In this document: in pieces, positions 1 to 64,000 of the stretch
How the letters are laid out: each line of letters starts with the position of its first letter
How positions within the stretch are numbered: the first letter of the stretch is position 1
Source: Candidatus Moraniibacteriota bacterium
GTDB taxonomy: Bacteria > Patescibacteriota > Minisyncoccia > Moranbacterales > GWC2-37-73
NCBI GenBank assembly: GCA_035390125.1
Contig: DAOOTD010000001.1
Location: forward strand, 31,619-95,618
Reading direction: 5' to 3'
Length of the DNA: 64,000 nt
Position numbers and translations under genes: made by a program
The notes under the pieces: model-generated
The model's database searches: none
What the model saw: the letters and a program-made list of their open reading frames with translations, nothing else
Told to the model about the DNA's origin: nothing

Positions 1-1
1 G

Positions 2-394
2 AATAAGCTTAGGCAGGAAATTGCACAAGCAATTAAAGAAGCCAAGGAGCAGGGTGATTTAAGTGAGAATGCTGAATACGCAGAAGCAAAATCCCAGCAA
101 AATGAAAATGAGTCAAGAATTGCAGAATTGGAAATGATTATAAAGAATTCACAGGTTGTAGAAAAAGATGATACCCAAAAAGGGGCACAGATAGGTTCTG
201 TTGTAAAAGTTAATTTCAATAAAAATGAAATGGATTTTTATATTGTTGGTTCTAACGAAGCTGACCCTGCAAATTTCAAGATTTCCAATGAATCGCCCCT
301 GGGGAAAGCCTTTATGGGTCATGATGCTGGTGATACCGTAAAAGTATCAACTCCCAAAGGAGTTATTGAATACAAGATTGTTAGTGTGAAATAA
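2..394 (+). CDS. greA: Transcription elongation factor GreA (5'-partial, runs in from upstream of the window)
   Basis: Frame from nt 2 reads ...LSENAEYAEAKSQQNENESRIAELE... (GreA N-terminal coiled coil). It continues into a C-terminal FKBP-like domain (GSVVKVNF...GKAFMGHDAGDTVKV). A terminator hairpin follows. Confidence 0.85.
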   Translation, partial: NKLRQEIAQAIKEAKEQGDLSENAEYAEAKSQQNENESRIAELEMIIKNSQVVEKDDTQKGAQIGSVVKVNFNKNEMDFYIVGSNEADPANFKISNESPLGKAFMGHDAGDTVKVSTPKGVIEYKIVSVK

Positions 395-410
395 TTTTTT
401 CTATACAAGA

Positions 411-440
411 AAGAGCCCCATTGAATGGGGCTCTTTTATT
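411..440 (+). terminator. Rho-independent terminator (agagcccca-ttgaa-tggggctct + T-run)
   Basis: GC-rich inverted repeat immediately after the greA stop, followed by TTTTATT. Confidence 0.7.
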
Positions 441-513
441 GATAATATAAAAATTGCCACGAAATCTTTTTTGGGCTATTATTTAAGCATATTTTAATTA
501 TTCAAAACTATTT

Positions 514-1962
514 ATGAGAGACGATATTTTACAAACAAAAATTGATAAATTACAACAAGTTAAAAGTTTTGGAATGGACCCATATCCAGAGAAATCCAAA
601 CGTGATTTTACAAATAAAGAAGCAACAGAACAATTTGATGAATTGGCTGATAAAGAAATTACTTTAGTGGGAAGAGTTAGGTCATTTCGACCTATGGGTG
701 GCAGTGCATTTGCACATATTGAAGACGAAAGCGGTAAAATGCAAGTTTTTCTTAATAAGGCAAATATGCCAGAAGAGCTTTTCCACCTTTTTATAAAAAG
801 TGTTGATCTTGGAGATTTTATTGAGGTTTCAGGAAAACTTTTTAAAACAAAAACCGAAGAAAAATCTTTGAAAGTCGCTGATTGGAAAATATTGTCAAAA
901 AATATCCGTCCGATTCCAACTGAACATTTTGGGATTAAGGATGAAGAAGAACTTTTGCGCAGACGTTATCTTGATTTTATGACAAATGAAAATACCAGGA
1001 AGCTTTTCAGAAAGAAGGATATTTTTTGGCAAGCAATCAGAAATTTTTTAGTCAAGGATGGTTTTTTGGAAGTGCATAATCCAGTTTTTGAGCGTATTCC
1101 AGGAGGGGCTGAAGCGCAGCCTTTCATTACCCATCATAATGCTCTTGATTACGATTTCTATATGCGCATTTCGCTTGAGCTTACGCTTAAGCGTCTTTTA
1201 GTCGGTGGTTATGAAAAAGTTTTTGAAATTGGGCGGGTATTCCGCAATGAAGGAATTGACAGGGAGCACTTGCAGGAATATGACAGTATGGAATTTTATG
1301 CGGCTTATTGGGATCTAAAAAAGGGTATGAAATTTTCAGAAAAAATGTTCAAAAAAATTATTGAAAAAGTCACGGGTGGAGCAATTACAGAGTATGAAAA
1401 TGAAAAAATTGATTGGAGCAAGAAATTTACAGTTGTTGATTATTTTGATACCTTCAAGAAAGAGACTGGAATTGATCTGAATAAAAATATTACAGTTGAT
1501 GAACTCAAAAAGAAAGCTGATGAACTTGGAATAAAATATGAAAAAGAATACGGCAAGGGGAGAATGATTGATACAATTTATAAAAAGACAGTCAGGCAAA
1601 AATTAATCCAACCATGTTTTTTAGTCGGTCATCCGCTGGAAGTTTCCCCATTAGCCAAGACTGACCCCAAAAAACCGAAAAAAGTTTTACGTTTTCAAAT
1701 TATTGCTGGCAAGGCCGAGCTTTGTAATGCTTTTGCGGAGCTTAATGATCCAATAGAGCAAAGAAGGCGTTTTGAAGAACAAATGAAACTAAGGGAAGCG
1801 GGTGATGCTGAGGCGCAGATGATAGATGAGGATTTTGTAGAAGCTTTGGAATATGGAATGCCTCCGGCTTTCGGTTTTGGTATAAGTGAAAGACTTTTTG
1901 CATTTATTATGAATAAGTCGGTTCGTGAATGTGTAACTTTTCCCCCAGTTAAGGAAAAATAA
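514..1962 (+). CDS. lysS: Lysyl-tRNA synthetase, class II
   Basis: 482 aa. N-terminal OB anticodon-binding region (GRVRSFRPMGGSAFAHIEDESGKMQVF). Class II motifs (FEIGRVFRNEGID; C-terminal GMPPAFGFGISERL). Confidence 0.9.
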   Translation: MRDDILQTKIDKLQQVKSFGMDPYPEKSKRDFTNKEATEQFDELADKEITLVGRVRSFRPMGGSAFAHIEDESGKMQVFLNKANMPEELFHLFIKSVDLGDFIEVSGKLFKTKTEEKSLKVADWKILSKNIRPIPTEHFGIKDEEELLRRRYLDFMTNENTRKLFRKKDIFWQAIRNFLVKDGFLEVHNPVFERIPGGAEAQPFITHHNALDYDFYMRISLELTLKRLLVGGYEKVFEIGRVFRNEGIDREHLQEYDSMEFYAAYWDLKKGMKFSEKMFKKIIEKVTGGAITEYENEKIDWSKKFTVVDYFDTFKKETGIDLNKNITVDELKKKADELGIKYEKEYGKGRMIDTIYKKTVRQKLIQPCFLVGHPLEVSPLAKTDPKKPKKVLRFQIIAGKAELCNAFAELNDPIEQRRRFEEQMKLREAGDAEAQMIDEDFVEALEYGMPPAFGFGISERLFAFIMNKSVRECVTFPPVKEK

Positions 1963-1964
1963 AT

Positions 1965-2669
1965 ATGTTAAAGAAGCGGATTTTATCTATTCGTGGATAT
2001 ATAAGCGTGAAAACGATAATTATTGTTCTGATTTTAATTGCGACTTTGTATGTTTTTCAGAATAAATATGAGGAAATAAATAATCTGTCCATTATTAAAA
2101 ATAGCAGGGAAAATGGAGCATTATTTTATCTGGAAGGATTATGGAAGAATATGAAAAAAATTCAAAGAATAAGCGAAGGAAGGTCGCAAAGAGCCATGGA
2201 ATTATTTGAAGAAGTAAAATTAATCAAAGAAAAGTCAGGACTTTTTTCTCTAAAAATACCGAAGAGCTGGAATGTTATCAATGAAGAAGGTCCGGATAAA
2301 AAACAAATTTCCAAGATAGTTATTGAAAATTCGCGTTTTTTACAGCACAACGAAGATAACCAAATTTATTATGATGATGGAGCGCAATTAGTCATTCAAG
2401 TTGTTAGGGGTGAAAACAAAAACACAAATTTATCTGACAGTCCCAATGATCAGATGGTTGTCAAGACAGGAAATATAAATGTAGGGAGTTATAAATCGAA
2501 ATATAATATTATTAAAGATAATAATGTAAAAAAAGGAGAAATAATTAATGCGCATGTCATGCACAATGGAAATATATATAATTTTCAGCTGGTTGATAAT
2601 CCAAGTACATTTTCCAATGGAGAATTTTCTTTTCAAGAAATATTGCAATCATTTCAATTTTTAAAATAA
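1965..2669 (+). CDS. Hypothetical membrane-anchored protein (N-terminal TM helix)
   Basis: 234-aa ORF starting 3 nt after the lysS stop. Hydrophobic N-terminal segment. No recognisable motif. Confidence 0.45.
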   Translation: MLKKRILSIRGYISVKTIIIVLILIATLYVFQNKYEEINNLSIIKNSRENGALFYLEGLWKNMKKIQRISEGRSQRAMELFEEVKLIKEKSGLFSLKIPKSWNVINEEGPDKKQISKIVIENSRFLQHNEDNQIYYDDGAQLVIQVVRGENKNTNLSDSPNDQMVVKTGNINVGSYKSKYNIIKDNNVKKGEIINAHVMHNGNIYNFQLVDNPSTFSNGEFSFQEILQSFQFLK

Positions 2670-2765
2670 CAGCAAATAAGAATAAATAGGTTTTGGAAAT
2701 AAATCCAACAAAATCATGCCAAGATAGGGTGAAAGATATGATTATTTCAGGTTGTACTATATATG

Positions 2766-2906
2766 CAGTCCGTAGCTTAATTGGGAAAGCATCTATCAGG
2801 GTATATATGGGGAGTATTTGACTGGTTATATTGATATAGTTTTGTGATCAGCCAGTATTTCTCATATAGATAGAATGGCATGTTGGTTCGAATCCAACCG
2901 GACGGT
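2766..2906 (+). tRNA. tRNA-like gene with a ~65-nt insertion interrupting the anticodon arm (intron-containing tRNA or degenerate tRNA; identity undetermined)
   Basis: 5' acceptor cagtccg. U8. D-arm gctt/aattggga/aagc with A14, G18G19, A21. 5' anticodon-stem candidate tctat (2792-2796), with complement ataga only at ~2866-2874. Perfect T-arm gttgg-TTCGAAT-ccaac (2882-2898). 3' acceptor cggacgg plus discriminator t. One A·G mismatch in the acceptor stem. No contiguous 5-7-5 anticodon arm is present. Confidence 0.4.
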
Positions 2907-2912
2907 CAAAAA

Positions 2913-2938
2913 GAACGCACTGGGGTGTGTTTTTTTTA
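2913..2938 (+). terminator. Rho-independent terminator (aacgcac-tggg-gtgtgtt + T8)
   Basis: 7-bp stem with one G·U, followed by TTTTTTTT, directly after the tRNA-like gene. Confidence 0.6.
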
Positions 2939-3029
2939 GTTTTAAATAAGCTAAAATAAAAGATTTTTTCTTGCAAATAAAGCTGTTTAATAGTAAAATT
3001 AAACATATATTTACTTATTTTTTATCAAT

Positions 3030-4322
3030 ATGCTAGACATAAAATTTATCAGGGAACATGCTGAAGAAGTTAAGAAAAATTGCAAAAACCGCAGTGTAAA
3101 ATGCGATATAGATGAGCTTTTGGAATTAGATAAAATTCGTCTCAGCCAATTGCAATATGTTGAAGAACTTCAGGCTGAAAAAAATAAATTAAATGAATTG
3201 TTGCCTAAAACCTCAGGAGAAGAAAAAGCAGCTTTGCTTGAACAGGGGAAAGCCGTGAAAGAAAAACTGGCAACGGAAGAGCCGAAGCTTGAAAAAATGA
3301 AAAATGAATTTCAGGAAATTCTGATGACTATTCCTAACATGACTCATCCGGAAGTTAAAGTCAGTGATAATGAAGACGACAATCCTGTTTTGGAAGTTGT
3401 GGAAGAACCTGCAAAATTAGATTTTAAACCATTGGATCATGTACAAATTGCAGAAAATCTGGATCTCATTGATTTCGAAAGGGCGACTAAAGTAAGCGGT
3501 GCGAAATTTTATTATCTGAAAAATGAATTGGTTTTTTTGGAACAGGCGCTTATAAATTATGCTTTGGAAGTTGCAACTAAACATGGGTTTACTCCTTTTT
3601 CTACTCCTGATCTGGCCAAGAAAGATGTTTTGGAAGGGCTGGGCTTTAATCCGCGTGGTCAGGAAACACAAATATACAATATTGAAAATTCTGACATAAG
3701 CCTTATCGGCACAGCCGAAATAACTATGGGAGGCTACCACATGAACGAAATAATCGATGAAAAAAATCTGCCTAAAAAATATATCGCGCTTTCTCATTGC
3801 TATCGCACAGAAGCTGGAGCTTATTCTAAATTTTCCAAAGGCATCTTCAGAGTCCATCAGTTCACAAAAGTGGAAATGTTCCAATATGTGATGCCGGAAA
3901 AAAGCGAAGAAGCTCATAGGGAAATCTTAGAAATTGAAAAAGAAATTTTCAAGGGCTTGGGTGTTCCTTTCAGGGTCATTGATCATTGCACGGCTGATTT
4001 GGGCGGTCCATCTATAAGAACCTTTGATTTGGAAGCCTGGATGCCTGGCAAACCCAATAAAGAGGGAACAATGGGAGACTGGGCGGAAGTAACATCAACT
4101 TCCAATTGTACCGACTATCAATCCAGAGGGCTGAACATAAAATACAAAAAAGATGACGGTAAAAAAGAATATCTGCATATGCTCAATGGTACGGCTGTGG
4201 CTACGACGCGGGCGCTAATCGCTGTTTTGGAAAATTACCAACAGGCAGATGGCTCTGTGGTTGTTCCAGAAGTTCTGCGCAAATACATGCCGGCGAACAT
4301 GGAAAGTATAAAGAAAAAATAA
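3030..4322 (+). CDS. serS: Seryl-tRNA synthetase
   Basis: 430 aa. N-terminal coiled-coil arm. Class II core motifs (YRTEAGAYSKFSKGIFRVHQF; GTAVATTRALIAVLE). Confidence 0.9.
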   Translation: MLDIKFIREHAEEVKKNCKNRSVKCDIDELLELDKIRLSQLQYVEELQAEKNKLNELLPKTSGEEKAALLEQGKAVKEKLATEEPKLEKMKNEFQEILMTIPNMTHPEVKVSDNEDDNPVLEVVEEPAKLDFKPLDHVQIAENLDLIDFERATKVSGAKFYYLKNELVFLEQALINYALEVATKHGFTPFSTPDLAKKDVLEGLGFNPRGQETQIYNIENSDISLIGTAEITMGGYHMNEIIDEKNLPKKYIALSHCYRTEAGAYSKFSKGIFRVHQFTKVEMFQYVMPEKSEEAHREILEIEKEIFKGLGVPFRVIDHCTADLGGPSIRTFDLEAWMPGKPNKEGTMGDWAEVTSTSNCTDYQSRGLNIKYKKDDGKKEYLHMLNGTAVATTRALIAVLENYQQADGSVVVPEVLRKYMPANMESIKKK

Positions 4323-4354
4323 TTTGTCGATATATTTTGTTATAAATACAAAAT

Positions 4355-4750
4355 ATGAAAAATTTGGAACCAGAAAACAATTTGGCCCATGAGGAAAGTT
4401 GGGAAAAAATTGCCTCTGTTCTCCTAAAAGGCGATAAGAAAGCATTATCGCTTAATTCAGAAAAAGATGAAGAATATAACCAGGCAGTATTTTCGTCTTG
4501 GGAAAATGTTGTTGTGTTGCATGTGATGGCGCCAAAAAAGACTAAATTTCATATTGCCTTTGCAACCAGGAAAAAAATAAAATATCTGCCGCAAGAGCTG
4601 GAAACTGATTTGAAATTTGCAGTGCGAATTGGGCCGAAAGATTTCAAAGTTTTTATCATTCCGGACGATATCAGGAAAAAAGTCATGTTGGAAGTTGTGG
4701 AATATACCAAAGTTGATAATGAAAAATATAAAGACTTGATTTTGTTATGA
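4355..4750 (+). CDS. Hypothetical protein
   Basis: 131-aa ORF. Its stop overlaps the start of the next gene (ATGA), suggesting an operon. No motif recognised. Confidence 0.4.
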   Translation: MKNLEPENNLAHEESWEKIASVLLKGDKKALSLNSEKDEEYNQAVFSSWENVVVLHVMAPKKTKFHIAFATRKKIKYLPQELETDLKFAVRIGPKDFKVFIIPDDIRKKVMLEVVEYTKVDNEKYKDLILL

Positions 4751-5937
4751 TTAAAAAACTAAAATTTCCAAATGGTTTTTTATGGGGAGTGGCGACTTCA
4801 GCCTATCAGGTTGAAGGTGGTTGTACGAATAATGATTGGTATGAATGGGAGAAAAAAGGAAAAACAAAAGGCATGGCAGGGAAAGCCTGCGATAGCTGGA
4901 ATAGATTTGCAGAGGATCATAGTTTAGCGCAAGAACTTGGATGCAATGCTTTCAGATTGTCTTTAGAATGGTCAAAGATTGAACCGGAAGAGGGAAAATT
5001 TTCTCAGGAAGCCATTGAACACTATAGGCAAGTTTTGCAAGATATTAAATCCAAAGGCATGATGCGATCCGTTACTCTTTGGCACTGGGCTTTGCCTCTT
5101 TGGCTTTCAAAAAAAGGAGGATGGCATAAAAAAGAAACAATTGATTATTTTGTAAAATATTGCGAAAAAGTTATAAAAGAGCTTGGTGAAGAAATAGACA
5201 TATTTTTGACTATAAATGAACCGAGACTTCCTTTAAACAGGGGATATTTTGTAGGAGATTTTCCCCCAGGAAAGAGAAATCCTATCCTATTTTTATTAGC
5301 TAGAAAAAATATGGTCGCTGCCCATAAACTTTGTTACGAAGTCGTAAAAAAAGAAAAGCCAAATCTTAAAGTTGGCATAACGCAATTTTGTAATGATTTT
5401 AATTATTATGGTTTAAAACCAGCGAGTTTTATTACGGAAAAAGTGGAAGATTTTTATAATTGGTATTTTTATGAGCAGATCAGGGGGTATTATGATTTTG
5501 TAGGAATCAATTATTATTTTGCAATTGAAATAAAATTATTTCCGCCCTCTATACGTATGCAAACCACAGACAAGCAAATAACTGAAATGGGATGGGGAGT
5601 TTTTCCTGAAGGATTATATGAAATTGTCATGGATGCCTGGAGACGATATAAAAAGCCTATATATATTTTTGAAAACGGAATTGCAAATGCAGGGGATGAT
5701 CATCGCAGCGCCTATATTAAAAGTCATCTTCAAAAACTTCACGAAGCCATTTCAGAAGGCGCGGATGTGCGAGGCTATTTTCACTGGTCGCTAATTGACA
5801 ATTTTGAATGGAATGAGGCGTATAATATGAAGTTCGGTTTGATTGAGGTTAACTTTGAAACACAAGAAAGAAAACCGCGAAAAAGTTTCTATGAATATGC
5901 GAAAATATGCAAAAGCAATGAGGTGGAAATAGAGTAA
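4747..5937 (+). CDS. Glycoside hydrolase family 1 (beta-glucosidase-like)
   Basis: N-terminal FLWGVATSAYQVEGG...NDW. LTINEP (acid/base Glu). IFENG (nucleophile Glu). HWSLIDNFEW. Confidence 0.85.
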   Translation: MIKKLKFPNGFLWGVATSAYQVEGGCTNNDWYEWEKKGKTKGMAGKACDSWNRFAEDHSLAQELGCNAFRLSLEWSKIEPEEGKFSQEAIEHYRQVLQDIKSKGMMRSVTLWHWALPLWLSKKGGWHKKETIDYFVKYCEKVIKELGEEIDIFLTINEPRLPLNRGYFVGDFPPGKRNPILFLLARKNMVAAHKLCYEVVKKEKPNLKVGITQFCNDFNYYGLKPASFITEKVEDFYNWYFYEQIRGYYDFVGINYYFAIEIKLFPPSIRMQTTDKQITEMGWGVFPEGLYEIVMDAWRRYKKPIYIFENGIANAGDDHRSAYIKSHLQKLHEAISEGADVRGYFHWSLIDNFEWNEAYNMKFGLIEVNFETQERKPRKSFYEYAKICKSNEVEIE

Positions 5938-5991
5938 AAACTGGCTTATTTTAGGCAAAAAATTGTTATGAAAAAGCATAAATAATAACCC

Positions 5992-6020
5992 TTGACAATA
6001 TTTAAGTGAGTTGTTACAAT
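5992..6020 (+). promoter_or_regulatory. Near-consensus sigma70-type promoter TTGACA-17-TACAAT, candidate rRNA promoter
   Basis: TTGACA at 5992-5997, 17-nt spacer, TACAAT at 6015-6020. It lies in a ~700-nt ORF-free leader upstream of the 16S gene. Confidence 0.55.
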
Positions 6021-6674
6021 GGACAAGCAATAAAAAAAGCAGGTGTTTAATTAATTTATTAAAAAAACATCGCCGCAAAACAGTAAAAATATTTTAAAAA
6101 TTCGGGTGGAAAAAATACATCCCGATGCATATCAACAAGATGTGCGTGAGGATGTGTTTTTTGTTCATTTTAAATTTTTTTCAAGGCTGATAAATCAGGC
6201 GCGTCCCAGTGAATCGAAGGAAAACCCCCTTTCGTTTCAATTGATTACGTTTTTAAGTTAGGGGAGTCTGACAAGTTTTTGTTTTTTAAAAACTTGCCCC
6301 GCTCAGCTTTGATTAAGATAATTTGGTGGTCGGGCATATTCGAGATTTCTGTTTATTTGAAGCTTCCTTTCAAAAAAAATAAGGGTAATCGGTTTTAATC
6401 TCGAAACCGCTCCCTCCCGGCCTCCAAATTTTATAACCCCAAATCATTATAGAGAAATAATTTTATTTCTCTATAAAAATTTGCAGTTATGGATAGTATT
6501 TTGAAAACTTAATGAGAGATTAATCGCAATTTATTGCGGTTAGTCCTTTAAAACCTGTCGCTTACGCGCGGCAGGTCTGGTTGTTTATCTGAGCTATAAG
6601 TTTTCGCATCTTTTCTTTAGATAAAGATGCAAACCGTTTAAAATTTTTTCCACTTCGGTGGAAGGTTTTATTCT

Positions 6675-8152
<1,478 letters not shown>

Positions 8153-8165
<13 letters not shown>

Positions 8166-8184
8166 TAGGGAGATTTTGATGGTA
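8153..8184. repeat. Junction/att-like core copy A (atcacctcctttctagggag + attttgatggta) at the 16S 3' terminus
   Basis: Its left 20 nt are identical to copy C at 42424-42443. Its right 21 nt match copy B at 12445-12465 (ttctagggagattttg[a/t]ggta). Confidence 0.6.
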
Positions 8185-8390
8185 ATCGAGAATACTACAC
8201 GTGAAGACTGTTGGTGTCATCATCAACGGTTGTGGAGTATGGTTATCATCCGCTGGTCGACTCTAATTTATTAGAGAACAGCAATGCCTAGCAGAGCTAA
8301 CAGAATCTGTAGATGTGTTTGTACACACATCGGTAAACTCTTATAGGACTAATCGCAATAGGTTGTGATACATATACTTTTTGCAAGCAA

Positions 8391-8415
8391 GAACACCTTA
8401 AATGGTGTTTTTTGC
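8391..8415 (+). terminator. Rho-independent terminator of the rRNA trailer (aacacc-ttaaat-ggtgtt + T6)
   Basis: Hairpin plus T-run. Homologous to the terminator at 42563-42588. Confidence 0.65.
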
Positions 8416-8498
8416 GTTGGTCAGTCTACTCCGCTCTTGACATTTCTGCTGGTTATTCTATACTTTCAGTAGGAGTTGGAAAAACTGAACAAATTATT

Positions 8499-9149
8499 AT
8501 GGAACTACTTTCATCAAAAGAAAGCGTTGTGCTTTCTGTAATCAAAAAATTCAAAGCCAGAAATGGCTACATGCCTACATTTCAGGAAATGCTGGATGAA
8601 TGCAACAAGATTGGTCTTGCGATAAAAAGCAAGGGCTCGATTTTCACATATTTGAAATCGCTTGAGGAAAAAGGATATCTGACAAAATCTTCCGAAAAGA
8701 GAGGGTTAGATTTCATTGATCGAATGAATGAATTTTTCGTGGATGTTCCCGTGCTTGGCTCAGCATCAGCTGGCGCGCCTACTATTTTTGCCGAGGAATA
8801 TGTGCAGGGGCATCTAAAAGTCTCGAAAAAGATAGTTGGCAATAAAAATGTCTTTGCTATTCAGGTTCATGGTACGAGTATGAATTTATCACAGATAGAC
8901 AGTAAAAAAATAGATGATGGTGATTTTATCATTGTAGACTCAGAGTATAAAGATTATAAGAATGGGGACAAGTTATTGGTTGTGATTGATGGGCTGGCTA
9001 CGGTTAAGAAATTCAAAAAAATTAATGATGAAATGATGGCATTGCTTCCGGAATCGACCAACAACGAGCATCGGCCGATTTATTTAACGCCTGATGATAC
9101 CTTCATCATAAATGGAAAAGTTATCGATGTATTCAAAAGTGGAAATTAA
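8499..9149 (+). CDS. LexA/CI-like S24-peptidase family repressor
   Basis: N-terminal winged-helix-like segment. C-terminal S24 signature (VHGTSMNLSQ... with Ser; downstream LATVKKF with Lys). The listed ORF starts at 8412 but overlaps the terminator, so start 8499 (MELLSS) is preferred. Confidence 0.7.
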   Translation: MELLSSKESVVLSVIKKFKARNGYMPTFQEMLDECNKIGLAIKSKGSIFTYLKSLEEKGYLTKSSEKRGLDFIDRMNEFFVDVPVLGSASAGAPTIFAEEYVQGHLKVSKKIVGNKNVFAIQVHGTSMNLSQIDSKKIDDGDFIIVDSEYKDYKNGDKLLVVIDGLATVKKFKKINDEMMALLPESTNNEHRPIYLTPDDTFIINGKVIDVFKSGN

Positions 9150-9205
9150 CGGAGGCTTAGTCGGGCTTTCCGTTTTTTTAATAATCAATATTAATACGCA
9201 AACAA

Positions 9206-9412
9206 ATGGCGAAGTACAATCAAAACAGCGGGAAGGCTTGGACATCGAAAGATGTTTCTCAGTTAAGATCGCTGGCAAAGCAAAACACCCCTACAAGGGT
9301 AATCGGACTAAAGCTTGGCAGAACGCCTGACGCTGTGGCATCTAGAGCCAGTCAGGAGAATGTCAGTTTGAGACCAACAAATCAGTCTCCGTATAATCGG
9401 AGCAAGAAATAA
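9206..9412 (+). CDS. Small HTH DNA-binding protein (Cro/Xis-like candidate)
   Basis: 68 aa. Helix-turn-helix-like segment TPTRVIGLKLGRTPDAVASRAS. No clear SD. Followed by hairpin gcgactgaga...tctcggtcgc. Confidence 0.3.
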   Translation: MAKYNQNSGKAWTSKDVSQLRSLAKQNTPTRVIGLKLGRTPDAVASRASQENVSLRPTNQSPYNRSKK

Positions 9413-9487
9413 AAAAGGAGCGACTGAGATTGCCTGTGAAGTGGTCTCGGTCGCCCTTCCTAATTAACTTAATTTTAGCACAAAATT

Positions 9488-9748
9488 ATGGAAAACGAAA
9501 AGAAGGATAAAAAGGTGACTATAATCGTGAACACACGTCCACACGAATGGGATAAAAAAGAAGAAATTTCGTTCGAGGAGGTGGTTACGCTTGCTTTCGG
9601 AAGTTTCTCGGAAGACGCTGCAATCGCGTATACGGTTATTTACTCTCGAGGTAAAGATGAGAATAAGGAAGGCTCCTTGGTAAAGGGAGAGAGCGTAAAG
9701 GTTAAGGATGAGATGATATTCAATGCTACGCAAACAAATAAGTCTTAG
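9488..9748 (+). CDS. Multiubiquitin-family (beta-grasp, ubiquitin-like) protein
   Basis: 86 aa. KVTIIVNTRPHEW...ISFEEVVTLAFG...VKDEMIFNATQT matches my recollection of the prokaryotic 'Multiubiquitin' domain pattern (single copy, no C-terminal GG). It overlaps the downstream E1 gene by 26 nt. Confidence 0.45.
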   Translation: MENEKKDKKVTIIVNTRPHEWDKKEEISFEEVVTLAFGSFSEDAAIAYTVIYSRGKDENKEGSLVKGESVKVKDEMIFNATQTNKS

Positions 9749-10904
9749 CCCAGACTTAAAAAAACTTCAGGACGAGGGCTACGAAATTGAAGTCAAGAGT
9801 GGTTATTTGCTGGTACATCATGTGCCGTATGTGAATTCCCAAAAGGAGATTGCTTACGGCACGCTGGTGTCCAAGTTAGAGCTGGCTTCAGATAAAACGG
9901 TCAACCCTGTGGGCGACCATGTTATGAGGTTTATTGGCGAGCATCCATGTAACCATGACGGAACTGTTATTACCGCTATACAACACGCAAGTAACAACGA
10001 ACCTATTGTTGATGGGTTGACTACAAATCATAGCTTTTCCAGTAAACCTCCATCCGGACAGTATCCTGATTATTATCAAAAAATAATCACCTACGAAAGA
10101 ATTTTGTCATCACAGGCGAAGCATATTGACACTTCGGTAACCGCAATAACTTTCAAAACTATTGAGCCAGACGATGAAGAATCCGTACATCACTACATCG
10201 ATACAAATTCTACACGTGCCGACATTGGTTTAATATCAGCGAAACTCAAAGACGTAAGGGTGGCGATTGTCGGTTTGGGCGGAACTGGTTCTTACGTCTT
10301 GGATTTTATTTCGAAGACTGAAGTAAGAGAAATCCATTTATTTGATGCCGACGATTTTCTTCAGCATAACGCATTTAGGTCTCCGGGTGCTGCTTCCAAG
10401 GAAAAGCTGGATGAAAGACTCAAAAAGGTTGATTATTTTCATGGGGTGTATTCCAAAATGCACAAGAAAATTTTTTCTAGAGAATACCACCTGACAGATT
10501 CTAATTTAGAAGAAATATCGGGAATGGATTTCGTATTCATTTGCATTGACGAAGGAAAAATTAAAAAGCAAATAGCTGAGAGATTGATAGAGAAAAAAAT
10601 ACCATTTGTGGATACAGGGATTGGAATTCAATCAATCGACGGCGCTTTAATTGGCTGTATCCGCACTACCATGGCTACTCCTGAAAAAAATGATCACCTT
10701 GGACGAAGGATTGATTTCTCTGACGGAGGACATGATGCTTACACACAAAATATCCAAATCGCCGAACTTAACGCGCTTAACGCTTCGTTGGCTGTAATTA
10801 AGATGAAAAAGCATTTCGGATTTTACTATGACCAAGAAAAGGAATATAATTCAAGTTATGAAATTAGCATTAATAAAATAATCAACGATGAGACTAACTC
10901 CTAA
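9723..10904 (+). CDS. E1-like ThiF/MoeB-family adenylyltransferase with a ~160-aa N-terminal extension (possible E2-like domain)
   Basis: RVAIVGLGGTGSYVLDFI (Rossmann GxGxxG). DADDFLQHNAFRSPG. DFVFICIDEGKIKKQIAE...VDTGIG. These are typical of the ThiF/E1 fold. The N-terminal 160 aa are unassigned and contain GEHPCNHDG. Confidence 0.75.
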   Translation: MLRKQISLSPDLKKLQDEGYEIEVKSGYLLVHHVPYVNSQKEIAYGTLVSKLELASDKTVNPVGDHVMRFIGEHPCNHDGTVITAIQHASNNEPIVDGLTTNHSFSSKPPSGQYPDYYQKIITYERILSSQAKHIDTSVTAITFKTIEPDDEESVHHYIDTNSTRADIGLISAKLKDVRVAIVGLGGTGSYVLDFISKTEVREIHLFDADDFLQHNAFRSPGAASKEKLDERLKKVDYFHGVYSKMHKKIFSREYHLTDSNLEEISGMDFVFICIDEGKIKKQIAERLIEKKIPFVDTGIGIQSIDGALIGCIRTTMATPEKNDHLGRRIDFSDGGHDAYTQNIQIAELNALNASLAVIKMKKHFGFYYDQEKEYNSSYEISINKIINDETNS

Positions 10905-11241
10905 GTTTGTAAAAAACATCCCAGAAAACATCGAGGATGGCGTTATTTATATATCCATGGAATATGCTACGGCAATTCATAGGTGTTATTGTGGTTGTGG
11001 AAGTGAGGTAGTGACGCCGTTTTCTCCGACAGACTGGAAATTAACTTTTGATGGTAAAACTGTTTCGTTGCACCCGTCGATAGGTAACTGGAGTTTTCCG
11101 TGCCAATCTCATTATTGGATAATTAATAATGAGATAAGGCAAGCTGATAAATGGACAAAAAAACAGATTGAGAGTTGCAGAGAAATGGATAATCAAAGTA
11201 AGAAAAAATATCACAAAAAGAAGAGGTGGATTTGGTGGTAA
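10888..11241 (+). CDS. Small Cys/His-rich protein with an E2-like HP[S/N]I-x6-C signature, translationally coupled to the E1 gene
   Basis: 117 aa. CYCGCGSEV near the N-terminus. LHPSIGNWSFPCQSHYW has the Cys 10 residues after the His, spaced as in the UBC HPN...C motif. It overlaps the E1 stop by 17 nt. Confidence 0.45.
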   Translation: MRLTPKFVKNIPENIEDGVIYISMEYATAIHRCYCGCGSEVVTPFSPTDWKLTFDGKTVSLHPSIGNWSFPCQSHYWIINNEIRQADKWTKKQIESCREMDNQSKKKYHKKKRWIWW

Positions 11242-11263
11242 AATTATCCTTGTCATTCACAAA

Positions 11264-11290
11264 GTAAGGCTATAAATGGCCTTATTTTTG
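11264..11290 (+). terminator. Rho-independent terminator after the Ubl/E1 module (aaggc-tataaat-ggcctt + atttttg)
   Basis: Hairpin followed by T-run. Confidence 0.55.
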
Positions 11291-11316
11291 TTTTCAGAAC
11301 AGTGGATAACTTTTCC

Positions 11317-11344
11317 TTGACTTCGTGTGCCACGAAGCTAATGT
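11317..11344 (+). promoter_or_regulatory. Promoter-like TTGACT-16-TAATGT with an embedded perfect palindrome cttcgtg-tgc-cacgaag (operator candidate)
   Basis: -35/-10 hexamers at 11317-11322 and 11339-11344. The 7-3-7 inverted repeat 11321-11337 occupies the spacer. It is upstream of the small ORF and int1. Confidence 0.4.
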
Positions 11345-11366
11345 GTCATTGCCTTAATAAAAATAT

Positions 11367-11567
11367 ATGACAAAAGCTAAATTTATCGCATTCGAAAAAG
11401 TCAGACGCAGTAGGCTAACAAATATGTATGACATCAATGCTGTCCGGCTGATCGCTATCAAATACGGTCAGATGCTTACCAATAAAGATTGCTTCGACTG
11501 CATGCTCAACTACGACAAATACCGCCGAAAATATTTAGAAGATAAATCAATATGGAAAAAACAATAA
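11367..11567 (+). CDS. Small hypothetical protein upstream of, and overlapping, int1 (excisionase/regulator candidate)
   Basis: 66-aa basic ORF overlapping the int1 start. No motif recognised. Confidence 0.3.
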   Translation: MTKAKFIAFEKVRRSRLTNMYDINAVRLIAIKYGQMLTNKDCFDCMLNYDKYRRKYLEDKSIWKKQ

Positions 11568-12436
11568 AAAATACCACTGAAGAATTTCTGAGCTGGTTGC
11601 AGGTTGAAAGACGATTCGCACAGAGTTCAATAATTTCATACAGGTCACGACTGAAATGCATTGTGCGAGATATTGGGGATATTGAAATAGGAAATATTAC
11701 CGCTGAACACATTTTCAGATTAAAATCCATCCTTTATGAACGAGAAAATTCTGAGGTGTTCACTGGCGTGGTAATGGCATCCATCAAGGGATTATTGCTC
11801 TACTCCAGAGACCTGCTGAAAATTCCTCTTCAGATTGATCCCAGCACGATAACCATCCCAAAACGCAAAAAGAAAGAAGTGGTTTATCTGACAGTCGATG
11901 AAATCAACCGATTTAGAAACAGTATCAATATTAACACGATCTGTGGTCTTCGCTTCAGGACGCTGCTTGAGGTGCTTCTGGGGACGGCCTGTCGCATCTC
12001 AGAGTGTTTAAATCTCAACAGAGACTCTATTTCACTGATTGAAAAAGAAGCGCGAATAATTGGCAAAGGTGGAAAGCAACGAGTTCTGTATTTTAATGAC
12101 GAATCGCTTTACTGGATAGACAAATATCTGAAGAGCCGGAACGATAAGTTTCCGGCTCTTTTTATAACCACCGGCGAAAAACCGCGAAGACTGGCGAATC
12201 AAGATTTAAGTCGATATTTCAAAAGGCAACGGCTTCTGGCTGGTATTTCTAAAAAGGTCACCCCACACATTTGCCGGCACACGGCCGCAACAACAATGGC
12301 GATGAATAACTGCTCAGCTATCTTTATCAAGGAAATCCTCGGCCATAGTCGGCTTCAAACTTCGATTGATTACTATATTTCACTGGCTGACAAGCAAAAG
12401 GTGAAACAAGCGCACCAGACATTTCTGGTGTATTAA
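11552..12436 (+). CDS. Tyrosine recombinase / phage-type integrase (int1)
   Basis: N-terminal SAM-like core-binding domain (FLSWLQVERRFAQSSIISYRSRL). Catalytic R...HxxR...Y (CRHTAATTMAM...GHSRLQTSIDYY). Its stop lies 8 nt before core copy B. Confidence 0.85.
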   Translation: MEKTIKNTTEEFLSWLQVERRFAQSSIISYRSRLKCIVRDIGDIEIGNITAEHIFRLKSILYERENSEVFTGVVMASIKGLLLYSRDLLKIPLQIDPSTITIPKRKKKEVVYLTVDEINRFRNSININTICGLRFRTLLEVLLGTACRISECLNLNRDSISLIEKEARIIGKGGKQRVLYFNDESLYWIDKYLKSRNDKFPALFITTGEKPRRLANQDLSRYFKRQRLLAGISKKVTPHICRHTAATTMAMNNCSAIFIKEILGHSRLQTSIDYYISLADKQKVKQAHQTFLVY

Positions 12437-12444
12437 GCCTGTGA

Positions 12445-12465
12445 TTCTAGGGAGATTTTGTGGTA
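12445..12465. repeat. Junction/att-like core copy B (ttctagggagattttgtggta)
   Basis: 20/21 nt identical to 8163-8183. It lies immediately downstream of the int1 stop. Confidence 0.55.
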
Positions 12466-12477
12466 GAATTGGATTAT

Positions 12478-13428
12478 ATGAAAGTAAATATACTCCAAAA
12501 ATACTACGATAGCTTCATAGCCCAAAAAGATAACCAATCCTTTTTAATTGGGTTGGCCGATTATATCAGATTCATTTTAGCTGATGAAAAATCTAAGGAA
12601 ATTATTTCAGAAATACAAAAATCCAAGGAGGCACTTTTGGCCGAAAAAGATAGTCTGGAGAAAACAGTTGACAGTGAAACAAGGATTGCCAAAAAAGAAT
12701 ACCTTGACATGACGGGATCATCAGAGACGGTTGATGATATTTCTCTCGCGGATAAAGTGCTCTATTCTCAGTCTCATCCGAAGTTGGCCGAGCTGGATAA
12801 AAAAATAAAAGAGGAAACGGAAACTTCAATTTGGGGAGCTTGGGATAAAATAAGTTCGGTTTATTCCGGATATTCAAATTCAACATTGAGCGACAATCTG
12901 GATATAGCGCGCTACGTGCCTTACGCGAATAGAATTCATAATTATCTCTTGGGAAAACTGGATGATAAAGCAGAATCAACTGGCAGTTATTCGGTTATGG
13001 ATTTTAAGAAAAGCAATAATGATTCAATTTTGGAAAAGGATGGACTGAAAGACATCAGTTCCATCATAATCGTCACAAGAAACCCGGGACTTAGGGACGA
13101 GTCATTGTGGTTGGTTTTTAATAACGACTTTCGCAATAAAGTTAAATTTTTAGCCAAGAAAAAACAAGCAGGCGATAATTATATCAAGAAGCTACATGAG
13201 ATTGTCGATAAAAGTAAATATGGCGCGAAGGTTCTACATGATCATCAGATAGCAACCACAATAAACTCAAAGATATTTAAAAGAGTGGGAGTCGCGGGGG
13301 TGTATAGGCAAAAGACAATTGTGGAAAAAGATGGAGATAATTTTGGGATAAATCAGGAAATTGATATTAATATTGTGCCAAAAGGAATGCTTAAGGAAGA
13401 GCAGGCTAAGTTTTTTCCAAAGGGATGA
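12478..13428 (+). CDS. Hypothetical protein
   Basis: Listed ORF 12460-13428 (GTG in the core copy); an ATG at 12478 is more likely the start. No motif recognised. Confidence 0.45.
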   Translation: MKVNILQKYYDSFIAQKDNQSFLIGLADYIRFILADEKSKEIISEIQKSKEALLAEKDSLEKTVDSETRIAKKEYLDMTGSSETVDDISLADKVLYSQSHPKLAELDKKIKEETETSIWGAWDKISSVYSGYSNSTLSDNLDIARYVPYANRIHNYLLGKLDDKAESTGSYSVMDFKKSNNDSILEKDGLKDISSIIIVTRNPGLRDESLWLVFNNDFRNKVKFLAKKKQAGDNYIKKLHEIVDKSKYGAKVLHDHQIATTINSKIFKRVGVAGVYRQKTIVEKDGDNFGINQEIDINIVPKGMLKEEQAKFFPKG

Positions 13429-13575
13429 TTTCCGAGTAGTTTCTGTCTGAAAATAATATTTACGAGAAAAGAATCGCTTATCAGAGCGGTTTTTTTGCGT
13501 TTGATTTACGAGCAAAGGTTATTTATTTGGTGCATGAAGTTGAGATAATAAGAGCATAAGATATAAAACCAATAA

Positions 13576-14541
13576 ATGATTTCCATATTTTCCGACAACT
13601 TAAACCTTTCTGACAGTTTTGACCGCTTCTTTGAGGATATTGAGGCGAATTGTTCGCTGTCCAAAAGTTCAATCGAAAAATACAAGGAAATCCGTCCCCG
13701 GATAATTAAATTCTTTGGCAATATAAGCATAAAGAAGATTGATGCTCGGATGATTACTAAATATAAGCAGTATTTGAATCAATCAAGTCAGAAGAAAGAC
13801 AACCTCAGTCCCAGTTATAAAAATCAGCACCTGACATTACTCCGTTTGCTTCTGAAATTTGTGAAGGAAAAAGAAGGCGCAAAGGTGATGGATTATGCTC
13901 AGATTTCCAAGTTCCGAGTTCCAATTAAGGAGGTTGAGACATTGAATGAGTCGGAGTTGTCCACGGTGCTTGACTACCCAAATGAGAAAACAATTACTGG
14001 GTGTCGACTGAAGGCATATTTTGAAGTTTCATTTTCAACCGGCTGTCGCGTGAAAGAAGTTTTGGGCTTGAAGATATCGGATATTAATTTCAAAGACAGG
14101 ATTGCTCACATTCGGACGAAAAATAACAAACCTCACACCATTTTGTTTTCCGATTCCTCAATTGAAGCGATTAACAAATATTTGGCTATGAGGAAAGATA
14201 ATCATCCAAATTTATTCGTGACTGCAACTCCCAATCCCAAACCATGGCAAACCAACGATGTTGAAAGGAGTCTTCGAATGATCGGACGAAAACTGAAGCT
14301 TAGTAAGAATCTCAGACCACATATTTTACGCAAATCAGCCGCGACGCACATGTATAAAAACAACGTTTCGCTCGGAGTCGTGCAAAATTTTTTAAACCAT
14401 TCCTCCGCCAGAACCACGCTGACTTACTATTTAGGCAATTCGAATTTTGAAGAGCTAAGAAGGAATCACGACAGAGTTATGAATAATCTGGATTTTAGAG
14501 ATAAGACAGATTCATCTGGAGAGGGGGTGAGAACTACATGA
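13576..14541 (+). CDS. Tyrosine recombinase / integrase (int2), related to int1
   Basis: HILRKSAATHMYKNNVSLGVVQNFLNHSSARTTLTYY (HxxR...Y). The catalytic region is similar to that of int1. Confidence 0.85.
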   Translation: MISIFSDNLNLSDSFDRFFEDIEANCSLSKSSIEKYKEIRPRIIKFFGNISIKKIDARMITKYKQYLNQSSQKKDNLSPSYKNQHLTLLRLLLKFVKEKEGAKVMDYAQISKFRVPIKEVETLNESELSTVLDYPNEKTITGCRLKAYFEVSFSTGCRVKEVLGLKISDINFKDRIAHIRTKNNKPHTILFSDSSIEAINKYLAMRKDNHPNLFVTATPNPKPWQTNDVERSLRMIGRKLKLSKNLRPHILRKSAATHMYKNNVSLGVVQNFLNHSSARTTLTYYLGNSNFEELRRNHDRVMNNLDFRDKTDSSGEGVRTT

Positions 14542-14957
14542 AGTTGCAGAAAAAGGAAACTATGGGGATGCCTTTCGCCAAGAAAGGAACAGATGTCAAA
14601 GAAGGAGACATAATCACCATAGGTAGTGAAGGGAAGATTGTGGAAACTCAATTCGGCTCACAGAACATTTTTGAAATCAAAACTGCTAATGGCGTGGAAT
14701 TGGTTTTGGGTATCAACCAGACCAGCATCAATGCCTTGGTGGATGCTTTCGGAGAAGAAACTGCGAACTGGGTAGGCAAGAAGGTAAAAGTTCATTCATT
14801 TAAGCAAAATGTGGCTGGTAAATTTATACAGGTTTACTATGTCGCACCAGAAGGCTATGAAATGGGTGAAAACGGATTTGAGAAATCCGGATCAGTAGGA
14901 GTGGTTAACGCTCATATGAGTGAAGAATGCGCGGTTGTGGAAGACAACGCTTTCTAA
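14538..14957 (+). CDS. Hypothetical protein
   Basis: 139-aa ORF overlapping the int2 stop. No motif. Confidence 0.4.
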   Translation: MKLQKKETMGMPFAKKGTDVKEGDIITIGSEGKIVETQFGSQNIFEIKTANGVELVLGINQTSINALVDAFGEETANWVGKKVKVHSFKQNVAGKFIQVYYVAPEGYEMGENGFEKSGSVGVVNAHMSEECAVVEDNAF

Positions 14958-15036
14958 GGTTAGTTTGTGTGCTGGGCAGAATTTTTCTGCTTAGCCATAA
15001 GTTAATTTTAACAGATAAAAAATTTTAAGAAAGGGA

Positions 15037-15064
15037 TTGACAAGGCTATGAGAACTGATAAAAT
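15037..15064 (+). promoter_or_regulatory. Strong sigma70-type promoter TTGACA-16-TAAAAT
   Basis: Hexamers at 15037-15042 and 15059-15064. Confidence 0.5.
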
Positions 15065-15069
15065 ACAAT

Positions 15070-15220
15070 TAGAAAATAAAATATTTGGACTTACTTCGTC
15101 TGGAGTTTCGCTGTATTCAGATGGTCGAAGTAGGAAGTCTTTCTCAATATTAGGTCTGAGAAAAAGTCCGCAAACAATTATCACTTTTAGTGGTAGGCGT
15201 TTGCGGGCTTTTTGTTTATT
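15070..15220 (+). ncRNA. Candidate small RNA or regulatory leader (~150 nt) between the promoter and a terminator, upstream of the primase gene
   Basis: Long interrupted hairpin gacttacttcg...cgaagtaggaagtc (15089-15140). Terminator-like stem ccgcaaac/gtttgcgg (15168-15206) followed by gctttttgtttatt. The only ORF here (15048-15233) is low-complexity and begins inside the -10 element. Confidence 0.3.
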
Positions 15221-15312
15221 AAATTTTAACTAACTTGTTCGGTGGCTCCTGCTGGCCTTGGATGCGAACTATTCCGTCCATCCGAGGTCAACTGGAGTCA
15301 CGACGGAATTAT

Positions 15313-17856
15313 ATGAACTACGGTAATATCTCGCCGCGAGAGTATCTGCGAGAAAAAAACATTGAATTCAGGGAAGTAAACGGTGAACTGGTAATGAAGT
15401 GCATTTTTGGAGATTGCGATAGCGACAGTACGGAAAACGAAGCGCATCTTTGGATGAATGCCGAGACTGGGCAATACCAATGCAAGAAATGCCAGGCAGA
15501 GGGAAACCTCCTAACGCTTGCTAAACATCTTGGCGATAGGATAGTTGATGTTGTTAAGCAGCCGAAAATTCAAAAACTTAAAAAGGTGTTTGATCCAAGC
15601 CTAGTGGATTTTTGCCATGACAGACTGCCGGATGAGATTAGAAAATATTTGAATAACCGCGGTTTGAATAACGAACTGATTAACGAATATAAACTGGGTT
15701 GGTGGGTTTCTCGAAATGGAAACAGAATAAGTATTCCGGTTAAAAACGAATCAGGCGAATACATATATTTGAAACTGAGGAAAGACCCGAGTGATTCGAG
15801 TAAGGGAAATAAGTATATTTTCTATCCCAATGCCAGTTCCAGCTTATTTGGCATAGAACTACTGCGAAAAGAAAAAGGTAGGGTATTTATTTGCGAAGGT
15901 GAGTTGGATTGCATCCTGCTTCAGTCGAAAGGATTGATAGCAGTAACTTCCACGGCCGGTGCGGGAACTTTCAAAAAGGAATGGATAAAGGAATTTGAGC
16001 ATCTTAAGGAAGCATATATAGTTTTTGACAACGATGACGAGGGGAGAGCCGGATCGGAAATGGTGGCTAAAAAACTATCGGCCATTGACGGACTGGAGGT
16101 TAAAATAATTCGTCTTCCTGAAGCAGTGGGTGAAAAAGGAGATATTACCGATTATTTTGTAAAGCTGAACGGCACGAAAAAAGAGTTAACCAGATTGGCT
16201 GAACCGTTTGAAATGGAAACCGAAGAAGCTGAGGATGACGACACGGATGAAAGAAAAAACCAAAGCGACCTTATTGTTGAATTAGTGAAGGAAAACAAGA
16301 GGATTGTTCTTTTCCATGATGACGCTAGAAGTCCGTATATCAGTCTGCCGGTTTCCGGACATAACGAGATATTAAATCTGAAGGATCAGAATTTCAAATA
16401 TTGGCTGGGAAAGAAGTTTTGGGATAAATACAAAAAGGCTCCCAATTCCGATTCCATTAACAATGCCCTTAATATTATTAAAGGTGAGGCAATATTTAAC
16501 GGATCGGAATATAAGCTGGAATGTCGGGTGGCGATTAGAGACGATGCTATTTGGTATGATCTTTCCAATAAAAAATGGCAGGCAGTAAAGATTACCAAAG
16601 ACGGATGGGAAATTGTGGATAATTCTCCGATAATGTTTCGCCGATATTCCCACCAGAAAGCGCATCCCTTGCCAGTAAGGGGAGTGGCCATTGAATTATT
16701 ATTGCCATTCATAAACATTAGGGATAATGGACAACAGCTTTTGCTTCTGGTTTATATAATCAGCTGTTTCATTCCCGGCTTTCCACATCCGGTTATCAAT
16801 ATTTATGGTGCCCAAGGTTCAGCTAAGAGCACCCTATTCAAATTGATTAAAAAGTTAGTCGATCCATCGCTTATCGAGGTATCTAGTTTTCCCCAAGGCG
16901 AAGACAGTTTTGTTTTAAAGCTGTCTCATCATTGGTGTATTCTCTTCGATAATGTTTCCTTTTTGTCCGATCAGACTTCAGATTTGCTTTGCAAGGCAGT
17001 GACAGGCGCGGCCTTTTCCAAAAGAGAACTTTACAGCGATGACAACGATGTCATACATACTTTCCGGAGGTGCTTGGGAATAAATGGAATAAATTTGGTT
17101 ACATCCAAGCCGGATTTATTGGAAAGGAGTTTGTTGTTTGAACTGGACAGAATTCCGCCAGAAGACCGAAAATTGGAGCAGGATATTATTGATAATTTTG
17201 AGCAAATGTTGCCGGAACTATTAGGAAGCATTTTTGACATAGTCTCTGAAACAATGAAAGTTAAACCAGGGATGAGTGCTCAAAATTTGACCAGGATGGC
17301 TGATTTTGCCCATTGGGGTTCGGCTATTGCCAGAGCTTTAGGGCACAAGGAGACAGAATTTCTGGAAGCTTACCGCAATAATATAGCCAACCAGAATAAC
17401 GAAGTGCTTTTGGAGAATTTCGAAGCTATAACCATCCTCACTTTTATGGAATACAGGGATGAATGGGAAGGAACCGCGTCGGAACTACTGGAAGAATTGA
17501 AAATTATAGCTGGAAAGCTGCAAATTGACATCAAAGAAAAAGGATTTCCTAAAAGTGCCAATAATCTTAGTAAAAGAATCAACCGTCTGAAAACTAACTT
17601 GGAAGAAGCTGGGATAAAAGTTTACCGCAAGGAAGAAAACAGGCAAAGGATAATACGCTTCCAACGAGTTGGCAAATCAGTCGTTTCTATCGATGCATCG
17701 TTGCAAGATGGCGTTTTAAATAACGATAGCAACGGTAAAAACGATGAAAACGCAAGCTTGTCGGAGCAAAAAAGCTTGCTTGAAAAGGAAGGAGGTGTAG
17801 TTGAAGCGGAAAAATACAGCGATGAATATGACATTGCTGAGGAAATAGATTTTTAG
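15313..17856 (+). CDS. Bifunctional DNA primase (CHC2 zinc finger + Toprim) / P-loop helicase-like (D5/P4-alpha-like) protein
   Basis: CHC2 Zn finger (CIFGDCDSDSTENEAHLW...YQCKKC). Toprim (VFICEGELDCILL...IVFDNDDEGRAGS). C-terminal Walker A (IYGAQGSAKST). Start taken at MNYGN, 15313, inside the listed ORF. Confidence 0.8.
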   Translation: MNYGNISPREYLREKNIEFREVNGELVMKCIFGDCDSDSTENEAHLWMNAETGQYQCKKCQAEGNLLTLAKHLGDRIVDVVKQPKIQKLKKVFDPSLVDFCHDRLPDEIRKYLNNRGLNNELINEYKLGWWVSRNGNRISIPVKNESGEYIYLKLRKDPSDSSKGNKYIFYPNASSSLFGIELLRKEKGRVFICEGELDCILLQSKGLIAVTSTAGAGTFKKEWIKEFEHLKEAYIVFDNDDEGRAGSEMVAKKLSAIDGLEVKIIRLPEAVGEKGDITDYFVKLNGTKKELTRLAEPFEMETEEAEDDDTDERKNQSDLIVELVKENKRIVLFHDDARSPYISLPVSGHNEILNLKDQNFKYWLGKKFWDKYKKAPNSDSINNALNIIKGEAIFNGSEYKLECRVAIRDDAIWYDLSNKKWQAVKITKDGWEIVDNSPIMFRRYSHQKAHPLPVRGVAIELLLPFINIRDNGQQLLLLVYIISCFIPGFPHPVINIYGAQGSAKSTLFKLIKKLVDPSLIEVSSFPQGEDSFVLKLSHHWCILFDNVSFLSDQTSDLLCKAVTGAAFSKRELYSDDNDVIHTFRRCLGINGINLVTSKPDLLERSLLFELDRIPPEDRKLEQDIIDNFEQMLPELLGSIFDIVSETMKVKPGMSAQNLTRMADFAHWGSAIARALGHKETEFLEAYRNNIANQNNEVLLENFEAITILTFMEYRDEWEGTASELLEELKIIAGKLQIDIKEKGFPKSANNLSKRINRLKTNLEEAGIKVYRKEENRQRIIRFQRVGKSVVSIDASLQDGVLNNDSNGKNDENASLSEQKSLLEKEGGVVEAEKYSDEYDIAEEIDF

Positions 17857-17944
17857 GTAGGAGTTAAACAATGTCTTGCAATGTCCAGCAGCTGGACAAA
17901 AAAGGCTTTAATAAGGGGAAAAGTAATCAATAATCATCAAAAAT

Positions 17945-18175
17945 ATGACCAACACTAAAAAGAAAATTGAAGAGCTGAATCAGGTTCTTTCCGATCACTC
18001 CGATATGAGGGGAAGTCGGCAAGTGTTCTATCTGTTTCCGCAATTCTATCAGGAAAAGTTATATAAGCTGGAAGTCCTGCTTTCTGAAAAATATGGCATC
18101 GCGGGAAAGTCCAAAATTATAGCTCTGGCAGTAAGCTATCTAATCAAGGAAATAGAAAAAGATGAAAAAGTATAA
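17945..18175 (+). CDS. Small hypothetical protein
   Basis: 76 aa. Overlaps the start of the downstream MTase gene. Confidence 0.3.
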   Translation: MTNTKKKIEELNQVLSDHSDMRGSRQVFYLFPQFYQEKLYKLEVLLSEKYGIAGKSKIIALAVSYLIKEIEKDEKV

Positions 18176-19226
18176 GTTTCAGTCGGCAAACTTTCCCTAT
18201 CTGGGAAGCAAAATTAGGCAAAGTTCCACCTTGGCGAGTTTTGTAAAGCCAGAAAAGCACAAAGTGCTAATCAGTCCGTTTGCCGGCGGTTGTTCTTTTG
18301 AGCTATTCGCTAAACATAGGCTGGGATTGAAAATAATCTCTAATGATTGGTCTCTGGTTTCATATGTTGCCCAGAAAGCATTATTGGAAAATAACACCGC
18401 GAAAATATCGCTGAATGATATTTATTATCTCTTCAGAGAAAATACAAACGATGGTTTCGTCAGAAAAAATTACAACAAGTTTTTTACTGATGAAATTTGT
18501 GAATTTCTAGACAGAGCTACGGAGAATATTCGACAGCTTCCGGACAGCTACCGAAAATATCTACTTTCCCACTTAATAATCTATTATATTCTCCATACCC
18601 TGCCTTACGGCAAATTCGGATGCACCGCGGATATCAGGAATGTTAAGGCTGTGGGGATGGAATTGGCGGTGGCAGAAGCGGTGAAGACATCAGATTCGAG
18701 AGCCAATAAACTGCTGAAAAGTGTCCAACATCCGCTGATCATTCTCAAGAAATTGGTGAGGGGAATAAATGCCGGGGTGAAAAATAATAACAAGGTCAAT
18801 GTGGCATACAACGAAGATGTGCTTGAATTCCTGCCCAAGACAAGGGAATTTGAAAATGAGGCTGTAATGATGGCGGACGCGCCATATTTCGAATCGACGA
18901 GTTATTCAATGTATGATGCTTTTTCAGAAATTCTGCTGGGCAAGAAAATCCCTAAAAGCAATAGTGCGTTCAACAGCAAAGAGGTAGAAGAGTGGTTTGA
19001 TAAATTCTTTGAAGCCTGCCAGCACATTGATCTATGGCTCTTGACCTATGGAGCCAAGGTGGACGAGCCGGGCGCGCTTCATTCGGATAAGTTTCTGGAG
19101 ATGGTCAAAAAACACCGACCAAATGCGAAACTGCTGATGCTGGAAAATTTCAGCTGGAGCATTAACAATTTATCAGGCAAGAGTCCCAGGGAATGCGAAG
19201 AATTTATCGTAATCGCAAAAAAGTAA
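18162..19226 (+). CDS. DNA N6-adenine methyltransferase, Dam-like (D12 class), apparently orphan
   Basis: Motif I VLISPFAGGCSFE. Motif IV-like MMADAPYFES (DPPY-type). Confidence 0.65.
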   Translation: MKKYKFQSANFPYLGSKIRQSSTLASFVKPEKHKVLISPFAGGCSFELFAKHRLGLKIISNDWSLVSYVAQKALLENNTAKISLNDIYYLFRENTNDGFVRKNYNKFFTDEICEFLDRATENIRQLPDSYRKYLLSHLIIYYILHTLPYGKFGCTADIRNVKAVGMELAVAEAVKTSDSRANKLLKSVQHPLIILKKLVRGINAGVKNNNKVNVAYNEDVLEFLPKTREFENEAVMMADAPYFESTSYSMYDAFSEILLGKKIPKSNSAFNSKEVEEWFDKFFEACQHIDLWLLTYGAKVDEPGALHSDKFLEMVKKHRPNAKLLMLENFSWSINNLSGKSPRECEEFIVIAKK

Positions 19227-19246
19227 TCAATTAACCAAATGCCAAA

Positions 19247-19885
19247 ATGACAAACCAAAAAATCTATTCAGAAGTAAAACTAGTTCCCATTGGGGAAATT
19301 AAGCCCAGCCCTTTTGAAAATGCCAATGAGTTTTCCGAAGAACTTTACGAGGCACTGAAAACAGATATTGACGAATATGGATTAGTCGGACAAGCCTTGG
19401 TGGTAAATTCCAAGGACAATACGCTGATTGACGGACACCACCGGCTCAAGGTGATGCAGGAGCTTGGATACACGGAAGTGCCAGTGGTATTTTACGAACC
19501 CAAGGATGGGATTGAACACAAAATTCTTTCCATCGCTTGGAACAGGAAACGCGGCACATTCAACGAACAGATACTACACAACACTATCAAAAGCATCCAC
19601 GATTCAGGAGTATATGGTCTGGAAGAATTGGCTGTGAGATTGGGCTTCAACTATTCAGAAATTCAAGAAAAATTGGAAGCGATAAAAATTGACGAGAATT
19701 TGATTAAAAAACTGGAAAGTGATGCCAAAGAACAAGAGGAAGCATTGCCAGTCTTAATGACATTTTCACTGAGTAAAAAGGACGCTGAACTGGTGGAAGA
19801 AGCATTGGAATGGGCTAAACAAAAGACCAGAGGAGAAGCGTTAGCGAAGGCGTGTGCGATGTATCTTGGCTTCGCCAAGGAATAG
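19247..19885 (+). CDS. ParB-like nuclease domain protein
   Basis: VPIGEIKPSPFE...LIDGHHRLKVMQELGYTEVPVV (ParB/Srx fold with DGHHR). Confidence 0.75.
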   Translation: MTNQKIYSEVKLVPIGEIKPSPFENANEFSEELYEALKTDIDEYGLVGQALVVNSKDNTLIDGHHRLKVMQELGYTEVPVVFYEPKDGIEHKILSIAWNRKRGTFNEQILHNTIKSIHDSGVYGLEELAVRLGFNYSEIQEKLEAIKIDENLIKKLESDAKEQEEALPVLMTFSLSKKDAELVEEALEWAKQKTRGEALAKACAMYLGFAKE

Positions 19886-19921
19886 GCAGGAGAAATATAA
19901 AGGGAAAAACAGTAAAAATTT

Positions 19922-20461
19922 ATGGCTGAAAGTAAAAAACCAGTATTGATGGGACCGAAAACAGAAGAGGGGATAAAAAAGGTTACCCAGAATCTCAAAA
20001 GAGAATCGGTCTTAAAGTCGGGCGGATTCGCCTTTTTGAAGTCCGGTTTAGCCCCAAACTGCCAAAGCTGTATCTTTAGCCACGAGTGCGAGCATTACGC
20101 GCCTGAAGCCAAATTTTGCCGAGCAGTGCTGGAATTTGAGAGCCAATTGGAGGACCAAATTATGGCTTTGCCCCAGATTCAGGAAATAGACCGCATTTTG
20201 GTCAAAAGGCTCGTGAGAAACTATGGCTTCCTATATATCACGGATAAGTGGTTAGCCAAAGCCTCTCCGTTCCTATTGGAAAACAAGCAGTTTGATTTTC
20301 AGCCAATCCTGAAAACCAGGACAGTTTATGAGCGCCTCATAATCCACTTCTGCAGTGCTTTAGGATTAACTCCGGAAGCTAGAAGCAGAATCGGACTGAA
20401 TGTGGCACAGACATATAGTTTGGCTAAAGAATTAAGCGAACTGGAATATGACGAAGATTAA
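19922..20461 (+). CDS. Putative terminase small subunit (assigned by position only)
   Basis: 179-aa ORF immediately upstream of, and overlapping, the large terminase gene. No diagnostic motif. Confidence 0.3.
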   Translation: MAESKKPVLMGPKTEEGIKKVTQNLKRESVLKSGGFAFLKSGLAPNCQSCIFSHECEHYAPEAKFCRAVLEFESQLEDQIMALPQIQEIDRILVKRLVRNYGFLYITDKWLAKASPFLLENKQFDFQPILKTRTVYERLIIHFCSALGLTPEARSRIGLNVAQTYSLAKELSELEYDED

Positions 20462-21986
20462 ACCCATCACCAGAGAAAAACTGATTGAATACAAAAAAGA
20501 CATTGTTGTCTTTCTTCAGGAACAATACATCCTAGAAGATGGTAAGCCGATTAAACTGGAGGAATTTCAAAAGAAAATCCTCAGAGATATTTTCCAGACC
20601 AAAAATACAAATGGTTTCAGGAAATACAACCTGGTTTTGATTGGCGTGCCAAAAAAGAATGGAAAATCCACGATGGCATCGGCAGTGGCTTTGTATTCCT
20701 TGTTTACTGAAATGAACGGCGAAGTTTACGGAGCGGCAGGCGACAAGGATCAGGCCAAAATTATTTTCCAGATGACCAAGCGAGCCATTGAAAGAAATCC
20801 CATTTTGCTTGATTCAGTGAGAATCTACAAAGATGAAATTGTGGTTCCCAGCACAAACAGTGTCTATCGCGTTCTCTCCGCTGACGCCCCAACTGCCCAT
20901 GGTTTGAATCCCTCCTGCGTGATTTTCGATGAACTTTGGAATCAACCCAATCGTGACCTGTATGACGCGCTAACGCAAAGTCCAGTCCGAAAAGAACCGC
21001 TGACTTTTGTGGTAACTTACGCCGGAACAGACCAGACCAGTTTGCTCTATGACATCTATCAGACAGGAATGCAAAAGCGAGACTCCAAAATGTATTTTTT
21101 CTGGAGTGAAAATAATTTGGCGAGCTGGGTGAATGAGGAATATCTGGAACAGCAACGGATGCGTCTGCCAGCTGGAGTGTATCAACGACTCCATGAGAAC
21201 AAGTGGGTGCAGGGTGAAAATGCGTTCATTCAAAAATCGGAAGTGGAAGCCTGTAAAGATTATGCTTTGAAGCCCCAGCTTAACGGCAGGGAAAATATAA
21301 AGTATTATCTGGCAGTGGATTTGGGATTAATCCGCGACAGAACAGTTTTGACGATTTGCCACAAAGATAAAAATGATAACCTTATTTATCTCGACTTCAT
21401 CAAAACTTATCAAGGCACCAAAAAGAACCCGGTGCTCATCAGCGACATTGAGTCGGATATCCTTTGGGCGAATCAAAATTTCAACATCAGAAAAGCCATT
21501 TTGGATATCTGGCAGATGAAAAACAGCGCCCAGAAATTAAAAAGGATGGGAGTGAGAATAGAAGAATTTACATTCACATCAAGCACTATTCAGAAATTAT
21601 CCCAGAACCTCTTCTACTTGTTTCATAATTCTCTCATCAGAATTTTCCCTTGCAAATTGCTGGAAGATGAACTACTGAGTCTGAACGCCGAAGAAAAATC
21701 GTATGGTTGGAGATTGGATCATAAGTCGGGAGGATTTTCTGACCATGTCATAAGTCTTGGGATGAGCAGTATGTTCGCCATCCAAGATGAACGGGCGAGT
21801 GCTGGAGTGCTCATTTCCGAAAGTCCAACTTTTGAAGAGTTCGAAGCCCAGCTCAAAAAAGAGGAACAGTTACGAGGCAAGGTCATTGAAGCAGGAGTAA
21901 AGAAGCCAGAACATATTAAACCTAAACAATCCTTTCCCACACTCAAAGAGTTGGAAGAGTTTCGGGCAAGGAAATACATTCTATGA
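20448..21986 (+). CDS. Phage terminase large subunit (Terminase_1-like)
   Basis: Walker A-like LIGVPKKNGKSTMAS. DELW. The C-terminal nuclease-like region contains acidic residues (AVDLGLIRDRT). Confidence 0.75.
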   Translation: MTKIKPITREKLIEYKKDIVVFLQEQYILEDGKPIKLEEFQKKILRDIFQTKNTNGFRKYNLVLIGVPKKNGKSTMASAVALYSLFTEMNGEVYGAAGDKDQAKIIFQMTKRAIERNPILLDSVRIYKDEIVVPSTNSVYRVLSADAPTAHGLNPSCVIFDELWNQPNRDLYDALTQSPVRKEPLTFVVTYAGTDQTSLLYDIYQTGMQKRDSKMYFFWSENNLASWVNEEYLEQQRMRLPAGVYQRLHENKWVQGENAFIQKSEVEACKDYALKPQLNGRENIKYYLAVDLGLIRDRTVLTICHKDKNDNLIYLDFIKTYQGTKKNPVLISDIESDILWANQNFNIRKAILDIWQMKNSAQKLKRMGVRIEEFTFTSSTIQKLSQNLFYLFHNSLIRIFPCKLLEDELLSLNAEEKSYGWRLDHKSGGFSDHVISLGMSSMFAIQDERASAGVLISESPTFEEFEAQLKKEEQLRGKVIEAGVKKPEHIKPKQSFPTLKELEEFRARKYIL

Positions 21987-22128
21987 AGACCAAAACCCAG
22001 TCGCTGTTATCGTCCCTGTTTATATCGGCATTATTCGCAACATTCATTTGGACAATGTATGAGCGCTATTGCCAAACAGTCAGATAATAGCTGTTGTCAG
22101 TCCCTTTTAATTTGTAATTTTAACCAAA

Positions 22129-22623
22129 ATGATAATCATTCAATTTTTACGAGAAGTGAGCGCGGGAAGATTCTTCCATAATTTGAAAGATGTGAAGAAA
22201 ATTCATCCAGTTTTTAAGCGGTATATTTCAGAAGTTGGTGAGGATAAGTATCTTATTAAAGACGATGAGAAAATAGTGGCAGAGTGTCGTTTTGATATTT
22301 CTGATTTGGAAATGCTTTGCGAAGCGCGATTCTATAATCTAAAAGGCGACCAAGAGTCGCTAAAAAAACTGATTGTTTTTACTCTTCCCAGATATATTGA
22401 TGAACGAGCTTTCATTGCCGACAGCAACGGTCTGGGATATTACTTCGATGCCACCAATCATTTCCTGATTGACGGTGATAAGTATTATTTAATCGGCAAT
22501 GATGATGAAAAGCTAATTCCCATTGAGCATTACCGCCTGCCGATAGAAGTGAAAAGGGAAGATTGGCAGGAAAAGCTGAAGAATCTCTTGGAAAAAGCCA
22601 AAAGCCAAGGAGTGGATAAGTAG
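22129..22623 (+). CDS. Hypothetical protein
   Basis: 164-aa ORF. No motif. Confidence 0.4.
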   Translation: MIIIQFLREVSAGRFFHNLKDVKKIHPVFKRYISEVGEDKYLIKDDEKIVAECRFDISDLEMLCEARFYNLKGDQESLKKLIVFTLPRYIDERAFIADSNGLGYYFDATNHFLIDGDKYYLIGNDDEKLIPIEHYRLPIEVKREDWQEKLKNLLEKAKSQGVDK

Positions 22624-22681
22624 GCCTTGATAGTATTCCCCAAAGAGCTATGGTGTGTCCATAAGTTAAGAGTAAAACAAA

Positions 22682-23533
22682 ATGGATCATATCAAAGACT
22701 ATTTGGATTACCTGAAACTGGAGCGGTGCTTAAGCGAGCACACGGTCAGGGTCTACAAAAACAATCTGCATGAGTTTCGTGATTATTTAGGAAAGAGCGG
22801 TTCAATTAGGGCGACAAAGAGGAAAGACATCCGAGCCTTCCTCTTTTCGTTAGCCAATCAGCCGATTACCAAAAGATTGAAACAAACGACCCTGCGAAAT
22901 TTCTTCAGATTCTTGGAAGACGAAAATATCATCAGAGATAATCCGATGAAAAATCTGCCGATGCCCAAAGTAATCAGCCGTGAGCCAAGTTATCTTTCAG
23001 AATTAGAAGTCAGGAAATTGATTGGCGCGGTGGAAAAGGATGAGTCCAAGTTTCAACCAAGAAACGAGGTGGCAGTTAGGATTTTAGCCGAGACAGGCTT
23101 TCGACTCAGTGAATTGACCAATATAAGCCTCAACGACATCAATTTGGAAAACAAAACCATCCGTATTAGGCGGAAAGGCAATGTGGAACAGGTTGTGCCG
23201 ATTAACAAAAGACTAGCCAAATTATTGAAAGTATTTATGAAGGGCAAAAAACCAAATGAACCGCTGATCAAAAGCAGTCTGGGGAAAAGAATGACTGCGA
23301 GGAGGGTTTCTTTGATGCTTCAGAAGTATTTGGAAAAAGCCGGAGTAGCAAGAAAAGGAATATCAGTCCATAGCCTTCGTCACAGCTATTGTGTGAGGCT
23401 TTTGGAAAAAGGGGCGAGTCTCCGGGCGACTCAGATTTTGCTCGGACATAAATCTATTGCTACGACGGAAAGATATATGCATCTCACTAAAAATCAGCTG
23501 GCGAAGGAAGTGAAGCTGTCCCAGATAGATTGA
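22682..23533 (+). CDS. Tyrosine recombinase, XerC/XerD-like (int3)
   Basis: N-terminal DYLDYLKLERCLSEHTVRVYKNNL. C-terminal HSLRHSYCVRLLEKGASLRATQILLGHKSIATTERYMHL. Confidence 0.85.
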   Translation: MDHIKDYLDYLKLERCLSEHTVRVYKNNLHEFRDYLGKSGSIRATKRKDIRAFLFSLANQPITKRLKQTTLRNFFRFLEDENIIRDNPMKNLPMPKVISREPSYLSELEVRKLIGAVEKDESKFQPRNEVAVRILAETGFRLSELTNISLNDINLENKTIRIRRKGNVEQVVPINKRLAKLLKVFMKGKKPNEPLIKSSLGKRMTARRVSLMLQKYLEKAGVARKGISVHSLRHSYCVRLLEKGASLRATQILLGHKSIATTERYMHLTKNQLAKEVKLSQID

Positions 23534-23688
23534 CCGGAGTTCTTTGAAAACTAAAAAAAGAAAACCGATAAGTTAATGGATGGAGAGACAGGATGGACGG
23601 GTTGATTTTCGCCGATATAAATGTAATAATAAAATCAACAATTAAATGCCTAACCCTTGTGAGTAAAATCGCAAGGTATGGTATGAAA

Positions 23689-23735
23689 ACCGACTAAAGT
23701 GTATTAAGCTCTCCATCCAGAGCACTTTAGTCGGT
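23689..23735. repeat. Perfect 13-bp inverted repeat accgactaaagtg / cactttagtcggt with a 21-nt spacer
   Basis: Seen directly. A direct copy of aaaaccgactaaa recurs at ~23834. Confidence 0.5.
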
Positions 23736-23850
23736 CATGTCTCGAAAGGGATATGGGTGTCCGCAAGGACATCGCTGGTGGGGAGCTTTGTGTTTTTCTG
23801 CCAGCGAAAACTGGCAGTTTTTTAATTCATTAAAAAAACCGACTAAAAAA

Positions 23851-24795
23851 ATGGAAACACAAAACAAGAAGTGCCAATTTTGCGGAGAAGAAATTCTTGC
23901 AGAAGCTAAAAAATGCAAACACTGCGGAGAATGGCTGGAGACAGGACACGAGCCAGTTAAAAATTCCAAGAGTAAAGTAGTCGCCTTTTTATTGGCTTGG
24001 CTTTTGGGAGGACTGGGAGCGCACAAGTTTTATCTGGGAAAAACAGGACAAGGTTTTCTGTATTTGATATTTTGTTGGACGCTGATTCCATCGTTTGTCG
24101 CTTTCTTTGAAGGCATCGGATACATCGCCAGCAGTGATGAAAAATTTGCGAGCAAATATATCAATGGTTCAAATAATAATGAAAACAAGAAAGAAAGTTC
24201 TTTCAAGAAAATACTGCTGGCAGTGATAATCGCGGTGGGTGCTTTCTCAATACTGCTGGTTGTGATCGGCAATTCAATGGACGAGGTTGAAAAGAAAAAG
24301 AACGAGGCTGTTGTCCAGCCAGCGGAAACTCCAAAGCAGGAAACAGCACCGATTGAAACTGCCCAGGAAAAAATCGTGAGCTATCGGGAATTGAAGAGCT
24401 ATGAAAAATCTGGCAAGACCTGGAAAAGCATAGTCATCCCTCCCAAAACTTCTCAGGCAGATTTGATCGCATTGGCTAAAGATCTGCACAAAAAAGATGC
24501 CAAGAGCTATTTTCACATTTTTGACGATGATGCCAAATTTCAGGAATATATGGATTGGGATATAAATTATGGGAAGGTGAGGGATAAAGACGGAAAAGTA
24601 AAAACGATAGATCAATGTTCAGATATGAATTATTGCCAATCGCTTGTCCAACAACAAAAATATGCCTATCCCTTTCCAGAGGCATGGAGTGACAAACACG
24701 AGATTGCCATGATCAACGAGATGCTCGACATCAGCAGTGGAATGATGAAGTGGAAGCTGTCCAGTCCGCTGGGAATTGAAATAGTGGGGTTATAG
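23851..24795 (+). CDS. TM2 domain-containing membrane protein with N-terminal zinc ribbon
   Basis: [21 protein letters not shown] (CxxC...CxxC). TM2 signature [30 protein letters not shown]. Start chosen at METQNKK within the listed ORF 23737-24795. Confidence 0.65.
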
Positions 24796-24801
24796 GCTAA
24801 G

Positions 24802-24830
24802 AAAACCGGGGCGAAATGCCTCGGTTTTGT
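24802..24830 (+). terminator. Rho-independent terminator (aaaaccggggc-gaaat-gcctcggtttt)
   Basis: Interrupted GC hairpin followed by a T-run. Confidence 0.55.
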
Positions 24831-24964
24831 TATGCGGTGGCATCATTTACCCAACTTCAGATAAAAGTCGCACAAATCGCAGAATTTGGCGAAATTTAGG
24901 CTCTAAAACCCTTTACCAGAGGTCTGTTTTCTGCTAAAATTGAAGAATAAATGAGGTAAAAACG

Positions 24965-26284
24965 ATGAAGCAGAAAACCGCTCTGGACATTTTGAAATTG
25001 GGACACAATGTGTTCCTGACAGGCCCCGCCGGAAGCGGGAAAACTTTTTTATTGAACCAATATATCGATTATCTCAAAAGCAAAAATATCGGAGTGGCGG
25101 TGACAGCCTCCACTGGAATTGCCGCGACTCACATGAACGGGCAAACCATCCACAGCTGGTCAGGAATGGGCATCAAGGATGATCTGACTCAAGGGGATTT
25201 GCATAAACTCAAAGGCAAATTCTATTATCGCAAACGCTTTGCCAAAACTGGCGTCCTTATCATAGACGAAATATCCATGCTTCATGCTCATCAGTTGGAT
25301 ATGGTCAACAAAGTTTGCAAACTTTTCAAAGACCCATTCTTGCCATTTGGCGGATTGCAGGTAATTTTATGCGGAGATTTTTTTCAGCTTCCGCCAGTTG
25401 CCAAAGAAAACCAAAAATCCAAGTTTGTAATTGAGTCTTTGGCTTGGCAGGAAATGAATCCGCAAATCTGTTATCTGGAAGAACAATACCGCCAAGAGGA
25501 TGAAAAGATGACTAAAATTCTTAATGCCATCAGAAACCAGCAGGTGGATGATAAGATTTTGGGTTTAGTTTTGACGAGAGAAAATAAGCCGATCAGAAGC
25601 GATATTTATCCGACTAGGCTTTTTACTCACAACGCCAATGTGGATGCTATCAATAATTTAGAGCTGGACAGAATCAAAGAAAAACCTTTAGCCTACAAGA
25701 TGCACTCGGACGGCAATGAAAAATTGGTGAACATCATCAAAAAAGGATGCCTTGCTCCGGAACGGCTAGTGCTGAAAATTGGAGCGATGGTGATGTTTGT
25801 CAAAAACAATTTTGATCGCGGTTATGTTAACGGCACCTTAGGAAAAATCATTGGCTTTGACGAAAACAAATTGCCGATAGTGGAAACTTTTTCAGGAAAG
25901 GAAATTGTAGCGACTCCAGAAAAATGGGCGATTGAAGAAGATGATATAGTGATCGCATCTATCACTCAAATTCCACTTCGTTTGGCTTGGGCAATTACGG
26001 TTCACAAAAGTCAGGGAATGACACTGGACGCGGTGGAAATGGATTTGAGCAAATCATTCGAATACGGAATGGGATATGTGGCGTTGTCGCGCCTGCGAAC
26101 TTTGGATGGTATAAAGCTTTTGGGAATCAATGAAACCGCGCTAGAAGTTAATCCTGAAATTTGCGAACTGGACAAAACACTTCAGGAGTTATCTGAAGCC
26201 AGTGTGGTGGAAGTATCAAGCTTAAGCTGGTTTAATAAGAGGACGAAGCAGAAGGAGTTTGTGAAGAAGGTTTCAAAGATTTAG
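24965..26284 (+). CDS. Pif1/RecD-family ATP-dependent DNA helicase
   Basis: Walker A VFLTGPAGSGKTF. LIIDEISML. QLPPV. ITVHKSQGMTLD. Confidence 0.8.
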   Translation: MKQKTALDILKLGHNVFLTGPAGSGKTFLLNQYIDYLKSKNIGVAVTASTGIAATHMNGQTIHSWSGMGIKDDLTQGDLHKLKGKFYYRKRFAKTGVLIIDEISMLHAHQLDMVNKVCKLFKDPFLPFGGLQVILCGDFFQLPPVAKENQKSKFVIESLAWQEMNPQICYLEEQYRQEDEKMTKILNAIRNQQVDDKILGLVLTRENKPIRSDIYPTRLFTHNANVDAINNLELDRIKEKPLAYKMHSDGNEKLVNIIKKGCLAPERLVLKIGAMVMFVKNNFDRGYVNGTLGKIIGFDENKLPIVETFSGKEIVATPEKWAIEEDDIVIASITQIPLRLAWAITVHKSQGMTLDAVEMDLSKSFEYGMGYVALSRLRTLDGIKLLGINETALEVNPEICELDKTLQELSEASVVEVSSLSWFNKRTKQKEFVKKVSKI

Positions 26285-26386
26285 AGTCGGTGGCTTTTTC
26301 AAGCATTTGGGCTTAAGACAGTATTATTGACTAGTTTCCTTAATATGGTATACTGTAAATAATCATCTAAACCAACTTAAGAATAT

Positions 26387-27334
26387 ATGCAATATTTAGA
26401 CAAAAAAATCCAAAAAAGAATTGATGACAAATTGAAGTTGCTGAATTCTTTTCGTCCACTGCCATCCTCTGCAGTTAAAAAACTCAGGGAACAATTTGAA
26501 GTGGAAATGACCTATAATTCCAATGCGATTGAGGGTAACAGTTTGACTCTCAAAGAAACCTATCTGGTCATCAATGAGGGCATAACCATCAAAGGCAAGC
26601 CACTAAAGGATCATCTTGAGGCTAAAAGCCACAAGGAGGCTTTGGACTATTTGTATTCACTGGTGGAAAGCGGAAAGAACAATACCGTGTCGGAAAGGTT
26701 TATTAGATCGCTGAATCAAATCGTGATGCAAGATATTGATAAAGAATGGGCGGGAAAATACCGAAACAGCGGGGTGATTATTGGTGGAGCGGATCACAAA
26801 CCGCCGGAAGCTTTAGAGATTCCGAGACTGATGCAAAATCTTATCAGTTGGGTCGGGGATAACAGTAAGAAAAAAATGCACCCAGTGGAATTAGCCAGTA
26901 TTTTGCACCACAAGTTGGTCTATATCCATCCCTTTTTTGACGGCAACGGCCGGACTTCACGCTTGACGATGAATATTGTTCTGATGCAGTCAGGATTTCC
27001 CCTGGTAATTGTCTTAAAGAATGATCGCAAAAGATATTATCGGTCGCTGTCTCTGGCAGATAAGGGCGACTATGTTCCGTTTGTGAACTTCATTGCTCGG
27101 GCGGTGGAGAGAACATTGGATATTTATCTGAAAATACTAATGCCAAGCAAGAAAGGCAAAGAGGAATTTATCCCGTTGGCAGAATTAGCCAAGGATACAA
27201 AATTTACGGAAAAATATCTGAATCAACTGGCTCGCAGTGGAAAACTGGAGGCGCACAAGGAAGGACGCAATTGGCTTACCTCCAAAGATGCACTGAAAAG
27301 ATATTTGGACAGCAGGGAAAGAAAGAGGAAATAA
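26387..27334 (+). CDS. Fic/DOC family protein (AMPylase-type) with C-terminal HTH-like region
   Basis: Canonical Fic motif HPFFDGNGRTSRL. Confidence 0.85.
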   Translation: MQYLDKKIQKRIDDKLKLLNSFRPLPSSAVKKLREQFEVEMTYNSNAIEGNSLTLKETYLVINEGITIKGKPLKDHLEAKSHKEALDYLYSLVESGKNNTVSERFIRSLNQIVMQDIDKEWAGKYRNSGVIIGGADHKPPEALEIPRLMQNLISWVGDNSKKKMHPVELASILHHKLVYIHPFFDGNGRTSRLTMNIVLMQSGFPLVIVLKNDRKRYYRSLSLADKGDYVPFVNFIARAVERTLDIYLKILMPSKKGKEEFIPLAELAKDTKFTEKYLNQLARSGKLEAHKEGRNWLTSKDALKRYLDSRERKRK

Positions 27335-27346
27335 TCTTCGAATTCA

Positions 27347-28270
27347 ATGGCAATCTATGAATCGCAAATTAATACCTGGGCAAATCAAGGAGCGACAGTA
27401 AGTGCTGCCGCTACTTATACTTCGGTAAAAGCAGCTCTTGAACACGAAAAATCTCCCATAAAGGAACTTATTGCAAATAAAAAAGTAATTGTTTATCTTC
27501 AGGGTTCATACAGAAACGGAACTAATATCCGTGGCGACAGCGACGTGGATATTATCGTTGAATTGAAAAAAACTTTCGGACACGATTTATCCAGTCTTTC
27601 CAAAGAAGAGGCGATCCATCATGAATTATCCCATAGCCCGGCTACTTATACTTGGAAAGATTTTCGTTTGGACGTAATCAAAGCGCTGGAAAGTTATTAC
27701 GGAAAACTTCTTGTTGATTCTAGCGGTAATAAATCAATAAAATTGTTGCCGACATCCGGCAGAATTAAAGCCGATATTGTTCCAGTTATTCACTTTAGAA
27801 AATATTGGTCATTCAGTGGGTCGAATGATTATCTGGCGGAAGAAGGCATAAAATTTTATCACCTGAAATCTGGACATGCTATCGTGAATTATCCAAAACA
27901 TCATTATGATAATGGCGTTGAGAAAAATGATAAAAACAGAACAGCTGGATTATTCAAGCCATCTGTCAGGGTTTTCAAAAATGCACGAGAATATCTCATT
28001 GACAAGAGATTAATCACTGGCGACATTGCTCCGTCCTATTTTTTGCAGAGCCTTATTTATAATGTTCCGGACAGTTGTTTTTGCAACAGCAATCACGATA
28101 CCTACTTCAATGTTCTCAAACATCTTTATGAAAATTCTCTGGATGAATTTATTTGTCAGAATGAACAGACGCTGCTTTTCGGAGATACACAGGAGCAATG
28201 GAAAAAAGATGATGCGGAAAAGTTTATTGCTAATCTTGTTTATCTTTGGGATAACTGGGAAACGATATGA
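27347..28270 (+). CDS. cGAS/DncV-like nucleotidyltransferase (SMODS-domain CD-NTase) of a CBASS-type system
   Basis: GSYRNGTNIRGDSDVDIIV (GS...G...[DE]hDh Pol-beta NTase motif in the SMODS-characteristic form). Third acidic motif IKADIVPVIHF. Confidence 0.6.
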   Translation: MAIYESQINTWANQGATVSAAATYTSVKAALEHEKSPIKELIANKKVIVYLQGSYRNGTNIRGDSDVDIIVELKKTFGHDLSSLSKEEAIHHELSHSPATYTWKDFRLDVIKALESYYGKLLVDSSGNKSIKLLPTSGRIKADIVPVIHFRKYWSFSGSNDYLAEEGIKFYHLKSGHAIVNYPKHHYDNGVEKNDKNRTAGLFKPSVRVFKNAREYLIDKRLITGDIAPSYFLQSLIYNVPDSCFCNSNHDTYFNVLKHLYENSLDEFICQNEQTLLFGDTQEQWKKDDAEKFIANLVYLWDNWETI

Positions 28271-28857
28271 TGCACCCCTATTCAACGAATACCAATGAAA
28301 GAAAAATAATCCCTTTCTATCTTGCTTGTATAGCTATTGTTTTAACCTGGGGAATGAGCGCAATTCTTGCAAAACTGCAAATTTCTTTTCCTTGGTGGGC
28401 AAGCGCGCCATCAGTTATGGGAATATACGGTCTACTATATAGCGTATTTGACAAATTTATTTGGCGAAAACCCTTTTTGAAAAAATTGGGGATAATTAAA
28501 ACCCCGGATATTTCAGGAAAATGGAGGGGGAAGCTACAATCATCTTTCAATTCTCAAGATTTCGTAAATACTGATGTTAAAATATCTCAAACCTGGACAG
28601 AAATTGAAATTTTACTAAAGACCGATAATTCTTGTTCAAATAGTACGGTTGCTTCAATAATGGTAGGGGTTTCAAATAATGCCTCGCTTCATTATCAGTA
28701 TCAGAATAATCCCAAATCAAGTTCTGTTGATAGCATGCAAATCCATTATGGAACAACTTATTTATCCTGTTCTGGTGATAAATTAGAGGGCGAGTATTAT
28801 TCTGGGCGTGGTCGTCAGAATATTGGAAGCATAGAACTGCACAAGGTTATTGAATAA
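28267..28857 (+). CDS. Two-TM membrane effector (Cap15/S-2TM-beta-like) translationally coupled to the CD-NTase
   Basis: ATGA overlap with the upstream stop. Two N-terminal TM helices (IIPFYLACIAIVLTWGMSAILA; SAPSVMGIYGLLYSVF) followed by a ~110-aa beta-rich C-terminal domain. Confidence 0.5.
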   Translation: MMHPYSTNTNERKIIPFYLACIAIVLTWGMSAILAKLQISFPWWASAPSVMGIYGLLYSVFDKFIWRKPFLKKLGIIKTPDISGKWRGKLQSSFNSQDFVNTDVKISQTWTEIEILLKTDNSCSNSTVASIMVGVSNNASLHYQYQNNPKSSSVDSMQIHYGTTYLSCSGDKLEGEYYSGRGRQNIGSIELHKVIE

Positions 28858-28865
28858 GAAAAACT

Positions 28866-29591
28866 ATGCAACCAGCCTACAATTTAGACAAAATCAAATT
28901 CGCCACAGATCCGCCTACTTTTGAAAAGGCGGTGGCTTTGTATGAAAGCGGTAAAGTGACGGAATTTAAGGAGGGCATTGGTGCGTATTCTGCCATAGTC
29001 GCAGGAACGAAACCTTATCGAGTATCTGTTGAAGCTCGGCGATTTGGATTGGCTACTTGCACTTGTTATCTTGGGCAGAATGACACGCTTTGCAAACATA
29101 TGGTGGCCGTATCAATTTATGCGGTTATGCGAGGCAAGAAAATAAAGCCGGAAGACGCGAAGGTATTCAGTAGTTCGGTATGCAGTGGAAAACTTGGAAA
29201 ATTAAGTGAGGAAGAATTAAAGAAAATTAAACAAGAAATTACTTCAGCTCTAAAATATATCAAGGCATATAGCGGCCCATCACGAACATGGTTTGCTTAT
29301 CAGGCTTCGCTTTCAGAAGGATGCAATCGTTTGGCTAAAATTGTTTCCGAATTGCCAGCTGGCGAACAAACCGCAGAATTATTGGTCAGCCTCCTTTTGC
29401 GTCTGGATAAAAAACTGTGCACTGGAGGTGTGGATGATTCGGACGGTACTGTTGGCGGATTTATAGAAGAAGTTGTGGTTGTGCTTCAGGAATATGCGAA
29501 GCTTGATCCGGAATGCAAGAAGGCTCTCGTTGTTCTGGAAAAAACAGAGACTTGTTTCGGGTGGGAAGAACCGCTTTTGAAATTGAAATAG
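28866..29591 (+). CDS. SWIM zinc-finger domain protein
   Basis: CTCYLGQNDTLCKHMVAV (CxC-x9-CxH). Confidence 0.55.
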   Translation: MQPAYNLDKIKFATDPPTFEKAVALYESGKVTEFKEGIGAYSAIVAGTKPYRVSVEARRFGLATCTCYLGQNDTLCKHMVAVSIYAVMRGKKIKPEDAKVFSSSVCSGKLGKLSEEELKKIKQEITSALKYIKAYSGPSRTWFAYQASLSEGCNRLAKIVSELPAGEQTAELLVSLLLRLDKKLCTGGVDDSDGTVGGFIEEVVVVLQEYAKLDPECKKALVVLEKTETCFGWEEPLLKLK

Positions 29592-29771
29592 TCTCAATAA
29601 GATAAAAAACGCGTCATTTTGAACCGGCTTTGTAGAAAAGGGAATTACTTCCCCAGCAAGCAAAAAAGTCAGTTTTTTTATGGATAAATAAGCCTGTTTT
29701 AAGCTATATTTGACGATTTAGTGGACAGGTCGATTTGACAAATAATTGATATTACGGCATACTGAAAATAG

Positions 29772-29787
29772 CTTACCTATCGGTAAG
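29772..29787. promoter_or_regulatory. Palindromic operator candidate cttacc-tatc-ggtaag upstream of the TetR gene
   Basis: Perfect 6-4-6 inverted repeat 25 nt before the tetR start, downstream of a TTGACA-17-CATACT promoter-like element (29735-29763). Confidence 0.4.
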
Positions 29788-29811
29788 TAAATAAGAAGTA
29801 ACCAAGAAAGC

Positions 29812-30399
29812 ATGAAAACAATCGCAAAACAACCAGAAGACGTTATTCAAGACACCAAGAAATATATTGTTGACACAGCCCGCCAGTTTTTTTCCGAATA
29901 TAGTTATTTGGGTGTTTCTATGAGCGATATCGCCAAAAAACTGGATATAACCAAAGCTGCGCTTTACTATCATTTCACTGGTAAAGCCGAAATTTATGAA
30001 AAAGTACTGGATGAAGTTTTTGATGATTTGAGTTTGGCTATTACCGAAGCGATGAACGAAACCACGATTGATAAAAAATTACACAAACTGATTAAGAATT
30101 ACTTAGAGTTTGGATTTAGAGAAAAAAATCTTATCAAATCTATAGTGTTAAAATTATCGCCGGCCGATAGACAGATAACAAAACACATTACTCAATTAAG
30201 AGAACGGGTTGCTGATCTGATTCAACCAATAATTGAAGAAGCTTTCGCAAGTAAGAAACTAACCGGTAAAGTTGATAGCCAACTTCTAACTTCCATGCTT
30301 ACCGGCATGATGGACGGATTGCTTTTGGAATATTCGTTTCTTAATAAAAAAATAAATTCGGCAAAAATATCAGATCAAATTATTGCCGCTTTATTTTAA
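29812..30399 (+). CDS. TetR/AcrR family transcriptional regulator
   Basis: N-terminal HTH (GVSMSDIAKKLDITKAALYYHFTGKAEIYEKV). Confidence 0.8.
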   Translation: MKTIAKQPEDVIQDTKKYIVDTARQFFSEYSYLGVSMSDIAKKLDITKAALYYHFTGKAEIYEKVLDEVFDDLSLAITEAMNETTIDKKLHKLIKNYLEFGFREKNLIKSIVLKLSPADRQITKHITQLRERVADLIQPIIEEAFASKKLTGKVDSQLLTSMLTGMMDGLLLEYSFLNKKINSAKISDQIIAALF

Positions 30400-30456
30400 A
30401 GGTCGAGGACCAGTCCGCCTCAAGGACTTAATAAATGAGTTAATAAAAATAAAAAT

Positions 30457-30600
30457 ATGCCAACAAATTTTCTAGCAAACATTGATTGGTCAAGTCCCAT
30501 GACAATTGGAATCGGAATTGGAGTCGTCGCGGTTATTGCTATTGCCGGATATCTAGTGTGGGCTTGGCAAGAAAAAAAGCCGCCATTTGATAATATGTAA
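30457..30600 (+). CDS. Small single-TM protein (47 aa); unlisted ORF, speculative
   Basis: MPTNFLANIDWSSPMTIGIGIGVVAVIAIAGYLVWAWQEKKPPFDNM. It competes with a listed antisense ORF (30420-30605). No SD. Confidence 0.2.
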   Translation: MPTNFLANIDWSSPMTIGIGIGVVAVIAIAGYLVWAWQEKKPPFDNM

Positions 30601-30685
30601 AGCATTTTGGGCGCTTCATTTTCGTAGCTATCTAAACTAATAAATGGAGCGTCTTTTAATGATTTTAATAATTTGAAAGCAATTT

Positions 30686-31789
30686 ATGTATAAAGAATAT
30701 GAACCTATAAAGTTCCCAGAAGACGAATCGGCTCATGACGCCATTGTTGAATGGTGGTATTTTAACGGCCATCTTAAAGACAAATATGGCAACGAATATT
30801 CATATATGGATTGCCTGTTCAAAGTGGATGTCAAAAAAGTAAAAATACCTTTTTTAAGTAAGATTCCGCTTAAAACATCCTACTTCTCACATTCACTCGT
30901 TTCAGACATAAATAATAAAAGTTTTCAGCATAGGATATCTCCCTTTTCTGTTGTTTCTGATGACAGTTTTTCCAAATCCCTGCTTCATATAAATTACATC
31001 AATCCGGAAATTAAGAACGGTTATACTAACTGCGCTATTGAAAAAACAGACGAATCAAAATACCGCTTAAAAAATGAAGATATGGATTTGATATTAACTT
31101 CAATTAAAAAGCCCTTGCTGGAAGGCGGGAAGGGTTTTCTTGATCTTCATTCTAAAGCAACCTATTATTATTCCTTAACCAACCTGAAAACAGAAGGCAG
31201 AATAAAAATTAAAGATAAATGGGTGAATATTACCGGCAAGTCATGGGTGGATCATCAGTGGGCGGATGCCAGTTATTCCAAAGACAGGTGGGATTGGTTC
31301 TCGGTGCAATTGGACAATAATACGGAAATGGTTTGCTTTATGTATGATGACGGCCAGAAAAAAACTTATTTGGCCAGTATCTCTTATCCGGATAATACGC
31401 AAGAGCATTATGACAATATTAAAATTATTCCCCTGAAAGGACATTGGACAAGCCCTAAAAGCAAGGCTATTTATCCGATGTTATGGGAAATCAAAATACC
31501 GGCAAAAAATATACATCTGCTTCTGTCGGCAAAAATTGAAAATCAGGAAATGCTGTTCGGTTCAATCAATTATTGGGAGGGACCGCTTACGGTCAGCGGA
31601 TTATTCGAAGATAAAAAAGTAAACGGTGTTGGTTTTATGGAACTAGTCGGTTATCCATCGCAATATAACAATGCAAAATATATCAGAGATGAAATAGGAA
31701 AAACAGCGAGCCGGGTTATTTCGTCTATGAAGAATAAGGCTTCGGCTTTGGTAGGCAACGTAAAAAATAATCCCGCAGAATCAGATTAA
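30686..31789 (+). CDS. AttH/CrtC-like lipocalin-fold protein (predicted hydrolase/hydratase family)
   Basis: N-terminal FPEDESAHDAIVEWWYFNGHL matches the AttH/CrtC signature (FP.DH.AH...EWWY). Confidence 0.7.
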   Translation: MYKEYEPIKFPEDESAHDAIVEWWYFNGHLKDKYGNEYSYMDCLFKVDVKKVKIPFLSKIPLKTSYFSHSLVSDINNKSFQHRISPFSVVSDDSFSKSLLHINYINPEIKNGYTNCAIEKTDESKYRLKNEDMDLILTSIKKPLLEGGKGFLDLHSKATYYYSLTNLKTEGRIKIKDKWVNITGKSWVDHQWADASYSKDRWDWFSVQLDNNTEMVCFMYDDGQKKTYLASISYPDNTQEHYDNIKIIPLKGHWTSPKSKAIYPMLWEIKIPAKNIHLLLSAKIENQEMLFGSINYWEGPLTVSGLFEDKKVNGVGFMELVGYPSQYNNAKYIRDEIGKTASRVISSMKNKASALVGNVKNNPAESD

Positions 31790-31793
31790 AATT

Positions 31794-32639
31794 ATGGCAA
31801 AACTAAAACGACCTAAAATCGGTTTGGCGTTGGGAAGCGGCGGTCCCAGGGGGCTGGCGCATATCGGCGTAATCAAAGTTCTGAAAGAAAATAATATTCC
31901 GATCGATTTTATCGCCGGTTCAAGTATCGGCGCTATGGTCGGCGGATTTTATGCCGCTACCAAAGATATAGGACAAGTGGAAAAGATAGCGTTGGGAACT
32001 AACTGGAAAATGATTTTAGCATTGATAGATCCTTCTTTTCGCCAGGGATTGCTGGGAGGTAAAAAGGTAAACAATTTTATCGAAGATCATATCGACAAAA
32101 TGGATTTTAAGGATTTAAAAGTTCCCCTTTCGGTAGTAGCGACAAATTTTAAGAACGGCGACGCGGTTGTTATAAACAAAGGCGACGTTGCCTCGGCAAT
32201 CAGAGCCAGTATTTCTTTGCCATTGGTTTTTAGGCCCGTGGAAAGGGAAGGAAAATTATTGGTCGACGGAGGATTATCTTTGCCCGTTCCAGTCGAAGTG
32301 GTGAGAAAAATGGGAGCGGATTTGGTAATAGCGGTTAATTTGGATGCCGATTACTTTGCCGACAACAACAGCGAAAACAATAAATTCGGTTTTTATAAAA
32401 TGGCTGAAAATTCAATCAATCTCCTGCGGCATCACCTGGCCTATCGAAATGTCGAAAATGCCGACATTGTTATCAGTCCGCAGGTTGGAAATGCGCATTG
32501 GGGAAAATTTCTGGACGGAAAAGATATAATTTCAGCTGGAGAAAAAGCGACAAAAATAAAATTATCACAATTGAAAGAATCGATACATCGGGAAAACAAG
32601 GACGTTCTGAGTAAGTTTTTAGATTTTCTTAAATTATAA
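31794..32639 (+). CDS. Patatin-like phospholipase (RssA-like)
   Basis: Oxyanion-hole GSGGPRG. Nucleophile elbow GSSIG. DGG motif (VDGGLS). Confidence 0.85.
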   Translation: MAKLKRPKIGLALGSGGPRGLAHIGVIKVLKENNIPIDFIAGSSIGAMVGGFYAATKDIGQVEKIALGTNWKMILALIDPSFRQGLLGGKKVNNFIEDHIDKMDFKDLKVPLSVVATNFKNGDAVVINKGDVASAIRASISLPLVFRPVEREGKLLVDGGLSLPVPVEVVRKMGADLVIAVNLDADYFADNNSENNKFGFYKMAENSINLLRHHLAYRNVENADIVISPQVGNAHWGKFLDGKDIISAGEKATKIKLSQLKESIHRENKDVLSKFLDFLKL

Positions 32640-32644
32640 TCAAA

Positions 32645-33877
32645 ATGCTTAGAAATTTTTTCATCGCCTGCTGGTTCAGCTTTAAACAGCTAACACGCAG
32701 CAACAAGAAAAGTGTCGTGATGACCATAGTGGTGGTAAGTTTACTTTTCATCAATATTCTTTTTATCGCGTCCATGATGTCCGGACTTATAAAAACTATA
32801 AACAATCAGGTTATAGATTATCAATACGGAAACATTGTAATCGAACCGACCAAGGAAAGTGAAAGTGACAACTATATTAAACAAGCGAATCAAACATTAA
32901 ATGACATCAGAAGCATACCAGGTGTTATTGGGGCGGTAGAGCACTATAAAGAAGGCGTCAAAATCACATATGATCAGAAGAAAGAAGGAACTAACGTTAA
33001 AGACTTCAGCGGATACTTATATTCCGTAATCCCTTCAGAGGAATCAAATGTTCTTAAAATAAATTCAAAAATTGTTTCCGGAAGATATCTGGAAGATGGA
33101 GATCGAGGCAAGATACTTCTCGGACGGGAAATCAGCGGAGGCTTCGAAGCTACTCTTGAAAGAGCATCTTTGGGAGGGGTCCGAGTTGGAGATGAAGTTT
33201 ATGTTTATTATCCCAATGGAATAAGCCGAAAATATACGGTAGCTGGAATTTTTGCTACCAAGAGTTTCCTGGCTGATGCGCAGGCTTATGTAACAAAAGA
33301 TGAAATGGAAGATGTTTTGGGACAGCATGACCTGGCCGACGAGATAATTGTAAAAACTGCAACTATGGGAGATGAGAATAAGTATATTTCAAAAATAGAA
33401 AATGTATTGGAGCAAAAACTGAAACTTTATATCTGGAGCGATTTTTTGGGCGCCCTGTCAACCGTTACAAACAGCTTTGATTTTGTAAAATTAATTTTTT
33501 ACGCTATCGGACTGGCTGTTTCCGGCGCCAGCATTTTCATAATCATCTATATCGACTTGCTTAATCAGAAAAAACAAATCGGAATCTTGAAAGCGATCGG
33601 AATGGAAAGCAAAACTATTGTTATTTCCTATGTATTGCAAGCATTTTTTTATGGACTTATGGGGGTGATTTTGGGAAGATTCCTGCTTGAATACGCAATC
33701 TCTCCATATTTTCTCAAGCACCCGCTGGAGCTTCCTATCGGATATATCAGCCTTAATATTGAAAGCCTTGATCTTATGCGCACGGAAATAAGCATGGTAG
33801 TCGTATCGCTTATTGCCGGATTCATCCCATCCGTTCAAATTGCCAGAAAAAATATTTTAGATTCAATATTCAAATAA
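32645..33877 (+). CDS. ABC transporter permease, FtsX/MacB-like
   Basis: N-terminal TM. Large periplasmic domain. C-terminal 3-TM FtsX-like region (GILKAIGMESKTIV). Confidence 0.75.
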   Translation: MLRNFFIACWFSFKQLTRSNKKSVVMTIVVVSLLFINILFIASMMSGLIKTINNQVIDYQYGNIVIEPTKESESDNYIKQANQTLNDIRSIPGVIGAVEHYKEGVKITYDQKKEGTNVKDFSGYLYSVIPSEESNVLKINSKIVSGRYLEDGDRGKILLGREISGGFEATLERASLGGVRVGDEVYVYYPNGISRKYTVAGIFATKSFLADAQAYVTKDEMEDVLGQHDLADEIIVKTATMGDENKYISKIENVLEQKLKLYIWSDFLGALSTVTNSFDFVKLIFYAIGLAVSGASIFIIIYIDLLNQKKQIGILKAIGMESKTIVISYVLQAFFYGLMGVILGRFLLEYAISPYFLKHPLELPIGYISLNIESLDLMRTEISMVVVSLIAGFIPSVQIARKNILDSIFK

Positions 33878-33881
33878 AACA

Positions 33882-34553
33882 ATGGAGAAAGATATTATAA
33901 CCGTAAAAAATTTGCACAAAACTTATTCAGGGGAAGTTCCGCTGCATGTTCTTAAGGGCGTGAGTTTTTCTGTAAAGGAAGGGGAATTTGTGGCGATTAT
34001 GGGCAGAAGCGGCAGTGGAAAATCCACCTTGCTTCATCAACTTAGCCTTTTGGATAACGCGGACGAAGGAGAAATAATTGTTGAAGGGCAAGAACTGACT
34101 GCCCTTTCAGACAGCGAAAAAACAAAATTTCGTCTTCAACACTTCGGTTATGTTTTTCAGGAATACGCTCTCCTGTCGGGATTCAGTGCCGAAGAAGCCG
34201 TCAGTTTGCCCCTTATTTTGCAAGGTTGCTCCATACGGGAAAGCAAAAAACGTGCCAGAGAAATACTTGAGATGGTTCAACTTGGTGATCGGATAAAACA
34301 TTTTCCGTCCGAAATGTCAGGAGGCGAACAACAAAGAGTGGCGGTTGCCAGGGCCTTGGTCAATAATCCGAAAATTCTTTTTGCCGACGAACCTTGTGCC
34401 AACTTGGATTCGGAAACGTCAACCGTAATATTGGAACTTTTTAGAAAACTCAACAAAGAACTTAATCAAACCGTGATTTTGGTAACTCATGAACCGGAAG
34501 ACGAGGAATATGTTGATAGGGTAATCCATATGAAAGACGGGATTTTACAATAA
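33882..34553 (+). CDS. ABC transporter ATP-binding protein (MacB/LolD-like)
   Basis: Walker A GRSGSGKST. Signature LSGGEQQRVAVARAL. Walker B ILFADEP. Confidence 0.9.
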   Translation: MEKDIITVKNLHKTYSGEVPLHVLKGVSFSVKEGEFVAIMGRSGSGKSTLLHQLSLLDNADEGEIIVEGQELTALSDSEKTKFRLQHFGYVFQEYALLSGFSAEEAVSLPLILQGCSIRESKKRAREILEMVQLGDRIKHFPSEMSGGEQQRVAVARALVNNPKILFADEPCANLDSETSTVILELFRKLNKELNQTVILVTHEPEDEEYVDRVIHMKDGILQ

Positions 34554-34582
34554 ATAATTTTTAAATTTATAAATTAAAAAAT

Positions 34583-35581
34583 ATGCCAAAAGTTAAGAAA
34601 GCAATTTATTGGATCATTGTTGTCGCTATTGTGATAACGATAGGATCCATAATTTGGGGAAATAAGAACAAGAAAGCGGATTATACACTTACTCCGGTTA
34701 GCAAGGGGACGCTAACCCGGACCATTTCAGCCAACGGAGAATATTTATCTAAAGACGAAGCTAATGTCAGTTTTCGAATATCCGGACCGCTCATCAACGT
34801 TAAAGTGGATGTTGGGGACAAAGTGAAACAGGGACAATTTTTAGCCAGTGTTGATACGGGCACTTTAACGGAAAAATTGGAACAAGCAAAAAAAGCGGTT
34901 ACGATCCAGAAAAAGACTTTGGCTTATCAAAAAGATAAGGATGATTTATATACCAAGGACCAACGCAGTGCTCAAAAGGCGGCGATCCAGCAAGCAGAGG
35001 CCGCCGTTGATGAAATTTCCAAACAATTCCAATATGCCAACATTAATGCACCGATAGGCGGAACAGTAGCTGAAAAAAATGCAAACATTGGAGAAATAGT
35101 TCAGGCCGGAAGCCCAGTGATTAAGATTGTTCGGGAAGACGAAATGAGAATTGAAGCTAGGGTTCCAGAAGTGGATATTGCCGGAGTCAGAGTCGGTCAG
35201 AAAATAAGTGTCAAATTTGATGCTTATCCGGAAAATCAAATATTTGAAGCGGAGGTAACGGAAATAGATCCAACTCCAGTTACCGTTCAGAACGTTGTTT
35301 ACTACGTGGTCAAAATGCAGGTTGAAAATCCCGATGCAGGACTGCGATATGGTATGAACTGCACAATTTATGATAAGGTAGCCCAAAAAGATAATGTACT
35401 TATGATTCCCAAAGGAGTAATAGAAAAAGAAGGAGATAAAAAATTCGTTACCGTTCTGACTGATATCAAGAAACAAACAGTTGAAAAAAGAGAAATACAA
35501 ACCGGACTGGAAGGAGATAATGGAATAGTGGAGATTGTTTCCGGTCTGAAAGAAGGCGAGCAGATAGCGACGGAGAAATAA
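34583..35581 (+). CDS. HlyD/MacA-family periplasmic adaptor subunit
   Basis: N-terminal TM. Coiled-coil/lipoyl-like organisation, following the ABC pair. Confidence 0.7.
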   Translation: MPKVKKAIYWIIVVAIVITIGSIIWGNKNKKADYTLTPVSKGTLTRTISANGEYLSKDEANVSFRISGPLINVKVDVGDKVKQGQFLASVDTGTLTEKLEQAKKAVTIQKKTLAYQKDKDDLYTKDQRSAQKAAIQQAEAAVDEISKQFQYANINAPIGGTVAEKNANIGEIVQAGSPVIKIVREDEMRIEARVPEVDIAGVRVGQKISVKFDAYPENQIFEAEVTEIDPTPVTVQNVVYYVVKMQVENPDAGLRYGMNCTIYDKVAQKDNVLMIPKGVIEKEGDKKFVTVLTDIKKQTVEKREIQTGLEGDNGIVEIVSGLKEGEQIATEK

Positions 35582-35665
35582 TAAAAAATTATCGCAGCTA
35601 AAATAGTTTCTTAAGCGTATTAAAAGCATGACTCAAAAAGTATTTTCTGTGATTAAATTTACTTT

Positions 35666-36916
35666 ATGCGTATTCTTCTAATCTCAGATCACGCCGATCC
35701 ATTGGCGGAAATCGGGTCCAAAGAAGCCGGAGGGCAAAATATCTATGTTTTCTACCTAGCAAAATTTTTGTGCCGACTTGGAATTTTAGTTGATGTGTAT
35801 ACTCGTTGGGACAGAAAAAACAAAAAAGAAATTGTTAAATTCAACAATCATTTAAGGGTTATAAGGGTTAAAGCGGGTCCGAAAAGGTATATACCTAGAG
35901 ATAATTTTTTAGGTGTTGTGGATGAATTTACGGAAAATATATTGAAAAGAGTAAAAAAGGAAAAAATAAATTATGATATAATTCATACAAACTACTGGTT
36001 TTCGGGGCTTATTGGTTTAAAAGTTGCTAAAAAAATCAAGAAACCGCTTGTTCATATTTATCATTCTATCGGTCAAGTGAGATTTGAGAGTTTGAAAAAA
36101 TACAAATTTCAGGAAACCAACAATGCTTTTTTTGAACAAAGAACGATTTTTGAAAAAGAAATAGCCCAAAAAGCGGACAAGATAATTACGACCAGTCCGG
36201 TGGAAAAAGAAATTATCAAAAATCTTTTTAGAATCAGCGGTGAAAAAATACAAACCATAACTATCGGGGTGGATACGAAAATATTTAGGCCGATAAAAAC
36301 CGAAAGAGCCAGAAAACTGGCAAAAGTCGAAACTAACGGAAAAATCATTCTTTATGTCGGCAGAATCGAATGGAGAAAAGGAATCGGAACACTGCTTTAC
36401 GCCTTCAAAGAAGTTATTAAAAAATATCCCAATGCAAGATTATTTGTTATCGGCGGGGGCAAAAGCAAATCGGCAAGAAAGCTGGAAGAGGCTGAATGTG
36501 AGCGACTAAAAAAAATCTCTCAAGAATTAGGAATAGAAAAGAGAGTAAAATTCCTTGGTCCAAAAAAGCAAAAAGAACTATATAAATATTATTCAGCTGC
36601 CGATGTATGTGTTGTTTCCTCATATTATGAACCGTTTGGAATAGTTCCTCTGGAATCAATGGCTTGCGGAACCCCTGTAATCGCTTCGCGCACTGGAGGG
36701 TTGCGATATACCGTAAAAGACAAAATAACAGGATGCCTGTTTGAACCCAAAAATTATTCTGATTTAGCCGAAAAAATAAACATCGTTTTGAAAAACGGAA
36801 AAGATTTTTATACGGGAAACTGTTTAAAAAGAATCAACGATGATTTTCAATGGGAAGAAATAGCTGATCAATATGACAATTTTTTTAATCAATTAATAAA
36901 CAAAACAAAAAAATGA
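35666..36916 (+). CDS. Glycosyltransferase family 4
   Basis: N-terminal MRILLISDHADPLAEIGSKEAGGQN. C-terminal EPFGIVPLESMACGTPVIASRTGG. Confidence 0.8.
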   Translation: MRILLISDHADPLAEIGSKEAGGQNIYVFYLAKFLCRLGILVDVYTRWDRKNKKEIVKFNNHLRVIRVKAGPKRYIPRDNFLGVVDEFTENILKRVKKEKINYDIIHTNYWFSGLIGLKVAKKIKKPLVHIYHSIGQVRFESLKKYKFQETNNAFFEQRTIFEKEIAQKADKIITTSPVEKEIIKNLFRISGEKIQTITIGVDTKIFRPIKTERARKLAKVETNGKIILYVGRIEWRKGIGTLLYAFKEVIKKYPNARLFVIGGGKSKSARKLEEAECERLKKISQELGIEKRVKFLGPKKQKELYKYYSAADVCVVSSYYEPFGIVPLESMACGTPVIASRTGGLRYTVKDKITGCLFEPKNYSDLAEKINIVLKNGKDFYTGNCLKRINDDFQWEEIADQYDNFFNQLINKTKK

Positions 36917-37953
36917 AAATTGCAATAGTAGCTCCATTTGAGGAAAAAGTTCCCCCACATAAATATGGCGGAACGGAACTTGTTGTTTATAACTTGACTC
37001 AGCAGTTAGTAAAGATGGGTCATGATGTTACGCTCATAGCAACTGGAGATTCCCAAACAAGCGCCAAGCTGGAAGTCATTTTCAAAAGATCGCTCAGAAG
37101 TATTCCTGATCTTACGGACATGAAGTTACGGGAAGCTTATAAATTTATTGGGATAGGAAAAGTGGTAACATATTTAAATGAAAATGATTTTAATGTTGTT
37201 CATAATCATATTGGCTGGAGATTGCTTCCTTTTGAAAAAATTATCGCTTGTCCGGTAGTCACAACTCTTCACGGACCTCTCGATGTTCCTTATCAGCAGA
37301 GAGTTTATGGCGAGTTTAGCGAGTCAAATTACATAAGCATCAGCATGAATCAACGAAAACCGATGCCAGAACTTAATTTTGTGGCAAACGCTTATAATGG
37401 TCTGGATATGGAAAAATTTAGACAAAATTACCAGCCAAAAGATTATTTCGCATTTCTTGGCAGAATGTCTCCGGAGAAGGGACCGGTTCAAGCCATAGCG
37501 GTGGCAAAAAAAGCGGGGGTGAAATTGATTATGGCAGCCAAAGTTGATCTGGTTGATGAGGAATATTTCAAGAAAGAAGTAGAACCATTAATTGATGACG
37601 ATCAGATTAAATTTATCGGAGAAGTTGATCATGAAGAAAAAGTGGAGCTTCTTGGAAATGCTAAGGCTTTAATCGCTCCGATTCAGTGGGAAGAACCTTT
37701 TGGTTTGTTTTTTACCGAAGCAATGGCTTGTGGGGCGCCTGTGTTTGCAATGAGACGCGGATCCGTTCCGGAAATCGTAATAGATAAAAAAACAGGATTT
37801 ATCTGTGACAGTGTGGATGAGATGGCGGAGAAAATAAAAAGAGTTGATGAAATTGACAGAAAGGATTGCTTCGAACATGTTAAGAAAAATTTTTCTTCGG
37901 AAAAAATGACGAAAGATTACATTAAGGCTTACGAAAAGGTAATGAAAAAATAA
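36913..37953 (+). CDS. Glycosyltransferase family 4
   Basis: EPFGLFFTEAMACGAPVFAMRRGSVPEIV (GT-B, GT4 E-x7-E region). Confidence 0.8.
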   Translation: MKIAIVAPFEEKVPPHKYGGTELVVYNLTQQLVKMGHDVTLIATGDSQTSAKLEVIFKRSLRSIPDLTDMKLREAYKFIGIGKVVTYLNENDFNVVHNHIGWRLLPFEKIIACPVVTTLHGPLDVPYQQRVYGEFSESNYISISMNQRKPMPELNFVANAYNGLDMEKFRQNYQPKDYFAFLGRMSPEKGPVQAIAVAKKAGVKLIMAAKVDLVDEEYFKKEVEPLIDDDQIKFIGEVDHEEKVELLGNAKALIAPIQWEEPFGLFFTEAMACGAPVFAMRRGSVPEIVIDKKTGFICDSVDEMAEKIKRVDEIDRKDCFEHVKKNFSSEKMTKDYIKAYEKVMKK

Positions 37954-37974
37954 CGCCTATAAGCAAGCTACTTT

Positions 37975-39168
37975 ATGTTTAACTTCAAAAAAAGATATTC
38001 AGGCATAAGCCGAAATGTGGTTATTCTTGGAGTTGTCAGTTTGCTGACGGATCTTTCTGGGCAGATGGTTTTTCCATTGCTCCCTCTTTATATTACCTCA
38101 GTTTTGGGTGGCGGAGCGGTAGCTGTTGGCCTGGTTGAAGGAGCGGCCGAAGCGGCCGCCTCGCTTTTAAAAGTCGTTTCCGGCTATTGGTCGGATAAAA
38201 TAAAAAGCAGGAAACCGTTTGTTTTTTTTGGCTATACCCTTTCGGCTATAATGAAGCCGGTCCTGGCTTTTTCCGGCAGTTGGTTTTCCGTGCTACTCAT
38301 CCGAATATTAGACCGAGTAGGAAAAGGTTTGCGTGACGCGCCACGCGACGCTATTATTGCCGAATCTAATAATCAGGCAACATTAGGCAAGGCTTACGGA
38401 TTCAACCGGGCGTTGGATGGGCTGGGTTCAGTTGGCGGATCAGTATTGGCATTTTTGCTGCTTCCGGTTTTTGGTTTTGTAAACTTATTTAAGCTAGCCA
38501 TTATTCCCGGTTTAGTTTCGGTGGGGGTGATTTCTTTGGTAAAAGAACCGGAAAGAATTAAAAAAGTTGAGAAAAAAATTTCCTTGAAAGTAGGATTTGG
38601 CGAATTGACGCGCGAGTTAAAAATATTTATTCTGGTTGCGACAATTTTTACACTGGGAAATTACAGCTATGCTTTTTTGATGCTTCGGGCGAAGGCGGAC
38701 GGACTGGGAGATGAAAAAACTATCATGCTTTACGCTCTTTTTTATTTAGTCTACACCCTTTTGTCTATGAAAGCCGGATCATTGTCCGACAAATTTGGCA
38801 GAAAACCGATAATTTTGGCCGGATACGGAATGTTTACTCTCTTATCTATCGGGCTTTATTTATTTGGCGGTGTTACATTTACAATAATTTCGTTCATACT
38901 TTTCGGAATATTTTTTTCCTTGATTGATGGCACTCAGCGGGCATTCGTTTCTGATTTGTCACCGGCTCGTCTCAAGGGAACGGCTCTGGGAACTTTCCAT
39001 ACGTTTACCGGTTTAGCGGCTCTCCCTGCCGGATATATTGCCGGAGAACTTTGGACAAAAATAAGTCCGGAAGCGACGTTTTTGTTTGGAGCTATAATCG
39101 GGAGTGTTTCCATTTTGATTTTTTACTGTTCACTGAGCAATTGTAAAATTAATTATAATAAAGCATAA
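37975..39168 (+). CDS. MFS transporter
   Basis: 12-TM-like hydropathy. MFS motif-A-like region (GYWSDKIKSRKP). Confidence 0.75.
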   Translation: MFNFKKRYSGISRNVVILGVVSLLTDLSGQMVFPLLPLYITSVLGGGAVAVGLVEGAAEAAASLLKVVSGYWSDKIKSRKPFVFFGYTLSAIMKPVLAFSGSWFSVLLIRILDRVGKGLRDAPRDAIIAESNNQATLGKAYGFNRALDGLGSVGGSVLAFLLLPVFGFVNLFKLAIIPGLVSVGVISLVKEPERIKKVEKKISLKVGFGELTRELKIFILVATIFTLGNYSYAFLMLRAKADGLGDEKTIMLYALFYLVYTLLSMKAGSLSDKFGRKPIILAGYGMFTLLSIGLYLFGGVTFTIISFILFGIFFSLIDGTQRAFVSDLSPARLKGTALGTFHTFTGLAALPAGYIAGELWTKISPEATFLFGAIIGSVSILIFYCSLSNCKINYNKA

Positions 39169-39191
39169 AACTAATTTTCTATTAAACAAAA

Positions 39192-41645
39192 ATGAAATAT
39201 AAAAATCTTACATCGGAAGAAGTTGAAAGAAATCAAATCAAGTTTGGAAAAAATGTTTTGCCGGAAGAAAAAACCGTTCCGGCAATCAGGCTTTTTCTGG
39301 CGCAGTTTGCCAACCCTTTAGTTTATATTCTTTGTTTTGCCGCTCTAATATCTCTCTTTCTTCATAAATATTTTGATATAGCACTCATTCTCTCTGTTGT
39401 TGTTGTTAATGCTATTATGGGATTTTTTCAAGAGAATAAGACGCAAAAAACTTTGGCGGCTCTCAAAAAATTGGTAAAACCGAACGCTAAAGTTTTGCGC
39501 GACAATCAAAGACAGGATATTGAAGCGTCAGAATTGGTTCCGGGGGATGTTGTTTTTCTCGCTGTCGGAGATAAGATTCCGGCTGATGGAAAAATTTTAG
39601 AATCAATCTCTTTTCTGATTAATGAAGCTATCTTAACCGGTGAAAGTGAGGCGGTGGAAAAAAAAGAAGGGGAAGAAGCTTATATGGGAACGATTGTTTC
39701 TTCCGGCCGGGCGGTAATGCAAGTGACGAATATTGGCATCGCGACAAAAATCGGAGAAATTGCCGAAACCCTGAAAGATACGCAGCAGCCGATAACCACT
39801 CTCCAAATCCGTTTGAAAAAATTGACCCAAAATTTAATTTACATTTCAATTTTCTTGGCGGTCTTGGTATTTATTTTTGGTTTTGCAACCGGCCGGGATT
39901 TTTGGCAGATGGCCGAACTTTCCGCCATTCTTTTGGTGGCGATTATTCCCGAAGCCTTGCTTATTGTTATTACTTTGGTATTGGTGCTGGCAATGCGTGA
40001 CAGCCTGAAAAGAAAAGCGCTTATCAGGAAAATTTTAGCGGTGGAAACTTTGGGATCGGTTACGACAATTTGCACGGATAAAACCGGCACGCTCACAGAA
40101 GGAAAAATGAAGATTGTTGAAACTGATTTTTCCGACCAAGAGAATAGTTTTTTGGCAATGTGTCTTTGCAATGACAGGAGTGATACTGTGGAAATTGCGC
40201 TTTGGGATTATCTGGATGGGTTAAAAGATTTTGACCAGCAAGAAAATTTTGATAAATATAACAGAGTTTTTGAAATTCCTTTCGGCAGTGAGCATAAATT
40301 TATGCTTACAGCCAATCATCTTTCAGATGGCAGCGGCAATCATTTTATAGCCATCAAAGGAGCGCCGGAAGTTATTTTGAAAATGTCTAATTTGAGCGAG
40401 GAAGATAAGAAAATAATAACATCCAAAATTCACAGATGGGCAGAAAAAGGACTAAAGGTGCTGGCATTGGCTCACAAAAAAATATCGCAGGAGGAGATAG
40501 AGGAAATAAAAAACAAAAAAATATCCGGATTTGAGTGGAGTGGAATAGTTGGTCTTTGGGATCCGCCGCGAAAAGAAGTGAAAGAAACGCTGGCGATCGC
40601 CAGGGAATCGGGGCTAAAGATAAAGGTGGTGACTGGTGATTACCACCGCACGGCAGTAAAAATTATGGAATCCTTGGGAATGAAGGTTTCGTCCGGCGAG
40701 ATTTTAAAAGGAAGCGAATTGGAAGAATTAAGCGATGAAGAATTAAAAAATAAAATTACCAACATTTTGTTATTTGCCAGGGTAACTCCGGAGCAAAAAC
40801 TGAGGATAGTTACCGCTCTTCAGGAACTGGGAGAAATTGTGGCTATGACCGGAGATGGCGTAAATGATGCGCCAGCGCTCAAAAAATCCAACATTGGAAT
40901 AGTAGTGGGAGATGCTTCGGAGGTAGCTAAGGAAACCGCCGATCTTATACTTCTGGACAATAATTTCAAAACGATTATTTCCGCAATTGAAGCCGGAAGG
41001 TTGGTCTTTGAAAATATCAAAAAGATAATCTTGTTCATCCTTTCCAATTCTTTTGCGGAAGTAGTGGTTATTATGGGTGCTTTGATTTTAGACTGGCCGT
41101 TTCCTCTTACAATCGTTCAAATCCTGTGGCTCCATCTTCTGTGCGACGGGCCGGAGGATTTTATTCTGGGTTTCGAACCAAAAGAAAAAGAAACAATGCT
41201 TGATGGACCCAAAAGAATGGACGAACCGATTTTTGGAAAGCTCAGTATTTTTTTGACTGTAGCAATATCTCTTCTCTCCGGCCTTATCTCTCTCGGCTTT
41301 TTCTGGTACTTCGGTTTATATCAAGGGAATGTAGCTCTTGGTCAGACAATGGCTTTTATGTCGCTGGCTTTCAGCTCTGTTGTTTATATTTTTTCCTGCC
41401 GGACGCTTCGCAAACCGTTTTGGAAATATGAAAATTTTTGGTCCAATAAATGGCTTTTTGCGGTTGTGATTTTTAGTTTATTTTTAGCTACTATTATCAC
41501 GTATTTTCCTCCGACCCAAAAACTTCTAAATCTGATTCCCTTGAATTTATTCCAATGGAGTTTGCTGGTGGCAAAAGCAGTATTGCTGGTTTTGGTTATT
41601 GAAATAGGAAAGTTAACGATGAAGCCAAAAAATAAAAAGAGTTGA
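39192..41645 (+). CDS. P-type cation-transporting ATPase (type II, Ca2+/Mg2+-like)
   Basis: Phosphorylation site ICTDKTGTLT. TGES. Hinge MTGDGVNDAPAL. Confidence 0.9.
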   Translation: MKYKNLTSEEVERNQIKFGKNVLPEEKTVPAIRLFLAQFANPLVYILCFAALISLFLHKYFDIALILSVVVVNAIMGFFQENKTQKTLAALKKLVKPNAKVLRDNQRQDIEASELVPGDVVFLAVGDKIPADGKILESISFLINEAILTGESEAVEKKEGEEAYMGTIVSSGRAVMQVTNIGIATKIGEIAETLKDTQQPITTLQIRLKKLTQNLIYISIFLAVLVFIFGFATGRDFWQMAELSAILLVAIIPEALLIVITLVLVLAMRDSLKRKALIRKILAVETLGSVTTICTDKTGTLTEGKMKIVETDFSDQENSFLAMCLCNDRSDTVEIALWDYLDGLKDFDQQENFDKYNRVFEIPFGSEHKFMLTANHLSDGSGNHFIAIKGAPEVILKMSNLSEEDKKIITSKIHRWAEKGLKVLALAHKKISQEEIEEIKNKKISGFEWSGIVGLWDPPRKEVKETLAIARESGLKIKVVTGDYHRTAVKIMESLGMKVSSGEILKGSELEELSDEELKNKITNILLFARVTPEQKLRIVTALQELGEIVAMTGDGVNDAPALKKSNIGIVVGDASEVAKETADLILLDNNFKTIISAIEAGRLVFENIKKIILFILSNSFAEVVVIMGALILDWPFPLTIVQILWLHLLCDGPEDFILGFEPKEKETMLDGPKRMDEPIFGKLSIFLTVAISLLSGLISLGFFWYFGLYQGNVALGQTMAFMSLAFSSVVYIFSCRTLRKPFWKYENFWSNKWLFAVVIFSLFLATIITYFPPTQKLLNLIPLNLFQWSLLVAKAVLLVLVIEIGKLTMKPKNKKS

Positions 41646-41752
41646 TGGAATTGACAGAAAAAATTATTTTAAACATGTTAGGAAATTTTTCTTCGGAAAA
41701 AATGACGAGAAATTATGTCAATGCTTTTGAGGAAGTTATAATTGAACAATAA
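41626..41752 (+). pseudogene. Duplicated ~125-nt fragment of the 3' end of the GT4 gene (homologous to 37832-37953)
   Basis: Aligns colinearly at ~80% identity, including ...agagttgatg[a/g]aattgacagaaa...tttttcttcggaaaaaatgacga.... The P-type ATPase stop codon lies inside the duplicated segment. Confidence 0.6.
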
Positions 41753-41778
41753 ACTTTGACAAGTAAAAAAATATAGAT

Positions 41779-42390
41779 ATGGAATCGAAAATAAAGAAAA
41801 TTCTTGAAAGAATAGATTTGCTAAATGAAGCGTTAAGAAAAGAATATTCGCAGCTTGGGAAAAAATACGGATTTCTGATAAAACAGCGGAAGGTTATATT
41901 TTTAGAAAAAATCAGGGAAAGAAACAAAAAACTTCGCATACCTGCTTGGAAATACGCTATTCCAAAAAGTATCCGTCACTTTCTTTCCATGCCCTTTATT
42001 TATATGATGATTTTCCCTGTAGTGATCCTGGACATATTCATCACTGTTTATCATTGGGCCGCTTTTCCTCTGTATGGTATTCCGAAAGTCAAAAGAAGGG
42101 AATATATAGTTTACGACAGAAAGTTTCTTGATTATCTTAATGTTATCCAAAAAGTGAATTGTCTGTATTGCAGTTATGCAAACGGTTTCTTTGCTTATTC
42201 TTTGGAGATTGCGGCCCGGACAGAAAGATATTGGTGTCCGATTAAAGCTGCCCATAAACCGAAAGTTTATCATAATTGGTACAAGGATTTTGCCGATTAC
42301 GGAAATCCCGAGGAGTGGAATCATAAATTCAACGACCAAAAAGCCTTTGAAGAATTGAAAAAAATATCTTCGGAAAAACAAAACAAATAA
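41779..42390 (+). CDS. Hypothetical membrane-associated protein
   Basis: 203-aa ORF with a central hydrophobic segment. Preferred over the F-rich antisense ORF 41902-42411. Confidence 0.45.
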   Translation: MESKIKKILERIDLLNEALRKEYSQLGKKYGFLIKQRKVIFLEKIRERNKKLRIPAWKYAIPKSIRHFLSMPFIYMMIFPVVILDIFITVYHWAAFPLYGIPKVKRREYIVYDRKFLDYLNVIQKVNCLYCSYANGFFAYSLEIAARTERYWCPIKAAHKPKVYHNWYKDFADYGNPEEWNHKFNDQKAFEELKKISSEKQNK

Positions 42391-42423
42391 AAACAATTTA
42401 AGCATTTCCAAAATTTGCCGACA

Positions 42424-42443
42424 ATCACCTCCTTTCTAGGGAG
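42424..42443. repeat. Junction/att-like core copy C (atcacctcctttctagggag), a displaced copy of the 16S 3' terminus
   Basis: 20/20 identical to 8153-8172. Followed by a trailer whose 3' part and terminator are homologous to 8340-8415. Confidence 0.6.
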
Positions 42444-42562
42444 TTAAGGTGAAGCTCTGAATTTATTCAGGGTATAATCTATTGGTCTTTCATTGACTTC
42501 GGTCAATGTTCAAATTCGGATAACACAACTTGAGGACTAGCCACAATAGCTTGTGACTTTAA

Positions 42563-42588
42563 AAAACACCCTGGAGGGTGTTTTTTGC
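42563..42588 (+). terminator. Rho-independent terminator (aacaccc-tgga-gggtgtt + T6), homologous to 8391-8415
   Basis: Hairpin plus T-run. Both copies share aacacc...ggtgttttttgcgt. Confidence 0.6.
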
Positions 42589-42652
42589 GTCCTTGTTATT
42601 TTATTTCCTCATGTTAAAATTTATTAAAAGTACTTTTATAAAGGAGGGTTAA

Positions 42653-42859
42653 ATGAAAATTATTGTTTATGGACAATTTGTAAGAGCCGCACTTATCGGT
42701 TTGATGCAAAAAATTAAAGCTTTATGGTGCCCATTGCCCAAAAGAAACTTTGTCCAAGGAAGCACTAGGGGAGAACTTTGGCGACCTGCCAATCTTGAAG
42801 AAGTATCGCTTCGCGCAAGTCAGTCAGCGGCAGAGTTCTGCAAAATGTTTCAGTCATAA
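42653..42859 (+). CDS. Small hypothetical protein (68 aa) with consensus SD
   Basis: aaaggaggg 8 nt upstream of the ATG. A terminator-like hairpin aaagggt...acccttttt follows at ~42880-42912. Confidence 0.4.
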   Translation: MKIIVYGQFVRAALIGLMQKIKALWCPLPKRNFVQGSTRGELWRPANLEEVSLRASQSAAEFCKMFQS

Positions 42860-42961
42860 TTTTATCTCAAGAGAAAAAAATAAAGGGTTCGGCAATTGCT
42901 GTACCCTTTTTTATTTGGTCTTGTCTTCTTATCTAACAGGGGTAGAATAGAGGAAAGAAAT

Positions 42962-43789
42962 ATGAATAATAAAAAAAACGGGGCAATTGGCATATTCGAT
43001 TCCGGTCTTGGAGGGCTAAATGTCATGAAAGGACTCATCAAAGAATTGCCGGAATACAATTACATATATTTAGGGGATACAGCGCGGGTGCCTTATGGAA
43101 ACCGATCGGAAAATATTATCTATGAATTTACTAAACAAGCAGTAGATTTTCTTTTTAACAGCGGATGCGAAATCATAATTTTTGCTTGTAACACAGTATC
43201 CAGTGATGCTCTTAGAAAAATACAGCAAGAATATTTGCCAAAAAAATATCCACGGAAACAAGTTTTAGGCGTGATTATTCCAACGGTTGAATATGCTATT
43301 TTAAAAACTAAAAACAAAAGGATTGGAGTAATTGCGACTAAAGGCACAGTAATGTCTGATGCTTTTAAGAGGGAATTTTTGAAAGTTGATAGTAAGGTGA
43401 AGGTTTTTCAGAATCCTTGTCCACTGTTGGTACCGATTGTGGAAGCTGGCGAACAAAATTCAAAAACAGTTGATATTATTTTGCAAAAGTATCTAAAGCC
43501 ATTACTTATCAAAAAAATAGACATATTGATTTTGGGCTGCACTCATTACGGAGTTTTTAAAAACAAAATTAAAAAAATAATTGGGGGAAAAATAAAAATA
43601 ATTTCTGAGCCAAAAATTGTTGCAAAAAAATTAAAAGAATATTTGCAAAGGCATCCTGAATTAAATAGAAAATTGGCAAAAAATTCAAAATATGTTTTTT
43701 GTTCCACAGATCTAACAGATAGATTTGAAAAATTAGGCAGTAAAATTTTTAGCAGGAAAATTAAAGTAAAAAAGGTAAAAATATGCTAA
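42962..43789 (+). CDS. murI: Glutamate racemase
   Basis: GIFDSGLGGL. CNT (FACNTVS). GCTHY. Start chosen at MNNKKNG within the listed ORF 42896-43789. Confidence 0.85.
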   Translation: MNNKKNGAIGIFDSGLGGLNVMKGLIKELPEYNYIYLGDTARVPYGNRSENIIYEFTKQAVDFLFNSGCEIIIFACNTVSSDALRKIQQEYLPKKYPRKQVLGVIIPTVEYAILKTKNKRIGVIATKGTVMSDAFKREFLKVDSKVKVFQNPCPLLVPIVEAGEQNSKTVDIILQKYLKPLLIKKIDILILGCTHYGVFKNKIKKIIGGKIKIISEPKIVAKKLKEYLQRHPELNRKLAKNSKYVFCSTDLTDRFEKLGSKIFSRKIKVKKVKIC

Positions 43790-43856
43790 AGGAAATCAGC
43801 GATTAGTGGAAGAAAATAAATAGAGCTTAACCCTGTTTTTGTGTTATTATTTATCT

Positions 43857-44963
43857 ATGAATAAAGAAATTAAAATTGAAGATTTAGGCTGGGATGAATT
43901 TTTTGAATCTAATCGAAAAAAATTTGAGTTGGATAATTTTCAGGTTGCGCGCGTGATTGCTGAACATAGGGGAGCATACAAAATTAAAAATGCCAGTGGA
44001 GAATATCTGGCTAAAATAACAGGGAAGCAGATGTTTAAAGCAAAATCGCGGGAAGATTTTCCGGCCGTCGGAGATTGGGTGGCCATTACTGAGGCTGATA
44101 AAGAACAGGCGACAATCCAAAAAGTATTGCCGAGAAGAACCGTGATGAAAAGAAAATATGGCGACAAGAATAAAATTGGTGAAAAAAATGAAACTCAAAT
44201 CATCGCGGCTAACATTGACGTGGCGTTTGTCATTGAGTCAATTGACCGAGACTTCAATCTGAATCGCATTGAAAGATATTTTGCTATTGCAAGCGATGGC
44301 GGCATAAAGTCGGTTGTTATTTTGAATAAAACAGATTTAATTTCGAGGGAAGAATTGGAAATAAAAATCAGTGAAATAAAAAATCGGCTGGTGGATGCTA
44401 ATGTTATTGCCACTAGCACTTTGACCAATGAAGGATTGGCAGAATTAAAAAAATATATAGCCCCAGGAAAAACTTATTGTTTTCTCGGTTCGTCAGGCGT
44501 CGGAAAATCTTCCCTAATTAATAAATTGATCGGAGAGGATATTATAAAAACCGAAAACATTGGAGTGCGTTCGGGCAGAGGCAAACACGTAACTACCGGA
44601 CGAGAAATGTATTTTTTGACCAATGGTGGAATTGTGATTGACAATCCCGGAGTTCGGGAAGTGGGAATGACGGACACGGGCGCCGGTGTGAATGATTTGT
44701 TTGATGAAATAAATGCATTGTCAAAAAATTGCAAATTTGTTGATTGCACGCATACACAAGAACCTGGTTGCGCAGTTTTAGTGGAACTTCAGGCGGGTAA
44801 GTTGGATGAAAGCAAATATGCCAATTATATCAGTCTCAAAAGAGAGGCTGAGCATTATGAAATGTCAGAAATAGAGAAAAAAGAAAAAAATCGAAGTTTT
44901 GGAAAATTTTTAAAAAATGCAAAAAAAGAATTGAAAAAATCAGGACTTAAATATTTTGACTAA
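43857..44963 (+). CDS. rsgA: Ribosome small-subunit-dependent GTPase A (RsgA/YjeQ)
   Basis: Circularly permuted GTPase (NKTDL before GSSGVGKSSLIN). C-terminal zinc finger CKFVDCTHTQEPGC. Confidence 0.8.
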   Translation: MNKEIKIEDLGWDEFFESNRKKFELDNFQVARVIAEHRGAYKIKNASGEYLAKITGKQMFKAKSREDFPAVGDWVAITEADKEQATIQKVLPRRTVMKRKYGDKNKIGEKNETQIIAANIDVAFVIESIDRDFNLNRIERYFAIASDGGIKSVVILNKTDLISREELEIKISEIKNRLVDANVIATSTLTNEGLAELKKYIAPGKTYCFLGSSGVGKSSLINKLIGEDIIKTENIGVRSGRGKHVTTGREMYFLTNGGIVIDNPGVREVGMTDTGAGVNDLFDEINALSKNCKFVDCTHTQEPGCAVLVELQAGKLDESKYANYISLKREAEHYEMSEIEKKEKNRSFGKFLKNAKKELKKSGLKYFD

Positions 44964-45036
44964 GCCCGATTTTAATAGATTGCAATTCATAATTCACAGC
45001 TAAGCTTTCTGTATTTTAAATATACGCAGTCCCTTT

Positions 45037-47526
45037 CTATGAAAGCATGATGACGGGATTATTTGTTATTTCATTTTCTGAATCATTTTCCTGAAATGTA
45101 ATAGATTCTGCTCTGGCTACAAAAACAAGATCATTCCAGAAAGGCAACAAGAGATACTTTTCTTCTTTGGTTCCTTTAAGAATAATGGGTGGAAGTTGAG
45201 CGTTAGCGGATAATTTAATGGAAGTTTTATATTTTCGAACCGCACTAATGGCTTTAAGCATCAACTCCATTCCAATAGATTCGTCTTTATTGAGAAGATT
45301 TGTTTCTCCAGTTGGCCAATCAGTAAGGTGAATGCTATTTATACCTTCATGATGGGCAAAGAATCCGGAATCTATGTCACTTGTAAATTTACCCTCAGGA
45401 GATAACTCCGCATGAAACATTTCTTCCGTAATATGGGGAAGAAGCGGAGAAATCATTTTTAATGCAATAAGATATACATGATAAAGCGCGTATTGAGCCG
45501 ATAGTCTTTTTGTTTGAGAAGAATCTTCAGTAGTCCATAATCTGCCTTTAACAATTTCAAGATAATTATCGCATAAATCATTCCAGAACCATTCTTCAAA
45601 AGTTTGTCTAGCGTGGCTGTATTCATAGCGTTCAAATTCTTTAGCCATAGTTGCTGCAGTAGCATGAGCACGATTTATTATCCATCTGTCAATTGCCTCC
45701 AATTCTGAAATTTTTTCTCCTTTATAATCGCGAAGATTATCCAAAATTAATTTTCCTGCGTTGTAAATCTTGGTTATAAGTTTTTTTCCCTTTTTTACCT
45801 CTAATTCATCATAAAAAGCATCTCGTCCAAGGGTAGCTCCATACATAGTATAACGAATTGCGTCAGCAGAATGTTCAGCGATTAGTTCTTCAGGCTTGTG
45901 TTTTCCTCCGCCAGTTTTTTTACTTATTTTTTCGCCCTTTCTAAGCAATAGGTGGCCAGAAATCATAAGTTCACGCCAGGGAATGTTTTGATGGCGGTAG
46001 AAAGCCATAAGAACAGAATACATTACCCAAGTACGTATTATGTCGTGACCCTGAGGCCTCATTGACATAGGATACATTTTTCCAGTTAATTTTCCGTTTC
46101 CAGGGAAGTAGTTGTTTATATCAGGGGTAAGTGCTGAAGTAAACCAAGTATCAAGGACGTTCTTTTCAGGAATCATTTTTCCTTTGCCGCAATAATCACA
46201 AGTATGAATTTCAGTATCTATTTTTGGATTAACTGGTAAAGATTCTGTTTCGGGAATGAAAACATGGCCACAGGAGTCACATACATAAGCAGGAATAGGA
46301 ACGCCGAAAAACCTTTCTCGAGATATACACCAGTCCCATTTAAGTCCAGACACCCACTCTTCGTAGCGTTTTCGCATATATTCAGGGTGCCAGATTATTT
46401 TGCGTCCAGCGTCCAACAGATCTTCTTTTTTATCAAGAACTTTTACAAACCATTGTTTGGTCGGTATGAGTTCGATTGGAACACCGCAACGTTCATGAAC
46501 TCCCACATCATGTTTTATGGGCTGTTCCTTGCGGATTGCATTAAGTTCTCGAAGCTTAGAGATAATAATTTTTCTTGTCTCTCCTATTGTTTTTCCTGCT
46601 ATTTCTGGAAAGTCTTCCAAATATGATATTTTTCCTTCCGGAGTAAAAATAATTTTTTCTGGAAGATTATGCTTACGTTTCCAAAAAACATCAGTCTCAT
46701 CTCCATATGTGCAGCACATAACTGCGCCTGTTCCTTTTTCTACTGATACTTTATCATCAGCAATAATGGTTACTTTTTTTCCAAGTGGGGAAATTGCAAA
46801 CTTTCCAATCTGGGGTAAATATCTTTCATCTTCTGGGTGGACAAAAACAGCTACGATAGCAGGCAGAAGCTCGGGGCGGGTAGTTGAAATTATAAGCTCT
46901 TCTCCATTTTCACAAGTAAACACAATATCATAAAACATAGCATCAATTTCTTTATCTTCAACTTCAGCCTGTGCTACAGATGTATGGCAATTATGGCAAT
47001 AAAGTGCAACAGCCTCCTTTTGGTATATTGCATCCTTTTCGTATAATTCCTTGAATACCGTTTGTGCCAGCTTTTGAGATTCAGTTGATATTGAAGAGTA
47101 TGACAAATCCCAATCAATGCTAAGCCCAAGAGATTTCCAAAGATTAGTATATTTTTTCTTATATACTTCAGTAACTTCCAAACAAATTTTTACGAATTCT
47201 GCAAGAGGCATAGTGCTTCCCTGAATATTGTGTTCTTTTTCGACAAGCCTTTCAGTAGGAAGACCATTATTGTCATATCCCATTGGATAGCGGACATTAA
47301 AGCCTGCTAAACGGCGAAATCGTGCAATAACCTCTGCCTGAGTATATGAGAATACATGGCCCAAATGAAGTGATCCTGATATGGTAGGAGGAGGGGTGTC
47401 AATAGTAAAAAGTGGTTTTATTGAATCAGGATCAAATCTGTTTATTTTCTCATTTTCCCAAAAATTTTGCCAATAAGACTCTCTATTCTGAGGTATGTAT
47501 GATTCTTTTTCTCCTTTATTTTTCAT
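45037..47526 (-). CDS. Class Ia aminoacyl-tRNA synthetase, most likely valyl-tRNA synthetase
   Basis: PPPTISGSLHLGH (ValRS-like PPPxxxGxLHxGH). WCISRER..GVPIP. KISKK (KMSKS-like). At 829 aa it is short for IleRS, so the ValRS vs IleRS call stays tentative. Confidence 0.7.
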   Translation of the reverse strand: MKNKGEKESYIPQNRESYWQNFWENEKINRFDPDSIKPLFTIDTPPPTISGSLHLGHVFSYTQAEVIARFRRLAGFNVRYPMGYDNNGLPTERLVEKEHNIQGSTMPLAEFVKICLEVTEVYKKKYTNLWKSLGLSIDWDLSYSSISTESQKLAQTVFKELYEKDAIYQKEAVALYCHNCHTSVAQAEVEDKEIDAMFYDIVFTCENGEELIISTTRPELLPAIVAVFVHPEDERYLPQIGKFAISPLGKKVTIIADDKVSVEKGTGAVMCCTYGDETDVFWKRKHNLPEKIIFTPEGKISYLEDFPEIAGKTIGETRKIIISKLRELNAIRKEQPIKHDVGVHERCGVPIELIPTKQWFVKVLDKKEDLLDAGRKIIWHPEYMRKRYEEWVSGLKWDWCISRERFFGVPIPAYVCDSCGHVFIPETESLPVNPKIDTEIHTCDYCGKGKMIPEKNVLDTWFTSALTPDINNYFPGNGKLTGKMYPMSMRPQGHDIIRTWVMYSVLMAFYRHQNIPWRELMISGHLLLRKGEKISKKTGGGKHKPEELIAEHSADAIRYTMYGATLGRDAFYDELEVKKGKKLITKIYNAGKLILDNLRDYKGEKISELEAIDRWIINRAHATAATMAKEFERYEYSHARQTFEEWFWNDLCDNYLEIVKGRLWTTEDSSQTKRLSAQYALYHVYLIALKMISPLLPHITEEMFHAELSPEGKFTSDIDSGFFAHHEGINSIHLTDWPTGETNLLNKDESIGMELMLKAISAVRKYKTSIKLSANAQLPPIILKGTKEEKYLLLPFWNDLVFVARAESITFQENDSENEITNNPVIMLS

Positions 47527-47737
47527 GGTTTTTCCCTGATTTATTTGAATTAAGCTTTTTTACTTTAACATGATTTTCTTCAATAGTAAAGATTTATTGC
47601 CAAAAAAATAATATAAAATTAAAAAGGCGGTAAAATAAATTTATGAAATATAATATGAATAAATTTTATTTTTTGCACTGGATAAATCTATTATTGTTTA
47701 TGGCAAAAATTTCATTATTAAATTATAATATAAACAT

Positions 47738-48307
47738 ATGAAATACACAGAAAAAATTCAAAAGGCAATAAAGTTTGCTACTAAAACGCATGATGTTTAC
47801 CAAAAACAAAAAAGGAAAGGCAAAGATATTTCCTATATCACTCATCCACTAACCGTAGGAATAATTTTGGCGATAATCGGAAAAAATGAGGATATAATAT
47901 CAGCTGGAATTTTGCACGATACAATAGAGGACTCAATAGAAGAAAAAAAAGTTGACTATAAAATGCTGGAGCAAAGGTTTGGGAAAAAAGTCGCTCGTGA
48001 TGTTTTAAGTGTAACAGAAACAGAAAAAAGATTGTCCTGGGCGAAAAGAAAGGAAAAAGCCTTGAAGCATATAGAGCAATTTTCCCATTCATCGGTTTTA
48101 ATAAAATCAGCTGATATTTTAGCTAACGGGCGTGAATTGATAGATGACTATCATAGAGAGGGCGAGGCTGTTTTTGACAGGTTTAATGCAGGAAGGAATG
48201 ATGTTCTTGCAAATTATCAGAAGGTTATCGCAGCATTGCTTAAACGCTGGAAGGACAATCCCTTATCAAAGGATCTGAAAAAGTTAGCTGAAAATTTGCC
48301 CAAATAA
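47738..48307 (+). CDS. HD-domain phosphohydrolase, RelA/SpoT-type (p)ppGpp hydrolase-like (small alarmone hydrolase candidate)
   Basis: HPLTVGIILA...AGILHDTIEDS (H...HD...D). Confidence 0.7.
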   Translation: MKYTEKIQKAIKFATKTHDVYQKQKRKGKDISYITHPLTVGIILAIIGKNEDIISAGILHDTIEDSIEEKKVDYKMLEQRFGKKVARDVLSVTETEKRLSWAKRKEKALKHIEQFSHSSVLIKSADILANGRELIDDYHREGEAVFDRFNAGRNDVLANYQKVIAALLKRWKDNPLSKDLKKLAENLPK

Positions 48308-48351
48308 ACTAGCAATATGATTTTTTTCCAGTTTATGATATAATTTTACAA

Positions 48352-49455
48352 GTGATGAAAAAAATAAAGAATACTAAAAAAATATTAAAATATAACCTGT
48401 TGGTAGCTGGCATTTTTGTTTTTGCTTACCTGATTTTCGGATTTATAGGTAGTCAAAAAATGTCTTTTTCGGAGATTAAAAATGAAGGACGTATAGCTGG
48501 AACAATGATTTCAGTTTTCGTAAGTCCTTTTGTAAAAGTAACCACATTTGACGGAAAAAATATTGAAGATTTCAGTGGCACCCCTTCGACAAAACAAAAG
48601 AGACCAATATTTACTGGAACATCAAGTATTTCAAATGCTATTATAGAATTAGAAATACAAGAAAAGAACAAAACAATCTATGCAACAACCATAGCCGATG
48701 GCAGTGGTAATTGGGAATGGCTTCCATCAGAAGATCTATCAGAAGGAACCAATACTTTATACATAGAGACTAGCGATCCTGCAGAACCTGCTTTTGTAGC
48801 TACATTTTCATTCTTATTTGAAATTCAGAAAAAAAGTAATGGAGAAGATGAGGATGACGATGAAGATAAAGATGAAACAGCAATTTTACCACCTTCTTCT
48901 TATACAATAAATGAGCCTCAAAAAGGAAATGCCGCACTAGCCGAAAGGCCTGTGGATTTTAGTTTGCTAATCAACAAAGGCAAAGAAGTCTTTAGAGGCG
49001 ACAATCTGGAAATAGAAGTTACCTTCCTAAATGTTAAAGATGATTTTGGCGAAGTTACTATTTCGTTCGTCCTTATTTCACCTGATAATAAAGTTATAAA
49101 AGAATACCCTTATGTAATTTATCTCAAAAACAACGAAAAGGTAACAAGAAAAATATATCTTCCAAATGACTTGAAGCTCGGAAAATATAAACTCCAGGCC
49201 AATTTGACTGTCAAAGACAATATTATCAGTCAGGAAAGATCTTTTTTCTTGAAAGATAGGCCTATAATGGAAATAGGAACGGGGAATATTATTACTTACG
49301 ATGATATAATAAATAATTTAGGATGGATCGGGCTGTACTTTTTAGTATTTTTGTCGATTATCATTTTTTTAATCAGGAGAGAATATATTATATATAAGAG
49401 ATCAAGAAATCACGTCACAGAAGAAGTTCTCTACAAAAAAGGATTTATTAGTTAA
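48352..49455 (+). CDS. Hypothetical secreted/membrane protein with an acidic DE-rich stretch and C-terminal TM
   Basis: N-terminal TM. EDEDDDEDKDE. C-terminal hydrophobic helix. Confidence 0.45.
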   Translation: MMKKIKNTKKILKYNLLVAGIFVFAYLIFGFIGSQKMSFSEIKNEGRIAGTMISVFVSPFVKVTTFDGKNIEDFSGTPSTKQKRPIFTGTSSISNAIIELEIQEKNKTIYATTIADGSGNWEWLPSEDLSEGTNTLYIETSDPAEPAFVATFSFLFEIQKKSNGEDEDDDEDKDETAILPPSSYTINEPQKGNAALAERPVDFSLLINKGKEVFRGDNLEIEVTFLNVKDDFGEVTISFVLISPDNKVIKEYPYVIYLKNNEKVTRKIYLPNDLKLGKYKLQANLTVKDNIISQERSFFLKDRPIMEIGTGNIITYDDIINNLGWIGLYFLVFLSIIIFLIRREYIIYKRSRNHVTEEVLYKKGFIS

Positions 49456-49472
49456 AAATTAAAATAAAAAAT

Positions 49473-49778
49473 ATGCAATACGCAGAATTCGTTCTTAAAA
49501 TTTTATCCTTGGGCATGCTGGTTTTTTCAATAATTTTTACTTTAGGAATTATTTGGAGAGCGGAAATGAAACTGGACACGGTATACAAAATATTTTTTGT
49601 GGCTCTTGTGTTTTTATTTATATCGCAGGGAATGGAGCTATTTGTAAAAAATGAAATATTTTCCTTTGTGGGTCAGATATTTAATTCTCTTTTTTTCTTA
49701 GTTATGCTTGCTAGCATATGGATGACTAGAGATTTATTTAAAAAAATTGATGAAGAAAAAAAGAAGTCCAGTAATTAA
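49473..49778 (+). CDS. Small membrane protein
   Basis: 101 aa with three hydrophobic segments. Confidence 0.4.
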   Translation: MQYAEFVLKILSLGMLVFSIIFTLGIIWRAEMKLDTVYKIFFVALVFLFISQGMELFVKNEIFSFVGQIFNSLFFLVMLASIWMTRDLFKKIDEEKKKSSN

Positions 49779-49823
49779 CAACATGAAACTATAATAAAAT
49801 ATTAACAAATAACAAAAATAAAC

Positions 49824-50759
49824 ATGAGCATATTTTCAATAATATTAATAGTCGGAGGGCTATGCTTGTTTGAAATAATATGCAGTATCGATAATGCTGT
49901 AATTAATGCTGAAGTCTTGTCCACAATGAGCAAAAAGGCGCGAAAGTGGTTTTTATTGTGGGGGCTACTATTCGCAGTTGTAGTTGTGCGCGGTCTTCTG
50001 CCGTGGGCAATAGTTTGGGCAACTAATCCATCATTAGGCATGTTCGGTTCTCTGACTGCTACCTTTAGCAATGATCCTAGAGTTCTTGAGGCTATCGAAA
50101 CGTCTGCGCCGATACTTTTATCTGGTGGCGGAACATTTTTAGTTTTTTTATTTTTTCACTGGCTTTTTATAGAACCGAAGAATTATGGACTTAAAGGAGA
50201 AAGATTTTTTCATTCAAAAGGAGTTTGGTTTTATGCAGTCGTTTCAATTTTACTTGCCATTCTTGTCTGGCTAGCCCTAAAGGTCAATCCTATGATGGCT
50301 TTTGGAGTTGTTATGGGTTCAACTGCATTTTTTATCACGCATGGATTTAAACAAAATGCCGAACAACAGGAGAAAGAGTTATTGGGGAATAGTGGCAAGC
50401 AAGGATTGTCGGATATAAGCAAGATTTTATATTTGGAGGTGATTGATACCACTTTTTCTATTGATGGAGTATTAGGAGCCTTTGCTTTTACCCTTTCAGT
50501 TCCGCTTATTGTTTTAGGAAACGGTCTGGGTGCTTTAGTGCTAAGACAAATTACGGTTGGAAATATAGATAGAATTAAAAAATATGTTTATCTTAAAAAT
50601 GGAGCTATGTATTCCGTTTTGTGCTTAGGGATTATTATGCTTTTAGATAGTTTCGGTTTCCATATTCCAAGCTGGCTTGCCCCTGCACTTACTTTTATTG
50701 TAGTGGGCTATTTTTTCTTAAAATCAAAAGCGGAATTGGATAAAAATATAAGTAAATAA
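49824..50759 (+). CDS. TerC/DUF475-family integral membrane protein
   Basis: FEIICSIDNAVINA (TerC-family S/DN motif). Multi-TM. Confidence 0.7.
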   Translation: MSIFSIILIVGGLCLFEIICSIDNAVINAEVLSTMSKKARKWFLLWGLLFAVVVVRGLLPWAIVWATNPSLGMFGSLTATFSNDPRVLEAIETSAPILLSGGGTFLVFLFFHWLFIEPKNYGLKGERFFHSKGVWFYAVVSILLAILVWLALKVNPMMAFGVVMGSTAFFITHGFKQNAEQQEKELLGNSGKQGLSDISKILYLEVIDTTFSIDGVLGAFAFTLSVPLIVLGNGLGALVLRQITVGNIDRIKKYVYLKNGAMYSVLCLGIIMLLDSFGFHIPSWLAPALTFIVVGYFFLKSKAELDKNISK

Positions 50760-50782
50760 TAATTAAATAATTAATAAAAAAT

Positions 50783-51181
50783 ATGAAAGGATTTTGCGCC
50801 AACATTGAAAAAGACACTTTGGAAAACGAAAATTTTCGCAAAGTGCTTTATACTGGCAAACACAGCCAGCTGGTTCTTATGAACCTTAAGCCAAAAGAGG
50901 AAATCGGCATGGAAGTCCATGAAGAAAATGACCAATTTTTCCGATTTGAAAAAGGAGAAGGGAAATGCATCATTGATGGCAATGAATATGACTTGAAAGA
51001 TGGTGTCGCGATTGTTGTGCCTGCCGGTGCACAGCACAATATTATAAATACCTCTGAGGTTGAAGAATTGAAGCTTTACACAATTTATTCTCCTGCCCAT
51101 CACAAAGATGGTATCCTCAGGTCAACCAAGGAAGAAGCTGAAGCTAATGAGGCTGAATTTGACGGTCAGACAAGCGAGTAG
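50783..51181 (+). CDS. Cupin-domain protein
   Basis: Two-His/Glu cupin motifs (GMEVHEENDQFFR...PAGAQHNI). Confidence 0.65.
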   Translation: MKGFCANIEKDTLENENFRKVLYTGKHSQLVLMNLKPKEEIGMEVHEENDQFFRFEKGEGKCIIDGNEYDLKDGVAIVVPAGAQHNIINTSEVEELKLYTIYSPAHHKDGILRSTKEEAEANEAEFDGQTSE

Positions 51182-51212
51182 TTTTTCTGTGATATTTTTG
51201 ACAATCTTAAAT

Positions 51213-51242
51213 AAAAATAGCCTCAAGAGGCTATTTTTATTA
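51213..51242. terminator. Bidirectional terminator hairpin (aaaatagcctc...gaggctatttt) between convergent genes
   Basis: Inverted repeat flanked by A-run and T-run. Confidence 0.55.
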
Positions 51243-51260
51243 TTTTTTAATGAAGATTTT

Positions 51261-51734
51261 TTATTCTTTATTTTCTTTTGGACGGATAAATTTTATATAT
51301 CCGAGAATAAGGGCGATAATCAATCCTATGGTCACGATTATAAATCTGAATTTGGAATTTTCACTCATTAGACCCCTGATTATGCTGTAAGCGGTGGTGA
51401 AAACTCCTCCCAAAAGAATCCCGTCAGCAATCATTTTGATTTTGGCAAAAAATGTCAAGCTGACAATCATAATCAAAATGGCAAAAACTAATGAAGCTAT
51501 AGAAACATTGCGATTATAAGCCTTTGATTTTTCGTTGAAACTCTTCATATCCTGATCGAATTTCTCCTGTTCTGCTTTTAAATCAGCATATTCTCCGCAA
51601 TCAGTTTTTTGCAGATTTAACTCAGATGGATAATCAGGGGCCTGCGGTCCTTCATAAAAAGCGTCAATGCCTAAGCCTACGAATAGGGCGACAAGCAAGC
51701 CTAAAAAAAATGTATAAAATAATTTTAATATCAT
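51261..51734 (-). CDS. Hypothetical membrane protein
   Basis: 157 aa with three TM-like segments. Confidence 0.45.
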   Translation of the reverse strand: MILKLFYTFFLGLLVALFVGLGIDAFYEGPQAPDYPSELNLQKTDCGEYADLKAEQEKFDQDMKSFNEKSKAYNRNVSIASLVFAILIMIVSLTFFAKIKMIADGILLGGVFTTAYSIIRGLMSENSKFRFIIVTIGLIIALILGYIKFIRPKENKE

Positions 51735-51813
51735 ATAAATTTTCTATTTATTAATGCTTATATTACAATTATATCATAGATATATTCTTAAGGTAAGCAT
51801 TGTATTATATAGT

Positions 51814-51953
51814 GAAACCACCTCTGGGGAGACAAGCAAAAGCTTAAAATGCCCAAGCTGGTAATTTTTCGAAGAGGGGGAAATTATCAGCGAAAGCGAT
51901 GGTCGCTAGATAAAGCAGACACAAAATAATTGTTTCAGAGATGAGGTGGTTTT
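51814..51953 (+). ncRNA. Candidate structured RNA of unknown class, closed by a 10-bp helix (aaaccacctc ... gaggtggttt)
   Basis: ORF-free 400-nt gap. Perfect 10-bp long-range complementarity enclosing ~115 nt with internal hairpins (agcga-aagcgatgg-tcgct). Preceded by a TATA-rich -10-like sequence and followed by TTTTT. Strand uncertain. Confidence 0.3.
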
Positions 51954-52130
51954 TAGAAGGAAAAAAATAAAGGATTTGTAAGTTTATATAAATCTTGAAA
52001 AAAGGTTTTTTTATTGTCTAAAGTAGTTAAATATAGTAAAATTATAATGTTGTTAATAAAAAAATACGAAAATTATAAAGCCCTGTTTTTTTATAGTATA
52101 ATCTAATAAGTAAATATTAAAACATAAAAT

Positions 52131-53099
52131 ATGAACAAATTTTTAAAAATCGGAGGAATTTTGCTGGGTATATTGATAGTTCTTTTTGTAGCCGCCATTG
52201 TTTTAAGGGCTTCAAAAAGCATTCTTTCTGGATCCAGTTCTTTCTCAAATGAAACAAGCAGGAGCTCGGCGTTAGGTCTTCCTAGTGCAAAATTAGGTTT
52301 TTCCAATCAATCGCCAGCAGCAAGTATGAAAAATAGCAGTTCGCCATCTTCTTACTCCATTCCATCCGAATCTTCTTATGATGCTGTAGAATCCGGAGAT
52401 TTTTTGCAGGCAGATAAAAAGATTATAAAAAATGGCGACCTTGAATTAAAAGTCAAAAGTGCTGAAGAAACTGCAGAAAAAATTTCAGAAATTGCCAAAG
52501 ACAATGGCGGAGAAATATTCTCTTCTAATTTTTATCAAAGTGCGAAGAGCATAAAGAGCGGAACGATAACAATCAAGGTGCCGGTAGCTAATTTTGAAAA
52601 AACTTTTTCTGAGATTAAAAAAGTATCCTCTTTGGTTATACGCGAGTCGATTTCAGGCCAAGATGTTACGGAACAATATGTCGATCTTAAGGCACAGCTT
52701 ACGAACCGCCAGGCTGAAGAACAGTCTTATATAAAGATTCTTGGTCAGGCTCAAAAAATAGACGATGTTTTGGCTGTCACGCAACAGTTATCCAGAGTCA
52801 GAGGAACCATAGAGCAGATTCAGGGTAAAATCAAATATCTTGACTCGCAGACTGATATGTCCACAATCTCGGCTAATCTTACCGAGGATGAAAATATAAC
52901 AATTGCTGATTCATGGAGGCCATGGCAGGTTGTCAAAGAATCTTTCAATTCCCTGATAAAAGTAATGCAGGGTCTGGTTGATTTTGTCATTAGGTTGATT
53001 ATAGTTGTTGTTCCATTCCTGCTTGTCTGGGTACTGATTATCTGGGGGATCTACAGGGTAGGCAAGAAAATTTATTTAAAAATAAAAAACAGAAATTAA
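52131..53099 (+). CDS. Membrane-anchored protein, possibly DUF4349-like
   Basis: N- and C-terminal TM helices. Coiled-coil central region. The family call rests on weak recollection only. Confidence 0.4.
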   Translation: MNKFLKIGGILLGILIVLFVAAIVLRASKSILSGSSSFSNETSRSSALGLPSAKLGFSNQSPAASMKNSSSPSSYSIPSESSYDAVESGDFLQADKKIIKNGDLELKVKSAEETAEKISEIAKDNGGEIFSSNFYQSAKSIKSGTITIKVPVANFEKTFSEIKKVSSLVIRESISGQDVTEQYVDLKAQLTNRQAEEQSYIKILGQAQKIDDVLAVTQQLSRVRGTIEQIQGKIKYLDSQTDMSTISANLTEDENITIADSWRPWQVVKESFNSLIKVMQGLVDFVIRLIIVVVPFLLVWVLIIWGIYRVGKKIYLKIKNRN

Positions 53100-53126
53100 A
53101 AGAAAAAAGCACAATATCCAAAATAA

Positions 53127-53861
53127 ATGCTAAATATTACTTCCAAAATAATACTTTTTATTGGGCTTATTCTGATGCCATCAAGTTTGGCATGGGCCGA
53201 TGCATGGTGGGGTCATGGCTCCAAATCATTTGATTGGATATTAAAAAATGGAGGAACAATAATAAGGTGGCAGATAGAAGATATTTCCAAAGAAGCGGAT
53301 AACTGGAAAGCTGTTATGTTTGACAGTAAGGGAAAATATGTGGAAGTCGAATATGGCCAAAAGGGAGTTTTTGATGATGCTAAAAATGGAGTTTATACCA
53401 TAAAAGCTTATAAAGGCATAAAAGATCATGAAACTCACAAGGGAGGAAAGCTTTTTGCTTCAATTACGGTTACAGCGCATCCAGGAGAAACAATTAATAT
53501 TAAATTTAATTATAAGAATGAAACTGCCAGAATGACTACAAATTATGTCAGGCGTGTCGCAAAAAAAACTCCACCTCCAAAGCCGGCTGTTGCAAGTAAA
53601 ATCGAAAATGTTCCAGATTCTTGCATAGATTCTAATAATATAAATAAAATTGCTCCAATTTTTAAATTATGCCCAATGATTGATAATCAAGCCGCTTCGG
53701 TTTTTAAGCTAGATCCGATGATTGACGATCAAGCTGCTTCAACCTTAGTTTATTCAGAAAATTCAAGCGTTGAAGATACAGATATAGAAGAAACTATAAA
53801 TAAATCTAACGCAGAAATCTTAGTTGAAAATTTTTTAAAAATATTTTCAAATATTTTTTAG
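53127..53861 (+). CDS. Hypothetical secreted protein
   Basis: Signal-peptide-like N-terminus. Internal tandem CPMIDNQAAS/DPMIDDQAAS repeat. Confidence 0.45.
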   Translation: MLNITSKIILFIGLILMPSSLAWADAWWGHGSKSFDWILKNGGTIIRWQIEDISKEADNWKAVMFDSKGKYVEVEYGQKGVFDDAKNGVYTIKAYKGIKDHETHKGGKLFASITVTAHPGETINIKFNYKNETARMTTNYVRRVAKKTPPPKPAVASKIENVPDSCIDSNNINKIAPIFKLCPMIDNQAASVFKLDPMIDDQAASTLVYSENSSVEDTDIEETINKSNAEILVENFLKIFSNIF

Positions 53862-53879
53862 GGATAAAATATAAAAGCT

Positions 53880-54821
53880 ATGAAATTGATATCAATAATT
53901 GTTCCGGCATATAATGAAGAAAAAAATATCCCGCTTATATATGCAAGATTGAAAGATATATTCATAAATCTGAAAAATAATTATGTTTTTGAGATTATTT
54001 TTATCAATGACGGAAGTACCGATAAGACCATGCAAGAAATCGAAAAATTAGCTGATTCTGACGCTCAGGTAAAATATATAGATTTTTCCAGGAATTTTGG
54101 CAAGGAAATAGCAACAACAGCCGCTCTTAATAATTGCCAAGGAGATGCTGGCATAATGGTTGATGCCGATTTGCAACATCCAGTCGAGATGATACCTGAA
54201 TTTATAAATAAATGGGAGAGCGGGTTTGAGGTTGTTGTTGGAGTCAGAAAAACAAACAAGAACGCCGGATTCTTAAAAAGATTCGGGTCTAAGATTTTTT
54301 ATATTATTATAAATAAGATATCTGAAGTTGAGATAACTCCAAACGCAACAGATTTCAGACTAATCGATAAAGAAGTGATAAGACAGTTTAACCGTTTTAC
54401 CGAAAGCAAAAGAATGACCAGAGCCCTGATTGACTGGCTTGGTTTTAAAAGGGGATATATTTATTTTGACGCAAACAAAAGAATAAACGGAGATGCCAGC
54501 TATAGTTTCTGGAAACTTTTTAAATTAGCATTAAACAGTTTTGTATCGCTCAGTTTATTGCCGCTAAAATTGGCAGGATTTTTGGGTATGGCAATCACCC
54601 TAATTTCGGGAGTAGCGGGACTTTATATTATGCTTGGAAAATATTTTTTTCACACGCCTTTTGCATCAACATTTTCTGACTCAGAAAACCTTGCAATTCT
54701 CATTCTCTTTCTGGTGGGTATAATACTGATATCTATAGGTCTCCTGGCTTTTTATATAGCCAATATACATAGTGAGGTTATAAAAAGGCCTATGTATATA
54801 ACTAGAAGCAAAAAAATTTAG
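53880..54821 (+). CDS. GT2 polyprenol-phosphate glycosyltransferase (DPM1/ArnC-like)
   Basis: ISIIVPAYNEE...FINDGSTDKT...DAD. Two C-terminal TM helices. Confidence 0.85.
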   Translation: MKLISIIVPAYNEEKNIPLIYARLKDIFINLKNNYVFEIIFINDGSTDKTMQEIEKLADSDAQVKYIDFSRNFGKEIATTAALNNCQGDAGIMVDADLQHPVEMIPEFINKWESGFEVVVGVRKTNKNAGFLKRFGSKIFYIIINKISEVEITPNATDFRLIDKEVIRQFNRFTESKRMTRALIDWLGFKRGYIYFDANKRINGDASYSFWKLFKLALNSFVSLSLLPLKLAGFLGMAITLISGVAGLYIMLGKYFFHTPFASTFSDSENLAILILFLVGIILISIGLLAFYIANIHSEVIKRPMYITRSKKI

Positions 54822-54933
54822 CAATATTTGAAATATTATTTTACTTTATTATAAATAAATGGTATAATATAAATAAGATTTTATATGGTTCGCCTTTCAA
54901 CCTTTATATTCAAAATTAAAAAATAATATAAAA

Positions 54934-55422
54934 ATGTATAAAAAAAATATAAGTGAATTAGTTATAATAATTATTTTGTTAGCTTTAATGGTAATAGGCG
55001 GTTTTTATTGGATTTACAGCAAAAAGAATGTTCCGAATAATTATCAAGTGCCAGTAGTTTCAGAAAAACAAATATCCGCCACGCAAAGTGATGAAAACGA
55101 AAATTTTTGTGAGTCTCACTATTATGAAGGCGAAGGCATGATTCGTGGATGGAAGAACCCATCTGACCAAAATGAAGAAGAAAGCATTGTTATACGCGTA
55201 AAAGATGAGGATATTGAAAAGTTGCCTATAAGAAATGCTAAAAAATCTGAAAACTTTGCAGTGAGACTTATAGATCCCACTCCGCAGGTTAAAAACAATC
55301 TGAATCTTTCCTCCGAAAAAAATCCCGTAGTTATCGCAGTAAAAGGATATGCTGAAATATGCCAACAGGAAATTCCACAGGTAAGCCTCGCAGAAGCAAA
55401 GATTGCCTTTAAAAGAAATTAG
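54934..55422 (+). CDS. Hypothetical membrane-anchored protein
   Basis: 162 aa with N-terminal TM. Confidence 0.4.
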   Translation: MYKKNISELVIIIILLALMVIGGFYWIYSKKNVPNNYQVPVVSEKQISATQSDENENFCESHYYEGEGMIRGWKNPSDQNEEESIVIRVKDEDIEKLPIRNAKKSENFAVRLIDPTPQVKNNLNLSSEKNPVVIAVKGYAEICQQEIPQVSLAEAKIAFKRN

Positions 55423-55574
55423 TTTATCTAGTTTAAATATGAAATTAGGTATGATAAAAAGGATTGATAAGATTCTTTTTATTTTTTTCTCAATAGGGGT
55501 TGCCCACAGGCATTATTTCCTGTATAATTAGACAGTAATTGAGTTTTTTAAATTAAGGCTTAAATTTTAAATAT

Positions 55575-56513
55575 ATGGAAGAAAAACCCTATATTTCAGT
55601 TGTTGTTCCTCTTTACAATGAAGAAGGAAATGTGCGTGAGCTTCATAAGCGTATTGTTGAAGCTTGCGAATCACTTAGCAAACCTTATGAAATTATTTTT
55701 ATTGATGATGGATCAACAGACAAAACGTTCATTGATTGTGAGGGGCTAAAACCGCTAAAATTAATCCGCTTTAGGAAAAATTATGGCCAAACTGCCGGTT
55801 TTGATGCTGGGATAAAAAATGCAAGGGGAGAAATAATAATCACGATGGATGGCGATCTGCAGAATGATCCTAAAGATATAAAAATATTGCTTGAAAAAAT
55901 GAGCGAGGGTTATGACGTTGTTTCGGGATGGCGATGGCAAAGAAAAGATGATTTCATGAAAAAGCTTTCTTCCCGTATGGCAAATATTTTGCGCAAGGTT
56001 TTGGTTGAAGATAATATTCATGATAGCGGTTGTAGCCTAAAAGCTTACAAACGGGAATGTTTTTCAGAGGTTGATCTTTTCGGTGAAATGCACCGTTTTA
56101 TGCCGGCCATACTGCAATTTGACGGATATAAAGTAGGAGAAGTAAAGGTTAATCATTTTCCCAGAATTCACGGGAAAACAAAATATAACTGGAGAAGGGG
56201 GATAAAAGGCATTGTAGATATGGTTTCTATTTGGTTTTGGAGAAAATATTCCAATCGCCCGGTACATTTATTCGGAGGCGGAGGAATGTTTTGCATATTT
56301 GCCGGCTTTGCAATTTTAGCCTGGATGTTAATAGAAAAAATGTTTCTCGGCGCTTCTCTATCGGAAAAAATATGGCCTCTTGTTGGAGTATTCCTGATTA
56401 TGATTGGTATTCAACTATTTATTTTCGGACTTTTGGCTGACATTTTACTTAAAGTATATTACAAAAGTAGAAAATCCATGAATTATTCAATAAAAGAGAT
56501 AATTAATAATTAA
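55575..56513 (+). CDS. GT2 polyprenol-phosphate glycosyltransferase (DPM1/ArnC-like), paralog
   Basis: ISVVVPLYNEE...FIDDGSTDKT...DGDLQND. C-terminal TMs. Confidence 0.85.
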   Translation: MEEKPYISVVVPLYNEEGNVRELHKRIVEACESLSKPYEIIFIDDGSTDKTFIDCEGLKPLKLIRFRKNYGQTAGFDAGIKNARGEIIITMDGDLQNDPKDIKILLEKMSEGYDVVSGWRWQRKDDFMKKLSSRMANILRKVLVEDNIHDSGCSLKAYKRECFSEVDLFGEMHRFMPAILQFDGYKVGEVKVNHFPRIHGKTKYNWRRGIKGIVDMVSIWFWRKYSNRPVHLFGGGGMFCIFAGFAILAWMLIEKMFLGASLSEKIWPLVGVFLIMIGIQLFIFGLLADILLKVYYKSRKSMNYSIKEIINN

Positions 56514-56526
56514 AATTAAATTTTTT

Positions 56527-57834
56527 ATGAAAATTACAGTTATTGGAAGTGGTTATGTCGGCCTTGTTTCTGGAACTTGCTTTGCATCTTTTGGCCACGA
56601 AGTATTTTGTGTTGATAAAGATGAACAAAAAATTGAAAACTTAAAAAAAGGCATAATTCCGATTTATGAACCAGGTTTAGATGACATGGTTTTGGAGAAT
56701 GTTGAATCTGGAAGATTAAAATTCAGTACAAAGCTCGAAGAATGTGCAGGTGATGCTGATGCAATTTTTATTGCAGTTGGAACTCCAACATCCAGGAGGG
56801 GAGATGGCTATGCAGATCTTACTTACGTTTATGCTGTAGCTAAAGAATTAGCGCCTTTACTTAAAGATTATACTGTAATCGTAGATAAGAGTACCGTACC
56901 GGTTGGTACGGCCAAGGAAGTAAAAAGAATAATCAGAGAAAATAATCCAAAAGCTGATTTTGATGTAGCTTCTAACCCTGAGTTTCTTCGTGAAGGTGCG
57001 GCTATCAGTGATTTCATGAAGCCAGATAGAGTAGTAGTAGGAGTTGAAAGTGAAAAAGCGCAAGAAATTATGAGAGAAATTTATAAGCCTTTATACTTGA
57101 TTGAAACTCCGATTGTTTTCACTAACCTGCAAACAGCCGAGCTTATCAAGTATGCCGCCAATGGATTTTTAGCGACTAAAATAAGTTTTATTAATGAAAT
57201 TGCCAACCTATGCGAAACTATTGGGGCCAATGTTATTGATCTGGCTAAAGGCATAGGGTTGGACAACCGTATCGGAAAAAAATTCTTGCATGCTGGCCCG
57301 GGATATGGCGGTTCATGTTTTCCTAAGGATACTTTAGCACTTTGCAGAATTGCACAGGAACACGGAAGCCCGATACGCATCATTGAAACTGTTATTGAAG
57401 TTAATGCTGCACAGAAAGCCAGAATGGTTGGGAAAATAAGAAAGGCTTTGGGTGGAAGCGAAGCGGGCAAAAAAATTGCTGTTTTAGGTTTAACCTTCAA
57501 ACCAGAAACAGATGATATGCGCGACGCTCCAGCACTTATGATATTGCCAGCACTTAAAGAAAAAGGTGCAGAAATTGTAGCTACTGATCCACATGGAATG
57601 GAAGAAGCCAAAAAAAATATGCCAGAAATAAACTATGTTTCTGATCCATATAAAGCAGTTGAAGATGCTGATTGCCTTGTTCTTATGACTGAATGGAATG
57701 AATATCGTTCATTAGATTTTGAAAAAATAAAACAGCTCATGAAAGGAAGTATCTTTGTAGACCTTAGAAACGTATATGAGCCTGAGCATATAAAGAAATT
57801 GGGGTTCGAATATTATGGCGTCGGACGCAATTAA
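56527..57834 (+). CDS. ugd: UDP-glucose 6-dehydrogenase-family nucleotide-sugar dehydrogenase
   Basis: MKITVIGSGYVGLVSG (NAD Rossmann). Catalytic GGSCFPKD. Confidence 0.88.
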   Translation: MKITVIGSGYVGLVSGTCFASFGHEVFCVDKDEQKIENLKKGIIPIYEPGLDDMVLENVESGRLKFSTKLEECAGDADAIFIAVGTPTSRRGDGYADLTYVYAVAKELAPLLKDYTVIVDKSTVPVGTAKEVKRIIRENNPKADFDVASNPEFLREGAAISDFMKPDRVVVGVESEKAQEIMREIYKPLYLIETPIVFTNLQTAELIKYAANGFLATKISFINEIANLCETIGANVIDLAKGIGLDNRIGKKFLHAGPGYGGSCFPKDTLALCRIAQEHGSPIRIIETVIEVNAAQKARMVGKIRKALGGSEAGKKIAVLGLTFKPETDDMRDAPALMILPALKEKGAEIVATDPHGMEEAKKNMPEINYVSDPYKAVEDADCLVLMTEWNEYRSLDFEKIKQLMKGSIFVDLRNVYEPEHIKKLGFEYYGVGRN

Positions 57835-57858
57835 GAATAAAATTAATCTTATTTAGAA

Positions 57859-59040
57859 ATGAGAATCCTATTTTTCAACTATGAATATCCTCCTTTAGGT
57901 GGGGGTGCAGGGAATGCTTCATTTTATTTGCTAAAGGAATACGCTAAAAATTCGGAAATTAAAGTTGATTTTATCACTTCTTCAATCAACGAAAAACACC
58001 AGATTTTGAAATTAAGTGAAAATATTACTGTTCATAAGCTTCCAATAGGTAAAAATGCTGAAAATATTCACTATCAATCAAAAAAGGAGCTTTTAAAGTA
58101 TGCCTGGGTTTCCTATAAATTCGCAAAAAAGCTGGTAAGGGAGAATAAGTATGATCTTACTCATTCATTTTTTACTGTTCCATGCGGCATAGCATCTTTT
58201 ATTTTAAAGAATAAATTCAAAATTCCTTATATAATTTCACTGCGCGGATCTGATGTTCCGGGATATAGTGAAAGATTCACTATTTTATACAAATTCATCA
58301 CTCCGATCATAAAAAAAATATGGAAAAGTGCCTGCTTTGTTATTGCAAATAGCTGTGGACTGCGGGAGCTTGCACTTAAATCAAAAACAGAAAAAGAAAT
58401 AGGAATTATTTATAACGGCATAGACACAGGTGATTTTTTTCCGGATGCAAATAAAAAAGACGAAAATAAATTCACTATAGTGTGTATCTCCCGTATTACC
58501 AGAAGAAAAGGAATCAAATTTTTGATTCAGGCGGTTGGAAATCTTCTAAAAAAATACAAGAACATAAAGTTATTTATTGTAGGGGATGGGGATGAATGCG
58601 ATTCTCTCAAAAATTTAGTACAAACAATAGGAATTGGATCGGAAGTTACTTTCACTGGGCCTATTTTGCATGAAAATATTTTAGAATATTACCAAAAATC
58701 GAATATTTTTGTATTACCATCGCTTAATGAAGGAATGAGCAATACTATGCTAGAAGCCTTGTCTTGCGGTTTGCCAATAATTGCAACCGATACAGGTGGA
58801 ACTAAGGAATTAGTGCAAAATGAAAAAAATGGTTTTATCGTCAAAATGAAAGATCCAGATGACTTAGCTGAAAAAATTGAAAAAATTATGATCAATAAAA
58901 ATTTGGAAATTCAAATGGGCAATGAAAGCAGAAAATTATCTGAGAAGTTTGATTGGTCGGTTGTTGCTGGAGAATATATTGATTTATACCGTAATGCGAT
59001 TGAATTGAAAAATATTAAAAGTAAAAATAATAATAGTTAA
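57859..59040 (+). CDS. Glycosyltransferase family 4
   Basis: EGMSNTMLEALSCGLPIIATDTGG (GT4 C-terminal motif). Confidence 0.8.
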   Translation: MRILFFNYEYPPLGGGAGNASFYLLKEYAKNSEIKVDFITSSINEKHQILKLSENITVHKLPIGKNAENIHYQSKKELLKYAWVSYKFAKKLVRENKYDLTHSFFTVPCGIASFILKNKFKIPYIISLRGSDVPGYSERFTILYKFITPIIKKIWKSACFVIANSCGLRELALKSKTEKEIGIIYNGIDTGDFFPDANKKDENKFTIVCISRITRRKGIKFLIQAVGNLLKKYKNIKLFIVGDGDECDSLKNLVQTIGIGSEVTFTGPILHENILEYYQKSNIFVLPSLNEGMSNTMLEALSCGLPIIATDTGGTKELVQNEKNGFIVKMKDPDDLAEKIEKIMINKNLEIQMGNESRKLSEKFDWSVVAGEYIDLYRNAIELKNIKSKNNNS

Positions 59041-59065
59041 GAAATAAAAAAGATATTTTTTAAAA

Positions 59066-59998
59066 ATGATAAGTAATAAAAAAATTCTAATAAATTTTCT
59101 GAAAATTCTTATCAGCCTTGTCTTTATAATCTGGATAATCTTGAAAATAGACTGGCAAGAGTCCCTTTCTTATCTCAAAGACATATCAGCTTTGTATATA
59201 ATTTTTTATCTGGTAGTTGTTTTTTTCGGGCTGATAATTTCTTCAATCAAGTGGAAGTGCCTAGCTGAAAGCAAAGGTTTTAAGGAAAAATTATCTACTT
59301 TTTTAAAGCTTTATATAACTGGTGCTTTTATAAATAATTTTGTGCCCTCAACTATAGGAGGAGACATCTTTCGATCCTATCAAATAGGCAAGAAAGACAA
59401 AAGATATCCTGAAGCTACTGCAACTGTTGTTGACGATAGATTGACTGGACTATTGGCACTTTTTTTAATGACTCCCTTTTTTTCGCTTATTAATCTCAGG
59501 GTTATTTCTGAAATACCAACCTTGGTGCTTATAAACATTTTTTTTATTTTTGTCTTGGTGCTGATTCCTTTTCTACCTAAGCTATTAAAATATTTTTTTA
59601 CTGGAAAAGAGATAAAATTTATTCCACAAAAAATGCTTGTTTATATCAAGGAGATCGGAAGCTTTGGTAAAGACAGAAAACTTTTTGCAAAAACAATGAT
59701 ATACTCTGTAATTTTTAATGTTATCGGCGTTGGTTTGGCAAATATTATTTTATTTTGGAGCATAGGAGTTCAGATGAATCCTCTTGATTATTTTTCTGTT
59801 GTTTTCATAATCAGCATTCTTTCATCGATTCCTGCAGGTGTCGGGCTAAAAGAATGGGCCTATATTTTCTTTTTTGGGATGATGGGTATAAATATTTCTG
59901 CTGCAGTCATTGTTGCACTCCTAAATCGTTTTTTTCAAGGTCTTATAAATATAATAGCGCTACCGATTTATTTAAAAAATAAAGAAATTAAAAAATAA
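59066..59998 (+). CDS. Flippase-like membrane protein (UPF0104 / LPG-synthase TM-region family)
   Basis: Multi-TM. GGDIFRSYQIGKK motif typical of the family that is often paired with GT2 enzymes. Confidence 0.6.
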   Translation: MISNKKILINFLKILISLVFIIWIILKIDWQESLSYLKDISALYIIFYLVVVFFGLIISSIKWKCLAESKGFKEKLSTFLKLYITGAFINNFVPSTIGGDIFRSYQIGKKDKRYPEATATVVDDRLTGLLALFLMTPFFSLINLRVISEIPTLVLINIFFIFVLVLIPFLPKLLKYFFTGKEIKFIPQKMLVYIKEIGSFGKDRKLFAKTMIYSVIFNVIGVGLANIILFWSIGVQMNPLDYFSVVFIISILSSIPAGVGLKEWAYIFFFGMMGINISAAVIVALLNRFFQGLINIIALPIYLKNKEIKK

Positions 59999-60109
59999 AC
60001 ATACTTTATAAATATTTTTAAAAACCACTCATAATTAATATGAGTGTTTTTATTTTATTAGCTGCTCCTGAAATCATTTTGAAAGTAAGTGATTTTTTGG
60101 ATTGCTTTT

Positions 60110-60577
60110 TTATGGCTCTTTTGAAGCCGATCCGGAAGAAAAGACGAATTTCTTGCGCATAAAGAAATTCCAATTCAGAACCAAAACAATCGCTATAATT
60201 TTGGCTATCATCACATAAACATCCAGCAGGTCGACAAAGAACCAGATAATAATTTCAGTCCAAAGAAGGCCGCCAATACCGATAATAGCAAAGAGAGGGA
60301 ATTCCTTCTTGATGTTGCCTGAACTTTTAAAAACTAAAAGAATATTCATAGTATAATTTGTTGCAGTTCCGGTGACATAGGCTATTGGTGCTGCGATCAA
60401 ATAATGCACATCAATAAAATGGGTCAAAGAATAAAGCATGACAAGATCAACAAGAGTGGAAGTTCCGCCGCAAATTAAATAACGGAAAAACTGAAGCAAG
60501 CCCTTGTTTATTTTTCTCCTGAGTATTTTTTCAGCGATAGTGTTGACAATTTTATCAATGAAATCAGCTATTAACAT
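60110..60577 (-). CDS. GtrA-family membrane protein
   Basis: FFRYLICGGTSTLVDLVMLY...YVTGTATNYTMN (GtrA-like 4-TM). Confidence 0.7.
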   Translation of the reverse strand: MLIADFIDKIVNTIAEKILRRKINKGLLQFFRYLICGGTSTLVDLVMLYSLTHFIDVHYLIAAPIAYVTGTATNYTMNILLVFKSSGNIKKEFPLFAIIGIGGLLWTEIIIWFFVDLLDVYVMIAKIIAIVLVLNWNFFMRKKFVFSSGSASKEP

Positions 60578-60584
60578 AAATCTT

Positions 60585-62462
60585 TTATAGTATATTATTA
60601 TTTTTTATGACTTTAACAAAATTATTCGGATTGTTGCTAATGATTGTTTCAAATTCAACATTTTTCTTTTGATACATTTCCTCGAAATTTACATAAGATG
60701 CGACATTTTCTGTAGTTTCTATGCCGTTAATAACTTTAGGTTCTTTTGATAACTTAACTGTGCGCGACCTTCTATCTGTAGAAATAATAAAATAATCAAG
60801 TTTATTGTCTAAGAAAGTTTCTATTTTAAAATCAACAAAACATTTGCCGACAAATCTTTCGCAAACAGCTCCCTTGTCTGACCAAATTACCATATTGCCG
60901 GCATTTGGAAGCTGATTGAGATATTGAGTAGCCTCATAACTTCCTTCACCCATGCCTTTTAGGTTGACAATGAAATTTTTTGGCAAAATTTCCGATGCAT
61001 AGGCTAAAAAGTTTGGTTTTATGAAAAATAAGCTTCCTTCAAGAATAGCAAAGATTGCTATAATTGCAAAAAAAGAAGTAACATATTTTTCAATCTTTTT
61101 TATTTCTAAAAATTCCGAAACACCAATGGCAGCCAAAACGAAAACCAGCGGATAAACCATAATCTGGTAGCGTACGGTAGCAATGACTTCATTTACAGCT
61201 GCACCCATATAGAAAATCAGGATGAAAATGAGTATATAAAATTTAGTTATGGATTTTCGATCAAGCTCGTTTTTTTTGCGCAGAGAAAAAAAGACCGAGA
61301 AAATTAAAAAGAAAAGAACAAGAGGCGAAATGCTGAAAATCAAGCTATATGTGTCGGCTAATATTGCCCCAATGTATTTTTGCGCTAAATTGCCAGTGCC
61401 TATTCCTTTTGGCGAAGCGATGATTTCTTGAATGTTGAAAAAATTAAATTTGGCATAGACATGGAGAAAAACAATGGCTATCAGTATGAGGAAAATTCCA
61501 GCAATTGTTTTTATCAAAATTTTGCGATGTTTTGCCAGAAAGCCAAAAATTATTTTAGAAAATTTTGCTTTGAATATAATTAGATCTAAAGCTAGAATGG
61601 CTATGATTCCGACATAAATTGGCCAAGTAGAAGAGAATACAGGATGACCGACAGTATATTTGAACAGTATATAGATTTTTTCCCAAGTGGCTGGAAAAAA
61701 TAGGAAAGCCGAAACTATTGCAACTCCAAAAAGAATAAGATAATTGACGGAAGATTTTTTCAGATATTCATCAATCTCTGTTTTTTGATAGGTGTATAGA
61801 AAATATTCCATAAGGAATATTGAGAAAAAGTATACAAAAAGAATATTGGCGACAAATTTGTTTATGACAGAAAGTCCGAGAAGAAAACCGGAAAGGATGA
61901 GGAATTTTTTTTGTCCGTCTTTTAGAAAATTGAAAAAACTTAAAATTGAAAGTCCTGCCAAAATCCAGAGCATCGCATCTGAATTTATTATCAGTGAGAT
62001 GCCGAGCAAAATCGGTGAAAGTCCGATGAAAATTACTGAAAATATGGCAATTTTTTGCCCAAGTAATTTTTTGATGAGGAAATAAAATATAGGTAGCATG
62101 GACAAAGTGAAAAGAAAAACAGGCAAACGTAGATGGAAGTAGAGATTTTCTATTCTTTGAATATCTCCCAGAGTCTTCTTTTCATAGCGTATTTTTTGAA
62201 GTTTTTTTATGCTATTGAAATCTTCATTGTCAAAAGGAAGACCTATTCCAGAAATTGCCGCAATAACTATTCCAGGTTTATCACAAAGATGCGTTTTCTC
62301 CCATTTCATATTTTTTATTGCATTCCAGAACTTAGGAACTCTGTCATATGACCAATAGGGTTCATCTACTCCGGAAAACTTTTCCAATCGCGGAAAACCG
62401 AAATAAAGTGAAGATATGAATATGGAAAAAAATACCAAAAAAACAATGATTTTTTGCTTCAT
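60585..62462 (-). CDS. ArnT/PMT-like (GT83/GT39-type) polyprenol-phosphate-sugar-dependent membrane glycosyltransferase
   Basis: 625 aa. ~12 TM. N-terminal loop with DEPYWSY-type motif. Confidence 0.65.
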   Translation of the reverse strand: MKQKIIVFLVFFSIFISSLYFGFPRLEKFSGVDEPYWSYDRVPKFWNAIKNMKWEKTHLCDKPGIVIAAISGIGLPFDNEDFNSIKKLQKIRYEKKTLGDIQRIENLYFHLRLPVFLFTLSMLPIFYFLIKKLLGQKIAIFSVIFIGLSPILLGISLIINSDAMLWILAGLSILSFFNFLKDGQKKFLILSGFLLGLSVINKFVANILFVYFFSIFLMEYFLYTYQKTEIDEYLKKSSVNYLILFGVAIVSAFLFFPATWEKIYILFKYTVGHPVFSSTWPIYVGIIAILALDLIIFKAKFSKIIFGFLAKHRKILIKTIAGIFLILIAIVFLHVYAKFNFFNIQEIIASPKGIGTGNLAQKYIGAILADTYSLIFSISPLVLFFLIFSVFFSLRKKNELDRKSITKFYILIFILIFYMGAAVNEVIATVRYQIMVYPLVFVLAAIGVSEFLEIKKIEKYVTSFFAIIAIFAILEGSLFFIKPNFLAYASEILPKNFIVNLKGMGEGSYEATQYLNQLPNAGNMVIWSDKGAVCERFVGKCFVDFKIETFLDNKLDYFIISTDRRSRTVKLSKEPKVINGIETTENVASYVNFEEMYQKKNVEFETIISNNPNNFVKVIKNNNIL

Positions 62463-62547
62463 TTTACAATGCTTGAAAAATTATCTTATGCTTTAATTGT
62501 AAGCCAAAAAAGGGCTATTGTAAATGAATTAGAATATAATATCCCAG

Positions 62548-64000
62548 TTACTTTTTCAAAGAATCTGTCTCGACTATTTTCACGAAATTTGAATTATTGC
62601 GACCAAGTATAATTTTTTGTAAGTAGTTCTCAGTCTTATAAGCTTTTTCAATATCGATAACATCATCAATACTCCCAAAACTTTTGGAACTTTTTGATTC
62701 TCTTCCTGAAGAAACGACAACATAATCGAATTTAAAGTTCTTTAGTTTTTTCTTGTTATATCCAATTGCGCATTTTCCCAAAAATTCAGCGCAAACGGAG
62801 CCTTTGTCTGACCAGATTATAAGATTTTGCGCATCAGGCAGTGAATTCAGATATTCTGCTGCTTCATAACTGCCGTCACCCATATCCTTGTAGTTCAAAA
62901 GGTATTTTTCCGGCAGGAGCGGGGAAGCATAGGCCAAATAGAAAGGACGGGCAGAAAAAAGTGCAAGAAAAGAAACCGCTAAAACAAAAACAATAGCTAA
63001 TGTGTTTGGAATGTATTTCTCTACTTTTTTGCAGGATATGAATTTTGATATACCTATGGCGCTTATTATCATAGCTAGCGGATAGGTGACAATTTGGTAG
63101 CGTACGGTGGCTGTAACTTCATTTACTGAAGAAGCCAAATAGTAGAGAAAAATAAAAATTAAAAAATAAAAAATAATCTGCAACTCAAGATCGATAGAGG
63201 TTTTTCCCCTGACACTTAAAAATAACGCAAAAATAAAAGCAAGAAAGGCAAAAGGACACATTCCAAAAATCAGGCTGTAAGTGTCGGACAGAATTGCTCC
63301 AGCATATGATTCTAGAATGTTATCTGCACCTATTCCCTTGGGTGAAGAAAGGAAGGAAACAAAATCAATAAATTTCATTCCTGAATATGTATTTATGAGA
63401 ACAAGCAGGGTGAATAGAATAAAAAATGAGGAAAATATCTGCACGATAATTGTTTTGTGTTTTGAAATAAAACCTAAAATCAATCCCATAACCTTACTTT
63501 TAAGAAGAATGATGTCCAATGCAACAAGAGTAAAAATTGATGCAAAAACAGGCCAGGTTGTTTCAAATGCTTTACTCAGAAAAGTGCCTTCTAGAAGTAT
63601 TTCCAAATTTGTCCATGAGGCGGGAAAAAGAATGAAGAAAGTTAGCATCGAAAATGCAACTAAAGTTAAATAATTAACAAAAGATTTTTTAAGATACTCA
63701 GAAAGAACTGGTTTTTTCTCGATGAAGATGTATTCTAGAAAAGGAAGTGCAAAAAAGAAAATATACAGAATATTGGCAACATATTTTGTGAGAAGGGAAA
63801 GTCCCATGAAAAAGCCGCTTAAGACAAGATATTTTTTATTTTCCTCTTTTTTAAAGACAAAATAACTGAGAATTGAAAGGGGTAGAAATATCCAGAGCAG
63901 TGAATCAGGGTTTATAATCAATGAAATGCCAAAAATAATCGGAGAAAAACTTATAAAAATAAAACTCAAAAGCGCAATGATGTCTCCAAAAAGTTTTTTA
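62548..64000 (-). CDS. ArnT/PMT-like membrane glycosyltransferase, tandem paralog (N-terminus lies beyond the window end)
   Basis: Colinear similarity with the upstream paralog (VNEVTATVRYQIVTYPL... vs VNEVIATVRYQIMVYPL...). The reading frame stays open from 63969 to 64000. Confidence 0.65.
   Translation of the reverse strand, partial: KKLFGDIIALLSFIFISFSPIIFGISLIINPDSLLWIFLPLSILSYFVFKKEENKKYLVLSGFFMGLSLLTKYVANILYIFFFALPFLEYIFIEKKPVLSEYLKKSFVNYLTLVAFSMLTFFILFPASWTNLEILLEGTFLSKAFETTWPVFASIFTLVALDIILLKSKVMGLILGFISKHKTIIVQIFSSFFILFTLLVLINTYSGMKFIDFVSFLSSPKGIGADNILESYAGAILSDTYSLIFGMCPFAFLAFIFALFLSVRGKTSIDLELQIIFYFLIFIFLYYLASSVNEVTATVRYQIVTYPLAMIISAIGISKFISCKKVEKYIPNTLAIVFVLAVSFLALFSARPFYLAYASPLLPEKYLLNYKDMGDGSYEAAEYLNSLPDAQNLIIWSDKGSVCAEFLGKCAIGYNKKKLKNFKFDYVVVSSGRESKSSKSFGSIDDVIDIEKAYKTENYLQKIILGRNNSNFVKIVETDSLKK

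Follow-up and report, generated by a model that had tools for sequence, protein, structure and literature searches.

The window, by which we mean the whole 64-kb stretch of DNA analyzed here, carries at positions 2766-2906 of its forward strand a gene with the acceptor stem, D-arm and T-arm of a tRNA and a long, bulged hairpin in place of the anticodon arm. Comparison of eleven orthologous sequences lets us favor, with somewhat more confidence than doubt, the reading that this is an independent gene for a stable tRNA-shaped noncoding RNA of about 140 nt, and not for a tRNA awaiting splicing. The product would most likely be a non-decoding tRNA mimic, or scaffold, for a candidate partner. We regard the RNA as new, since searches of the available literature turned up neither a tRNA-like RNA of this kind in Patescibacteria or Parcubacteria nor a short, non-group-I tRNA intron in any bacterium. 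To our knowledge, bacterial RNAs that copy the whole tRNA shape without decoding are few, namely the tRNA-like domain of tmRNA and the YrlA Y RNAs. Each of those led to a distinct cellular machine, and the RNA reported here would be another of their kind, this time from the candidate phyla radiation (CPR), a group still poorly understood. Its parts lend themselves to testing: the body of a tRNA, a bulge rich in G, and an arm whose length is constrained.

The tRNA body can be read directly from the sequence. The 5' strand of its 7-bp acceptor stem, CAGTCCG (2766-2772, tRNA positions 1-7), pairs with the 3' strand CGGACGG (2899-2905), the sole mismatch being A2·G71, and the discriminator base U73 (2906) follows. 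U8 (2773), A9, a D-arm of the form GCTT-AATTGGGA-AAGC (2775-2790) and A26 together occupy 2773-2791. On the 3' side, a variable region of 7 nt, ATGGCAT (2875-2881), ends in U48, which forms the Levitt pair with A15, and leads into the T-arm GTTGG-TTCGAAT-CCAAC (2882-2898), evident in both sequence and fold. The original prediction had listed the acceptor stem with its one A·G mismatch, U8, the D-arm and the T-arm, and had taken the gene to be derived from a tRNA; all of these features are present where it placed them, and we concur as to the derivation. Between the two halves of this body, where a 5-7-5 anticodon arm would be expected, come a 6-bp stem, a G-rich bulge of 6 nt on the 5' side and an imperfect hairpin of 65 nt. 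The stem, here called helix P-a, is formed by TCTATC (2792-2797), corresponding to the former anticodon stem strand plus C32, and GATAGA (2869-2874). The bulge, AGGGTA (2798-2803), is single-stranded according to the fold and the orthologue comparison, and the hairpin, P-b (2804-2868), contains about 25 bp interrupted by an internal loop and closed by a 12-nt apical loop. The window copy lacks an encoded CCA, its 3' end reading TCAA; TCCA is encoded in four relatives.

Default ARAGORN finds zero tRNA and zero tmRNA genes over the whole 64 kb, and thus no contiguous anticodon arm in 2766-2906; this agrees with the original prediction, as does the pairing of the P-a strands across the long hairpin. 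The intron-tolerant search that the prediction had proposed returns 2766-2907 as tRNA-Glu(CUC) with a 62-nt intron, which ARAGORN places after position 31. A call of tRNA-Lys at 58168-58554, made by ARAGORN at low stringency, was considered as a second intron-bearing tRNA and set aside as a false positive, as it lies inside a glycosyltransferase ORF and is without Rfam support. RNAfold returns a cloverleaf in which P-a encloses the long hairpin. The fold of the whole RNA has z = -2.8, with 1 of 200 shuffled sequences folding equally well; for the arm alone, z = -4.6, and none of 200 shuffles does so. Set against a canonical tRNA, the gene has the acceptor stem and discriminator, the D-arm with A14 and G18G19, a TTC-type T-loop and the Levitt 15:48 pair, but not the contiguous arm that combines a 5-bp anticodon stem with a 7-nt loop, U33 and a purine at position 37; the insert opens the loop, and U33 is missing from the window clade and from the L003 clade. 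Rfam searches of the window at gathering thresholds, and of 2650-3030 at E<=10, produced only noise and a local T-arm match, the latter scoring 13.3 bits to RF00005, below the gathering threshold of 29 bits. The orthologue L033 scores 37.9 bits to the same model, with a 65-nt insertion state. In a search for repeats and MITEs that tolerated up to 3 mismatches, no second copy of either half of the insert turned up in the window. A search of the window for antisense targets gave two chance 13-nt matches on the same strand and none in the reverse-complement orientation needed for pairing.

Orthologues were sought at the serS loci of relatives, using ARAGORN in intron mode together with a covariance model derived from the five copies found first, and the search was widened to contigs of closer and more distant SerRS homologues. 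There are 11 distinct sequences, all on Moranbacteria-like contigs: those of the window, L244 (= L245), L227 (= L228), L235, L002 (= L150), L003 (= L237-240), L004, L247, L033, L243 and L246. In each of the 11 loci the RNA gene directly precedes serS and shares its strand, a context which, like the distribution of the family, is biased by sampling because every member was found via a serS locus. The gene on the other side of the RNA varies, encoding the 234-aa protein seen in the window, Gmad2, HD, or a 55-aa ORF. Several close serS relatives (L001, L241, L242 and L230-234) have no copy at the serS position, from which it follows that the RNA gene is dispensable or has moved. The genomes that bear orthologues have SerRS proteins only about 64% identical, and none of the serS relatives examined has an insert-free orthologue at this locus. 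A metagenome scan with the pattern CCGTAGCT-N84-114-GGTTCRANTCCNNNCGG, which is selective for length, revealed among the matches listed no member of the family besides L150, identical to L002; most of those matches look like archaeal intron-containing tRNAs, judged from their sequences only. A pattern containing the bulge, applied to viral contigs, retrieved ordinary tRNAs only.

In the alignment of the 11 orthologues, 95% of the cells at paired positions are paired and 21 of the 38 pairs show compensatory double changes, counts that lean towards the structure in that the alignment was fitted to the covariance model. None of 500 shuffles matches the observed pairing, and controls in which the partner strand was slid are 30-45% paired. 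An independent MAFFT/RNAalifold run on five sequences gave identical helices. Pairing or compensatory changes support all six helices. Within the acceptor stem, pairs 2:71 and 4:69 show double changes among orthologues, and the mismatch at 2:71 is stable within the window clade as A·G or A·A. Compensatory changes affect four of the six pairs in P-a, both sub-helices of P-b, and two of the five pairs in the T-stem, where even the window clade contains both GTTGG/CCAAC and GTGGG/CCCAC. As the members of that clade have no U33, the last of these changes indicates that selection continues without a canonical anticodon loop. The Levitt pair covaries also, being A15:U48 in five members and G15:C48 in four of the 11. 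A14, G18 and G19 are conserved, and U73 is invariant.

Core identity between the window copy and members of other clades is 63-79%. The insert cannot be aligned between the window and L033, L243 or L246, where its identity is 0.48-0.58, the core having 0.63-0.74. Through all this change in sequence its length stays at 61-74 nt in every member, and each of the 11 arms folds in the same way, as a 6-bp stem with a bulge on the 5' side and a long hairpin. The pairing, the Levitt covariation, the constancy of fold and length, and the conservation of a promoter and terminator (described below) rule out a chance match and, to all practical purposes, a decaying pseudogene. Purifying selection acts on the RNA body, and the fact that the insert is always there, within a limited range of lengths, points to its being a working part of the mature RNA.

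Upstream of the gene, a -35-like GTGAAA (2729-2734) and a -10-like TGTACT (2753-2758), separated by an 18-nt spacer, end 7 nt before C1. The layout (T/G)TGAAA-N17/18-TGTA(A/C/G)T-N7-C1 is present in 9 of the 11 orthologues; we infer the promoter at 2729-2758 from this conservation, as the window copy itself scores below the threshold of a consensus scan. Immediately past the gene, a hairpin and T-run at 2908-2937 on the same strand form an intrinsic terminator, and an equivalent one follows all 11 orthologues. The original prediction had pointed to the terminator as an argument for expression and, as promoter and terminator alike are conserved in orthologues, the gene does look expressed. It is preceded by lysS (514-1962) and a gene for a 234-aa membrane-anchored protein (1965-2669), and is followed by serS (3030-4322, forward strand), encoding seryl-tRNA synthetase with the Pfam domains Seryl_tRNA_N and tRNA-synt_2b. 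A promoter-like site for serS, TTGCAA-17-TAAAAT, occupies 2971-2999 on the forward strand, and a similar box, TTGC-N17-TA(A/T)AAT, is found upstream of serS in the orthologous loci; with this separate site ahead of serS, the RNA is not simply a serS leader. The host is bacterial, its 16S gene (6673-8164) scoring 1403 bits to the bacterial SSU model, and its closest SerRS relatives belong to metagenome-assembled genomes of Patescibacteria, several of which carry the label Moranbacteria. Of the 55 window ORFs that reach 110 aa, 47 were scanned against Pfam; these gave no RNA-splicing family and no EndA, RtcB or TROVE, and no obvious RNA-binding gene adjoins the RNA gene in the window. A 131-aa protein encoded downstream of serS was examined as a partner and rejected; it matches nothing in PDB or among protein families, and L243 and L246, which bear the RNA, lack it.

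One single-stranded motif alone is conserved, GGGU at RNA position 34/35, found in 10 of the 11 members and extended to GGGUGA(U/A) in six. The bulge of L243 lacks GGGU, yet GGGUGAU appears in the 8-nt apical loop of its long hairpin, a hint that the motif counts in its own right. The 16S tail AUCACCU is complementary to GGGUGAU, with a 9-nt match in L246 and only 4 nt in the window clade. Pairing of the bulge with the apical loop as a pseudoknot was considered and is not conserved, and a T-box-like pairing of a UGGN-type bulge with NCCA fits only two of the 11 members.

The same region bears on ancestry. Bacterial tRNAPro is characterized by C1-G72 and by G35, G36 and G37. Among the 11 members, C1-G72 occurs in 10 and NGG follows C32 in all, with a further G next in most. 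From C32 onward, L002 and L033 read C-U-AGG-G-U, L246 reads C-U-GGG-G-G, L003, L004 and L247 read C-A-AGG-G-U, and the window clade reads C-(A/G)GGGUA. U33 has accordingly been lost in two clades, by change to A in L003, L004 and L247 and by deletion in the window clade. Because C1-G72 and the NGG(G) after C32 resemble bacterial tRNAPro, the body probably derives from a tRNAPro(NGG) gene, one that probably took up a hairpin between positions 38 and 39; the present bulge would be the former anticodon loop, C32-U33-NGG-G37.

Such an ancestry invites the reading that the gene still makes a functional tRNA, with the hairpin as a new kind of short intervening sequence that a protein enzyme removes, or that is excised without ligation, to leave a decoding tRNA. 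The proposed route is a double-strand-specific nuclease with an RtcB-type ligase, or excision in the manner of the intervening sequences (IVS) of rRNA, and the long, near-perfect duplex would suit RNase III. In L002 and L033, ARAGORN in intron mode draws a perfect cloverleaf, Pro(AGG), with the insert at position 38, and their intact 7-nt loops with a hairpin exactly at 38/39 are how an intron-bearing tRNAPro would be expected to look; the loop of L246 is of the same kind. The insert changes in sequence as a spacer would, against a conserved tRNA body, and Patescibacteria are unusually rich in tRNA introns (PMC13011429). The anticodons that ARAGORN proposes, however, disagree from member to member (Glu CUC in the window, Asp GUC in L003 and L004, Pro AGG in L002 and L033). 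U33 is nearly universal in decoding tRNAs, but two clades have lost it while their compensatory changes were kept. In an archaeal-type splice site, the bulge-helix-bulge (BHB), a 4-bp helix lies between two 3-nt bulges, one on each strand; none can be drawn in any of the 11 arm folds, since these have a single bulge, on the 5' strand, and a 3' strand that continues without interruption from hairpin to proximal stem. Every member has the insert, which holds to its narrow range of lengths and is accompanied by a variable region of 7 nt. Rfam shows no group I or group II signature and no known ribozyme, Intron_gpI (RF00028) giving no match at its gathering threshold or at E<=10, and the original prediction was right that 62 nt is too short for a group I intron, being far below the minimum of the 184-894 nt that these span in bacterial tRNA genes (PMC13011429). 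Its suggestion of an unusual intron fares less well: the differing splice models, the loss of U33, the lack of a BHB and the constancy of the insert all disfavor it, and we retain a functional tRNA of this sort as an unlikely alternative, though one to keep in view. Slightly less likely still is the specific claim that the hairpin, a stem-loop of about 60-70 nt at 38/39 of tRNAPro, is the first bacterial tRNA intervening sequence belonging to neither group I nor group II, enzymatically removed or excised to leave a two-piece tRNA. Were the hairpin enzymatically excised, CPR bacteria would own an enzymatic pathway of tRNA splicing or tRNA fragmentation.

The unvarying position beside serS, with the other flank variable, makes it conceivable that the RNA is a regulator tied to that gene, either in cis, through a terminator that attenuates read-through, or in trans, as a tRNA mimic that reports the status of aminoacylation or translation. 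A structured RNA and terminator ahead of an aminoacyl-tRNA synthetase gene recalls the T-box leaders, but Rfam identifies no T-box or other leader family here, the RNA has its own promoter 7 nt before C1, and serS has its own conserved promoter downstream of the terminator. The identity of bacterial tRNASer lies in a long variable arm and G73; these features for SerRS are absent, there being no long variable arm and U73 in place of G73. Relatives whose serS lacks the RNA exist, and adjacency may be merely inherited, since members were found via serS and synteny is conserved downstream as well. We think regulation of serS improbable. A decaying tRNA, one possibility raised in the original prediction, would here be a pseudogene disrupted by insertion of a palindromic element, and it could point to the failure of default tRNA finding, the A·G mismatch in the acceptor stem, and the loss of U33 and of an encoded CCA in the window copy. 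Purifying selection and compensatory changes, even within the window clade, contradict it: eleven orthologues keep every helix through such changes at the SerRS divergence given above, the promoter and terminator have been retained, no repeat of the insert occurs in the window, and the 2:71 mismatch is stable within the clade. We give this account almost no credence, and hold in equally low regard the notion that the gene is what remains of an attachment site for integrative elements, or survives only in that role. The gene has indeed been a target of integration: in L002 and L003 a structured insertion of 163-170 bp on its 3' side repeats the gene's final 50-59 nt (the 3' strands of T-stem and acceptor stem, CCA and the terminator), and L247 represents the empty site; three integrase genes also occur in the window, at 11.5-23.5 kb. 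Functional tRNA and tmRNA genes, however, commonly serve as att sites. In the window the gene is complete, flanked by no direct repeat and without a repeat elsewhere, which goes against the attachment remnant that had been suggested for it, and the integrases are more than 8 kb off, beyond the 16S gene. Use as an att site does not explain conservation of the whole structure, and the covariation spans the entire RNA.

A stable tRNA mimic that does not decode, the reading we prefer, would work as follows. The transcript would mature as a tRNA does, by RNase P cleavage at C1, 3' trimming and CCA addition, and would fold into an L-shape. The hairpin would stay in the mature RNA, where it would prevent decoding on the ribosome, and hairpin and bulge together would form an arm, or handle, for binding a putative partner. 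By analogy to the YrlA type of Y RNA, the tRNA-like module might provide stability and access to tRNA enzymes, with the binding site carried on the helix joined to it. Candidates for the partner can only be guessed at, and include ProRS or a TrmD-type enzyme reading G35-G37, the 16S anti-Shine-Dalgarno tail, and some other protein. One such guess is that GGGUGAU docks the tRNA-shaped RNA on the anti-Shine-Dalgarno tail, making it a ribosome-directed regulator.

A precedent within the phylum is provided by the Patescibacterial tRNAs with group I introns, which are self-splicing, 184-894 nt long, and located at 33/34, 35/36 or 36/37 (Nakagawa et al. 2026, PMC13011429). In those genes too, an insertion in the anticodon loop hides the gene from standard finders and ARAGORN shifts in the isotype it assigns. 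Their introns follow U and end in G, and the spliced anticodon is conserved (PMC13011429), whereas the CPR insert described here is 61-74 nt long, has no catalytic core, comes after position 38, and leaves no conserved spliced anticodon loop. tRNA finders and annotation pipelines silently skip genes of the present kind, and the intron-mode calls of Glu, Asp and Pro are unreliable. Archaeal BHB introns likewise are short structured inserts in or near the anticodon loop that pair with the neighboring exon, but the CPR arm has one bulge of 6-8 nt on its 5' strand instead of two 3-nt bulges 4 bp apart, and a bacterial host. The rRNA IVS removed by RNase III resembles the insert as a hairpin at a fixed site in a structural RNA, variable in sequence and conserved as a stem. 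The IVS is sporadic among strains and lies in rRNA helices, whereas the CPR insert is constrained in length and occurs in every member. A T-box leader belongs to the mRNA of the synthetase and has a specifier loop and the T-box antiterminator sequence; the CPR RNA has no T-box match in Rfam and is followed by a separate serS promoter, and a UGGN-type bulge is present in only 2 of 11 members.

Among RNAs that adopt the tRNA shape, the tRNA-like domain of tmRNA shares the acceptor/T-arm module, a long helix in place of the anticodon arm, and a gene that is used as an integration site. The CPR RNA differs in having a complete D-arm, no pseudoknots, no tag reading frame and a length of 140 nt as against at least 260 nt; ARAGORN -m finds no tmRNA, and G3·U70, which belongs to the tRNAAla-like domain of tmRNA, is present in only 4 of the 11 members. 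Closer in design are the YrlA Y RNAs (RF02553; PMC4201824), in which a tRNA-like domain with D- and T-arms, an acceptor-like stem and a covarying Levitt 15:48 pair is joined, at the position of the anticodon stem, to a long helix that carries the binding site. In M. smegmatis, RNase P cleaves YrlA, which also acquires CCA (Chen et al. 2014, PMC4201824). Unlike YrlA, the CPR RNA ends at the acceptor stem, has its long helix closed by a loop, and occurs in Patescibacteria beside serS. It shares the YrlA design but fails the YrlA tests of motif, neighboring gene and Rfam match: a regular-expression search finds the Ro60-binding motif GNCGAAN0-1G in none of the 11 members, no TROVE or rsr gene appears in the window scans or in the gene tables of related loci, and 2650-3030 has no match to RF02553 at E<=10.

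The same design occurs in a second class found among the metagenome matches listed, on the GC-rich soil contigs L087, L130, L131, L160 and L189. Its members have the un-permuted topology of a tRNA, and their anticodon arm takes in an insert some 50 nt long, which contains GGGCCGAAGG and so matches, as GNCGAAG, the Ro60-binding motif GNCGAAN0-1G. They give sub-threshold matches to YrlA in Rfam, and genes for Ro60 (TROVE plus vWA_Ro60) lie directly downstream in L087 and L130. Because this class combines the Ro60 motif with adjoining Ro60 genes, it indicates that bacteria build tRNA-shaped RNAs with a protein-binding anticodon arm.

Genes of tRNA topology, single or in tandem, occur in five GC-rich soil metagenome contigs among the matches listed by the length-selective pattern scan: L087 (5296-5585, plus strand), L130 (3109-3235, plus), L131 (861-1490, minus), L160 (738-1078, minus) and L189 (407-851, minus). 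The anticodon arm of these genes holds an insert of about 50 nt that includes GGGCCGAAGG, the motif through which YrlA Y RNAs bind Ro60. A Ro60 gene (TROVE plus vWA_Ro60) lies directly 3' of the tRNA-topology genes in L087, at 6033-7670, and likewise in L130, at 3207-5087. The Rfam model for YrlA gives sub-threshold matches only, and every match covers halves of adjoining units. The soil-contig genes resemble Y RNAs whose tRNA topology is un-permuted.

Within the family of the tRNA-like gene itself, the tRNA body with a long hairpin in its anticodon arm found upstream of the seryl-tRNA synthetase gene serS, the most divergent member is L246 2061-2203. Here C8 and G14 replace U8 and A14, so that the tertiary pair is altered on both partners, and the T-loop reads UCCGAAU rather than UUCGAAU.

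In two other members, L002 and L003, the tRNA-like gene is followed by an insertion of about 165 bp that is conserved and forms several hairpins (L002 3596-3732; L003 3700-3839); L247 represents the empty site, after position 2357. At its end the insertion repeats the 3' strands of the gene's T-stem and acceptor stem, the CCA and the terminator, making direct repeats of 50-59 nt, and it also contains CAGTCC, which copies the 5' acceptor strand. A comparison of the insertion with Rfam returned no match. The insertion represents either a miniature integrative element or a tandem copy that has degenerated.

Some relatives also have a long serS leader (L002 3790-4003; L227 2140-2315), in which UUCACCCUGUUAAAUAA pairs with UUAUUUAACAGGGUAAAUG; this pairing would sequester both the ribosome-binding site, AGGG, and the serS start codon. 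Because the leader is absent from the close relatives L244, L235 and the window, it may be a palindromic element that has inserted there, or else a regulator specific to the lineage.

The window has a solitary 16S rRNA gene (6673-8164), with 23S, 5S and spacer tRNA genes all absent downstream and a LexA-like gene at 8412. No canonical tRNA gene was found in the whole 64 kb; a tRNA-Lys with a 298-nt intron, called by ARAGORN at low stringency at 58168-58554, is a false positive inside a glycosyltransferase ORF (57859-59040).

Positions 9723-30000 form a mobile-element and defence island, encoding a DUF6791 plus ThiF protein (9723-10904), three tyrosine integrases (11552, 13576 and 22682), a Toprim protein (15235), a terminase large subunit (20448-21986), and a D12 methyltransferase, ParB, a PIF1 helicase and Fic. 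The island also has, at 27347-28857, a nucleotidyltransferase gene with a Cap15 effector gene after it, an arrangement that resembles CBASS. Just 3' of an integrase gene in the island sits a LOOT RNA (Rfam RF03000; 23647-23773, plus strand), which scores 87.8 bits where the threshold is 46.4.

Follow-up and report, generated by a model that had tools for sequence, protein, structure and literature searches.

The 34-kb region that follows the 16S rRNA gene in the window (the whole 64-kb stretch of DNA that was analyzed, from a Moranbacteria genome of the CPR) is probably a layered genomic island, built up at one attachment site. This site would consist of the last 13-20 nt of a single, unlinked 16S gene and the first bases that follow it, CACCTCCTTTCTA(G/A)GGA, which is the minimal core common to all related loci (L numbers below). 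Comparison with these loci strongly reinforces the 16S 3′ end as the attachment site and indicates that the 34 kb is layered rather than one recent element. The original prediction of an integrated composite region of ~34 kb therefore holds in that a composite island begins exactly at the 16S 3′ terminus. It does not hold for a single unit, because only from 29727-29729 onward is the sequence homologous to L107 and L108.

The 16S gene end, its second copy, and the trailers

The features that define the two ends of the region are as follows.

6526-6547, + strand: 5′ leader strand of the 16S precursor processing helix, GCAATTTATTGCGGTTAGTCCT; its reverse complement matches the trailer motif
6673-8166, + strand: complete 16S rRNA gene (Rfam RF00177, match 6673-8164, 1402.8 bits, model positions 1-1533)
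8153-8172, + strand: core copy A (putative attL), the last 14 nt of 16S plus AGGGAG
8173-8417, + strand: A-type trailer, the candidate replacement; helix 3′ strand at 8345-8366, terminator hairpin and T-run at 8392-8417
12445-12465, + strand: partial core copy B, TTCTAGGGAGATTTTG-TGGTA, a relic or secondary junction
42424-42443, + strand: core copy C (outer attR-type junction)
42444-42590, + strand: C-type 16S trailer; helix strand at 42533-42554, terminator at 42564-42590

The 20-mer ATCACCTCCTTTCTAGGGAG occurs at exactly two places in the window, 8153-8172 and 42424-42443, both on the + strand, and matches of any kind were absent from all 100 dinucleotide shuffles. The core is also written CACCTCCTTTCTAGGGAG. 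No second rRNA, 23S included, was found in the 64 kb by Rfam at the gathering threshold, and ARAGORN detected no tRNA; the 16S gene is unlinked. Because there is a single Rfam small-subunit match and no tRNA, copy A is the true end of the 16S gene, whereas copy C is not preceded by rRNA; a protein ORF stops 33 nt upstream of core C. Copy B starts 8 nt past the int1 stop and aligns to 8163-8184 with one indel and 21 matches in 22 positions, a local alignment score that was not reached in any of 300 random windows of the same sequence. It is kept with two changes in L020/L024 and is only faint in L025. The exact repeat at 8153 and 42424, the lack of an rRNA gene before the latter, and the third, partial copy after int1 had all been claimed beforehand, and each was confirmed. 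Independent assemblies cross each of the junctions with an identity of 99.95-100% (L001 over A, L101 and L102 over ~29.7 kb, L003 over C), so misassembly is not the source of this arrangement.

Two other sources of core-like matches were considered. Short cores could be ribosome-binding sites on the opposite strand, which is true for one match, in L026 at 8895. This reading fails upstream of int genes, where the cores run past the Shine-Dalgarno complement into TCTA(G/A)GGA and then into trailer motifs. An 11-nt core-like match at position 9238 of L024 lies inside a coding region and was judged to be chance.

Both full cores are followed by homologous 16S trailers that contain AGGACTA(AT/GC)C(G/A)CAATAGnTTGTGA, an AACACC-loop-GGTGTT hairpin, and TTTTGCGT, in agreement with the proposed homology of the trailers and terminators after copies A and C. 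A terminator is present in each trailer, as is the 3′ strand of a 22-bp processing helix formed by leader and trailer. Motif extraction followed by explicit pair counting gave 93.5% pairing in this helix over seven leader/trailer pairs, as compared to 28-50% when one strand was slid by 1-3 columns; double changes, one on each side, were seen at three pairs. Folding of the full-length leader-trailer duplex was dropped, as it returned unrealistically long duplexes with weak z-scores. A third trailer type was not found in the viral contigs scanned.

The two trailer types recur in other genomes. The A-type trailer also stands after the 16S gene in L019 and L020/L024, and in L011 after the second repeat copy. 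The C-type trailer is joined directly to a complete 16S gene in L011, L014, L015, L017, L021, L022, and L108. Core C together with the first 47 nt of its trailer (67 nt in total) is 100% identical to the sequence after the complete 16S genes of L011 and L017, despite 16S genes that are only 92% identical. These comparisons support the view that copy C and its trailer represent a displaced 16S 3′ flank. They likewise support the proximal A-type trailer as the replacement, with a strand complementary to the genome's own 16S leader and a terminator. The predicted exchange, in which a replacement 3′ end is brought in and the original displaced, is thus backed on both of its sides. As element-proximal trailers match the host leader, the trailer in some loci could be native rather than imported.

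The homologous trailers, with the same stem motif and terminator, could also be read as the remnant of a second, decayed rRNA operon or as a segmental duplication of the 16S 3′ end, the genes between A and C then being ordinary chromosome. Such an origin would fit L011, where the 16S fragment is longer (143 nt) and begins right at the site of an intron insertion. At copy C, however, just 14 nt of 16S are present, ending at the last base of the real gene, with an ORF ending immediately (33 nt) upstream, and the Rfam scan of the whole window shows no rRNA remnant there and no tRNA. The short core follows unrelated sequence in at least nine other loci, always co-oriented and beside an int1-clade integrase. 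Three integrases, terminase genes, and defense genes lie in the interval, and its GC fraction deviates from that of the flanks. CPR genomes normally carry one rRNA copy. The decayed operon had been named as the alternative that could overturn the island, and the counterevidence, including the single small-subunit match and the ORF abutting core C, makes it highly improbable.

An integrase clade linked to the 16S end

The reading of the 16S end as an attachment site draws on the relatives of int1, defined as genomic loci with ≥38% identity (n = 29). In 24 of the 29, CACCTCCTTTCTA lies upstream on the same strand, usually 230-550 nt away, and the remaining five have less than 350 nt of upstream sequence. 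BLAST and Rfam place a 16S gene or 16S 3′ end at the upstream core in 13 of the 24, and the core is upstream in 0 of 41 loci with more distant recombinases. Named hosts are Moranbacteria, Saccharibacteria, Doudnabacteria, Nomurabacteria, Bryobacteraceae, and Syntrophobacteraceae. Outside the CPR, the core stands upstream of int with no 16S gene within the preceding 10 kb; integration at 16S by the int1 clade would thus apply to the loci in which 16S is seen, with non-CPR loci showing the core alone. Junctions of the attR type, with the same core and unrelated left flanks, occur in L010/L098, L012, L016, L026, and L107. The catalytic residues of int1 (R148, K172, H239-x-x-R242, H265, and Y274) are invariant in the int1 alignment, and int1 is 84% conserved with L020, L023, and L024. 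A cultured-phage collection contained no int1 relative above 29% identity.

Islands bounded by repeats of the 16S end are found elsewhere. In L042 (Saccharibacteria), 190-nt repeats of 99% identity surround int, cargo, and a LOOT RNA over 4.9 kb, with host genes beyond. In L011, from a second Moranbacteria lineage, 143-nt repeats of 100% identity surround MarR-HlyD-RND; the 143-nt 16S fragment begins exactly at the intron insertion site. L016 and L021 lie on one contig. The link between clade and core, together with these islands, reinforces the claim that the 16S 3′ end is the integration target. The remark that this type of site is not commonly described also agrees with the literature, in which all the integrations into 16S genes that we found were engineered and none was by a natural element with a 16S-end attachment site.

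These data allow us to propose how such an element would integrate. An int1-clade Xer-like tyrosine integrase would recombine the 16S-end site with a core of identical sequence carried by the element. As the identical stretch spans the 16S terminus, the gene would be rebuilt intact, including the anti-Shine-Dalgarno sequence. The element would bring a new 3′ trailer, with a strand that pairs with the 16S 5′ leader and a terminator, and the previous core and trailer would be pushed to the far end, where they may now be seen as core C and the C-type trailer beside murI. In the window, int1 is the putative catalyst of this reaction, and a LexA-like repressor may control it. The wider proposal is that a Xer-like integrase clade of several phyla uses the nearly universal 16S 3′ terminus as its attachment site and that its elements carry interchangeable trailers, each with a helix strand and a terminator. 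We give this generalization about even chances.

Two further expectations of the original prediction were not realized. An empty site, in which 16S, core, and C-type trailer run into murI (GTGGATGG-ATCACCTCCTTTCTAGGGAG-TTAAGGTGAAG), was not found in the same species. In relatives whose murI is 73-76% identical, no 16S gene precedes it, so that the neighborhoods of the murI relatives P0003 and P0006 cannot serve as empty sites. Other species do have 16S, core, and C-type trailer free of an int1 module (L017, L021, L022, and L108), none followed by murI. In the gene calls, the start codon of murI is TTG, not ATG. A break in Logan contigs at window position 42523 was rejected as empty-site evidence, since a C-type trailer common to co-occurring species creates a branch there. 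The excised circle predicted for a mobile element would carry an attP junction made of the left side of C, the core, and the right side of A (TTTGCCGACA-ATCACCTCCTTTCTAGGGAG-ATTTTGATGG). This junction is absent from 12 metagenome matches and from viral contigs, a weak check because assembled contigs seldom capture circles.

Gene content and layers of the island

The features of the interior, grouped by the cassette, module, or block to which they belong, are as follows.

8412-11241, + strand: cargo cassette between trailer and int1 (Pfam)
8412-9149, + strand: LexA-like S24 repressor (Pfam)
9488-9748, + strand: Multi_ubiq protein (Pfam)
9723-10904, + strand: DUF6791+ThiF E1-like protein (Pfam)
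10888-11241, + strand: DUF6527/BubE protein (Pfam)
11552-12436, + strand: int1, Xer-like tyrosine integrase, 294 aa (Pfam Phage_integrase, 7e-30)
12469-23533, + strand: conserved replication/packaging-like module (Pfam, PHROGs)
13576-14541, + strand: int2 (Pfam)
15235-17856, + strand: Toprim primase (Pfam/PHROGs)
20448-21986, + strand: TerL (Pfam/PHROGs)
22682-23533, + strand: int3 (Pfam)
23647-23773, + strand: LOOT RNA (Rfam RF03000), directly after int3; 87.8 bits, gathering score 46.4
23737-29591, + strand: defense/accessory cargo (Pfam; PADLOC)
29727-29729, no strand: right limit of the window-specific 21.6-kb module, where homology to L107 and L108 starts
29812-42390, + strand: older block (Pfam), syntenic in L107, L108, L109, and L110
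37975-41739, + strand: secondary insertion of MFS and P-type ATPase, with ~110-nt direct repeats of the GT4 3′ end

Pfam bears out the three tyrosine recombinases that had been read at 11552, 13576, and 22682, with Phage_integrase E-values of 7e-30 for int1, 1.3e-34 for int2, and 3.2e-37 for int3. The replication/packaging-like module encodes, in order, a 319-aa protein, int2, a 139-aa protein, the Toprim primase, a D12 methyltransferase, a ParB-like nuclease, a TerS-like protein, TerL, a 164-aa protein, and int3, and the same gene order past int1 is found in five other MAGs (L023, L024, L025, L027, and L028). The ORFs of 319, 139, and 164 aa, at 12469-13428, 14538-14957, and 22129-22623, have no assigned function. 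The LOOT RNA is present in the int1-family loci L042, L032, and L044 as well. It is followed by genes for a TM2 protein, a PIF1-like helicase, a Fic protein (SoFic-like), a CBASS cyclase with a Cap15 2TM effector, and a SWIM protein; PADLOC scored the cyclase at 6e-107, the effector at 2e-73, and SoFic at 7e-37. By Pfam and PADLOC, the recognizable defense genes (the Bub-like set of ubiquitin-like, E1, and DUF6527 proteins, SoFic, and the CBASS cyclase with its 2TM effector) all lie within the region, and to that extent their predicted confinement to it is upheld. Phage-like content consists only of the TerS-like protein, TerL, primase, ParB-like nuclease, methyltransferase, and integrases (Pfam, PHROGs). 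Neither database revealed capsid, portal, tail, or lysis genes, several ORFs having no assignment, and Pfam found no relaxase, type IV coupling protein, or secretion domain among the 32 ORFs of the region. A satellite-like or degraded-prophage lifestyle may lie behind the presence of primase and terminase genes.

The slot between trailer and int1 is variable. The LexA/Bub cassette is missing in L020/L024, in which the trailer runs directly into the sequence that precedes int1; as the unit there is only trailer and int1, the LexA/Bub genes are an extra cassette of 2.9 kb. In L026 the slot is occupied by a reverse transcriptase; in L027 and L028 the genes there are unknown, and Pfam assigned almost nothing in the cargo slots of these two loci and of L098. 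A later, separate integration of a 4.3-kb mini-element, suggested by the relationship of copies A and B, is not borne out as a recent event: the B junction is slightly decayed in L020 and L024, and the block from int1 through int2 to int3 recurs in five MAGs. A general mini-unit of trailer and int, with a degenerate core after every int1, was also discarded, since a significant copy exists only in the window and L024/L020, with a faint one in L025.

The GC fraction is 0.38-0.43 within the region versus 0.32-0.36 outside it, and it drops from ~0.41 to 0.37 at 29727-29729. To the right, the older block encodes TetR, a CrtC/AttH lipocalin, a patatin, FtsX-ABC-HlyD, two GT4 glycosyltransferases, the inserted MFS protein and P-type ATPase, and a conserved 203-aa protein. 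The GT4 3′-end repeats that flank the MFS/ATPase genes (37831-37943 and 41629-41739) are 79-84% identical; in L107, the GT4 and 203-aa genes adjoin, with the ATPase gene beyond the core. The junction of the 203-aa gene and core C is orthologous in L107, another species, as are the left flank of core C and the core itself (one mismatch). The 203-aa gene that adjoins core C encodes a widely conserved CPR protein, which is unusual as an element end. L108 has its 16S gene and C-type trailer, two genes, and then the TetR block, with neither integrase module nor distal core. The stretch from 8173 to ~29727 is 100% identical between strains and missing from L108. In L001, the island is 100% identical and the left flank 99.7%, with a step at 7795; L100/L103 show 98.5% identity left of ~30.4 kb and 84-86% to the right.

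These results suggest three layers. The oldest would be the block from TetR to the 203-aa gene, whose junction with core C appears to predate speciation. The second would be the young 21.6-kb module from 8173 to ~29727, with int1, int2, primase, methyltransferase, ParB-like nuclease, TerS/TerL, int3, LOOT RNA, SoFic, and CBASS. The LexA/Bub and MFS/ATPase cassettes would form the third.

A simpler account would make the whole of 8173-42423 a single, currently mobile element, integrated once, with A as attL and C as attR. The TetR-to-203-aa genes would be its backbone and the 203-aa/core junction its right arm, and the int1 module and defense genes would fill a variable slot from the trailer to 29727. 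The outer repeats are perfect over 20 nt, and the GC fraction is raised throughout, as this account would have it. The 203-aa/core junction of L107 and the L108 order of 16S, core, trailer, two genes, and TetR fit a variable slot right after the trailer, and the right flank differs, with murI here and MarR-HlyD in L107 and L108. The two halves, however, diverge unequally (98.5-100% versus 84-86%), and in L108 the block occurs with neither an integrase nor a distal core. Its genes, for transport proteins and glycosyltransferases, are ordinary ones, and the last encodes a protein that is broadly conserved in CPR; the attP junction was not found. We therefore consider a single mobile element unlikely.

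Homologous recombination, by transformation or transduction, accounts for other features of the same data. The island would be real and would move mainly in this way, with the highly conserved 16S gene as its left anchor and the conserved TetR block as its right anchor, and int1 and the cores would be relics of earlier events. Near 29.7 kb, where the young module ends on the right, neither a core nor a trailer is recognizable, so that the module may have made its last move through homologous recombination and not through site-specific integration. Identity changes sharply at 7795 (99.7% to 100%) and ~30.4 kb (98.5% to 84%), in or beside conserved genes. The breaks of several assemblies at 29.81-30.03 kb are what strain mixtures would produce. 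This account leaves unexplained, however, the distance of 230-550 nt that one integrase clade keeps to the core in several phyla, and the clean flanking repeats of 143-190 nt in L011 and L042. In addition, int1 keeps all catalytic residues and is 84% conserved with L020, L023, and L024. Recombination as the main route is thus possible but doubtful, a somewhat better prospect than the single element, and the layered island at a 16S attachment site remains our preferred reading.

Relation to known elements and significance

The closest parallels are the islands and prophages at tRNA and tmRNA 3′ ends (P4-type, Islander-type). There, too, elements insert at the 3′ end of a gene for a stable RNA and restore the gene with a copy of this end that they bring along. 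The islands lie between direct repeats, with the integrase gene next to the target-proximal end; they accumulate in tandem at one site, and their cargo includes defense genes. In contrast, the target here is the 16S terminus with its anti-Shine-Dalgarno sequence. The element must also replace a long 3′ trailer that pairs with a 5′ leader 1.6 kb away, plus a terminator, and int1 is short and Xer-like (294 aa), with no recognizable arm-binding domain. Phage-inducible chromosomal islands and other phage satellites share with this island an integrase, a LexA/S24-type repressor-like gene, a primase, a small-terminase-like gene, a unit of ~15 kb, and the lack of detected capsid, portal, and tail genes. 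They differ in that a large terminase and three recombinases are present here and no capsid-redirecting genes were recognized. Gene content alone points to satellite behavior, and no helper phage is known.

Elements that use Xer recombinases for insertion at dif (IMEX, for example CTX phage) resemble the island in their Xer-like recombinases, the best phage-collection matches being annotated XerC/XerD at 25-29% identity, and in a short core with small inverted arms, CTCC-N7-GGAG, as read from the sequence. Here, however, the recombinase gene belongs to the element and not to the host, and the target is the 16S end rather than dif. Insertions in CPR rRNA genes (group I/II introns, LAGLIDADG homing endonucleases) and eukaryotic rDNA elements (R2) similarly exploit rRNA conservation, and relatives carry introns in the same 16S gene at window positions 8031/8032 and ~7772-7795. 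Those insertions lie inside mature rRNA and are spliced out or disruptive, whereas the island follows the last 16S base, is based on a DNA recombinase, and holds tens of kilobases of cargo. The original interpretation is largely right; among tyrosine-integrase islands, the 16S end would be a new target.

Metagenome contigs break at 16S genes, and such islands are consequently cut from their attachment site and missed in a systematic way. Small CPR genomes are poor in recognizable mobile elements, and the window shows where they store defense, here CBASS, SoFic, and the ubiquitin-like Bub set. If the generalization to interchangeable trailers is true, the 16S locus would be the main defense-island hotspot in CPR bacteria with unlinked rRNA genes. 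As the 16S end is among the most conserved bacterial sequences, an integrase family that targets it would find a ready attachment site in almost any host, and an int1-clade integrase would be a natural candidate tool for DNA insertion into uncultured, genetically intractable CPR bacteria. Interchangeable trailers would also mean that pre-rRNA 3′ flanks are horizontally mobile, which would explain the 67-nt core and trailer identity between species with 92% identical 16S genes. With each integration, the maturation signals of the host's only small-subunit rRNA would be rebuilt from mobile DNA. That a noncoding flank for 16S maturation can come from a mobile element is relevant to the evolution of rRNA processing signals and to the question of why these lineages have 16S genes separate from their 23S genes.

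Core repeats and island contents

The window contains the 20-mer ATCACCTCCTTTCTAGGGAG at exactly two places, both on the + strand: 8153 (copy A) and 42424 (copy C). Shuffled sequence never contains it. Rfam places a single complete bacterial 16S gene at 6673-8164 and finds no further rRNA in the window, and no tRNA is predicted by ARAGORN. It is thus copy A that ends the real 16S gene; copy C is preceded by a protein ORF and has no rRNA upstream. A partial third copy, copy B (TTCTAGGGAGATTTTG-TGGTA, 12445-12465), lies 8 nt past the stop codon of int1 and matches the A junction. All junctions are covered by independent assemblies at 99.95-100% identity. The original observation of a duplicated 20-mer whose second copy lacks an rRNA gene, with a third partial copy after int1, is confirmed.

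Homologous trailers follow both full copies, also as originally noted. They have in common the motif AGGACTA..C.CAATAG.TTGTGA, followed in each case by an AACACC/GGTGTT hairpin and TTTTGCGT. In reverse complement, the motif matches the 16S 5' leader at 6526-6547. Across seven leader/trailer pairs from the window and related genomes, the 22-bp leader-trailer helix is 93.5% paired, falling to 28-50% in controls with one strand shifted by 1-3 columns, and three helix positions are altered on both sides. Motif and leader thus make up the usual 16S-precursor processing helix, after which comes an intrinsic terminator. With the window's leader, the A-type trailer forms 17/17 pairs in the helix core, and the C-type trailer can also form the helix, with one A-C mismatch. 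Between murI and the terminator of the C-type trailer there is a 68-aa ORF without a Pfam match (42653-42859), which independent assemblies also call as a gene.

The gene content of the 8.2-42.4 kb region was assigned with Pfam, PHROGs and PADLOC.

Features of the island, in order
LexA-like S24 repressor
9488-11241, 'Bub' trio adjoining the repressor: ubiquitin-like (Multi_ubiq), E1-like (DUF6791+ThiF) and DUF6527 ('BubE') proteins
11552, int1, tyrosine recombinase
Unknown ORF
13576, int2, tyrosine recombinase
Toprim primase, D12 methyltransferase, ParB-like nuclease, small-terminase-like protein, large terminase
22682, int3, tyrosine recombinase
23647-23773, LOOT RNA (Rfam RF03000)
TM2, PIF1, SoFic-like Fic, type I CBASS, SWIM protein
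TetR, CrtC/AttH lipocalin, patatin, FtsX-ABC-HlyD, two GT4 glycosyltransferases
MFS transporter, P-type ATPase, 203-aa protein

All three tyrosine recombinases originally noted in the region are confirmed. The CBASS assignment includes a cyclase (6e-107) and a 2TM effector (2e-73). The 9488-11241 set looks like a Bub-type ubiquitination-like defence operon in a CPR genome; against the 2023 PADLOC models, the E1-like protein alone was matched, weakly. None of the three resources recognised capsid, tail or conjugation genes in 8.2-42.4 kb. The GC fraction of the island is 0.38-0.43, as compared to 0.32-0.36 in the flanks. The left flank encodes SerRS and a GH1 hydrolase and the right flank murI, RsgA and a class I tRNA synthetase, all of them housekeeping genes.

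The int1 clade and the 16S terminus

A scan with an int1 alignment, taking one genome per species, returned 70 loci: a close set of 29, whose encoded protein shares 38% identity or more with int1, and a distant set of 41. The nearest loci are in Candidatus Moranbacteria/Moraniibacteriota MAGs, which places the window's organism in the CPR. The catalytic residues are all retained in the alignment. The core CACCTCCTTTCTA, with at most one mismatch, lies upstream on the same strand in 24 of the 29 close loci, within 1.5 kb of the integrase in 22 of these (typically 230-550 nt); in the other five, the contig end leaves less than 350 nt of upstream sequence. All 41 loci of the distant set lack the core. 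In 13 of the 24, a 16S gene or a 3' portion of one occupies this position; the hosts are Moranbacteria, Saccharibacteria, Doudnabacteria, Nomurabacteria and other Parcubacteria. In nine further loci, including Bryobacteraceae, Syntrophobacteraceae and Syntrophorhabdus, the core is preceded by unrelated DNA. Because this DNA often holds another int1-like gene, these loci suggest tandem arrays, with 16S-end integration putative.

The cleanest case is a saccharibacterial locus (L042), in which 190-nt direct repeats (99%), consisting of the final 13 nt of the 16S gene plus trailer, enclose 4.9 kb with an integrase, three small genes and a LOOT RNA; host genes (M23 peptidase and ZIP transporter) lie outside. 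LOOT RNAs recur in loci with int1-clade integrases beside 16S-end cores (the window, L042 13407-13524, L044 11383-11513 and L032 4199-4294), spanning Moranbacteria, Saccharibacteria, Parcubacteria and Nomurabacteria, and may be a component of int1-clade elements. A 49 kb IMG/VR contig encodes a protein related to int1 (36%), with the exact 20-mer and then trailer-like sequence downstream of its gene. Two IMG/VR contigs from GC-richer organisms hold the 20-mer within a 16S 3' end. In 3300007360_000036 (L008), it sits close to, or right at, the end of the sequence analysed, with phage genes after it; in 3300050582_000125 (L009), it lies 34 nt from the contig start and is followed by structural genes and another tyrosine integrase, which shares 29% identity with int1 and int3. 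Other integrase lineages may use the 16S end too.

The evidence best supports the 16S 3' terminus as an attachment site for int1-clade integrases, with the window holding an island accreted there. That copy C is instead a decayed rRNA operon is very unlikely: the 16S residue there is only 14 nt, an rRNA remnant is absent, and the short core recurs elsewhere beside int1-clade integrases.

Possible trailer exchange and layering of the island

Metagenomes were scanned for the core followed by a trailer of either type. A C-type trailer directly follows a complete 16S gene in six contigs (L011, L014, L015, L017, L021, L022), and A-type trailers follow 16S in L019 and L020; in L012/L013/L018 and L016, core and C-type trailer are preceded by unrelated sequence. 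A 67-nt stretch, made up of core C and the 47 nt of trailer that follow it, is 100% identical in the window (42424-42490), L011 (513-579) and L017 (8639-8705). By comparison, the 16S genes of these genomes share 92% identity and the flanking proteins 38-48%; L017 preserves the left synteny SerRS-x-GH1-16S. Either horizontal exchange or unusually strong constraint appears to have acted on the 16S 3' flank. In L011, the full 16S gene and C-type trailer precede an integrase fragment, MarR, HlyD and an RND pump, past which lie a 143-nt exact repeat of the 16S end with an A-type trailer and a LexA-like gene. This order is the reverse of the window's, so both trailer types can flank either side of an island.

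The 143-nt repeat begins exactly at the 8031/8032 intron site. Relatives carry 16S intervening sequences at window positions 7772-7795 and 8031/8032 (L014, L015, L019, L020, L022, L024, L029, L050), those at 8031/8032 measuring about 860-980 nt; LAGLIDADG ORFs occur among them, as do a group I intron in L050 and group II intron domains in L029. At 7772-7795, strain L001 (its positions 13026-13192) contains ~143 nt that the window does not have.

Copies A and B had been taken to mark a second, later 4.3 kb mini-element, a claim that does not survive comparison with relatives. The order int1-int2-(primase)-methyltransferase-ParB-TerS-TerL-164aa-int3(-PIF1) is kept downstream of 16S in five loci (L023, L024, L025, L027, L028), so the parts left and right of B are not independent newcomers. 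The B junction, with two changes, is also present in L020/L024, where the A-to-B unit is trailer plus int1 alone. B is an old junction, and the LexA/Bub genes are a 2.9 kb cassette in a variable slot. Clade comparison ruled out a B-like copy as a general int1-clade feature. The slot between trailer and int1 holds unknown genes in L027 and L028; in L026, between a 16S-type trailer and an int1-like gene, a reverse transcriptase (9041-9901, RVT_1 7e-25) holds the LexA/Bub position, so the slot may collect defence genes.

The right 12.7 kb of the island is older. The 203-aa protein adjoining core C is widely conserved in CPR. One related locus (L107) reads GT4-GT4-203aa, followed by the orthologous spacer, the core (one mismatch) and an A-type trailer with the ATPase breaking it up. 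Another pair (L108/L109) has a 94% identical 16S with a C-type trailer, two genes and TetR-...-FtsX-ABC-HlyD-...-203aa; integrase and distal core are absent there. Homology of L107 and L108 to the window starts at 29727-29729. In the window, MFS and P-type ATPase are bracketed by ~110-nt direct repeats (37831-37943 and 41629-41739, 79-84% identical) that correspond to the 3' end of a GT4 gene, whereas in L107 the ATPase lies beyond the 203-aa gene and core, within the trailer. This arrangement looks like the product of another, independent insertion or permutation. In the spacer past the 203-aa gene of L108 (10594-10918), 134 nt are 83% identical to the window's ATPase gene; this looks like a remnant, implying deletion there of an L107-type core/trailer/ATPase segment.

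The left 21.6 kb is young. Strain L001 is 99.7% identical in the left flank and 100% identical over the 8 kb of island that its contig covers; for L100/L103, identity is 98.5% as far as ~30.4 kb and 84-86% beyond, and several assemblies break at 29.8-30.0 kb. Because this module has no recognisable right-end site, its latest spread could have been by homologous recombination anchored in the 16S and TetR regions, a serious partial rival to integration.

A probable accreted island at the 16S end

In the attachment-site reading, core A would be the current attL, carrying an element-type replacement trailer, and core C with its trailer would be an old attR-type scar, the outermost one, next to host DNA; the interval would hold the old block and the young 21.6 kb module with recombinases and defence genes. 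The main line of the original model stands, and its view of the 34 kb as one integration, with murI as the original neighbour, does not.

The island is similar in mechanism to those in the 3' ends of tRNA/tmRNA genes: a recombinase, flanking repeats and an integrase-target association are all found, and no circular form was found in weak data. A 16S end joined to a C-type trailer, with the int1 module absent, is seen in other species (L017, L021, L022, L108); a search for an unoccupied site in the window's own species found none, and none of the sites seen is followed by murI. It is neither an intact prophage nor a conjugative element, and gene content suggests a possible satellite. Unlike tRNA/tmRNA islands, it targets 16S, and its trailer must pair with a leader 1.6 kb upstream. 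No natural element integrating at the 16S 3' end was found in the literature, of which coverage is incomplete, so the novelty is provisional. The phenomenon is broader than originally supposed.

Follow-up and report, generated by a model that had tools for sequence, protein, structure and literature searches.

We found that the genes between positions 13,576 and 23,533 of the window (the whole analysed stretch of 64,000 nt from a Candidatus Moraniibacteriota bacterium) form the conserved core of mobile islands of phage origin. These islands belong to an apparently undescribed family in ultra-small bacteria, namely Moranbacteria and related CPR bacteria. With high confidence, this is a conserved, functional and mobile island of phage origin that carries no virion genes. 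Its location at the 16S rRNA end, the kept packaging enzyme, the absence of shell genes and the anti-phage cargo together make a new kind of phage satellite the most likely explanation. The specific proposal, namely a helper-dependent satellite that inserts itself at the 16S 3′ end and uses a terminase of its own to package its DNA together with its defence cargo, has in our judgement about an even chance of being right. A first-pass annotation of the same DNA had suggested a satellite-type element keeping replication and packaging functions, and this general idea fits the evidence. The island has a GC content of about 0.40, compared with about 0.33 for its flanks.

The outer limits of the island are given by the following features.

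6673 to 8164, + strand: 16S rRNA gene (Rfam SSU_rRNA_bacteria, 1402.8 bits), at whose 3′ end the island is inserted
8153 to 8172, + strand: core copy 1 (attL-like), 20 nt, ATCACCTCCTTTCTAGGGAG
8173 to 8418, + strand: 16S trailer-like sequence on the island side, with box AGGACTAATCGCAATA and a terminator hairpin
42424 to 42600, + strand: core copy 2 (attR-like, 42424 to 42443) and displaced 16S trailer, with box AGGACTAGCCACAATA (42533 to 42548) and a terminator

Core copy 1 comprises the final 12 nt of the 16S rRNA, including the anti-Shine-Dalgarno, and 8 nt downstream, and the core has an imperfect palindrome (CTCCT..AGGGAG). It occurs exactly twice in the window, against 0.01 copies expected by chance, and each copy is followed by 16S-trailer-like sequence. 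The island-side trailer is homologous to the second trailer (42444 to 42600) and to the trailers of loci L008, L168, L181 and L182. Both trailers of the window retain a leader-complementary box; the first box (8345 to 8360) is complementary to the 16S leader at 6532 to 6547. The island starts at the 16S-end core and brings its own trailer, and the second core and the displaced trailer lie downstream.

The 16S 3′ end is also found immediately upstream of the island in L002, L007, L008 and L015, and the left edge is the same 20-mer with or without 16S upstream. For instance, a repeat of ~300 nt starting at this 20-mer flanks the 18.8-kb island of L008, with PheS next to it. The homology between L181 and L182 begins exactly at the core, and the DNA upstream is unrelated. 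In L168, L181 and L182 the core is preceded by non-16S DNA, and in L181 another core, a degenerate one, lies 86 nt upstream. Furthermore, the trailer type found at the attR side of the window is joined directly to a complete 16S 3′ end in six metagenome contigs; contigs with this trailer have other genes beyond it, and none gave a clean empty site. Among the loci and contigs examined, we saw neither an excised circle nor an attP junction nor an empty attB, which does not favour a satellite. In the literature searched, we found no report of the 16S rRNA 3′ end as an integration target.

The left part of the island and its replication region contain the following features.

8412 to 11241, + strand: variable cargo A (Pfam), with the next four genes
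8412 to 9149, + strand: LexA-like S24 repressor
9488 to 9748, + strand: multi-ubiquitin-like ORF
9723 to 10904, + strand: E1 protein with DUF6791 and ThiF domains
10888 to 11241, + strand: BubE/DUF6527
11317 to 11344, + strand: promoter-like element with embedded palindromic operator, TTGACT-TCGTGTGCCACGAAGC-TAATGT, a single copy in the window
11367 to 11567, + strand: orf66, a small protein, overlapping the start of int1
11552 to 12436, + strand: int1, Xer-like tyrosine recombinase (Phage_integrase 7e-30; Xer-type models below cutoff)
12460 to 13428, + strand: hyp322, helical in its N-terminal and alpha/beta in its C-terminal half (AlphaFold model)
13576 to 14541, + strand: int2, tyrosine recombinase (Phage_integrase, E = 1.3e-34)
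14538 to 14957, + strand: hyp139, in the variable early/replication region, without significant matches
15235 to 17856, + strand: DnaG/Toprim-type primase of the variable replication module

The cargo A set is also present in L008; L181 and L182, whose islands are otherwise nearly identical to this one, lack it. The promoter/operator is kept upstream of orf66-int1 in every examined locus; in L019 it is 100% identical over 52 nt, while TerL there is only 54% identical. L008 has a further copy before int3, and L001 has one after hyp148. The orf66 protein is 68-86% identical in L004, L007, L011, L015 and L019, its homologues have weak precomputed matches to DUF5049, and it may be an excision or directionality factor. 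Across loci, int1 is 58-84% identical. Where cargo A is absent, no other recombinase gene lies closer to the 16S core, and int1 is the strongest candidate for the integrase that acts on it. In a 49-kb viral contig from IMG/VR, the same core is found 225 nt from an integrase that is 36% identical to int1. The identity between int2 and int1 is 28%, and the three recombinases of the island share 20-28% with one another. No int2-like gene was found in L008 and L019, and most other family members have one. A simple satellite would not need as many as three recombinases.

In L168, a 139-aa gene occupies the position of hyp139 (positional comparison). The primase matches Toprim_2 (1e-7), phrog_47 'DNA primase' (2.6e-32), dnaG TIGR01391 (1.6e-13) and the PDB DnaG 2au3. 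It had been read as a CHC2-Toprim primase fused to a P-loop helicase-like domain. The Toprim/DnaG part of this reading stood, and the zf-CHC2 profile gave no match. The C-terminal half showed no profile or PDB sequence match, and what can be read from its sequence is a Walker-A-like GAQGSAKST and a Walker-B-like ILFDN. The primase is missing from L168 and most other loci, and a 33%-identical primase is present in the Parcubacteria locus L026. Most family members have no recognisable replication genes, which does not favour a satellite.

The packaging region follows directly.

17945 to 18175, + strand: hyp76, a small ORF overlapping the start of the methyltransferase (MTase) gene
18162 to 19226, + strand: orphan D12-class N6-adenine DNA methyltransferase (Pfam 4.3e-9)
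19247 to 19885, + strand: ParB_N (ParB-like nuclease) protein (Pfam 2.4e-7; PHROG ParB/nuclease families to 2.5e-21)
19922 to 20461, + strand: TerS, P27/HK97 type (sub-threshold matches: Terminase_4 4.6e-5, TIGR01558 P27-type 2.9e-6; phrog_83)
20448 to 21986, + strand: TerL, full length, with ATPase and nuclease domains (TerL_ATPase 1.1e-25; phrog_9 9e-64)
21983 to 22087, + strand: hydrophobic micro-ORF of 34 aa, its ATG overlapping the TerL stop (ATGA)
22129 to 22623, + strand: hyp164, without matches and with a conserved -10-like element upstream
22682 to 23533, + strand: int3, Xer-like (Phage_integrase 3.2e-37 and SAM_1 2e-13)

Every gene named in the first-pass annotation was recovered here in place, on the + strand and uninterrupted. 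ORFs of 65-83 aa stand at the position of hyp76 in L001, L002, L004, L007, L008 and L168. No restriction enzyme adjoins the methyltransferase, whose dN/dS is 0.06 against L168. The ParB_N protein (dN/dS 0.08) lies directly upstream of the terminase. In HK97-type packaging modules this position is held by HNH proteins, and the ParB_N protein may play an analogous role. The TerS call (dN/dS 0.06) is supported by its position, because the gene overlaps the start of TerL.

The TerL family profile matches the ATPase domain of HK97 TerL (6z6d, 6e-23) as well as nuclease-domain entries of thermophilic-phage TerL (5tge, 5m1f, E about 1e-7). TerL has at least 966 homologues. In the 29 that were compared, K69/K70/K73 (Walker A), D161/E162 (Walker B) and the acidic residues D291/D297/D353/D424 of the nuclease domain are invariant, and the dN/dS of TerL is 0.04. 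The packaging genes are intact and under strong purifying selection. A truncated or inactive terminase, which the earlier annotation had considered as a sign of a remnant, is at odds with a full-length TerL with invariant catalytic-type residues. In 13 of 15 loci, a comparable ORF of 21-49 aa starts with the TerL stop or shortly behind it, and about 11 of these ORFs are clearly hydrophobic. The hyp164 protein is restricted to the island family (a search of 1.84 billion proteins gave only 15 cluster representatives, of which 14 are 143-166 aa long); its dN/dS is 0.08, and its AlphaFold model (pLDDT 42) is unusable. Finally, int3 is the most XerC/D-like of the three recombinases (dN/dS 0.13). 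It follows TerL in all loci except L001 and stands where the conserved backbone gives way to variable cargo.

The same gene order was found in at least 15 distinct loci, with 11 GTDB species among them, mostly Moraniibacteriota. The order is orf66-int1-(hyp322)-(int2)-variable-hyp76-MTase-ParB-TerS-TerL-(hyp164)-int3-defence cargo, and it was seen in L001, L002, L004, L007, L008, L010, L011, L015-L019, L028, L168 and L181/L182. Because the same order recurs in so many genomes, the arrangement is far beyond chance. In addition, one large block of the window is shared with two other loci.

12278 to 29768, no strand assigned: exchanged block of 17.5 kb, shared with L181 and L182 at 100% identity (2 mismatches)

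The flanks of this block are only 85-88% identical to L181/L182. Identity over 17.5 kb within flanks that differ by 12-15% shows a very recent transfer and makes this block the unit that moved last. Three independent assemblies also break at 29878-29896. The limits of the block do not coincide with the core repeats, and its left edge lies inside int1; thus homologous recombination fits as well as site-specific movement. Meanwhile, L008 is 99-100% identical to the window in the 3′ part of the 16S and only 69% in TerL DNA, and L168 matches the window at 81%, only over 18156 to 26133. These comparisons indicate that modules and cargo are mosaic and that the 17.5-kb block moved very recently between diverged strains. 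The two integrases int2 and int3 had been proposed as the limits of the element. This view was not upheld: both genes are internal and int2 is not universal, the backbone starts further left at the promoter/operator and orf66-int1 (11317 to 12436), the exchanged block passes int3, and the outer repeat is the 16S 3′ end (8153 to 8172 and 42424 to 42443).

Alternatively, the 16S 3′ end could be a recombination hot spot at which independent modules, each with a tyrosine recombinase, have landed in tandem, so that the island is a composite of int1, of int2 with the replication and terminase genes, and of int3 with LOOT and the defence cargo. The three divergent recombinases, all on one strand and each upstream of a gene set, would agree with such accretion, as would the loci without int2 (L008, L019) or int3 (L001), the extra promoter/operator copies in L008 and L001, and the left edge of the exchanged block at int1 and not at the core. 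Cores behind non-16S DNA in L181, L182 and L168, as in tandem arrays, and the degenerate core of L181 point in the same direction, and L175 is an unrelated 5.6-kb mini-island between copies of the 16S 3′ end. However, the 20-nt core has no internal copy between the supposed modules, the module order is the same where TerL is only 52-54% identical, which is unexpected from independent insertions, and the 100%-identical block covers int2 and int3 and travels as one piece. The window and L168 are also collinear over TerL, hyp164, int3, LOOT, TM2 and PIF1. We regard accretion as unlikely.

The genes downstream of int3 are as follows.

23647 to 23773, + strand: LOOT small RNA (Rfam RF03000, 87.8 bits)
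23851 to 29591, + strand: cargo B (Pfam), inside the recently exchanged block and beginning with a TM2 protein
24965 to 26284, + strand: PIF1/RecD-like helicase (cargo B, Pfam)
26387 to 27334, + strand: SoFic (PADLOC 7e-37)
27347 to 28270, + strand: CBASS cyclase (PADLOC 6e-107)
28267 to 28857, + strand: Cap15 2TM effector of CBASS (PADLOC 2e-73)
28866 to 29591, + strand: SWIM protein (cargo B, Pfam)
29812 to 42390, + strand: genes that separate the exchanged block from the second core (Pfam)

LOOT has a promoter-like site (23602 to 23630) and a strong terminator (23798 to 23817), and it is also found downstream of int3 in L008, L010, L018 and L168 (77-100 bits). The cargo consists of anti-phage defence systems, and different ones, namely restriction-modification, OLD-family, SMODS and Schlafen, occupy the same position in other loci. 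The region from 29812 to 42390 encodes TetR, a CrtC/AttH-like lipocalin, a patatin, an ABC/FtsX/HlyD exporter, two GT4 glycosyltransferases, an MFS transporter, a P-type ATPase and a 203-aa unknown. Its GC content is about 0.38, compared with about 0.33 beyond 43 kb. It may be either older cargo or resident DNA, and its membership in the island is suggested by the outer repeat only.

Since the module always lies directly upstream of variable defence cargo on the same strand, it might have been domesticated, that is, the terminase block might be retained by the host or island for a purpose other than satellite spread. The terminase and the ParB nuclease could cut or mis-package invading DNA, or they could export the adjacent defence genes in a GTA-like or lateral-transduction-like manner with capsids encoded elsewhere. 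The strong selection on TerS, TerL, ParB and MTase, the lack of recognisable replication genes in most members and the fact that IMG/VR classes no member as viral are consistent with this. Nevertheless, the distribution is patchy (11 GTDB species representatives), the islands are mosaic and an identical 17.5-kb block was transferred recently, TerL similarity is uncoupled from 16S similarity, and the recombinases are intact. All of this argues for an actively mobile element and not for a fixed host function. Furthermore, no terminase-based defence system matched in PADLOC, in a scan that did not extend to the terminase genes. We consider domestication quite improbable.

The first-pass annotation had recognised no portal, capsid, tail or lysis gene, and this was borne out: no ORF matched such families in Pfam between 8.4 and 42.4 kb, and none of the ten ORFs scanned with PHROGs between 12.5 and 22.6 kb did so. 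The only hypothetical protein long enough for a capsid or portal is hyp322, which is found in some loci only. It has no Pfam, PHROG or NCBIfam match, and a search of PDB and BFVD with its AlphaFold model (pLDDT 74) gave nothing at E ≤ 1e-3; as modelled, the protein resembles neither a capsid nor a portal. In the nearest viral relatives of TerL (38-39% identity), TerL is followed by a Mu-type portal and then by a Mu-type protease. A portal never follows TerL in the island clade, and this clade (at least 50% identity) is absent from IMG/VR (best 41%) and GenBank phages (best 31%). The TerL of the island thus seems to be of phage ancestry with the head module lost.

A decaying prophage, in which a temperate phage lost its morphogenesis genes and the rest is drifting, had also been suggested. 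It would account for a TerL from a phage lineage with a portal after TerL and for the loss of all structural genes. However, at least 15 loci and 11 species show the same truncated architecture, dN/dS is 0.04-0.13 (MTase, ParB, TerS, TerL, hyp164, int3), the Walker A/B and acidic residues of TerL are invariant, all ORFs are intact, and an identical copy moved recently. The conservation and selection data effectively refute this explanation, to which we attach hardly any probability. A complete compact virus with its capsid and portal hidden among too-divergent ORFs is just as improbable: hyp322, hyp139, hyp76, hyp164, orf66 and the micro-ORF do lack detectable homology, and the hyp164 model is too poor for judgement, but hyp322 is missing from several members and its model has no viral or PDB match, the other unknown ORFs (34-164 aa) are too few for a tailed virion, and the Mu-type portals of related phages are easily recognised.

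For the satellite, we infer helper dependence, excision and packaging, and the following mechanism is proposed. A Xer-like recombinase, most probably int1 with orf66, would recombine the element core with the 16S 3′ end, restoring the rRNA 3′ end and providing a replacement trailer and terminator. A repressor on the palindromic operator, for which the LexA-like S24 protein is a candidate where present, would silence the element. A helper phage, by infecting the cell or by being induced, would derepress it, after which it would excise and replicate (with the primase in the window copy). Its own HK97/P27-type TerS-TerL, helped by the ParB-like nuclease, would recognise and cut the element DNA, which would be loaded into helper procapsids via the helper portal. 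In this way, the element and its downstream defence genes could spread and the packaging of the helper would be disturbed. Meanwhile, int3 may resolve multimers or swap cargo at the backbone/cargo border.

The island resembles PICIs/SaPIs in its specific att site with a tyrosine recombinase, repressor-controlled early region, primase-type replication module (window copy), a TerS packaging gene redirecting encapsidation, absence of virion and lysis genes, accessory cargo including defence, and mosaic, modular structure. However, it also encodes a full TerL, a ParB-like nuclease and an MTase, and in place of a single integrase it has three Xer-like recombinases. Its att site is the 16S rRNA 3′ end and its host a CPR bacterium; no Stl/AlpA-type regulator or capsid-remodelling genes were detected in it. 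PICIs are roughly 10-15 kb and the islands 17-34 kb. The 34 kb between the outer repeats exceed typical PICIs, a point that does not favour a satellite. Like the island, cf-PICIs have their own HK97-like TerS and TerL, so that packaging specificity belongs to the satellite in both. In contrast, cf-PICIs add a portal, major capsid protein, protease and head-tail connectors and steal only tails, and the island has none of these genes. To our knowledge, no known satellite family has TerL without capsid and portal, in agreement with the first-pass annotation, which had called this combination unusual. Thus, there is no precedent for a foreign TerL docking on a helper portal in such an arrangement.

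PICMIs and P4-like satellites are likewise small and integrative, depend on helper virions (as proposed for the island) and have few packaging genes; the TerS of PICMIs and the defence-gene hot spots of P4 are akin to traits of the island. Unlike them, the island has TerL, another att site and another host, and it has no Psu, Delta or Sid homologues, P4 alpha-type primase-helicase match, Fis or AlpA. Islands in tRNA/tmRNA genes and tycheposons share with it a tyrosine recombinase, the 3′ end of a conserved stable-RNA gene rebuilt with element sequence, a displaced 3′ fragment at the far end, same-site tandem arrays and variable cargo. The target of the island differs in being the 16S rRNA 3′ end including the anti-Shine-Dalgarno, and about 250 nt of rRNA trailer, with the leader-pairing box and terminator, are replaced as well.

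The source of the packaging module is HK97-type and Mu-head-type temperate phages, which share with the island a P27/HK97-type TerS, an accessory nuclease gene directly upstream of TerS, and a TerL with HK97-like ATPase and RuvC-like nuclease domains. Where TerL leads to the Mu-type portal and the protease in the nearest viral relatives, it leads in the island to the micro-ORF, hyp164 and a recombinase (int3).

The window is a chromosomal stretch of a CPR-type bacterium. Its left part contains tRNA-synthetase genes and the 16S rRNA gene, the housekeeping genes RsgA and LeuRS return past ~43 kb, and all long ORFs between the 16S rRNA gene and ~43 kb lie on the + strand. The GC content is ~0.40 at 8-29 kb, ~0.38 at 29-42 kb and ~0.33 outside. 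The features of the island are as follows.

6532-6547, 16S leader TATTGCGGTTAGTCCT
6673-8164, 16S rRNA gene
8153-8172, first copy of the 20-nt core ATCACCTCCTTTCTAGGGAG
8345-8360, box of the first (island-side) trailer
8412-11241, + strand, LexA-like and ubiquitin-like (Bub) operon
11317-11344, promoter-like sequence with embedded palindrome
11552-12436, + strand, tyrosine recombinase int1
13576-14541, + strand, tyrosine recombinase int2
18162-21986, + strand, packaging backbone (D12 MTase, ParB_N, TerS, TerL)
21983-22087, + strand, micro-ORF MKTKTQSLLSSLFISALFATFIWTMYERYCQTVR
22682-23533, + strand, Xer-like tyrosine recombinase int3
23602-23823, LOOT small RNA region
42424-42443, second copy of the core
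42533-42548, box of the second (attR-type) trailer

The first-pass annotation described 13576-23533 as a satellite-like or degraded-prophage block that is bracketed by two integrases and has no structural genes. We found that the genes it named are real and intact, and int2, the Toprim/DnaG-type primase, the orphan D12 MTase, ParB_N, TerL and int3 each gave clear profile matches. The small-terminase call stood in part: the gene overlaps the start of TerL, but its P27/Terminase_4 matches are sub-threshold only. The primase matched DnaG/Toprim-type models alone (Pfam, PHROGs and NCBIfam) and only over its N-terminal half, whereas the proposed helicase-like half consists of Walker-like motifs read from the sequence and matches nothing. 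The primase is present in the window copy and absent from most family members, and no origin was identified. In addition, the R...HxxR...Y residues can be read in all three recombinases.

The reported lack of portal, capsid, tail and lysis genes also held, as none of these families was found in any ORF at 8.4-42.4 kb with Pfam or in the ORFs at 12.5-22.6 kb with PHROGs. Only one hypothetical protein, hyp322 (322 aa), is long enough for a capsid or portal, and the other unknown proteins have at most 164 aa. The possibility that hyp322 is such a protein was not borne out, with no PDB or BFVD match at E ≤ 1e-3; its AlphaFold model (pLDDT 74) has a helical N-terminal half and an alpha/beta C-terminal half. 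Neither the C-terminal half of the primase nor the 139-aa hyp139 had a significant match among PDB sequences. Meanwhile, the model of hyp164 (164 aa, downstream of TerL) is unusable (pLDDT 42), and an exhaustive HMMER search gave 15 cluster representatives of its family, 14 of them at 143-166 aa and all confined to these islands.

The island begins where the 16S rRNA gene ends, and it follows this gene directly in the window and in four related loci (L002, L007, L008 and L015). The core ATCACCTCCTTTCTAGGGAG is made up of the final 12 nt of the 16S rRNA, with the anti-Shine-Dalgarno sequence, and 8 nt downstream. It occurs twice in the window (0.01 expected), and there are no other copies even when three mismatches are allowed. 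On the 3' side of each copy is a trailer; the two trailers are homologous, and each contains a box (AGGACTAATCGCAATA or AGGACTAGCCACAATA) and a terminator. The trailers have diverged, so self-BLAST of the window missed the core repeat, and it came to light when other loci were compared. The 16S leader is complementary to each of the two boxes; thus, either trailer could form the rRNA processing stem, and the pairing of leader and box probably does so. The island-side trailer pairs with the leader at least as well as the displaced one.

Other loci delimit the element at the same place. In L008, a repeat of ~300 nt (~130 nt identical) begins at the core 20-mer and flanks an 18.8-kb island, with PheS after it. 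L181 (from GCA_049287085.1) and L182 (from an independent assembly) carry near-identical islands; the DNA before the core is non-16S and differs between the two, and homology begins exactly at CACCTCCTTTCTAGGGAG. The left edge is therefore the core irrespective of the upstream DNA. L168, a related island, and L181 share a non-16S sequence upstream of the core. Non-16S DNA before the core is the expected pattern for site-specific recombination and tandem arrays. A clean empty site was not found, and a metagenome scan for a 16S end joined to the attR-type trailer gave six contigs in which the complete 16S 3' end is contiguous with the second trailer of the window. This contiguity fits displacement of the attR-type trailer by the insertion. 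Beyond the trailer, these contigs continue with a P-type ATPase paralogue or a mini-island as different cargo, and not with the right flank of the window. As alternative boundaries, att repeats around int2 and int3 were rejected, the search within 8-30 kb giving short chance-level matches only, and so was a tRNA attachment site, as the window has no tRNA genes.

The 16S 3' end is also used by other DNA. A 5.6-kb mini-island (L175, 513-6556) includes a truncated int1-like N-terminal fragment, an HlyD-like protein, a 1032-aa protein and a 150-aa ORF that is MarR-like by eye. On one side of it is a full 16S end, and on the other the last 143 nt of 16S are repeated, together with a trailer. From this mini-island, the 16S 3' end emerges as a hot spot for insertions in general, with displaced fragments of variable length. 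Furthermore, a 49-kb IMG/VR viral contig (L174, IMGVR_UViG_3300035208_000971) has, in the region 10001-11230, an integrase 36% identical to int1 and, 225 nt after it, the same core with no 16S upstream. This arrangement is like that of a phage attP matching the 16S 3' end, and the contig may be a candidate helper-type phage. The ten ORFs that neighbour its int1-like gene have no Pfam match.

The island has moved very recently, as its alignment to L181 and L182 shows. Over the 17.5 kb from 12278 to ~29768, identity to both is 100% (two mismatches), whereas it falls to ~85% in orf66 (66 aa) and int1 (11301-12277), to 88% in the trailer and to ~87% from the TetR gene onward. The left edge of the exchanged block lies inside the int1 gene. 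The LexA gene and Bub operon are missing from L181 and L182, and the trailer there abuts the promoter/operator. A TerL protein identical to that of the window is encoded on 18 contigs. Assemblies break at 29878-29896 in three independent cases, and at ~18.5 kb and 8032 in others. Moreover, L168 matches the window only from hyp76 (76 aa) and the MTase to PIF1; it has no primase, and its cargo differs on both sides. L008 is 99-100% identical in the 3' part of 16S, 69% in TerL DNA and 81% in the Bub operon. The identical block against diverged flanks, together with the mosaicism of L168 and L008, indicates that the element is modular and actively exchanged. The most recently moved unit (hyp322 to SWIM) contains the entire block of the first-pass annotation plus defence cargo.

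Exchange of this block may have occurred by either site-specific or homologous recombination. An imperfect repeat, TAAGCCTGT...GATTT(T/A)GTGG, lies near both edges of the identical block (12434-12463 and 29689-29724) and is statistically weak. Directly after the int1 stop, TTCTAGGGAGATTTTG matches, over 16 nt, the right half of the core and the start of the trailer (12445-12460). Both this partial core and the repeat could be inner att relics. The partial core was nevertheless set aside as an internal att relic: L011, another related locus, has a similar sequence (13/16 positions), which with the embedded extended -10-like TGGTAGAAT may make it a promoter.

The gene order is identical in all genomic contexts examined. 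On the left, it runs (orf66)-int1-(hyp322)-(int2), followed by a variable small-gene region. The middle consists of a 65-83-aa ORF, the D12 MTase, ParB_N, TerS and TerL. On the right are (a hypothetical protein of ~150-165 aa), the Xer-like recombinase, and then variable cargo. TerL has at least 966 homologues, many of them at 50-91% identity from Moranbacteria or Parcubacteria, and in a GTDB scan 11 species representatives carry the module with a TerL identity of ≥52%. Selection was estimated against L168 (81% DNA identity over 18156-26133; dS ~0.7-1.2 per gene), and dN/dS was 0.04 for TerL, 0.06 for TerS, 0.06 for the MTase, 0.08 for ParB, 0.08 for hyp164 and 0.13 for int3. The Walker A lysines, Walker B D161/E162 and four nuclease-domain aspartates are invariant across 29 TerL homologues.

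The packaging module appears to be of phage ancestry and to have lost its head module. The TerL family profile matched the ATPase domain of HK97 TerL (6z6d, 6e-23) and nuclease domains of thermophilic-phage terminases (~1e-7). The nearest viral TerL relatives are 38-39% identical (two IMG/VR contigs, L147 and L089, and a Dehalococcoidia prophage, L024), and in all three the gene directly after TerL encodes a Mu-type portal fused to Mu F, with a Mu-type protease next in order. At ≥50% TerL identity, the clade has no member in IMG/VR (best 41%) or among GenBank phages (best 31%). In a more distant Parcubacteria locus (L026, TerL 42%), the portal is likewise missing, and primase, TerL and several integrases occur together. 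A non-CPR relative was also seen in Desulfoferula mesophila (AP028679.1; L006, 9598-15348). It is a small island with a TerL 49% identical, in the order HTH protein, TerS-like protein, TerL, Phage_capsid, gp10-like protein and integrase, with no visible portal. Like the window family it is a reduced packaging island, but of another design.

In every locus, orf66-int1 is preceded by a promoter-like sequence, TTGACT-TCGTGTGCCACGAAGC-TAATGT, with an embedded palindrome. Even in L019, whose TerL is only 54% identical, conservation is 100% over 52 nt, and additional copies of the sequence precede other modules in L001 and L008. The exact palindrome is absent from the 49-kb viral contig L174 and present in some loci only. 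A LexA-like S24 protein is encoded by the island in the window, L008 and L002, and we infer that it binds the TTGACT-CTTCGTGTGCCACGAAG-TAATGT operator. In the window, the segment at 8412-11241, between island trailer and backbone, encodes this protein followed by a multi-ubiquitin-like ORF, a DUF6791-ThiF E1 and BubE/DUF6527; the ubiquitin-like operon set also occurs in L008 at 78-81% protein identity. In the window, the cargo genes include SoFic and a CBASS of type I, in which the cyclase is paired with a Cap15-like 2TM effector, and other loci carry restriction-modification systems, OLD-family proteins, SMODS and Schlafen-like genes.

The micro-ORF after TerL encodes a hydrophobic peptide of 34 aa, and its ATG overlaps the TerL stop (ATGA). 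An ORF of 21-49 aa is found at or after the TerL stop in 13/15 loci, clearly hydrophobic in ~11. Furthermore, the LOOT small RNA (RF03000) lies 3' of int3 in five island variants, and thus it is seemingly a component of this island family. In the window, its region has a promoter-like sequence (23602-23630) and a strong terminator (23798-23817); the other copies are in L008 (12675-12799), L010 (12573-12698), L018 (13414-13536) and L168 (11500-11625). The mechanical ORF of the TM2 protein from 23737 overlaps LOOT, so the probable start of the protein is 23851. In the Weinberg 2017 paper, the main text does not take up the LOOT motif; the island family gives this orphan RNA a genomic home.

The element is a satellite-like integrative island, and the mechanism that we propose builds on the observed anatomy, conservation and selection, core boundary, mosaicism and recent transfer. 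The most likely reading, to which we give about an even chance, is a helper-dependent satellite. Int1, probably with orf66, would integrate the element at the 16S 3' end and supply a replacement trailer. The repressor would keep the operator-controlled promoter off until helper phage infection or induction, and the element would excise and replicate upon derepression. Its own HK97/P27-type TerS-TerL and ParB-like nuclease would then cut the element DNA and load it into helper procapsids, and the same-strand downstream defence cargo would travel with it. In HK97-type modules, HNH proteins hold the position that the ParB-like nuclease takes here.

Four other readings were weighed against a helper-dependent satellite. 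A composite of independent integrative modules that gathered at a hot spot is unlikely; the uniform gene order across contexts speaks for one unit. Somewhat less probable still is a packaging module domesticated for interference or GTA-like export; selection on the terminase genes fits this reading, and the intact recombinases speak against it. A decaying prophage, the other possibility raised by the first-pass annotation, is excluded by the recurring order, the dN/dS values of 0.04-0.13, the invariant catalytic-type residues of TerL and the intact recombinase residues, and we accordingly consider a decaying remnant extremely improbable, even though head genes are lacking. A cryptic complete virus has the same very small probability, hyp322 being the one protein of sufficient length.

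Among known systems, PICIs are most similar to the element in working. A site-specific integrase with flanking att repeats is represented here by three tyrosine recombinases and the repeated 20-nt core, and a packaging-redirection gene is found without structural or lysis genes, although the TerS-like gene is assigned on weak matches. However, PICIs are ~10-15 kb, compared with 17.5 kb for the block and 34 kb between the outer repeats. No AlpA/Stl regulator was matched, and the genes are all on one strand instead of having a divergent regulator. TerL is atypical of the PICI family. The element thus departs from PICIs in size, regulator type, its more than single integrase and its TerL. With cf-PICIs it shares its own TerS and TerL, but the portal, major capsid protein, protease and head-tail connectors of cf-PICIs are all missing (Pfam, PHROGs and the hyp322 model). 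Because several PICI features fail and the cf-PICI capsid, portal and connector genes are missing, the element is a member of neither family. For P4-like satellites, Psu, Delta, Sid and the P4 alpha primase-helicase had no match (PHROG, Pfam and NCBIfam). The modules of a complete tailed prophage (portal, capsid, tail and lysis) are absent beside the terminase in the window and every related locus, and present in distant relatives.

Islands that target tRNA or tmRNA genes follow the same integration logic, which is moved here to the 16S rRNA 3' end: the element inserts at the 3' end of an RNA gene, restores this end with its own sequence and leaves the displaced 3' fragment distal, and the target is 16S rRNA, not tRNA. 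An integron has an IntI-type integrase with an extra domain, attI and an array of attC-flanked cassettes; this was rejected, as int3 scored 82.9 bits against a cutoff of 265 for the integron-integrase model and the cargo genes showed no repeated attC-like element. RIT elements are trios of neighbouring tyrosine recombinase genes that usually overlap and lie between inverted repeats; here the three genes are spread over 12 kb with others between them, and there are no terminal inverted repeats.

A large part of bacterial diversity belongs to the CPR bacteria. To our knowledge, almost nothing is known about their phages, satellites and immunity. The island family would be a concrete, widespread, sequence-defined mobile element carrying defence genes in these bacteria. 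In a literature search, we found no account of this island family, of integration at the 16S end or of CPR satellites, and a 2025 preprint stated that the existence of satellites for viruses of CPR bacteria was unknown. We tentatively propose, with somewhat under an even chance for the whole, that this is the first phage-satellite family of CPR/Patescibacteria. It would be a terminase-only family (TerS, TerL and an accessory nuclease, without capsid or portal) with the anti-Shine-Dalgarno end of 16S as attB, a functional replacement rRNA trailer, and LOOT and hyp164 as element-specific components. As part of this same tentative proposal, it would be the main vehicle of defence exchange among these reduced genomes, and the systems exchanged would be CBASS, SoFic, restriction-modification, OLD-family and Bub. 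An att site at the 16S rRNA 3' end would be new. Its use implies that the element must preserve rRNA maturation, and the host range could be broad because the sequence of the 16S 3' end is nearly universal. In addition, a satellite with TerL and without portal would test the docking of a foreign terminase on the helper portal.

Some minor observations concern other parts of the window. L181 and L182 lack a 285-nt segment (30400-30685) that the window carries between the TetR and CrtC/AttH-like genes and that codes for a 47-aa peptide spanning the membrane once. Genes for an MFS transporter and a P-type ATPase are flanked by a 100-nt direct repeat (37831-37930 and 41629-41726; 84% identity), and this stretch may be a separately mobile or duplicated cassette. 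Within the 16S rRNA gene, an insertion of ~865-900 nt at 8031|8032 is found in L008, L176, L177 and L180 (16S 3' regions 98-100% identical) and is absent from the window. It is a CPR-type 16S insertion or intron, and the L183 contig terminates exactly at this position.
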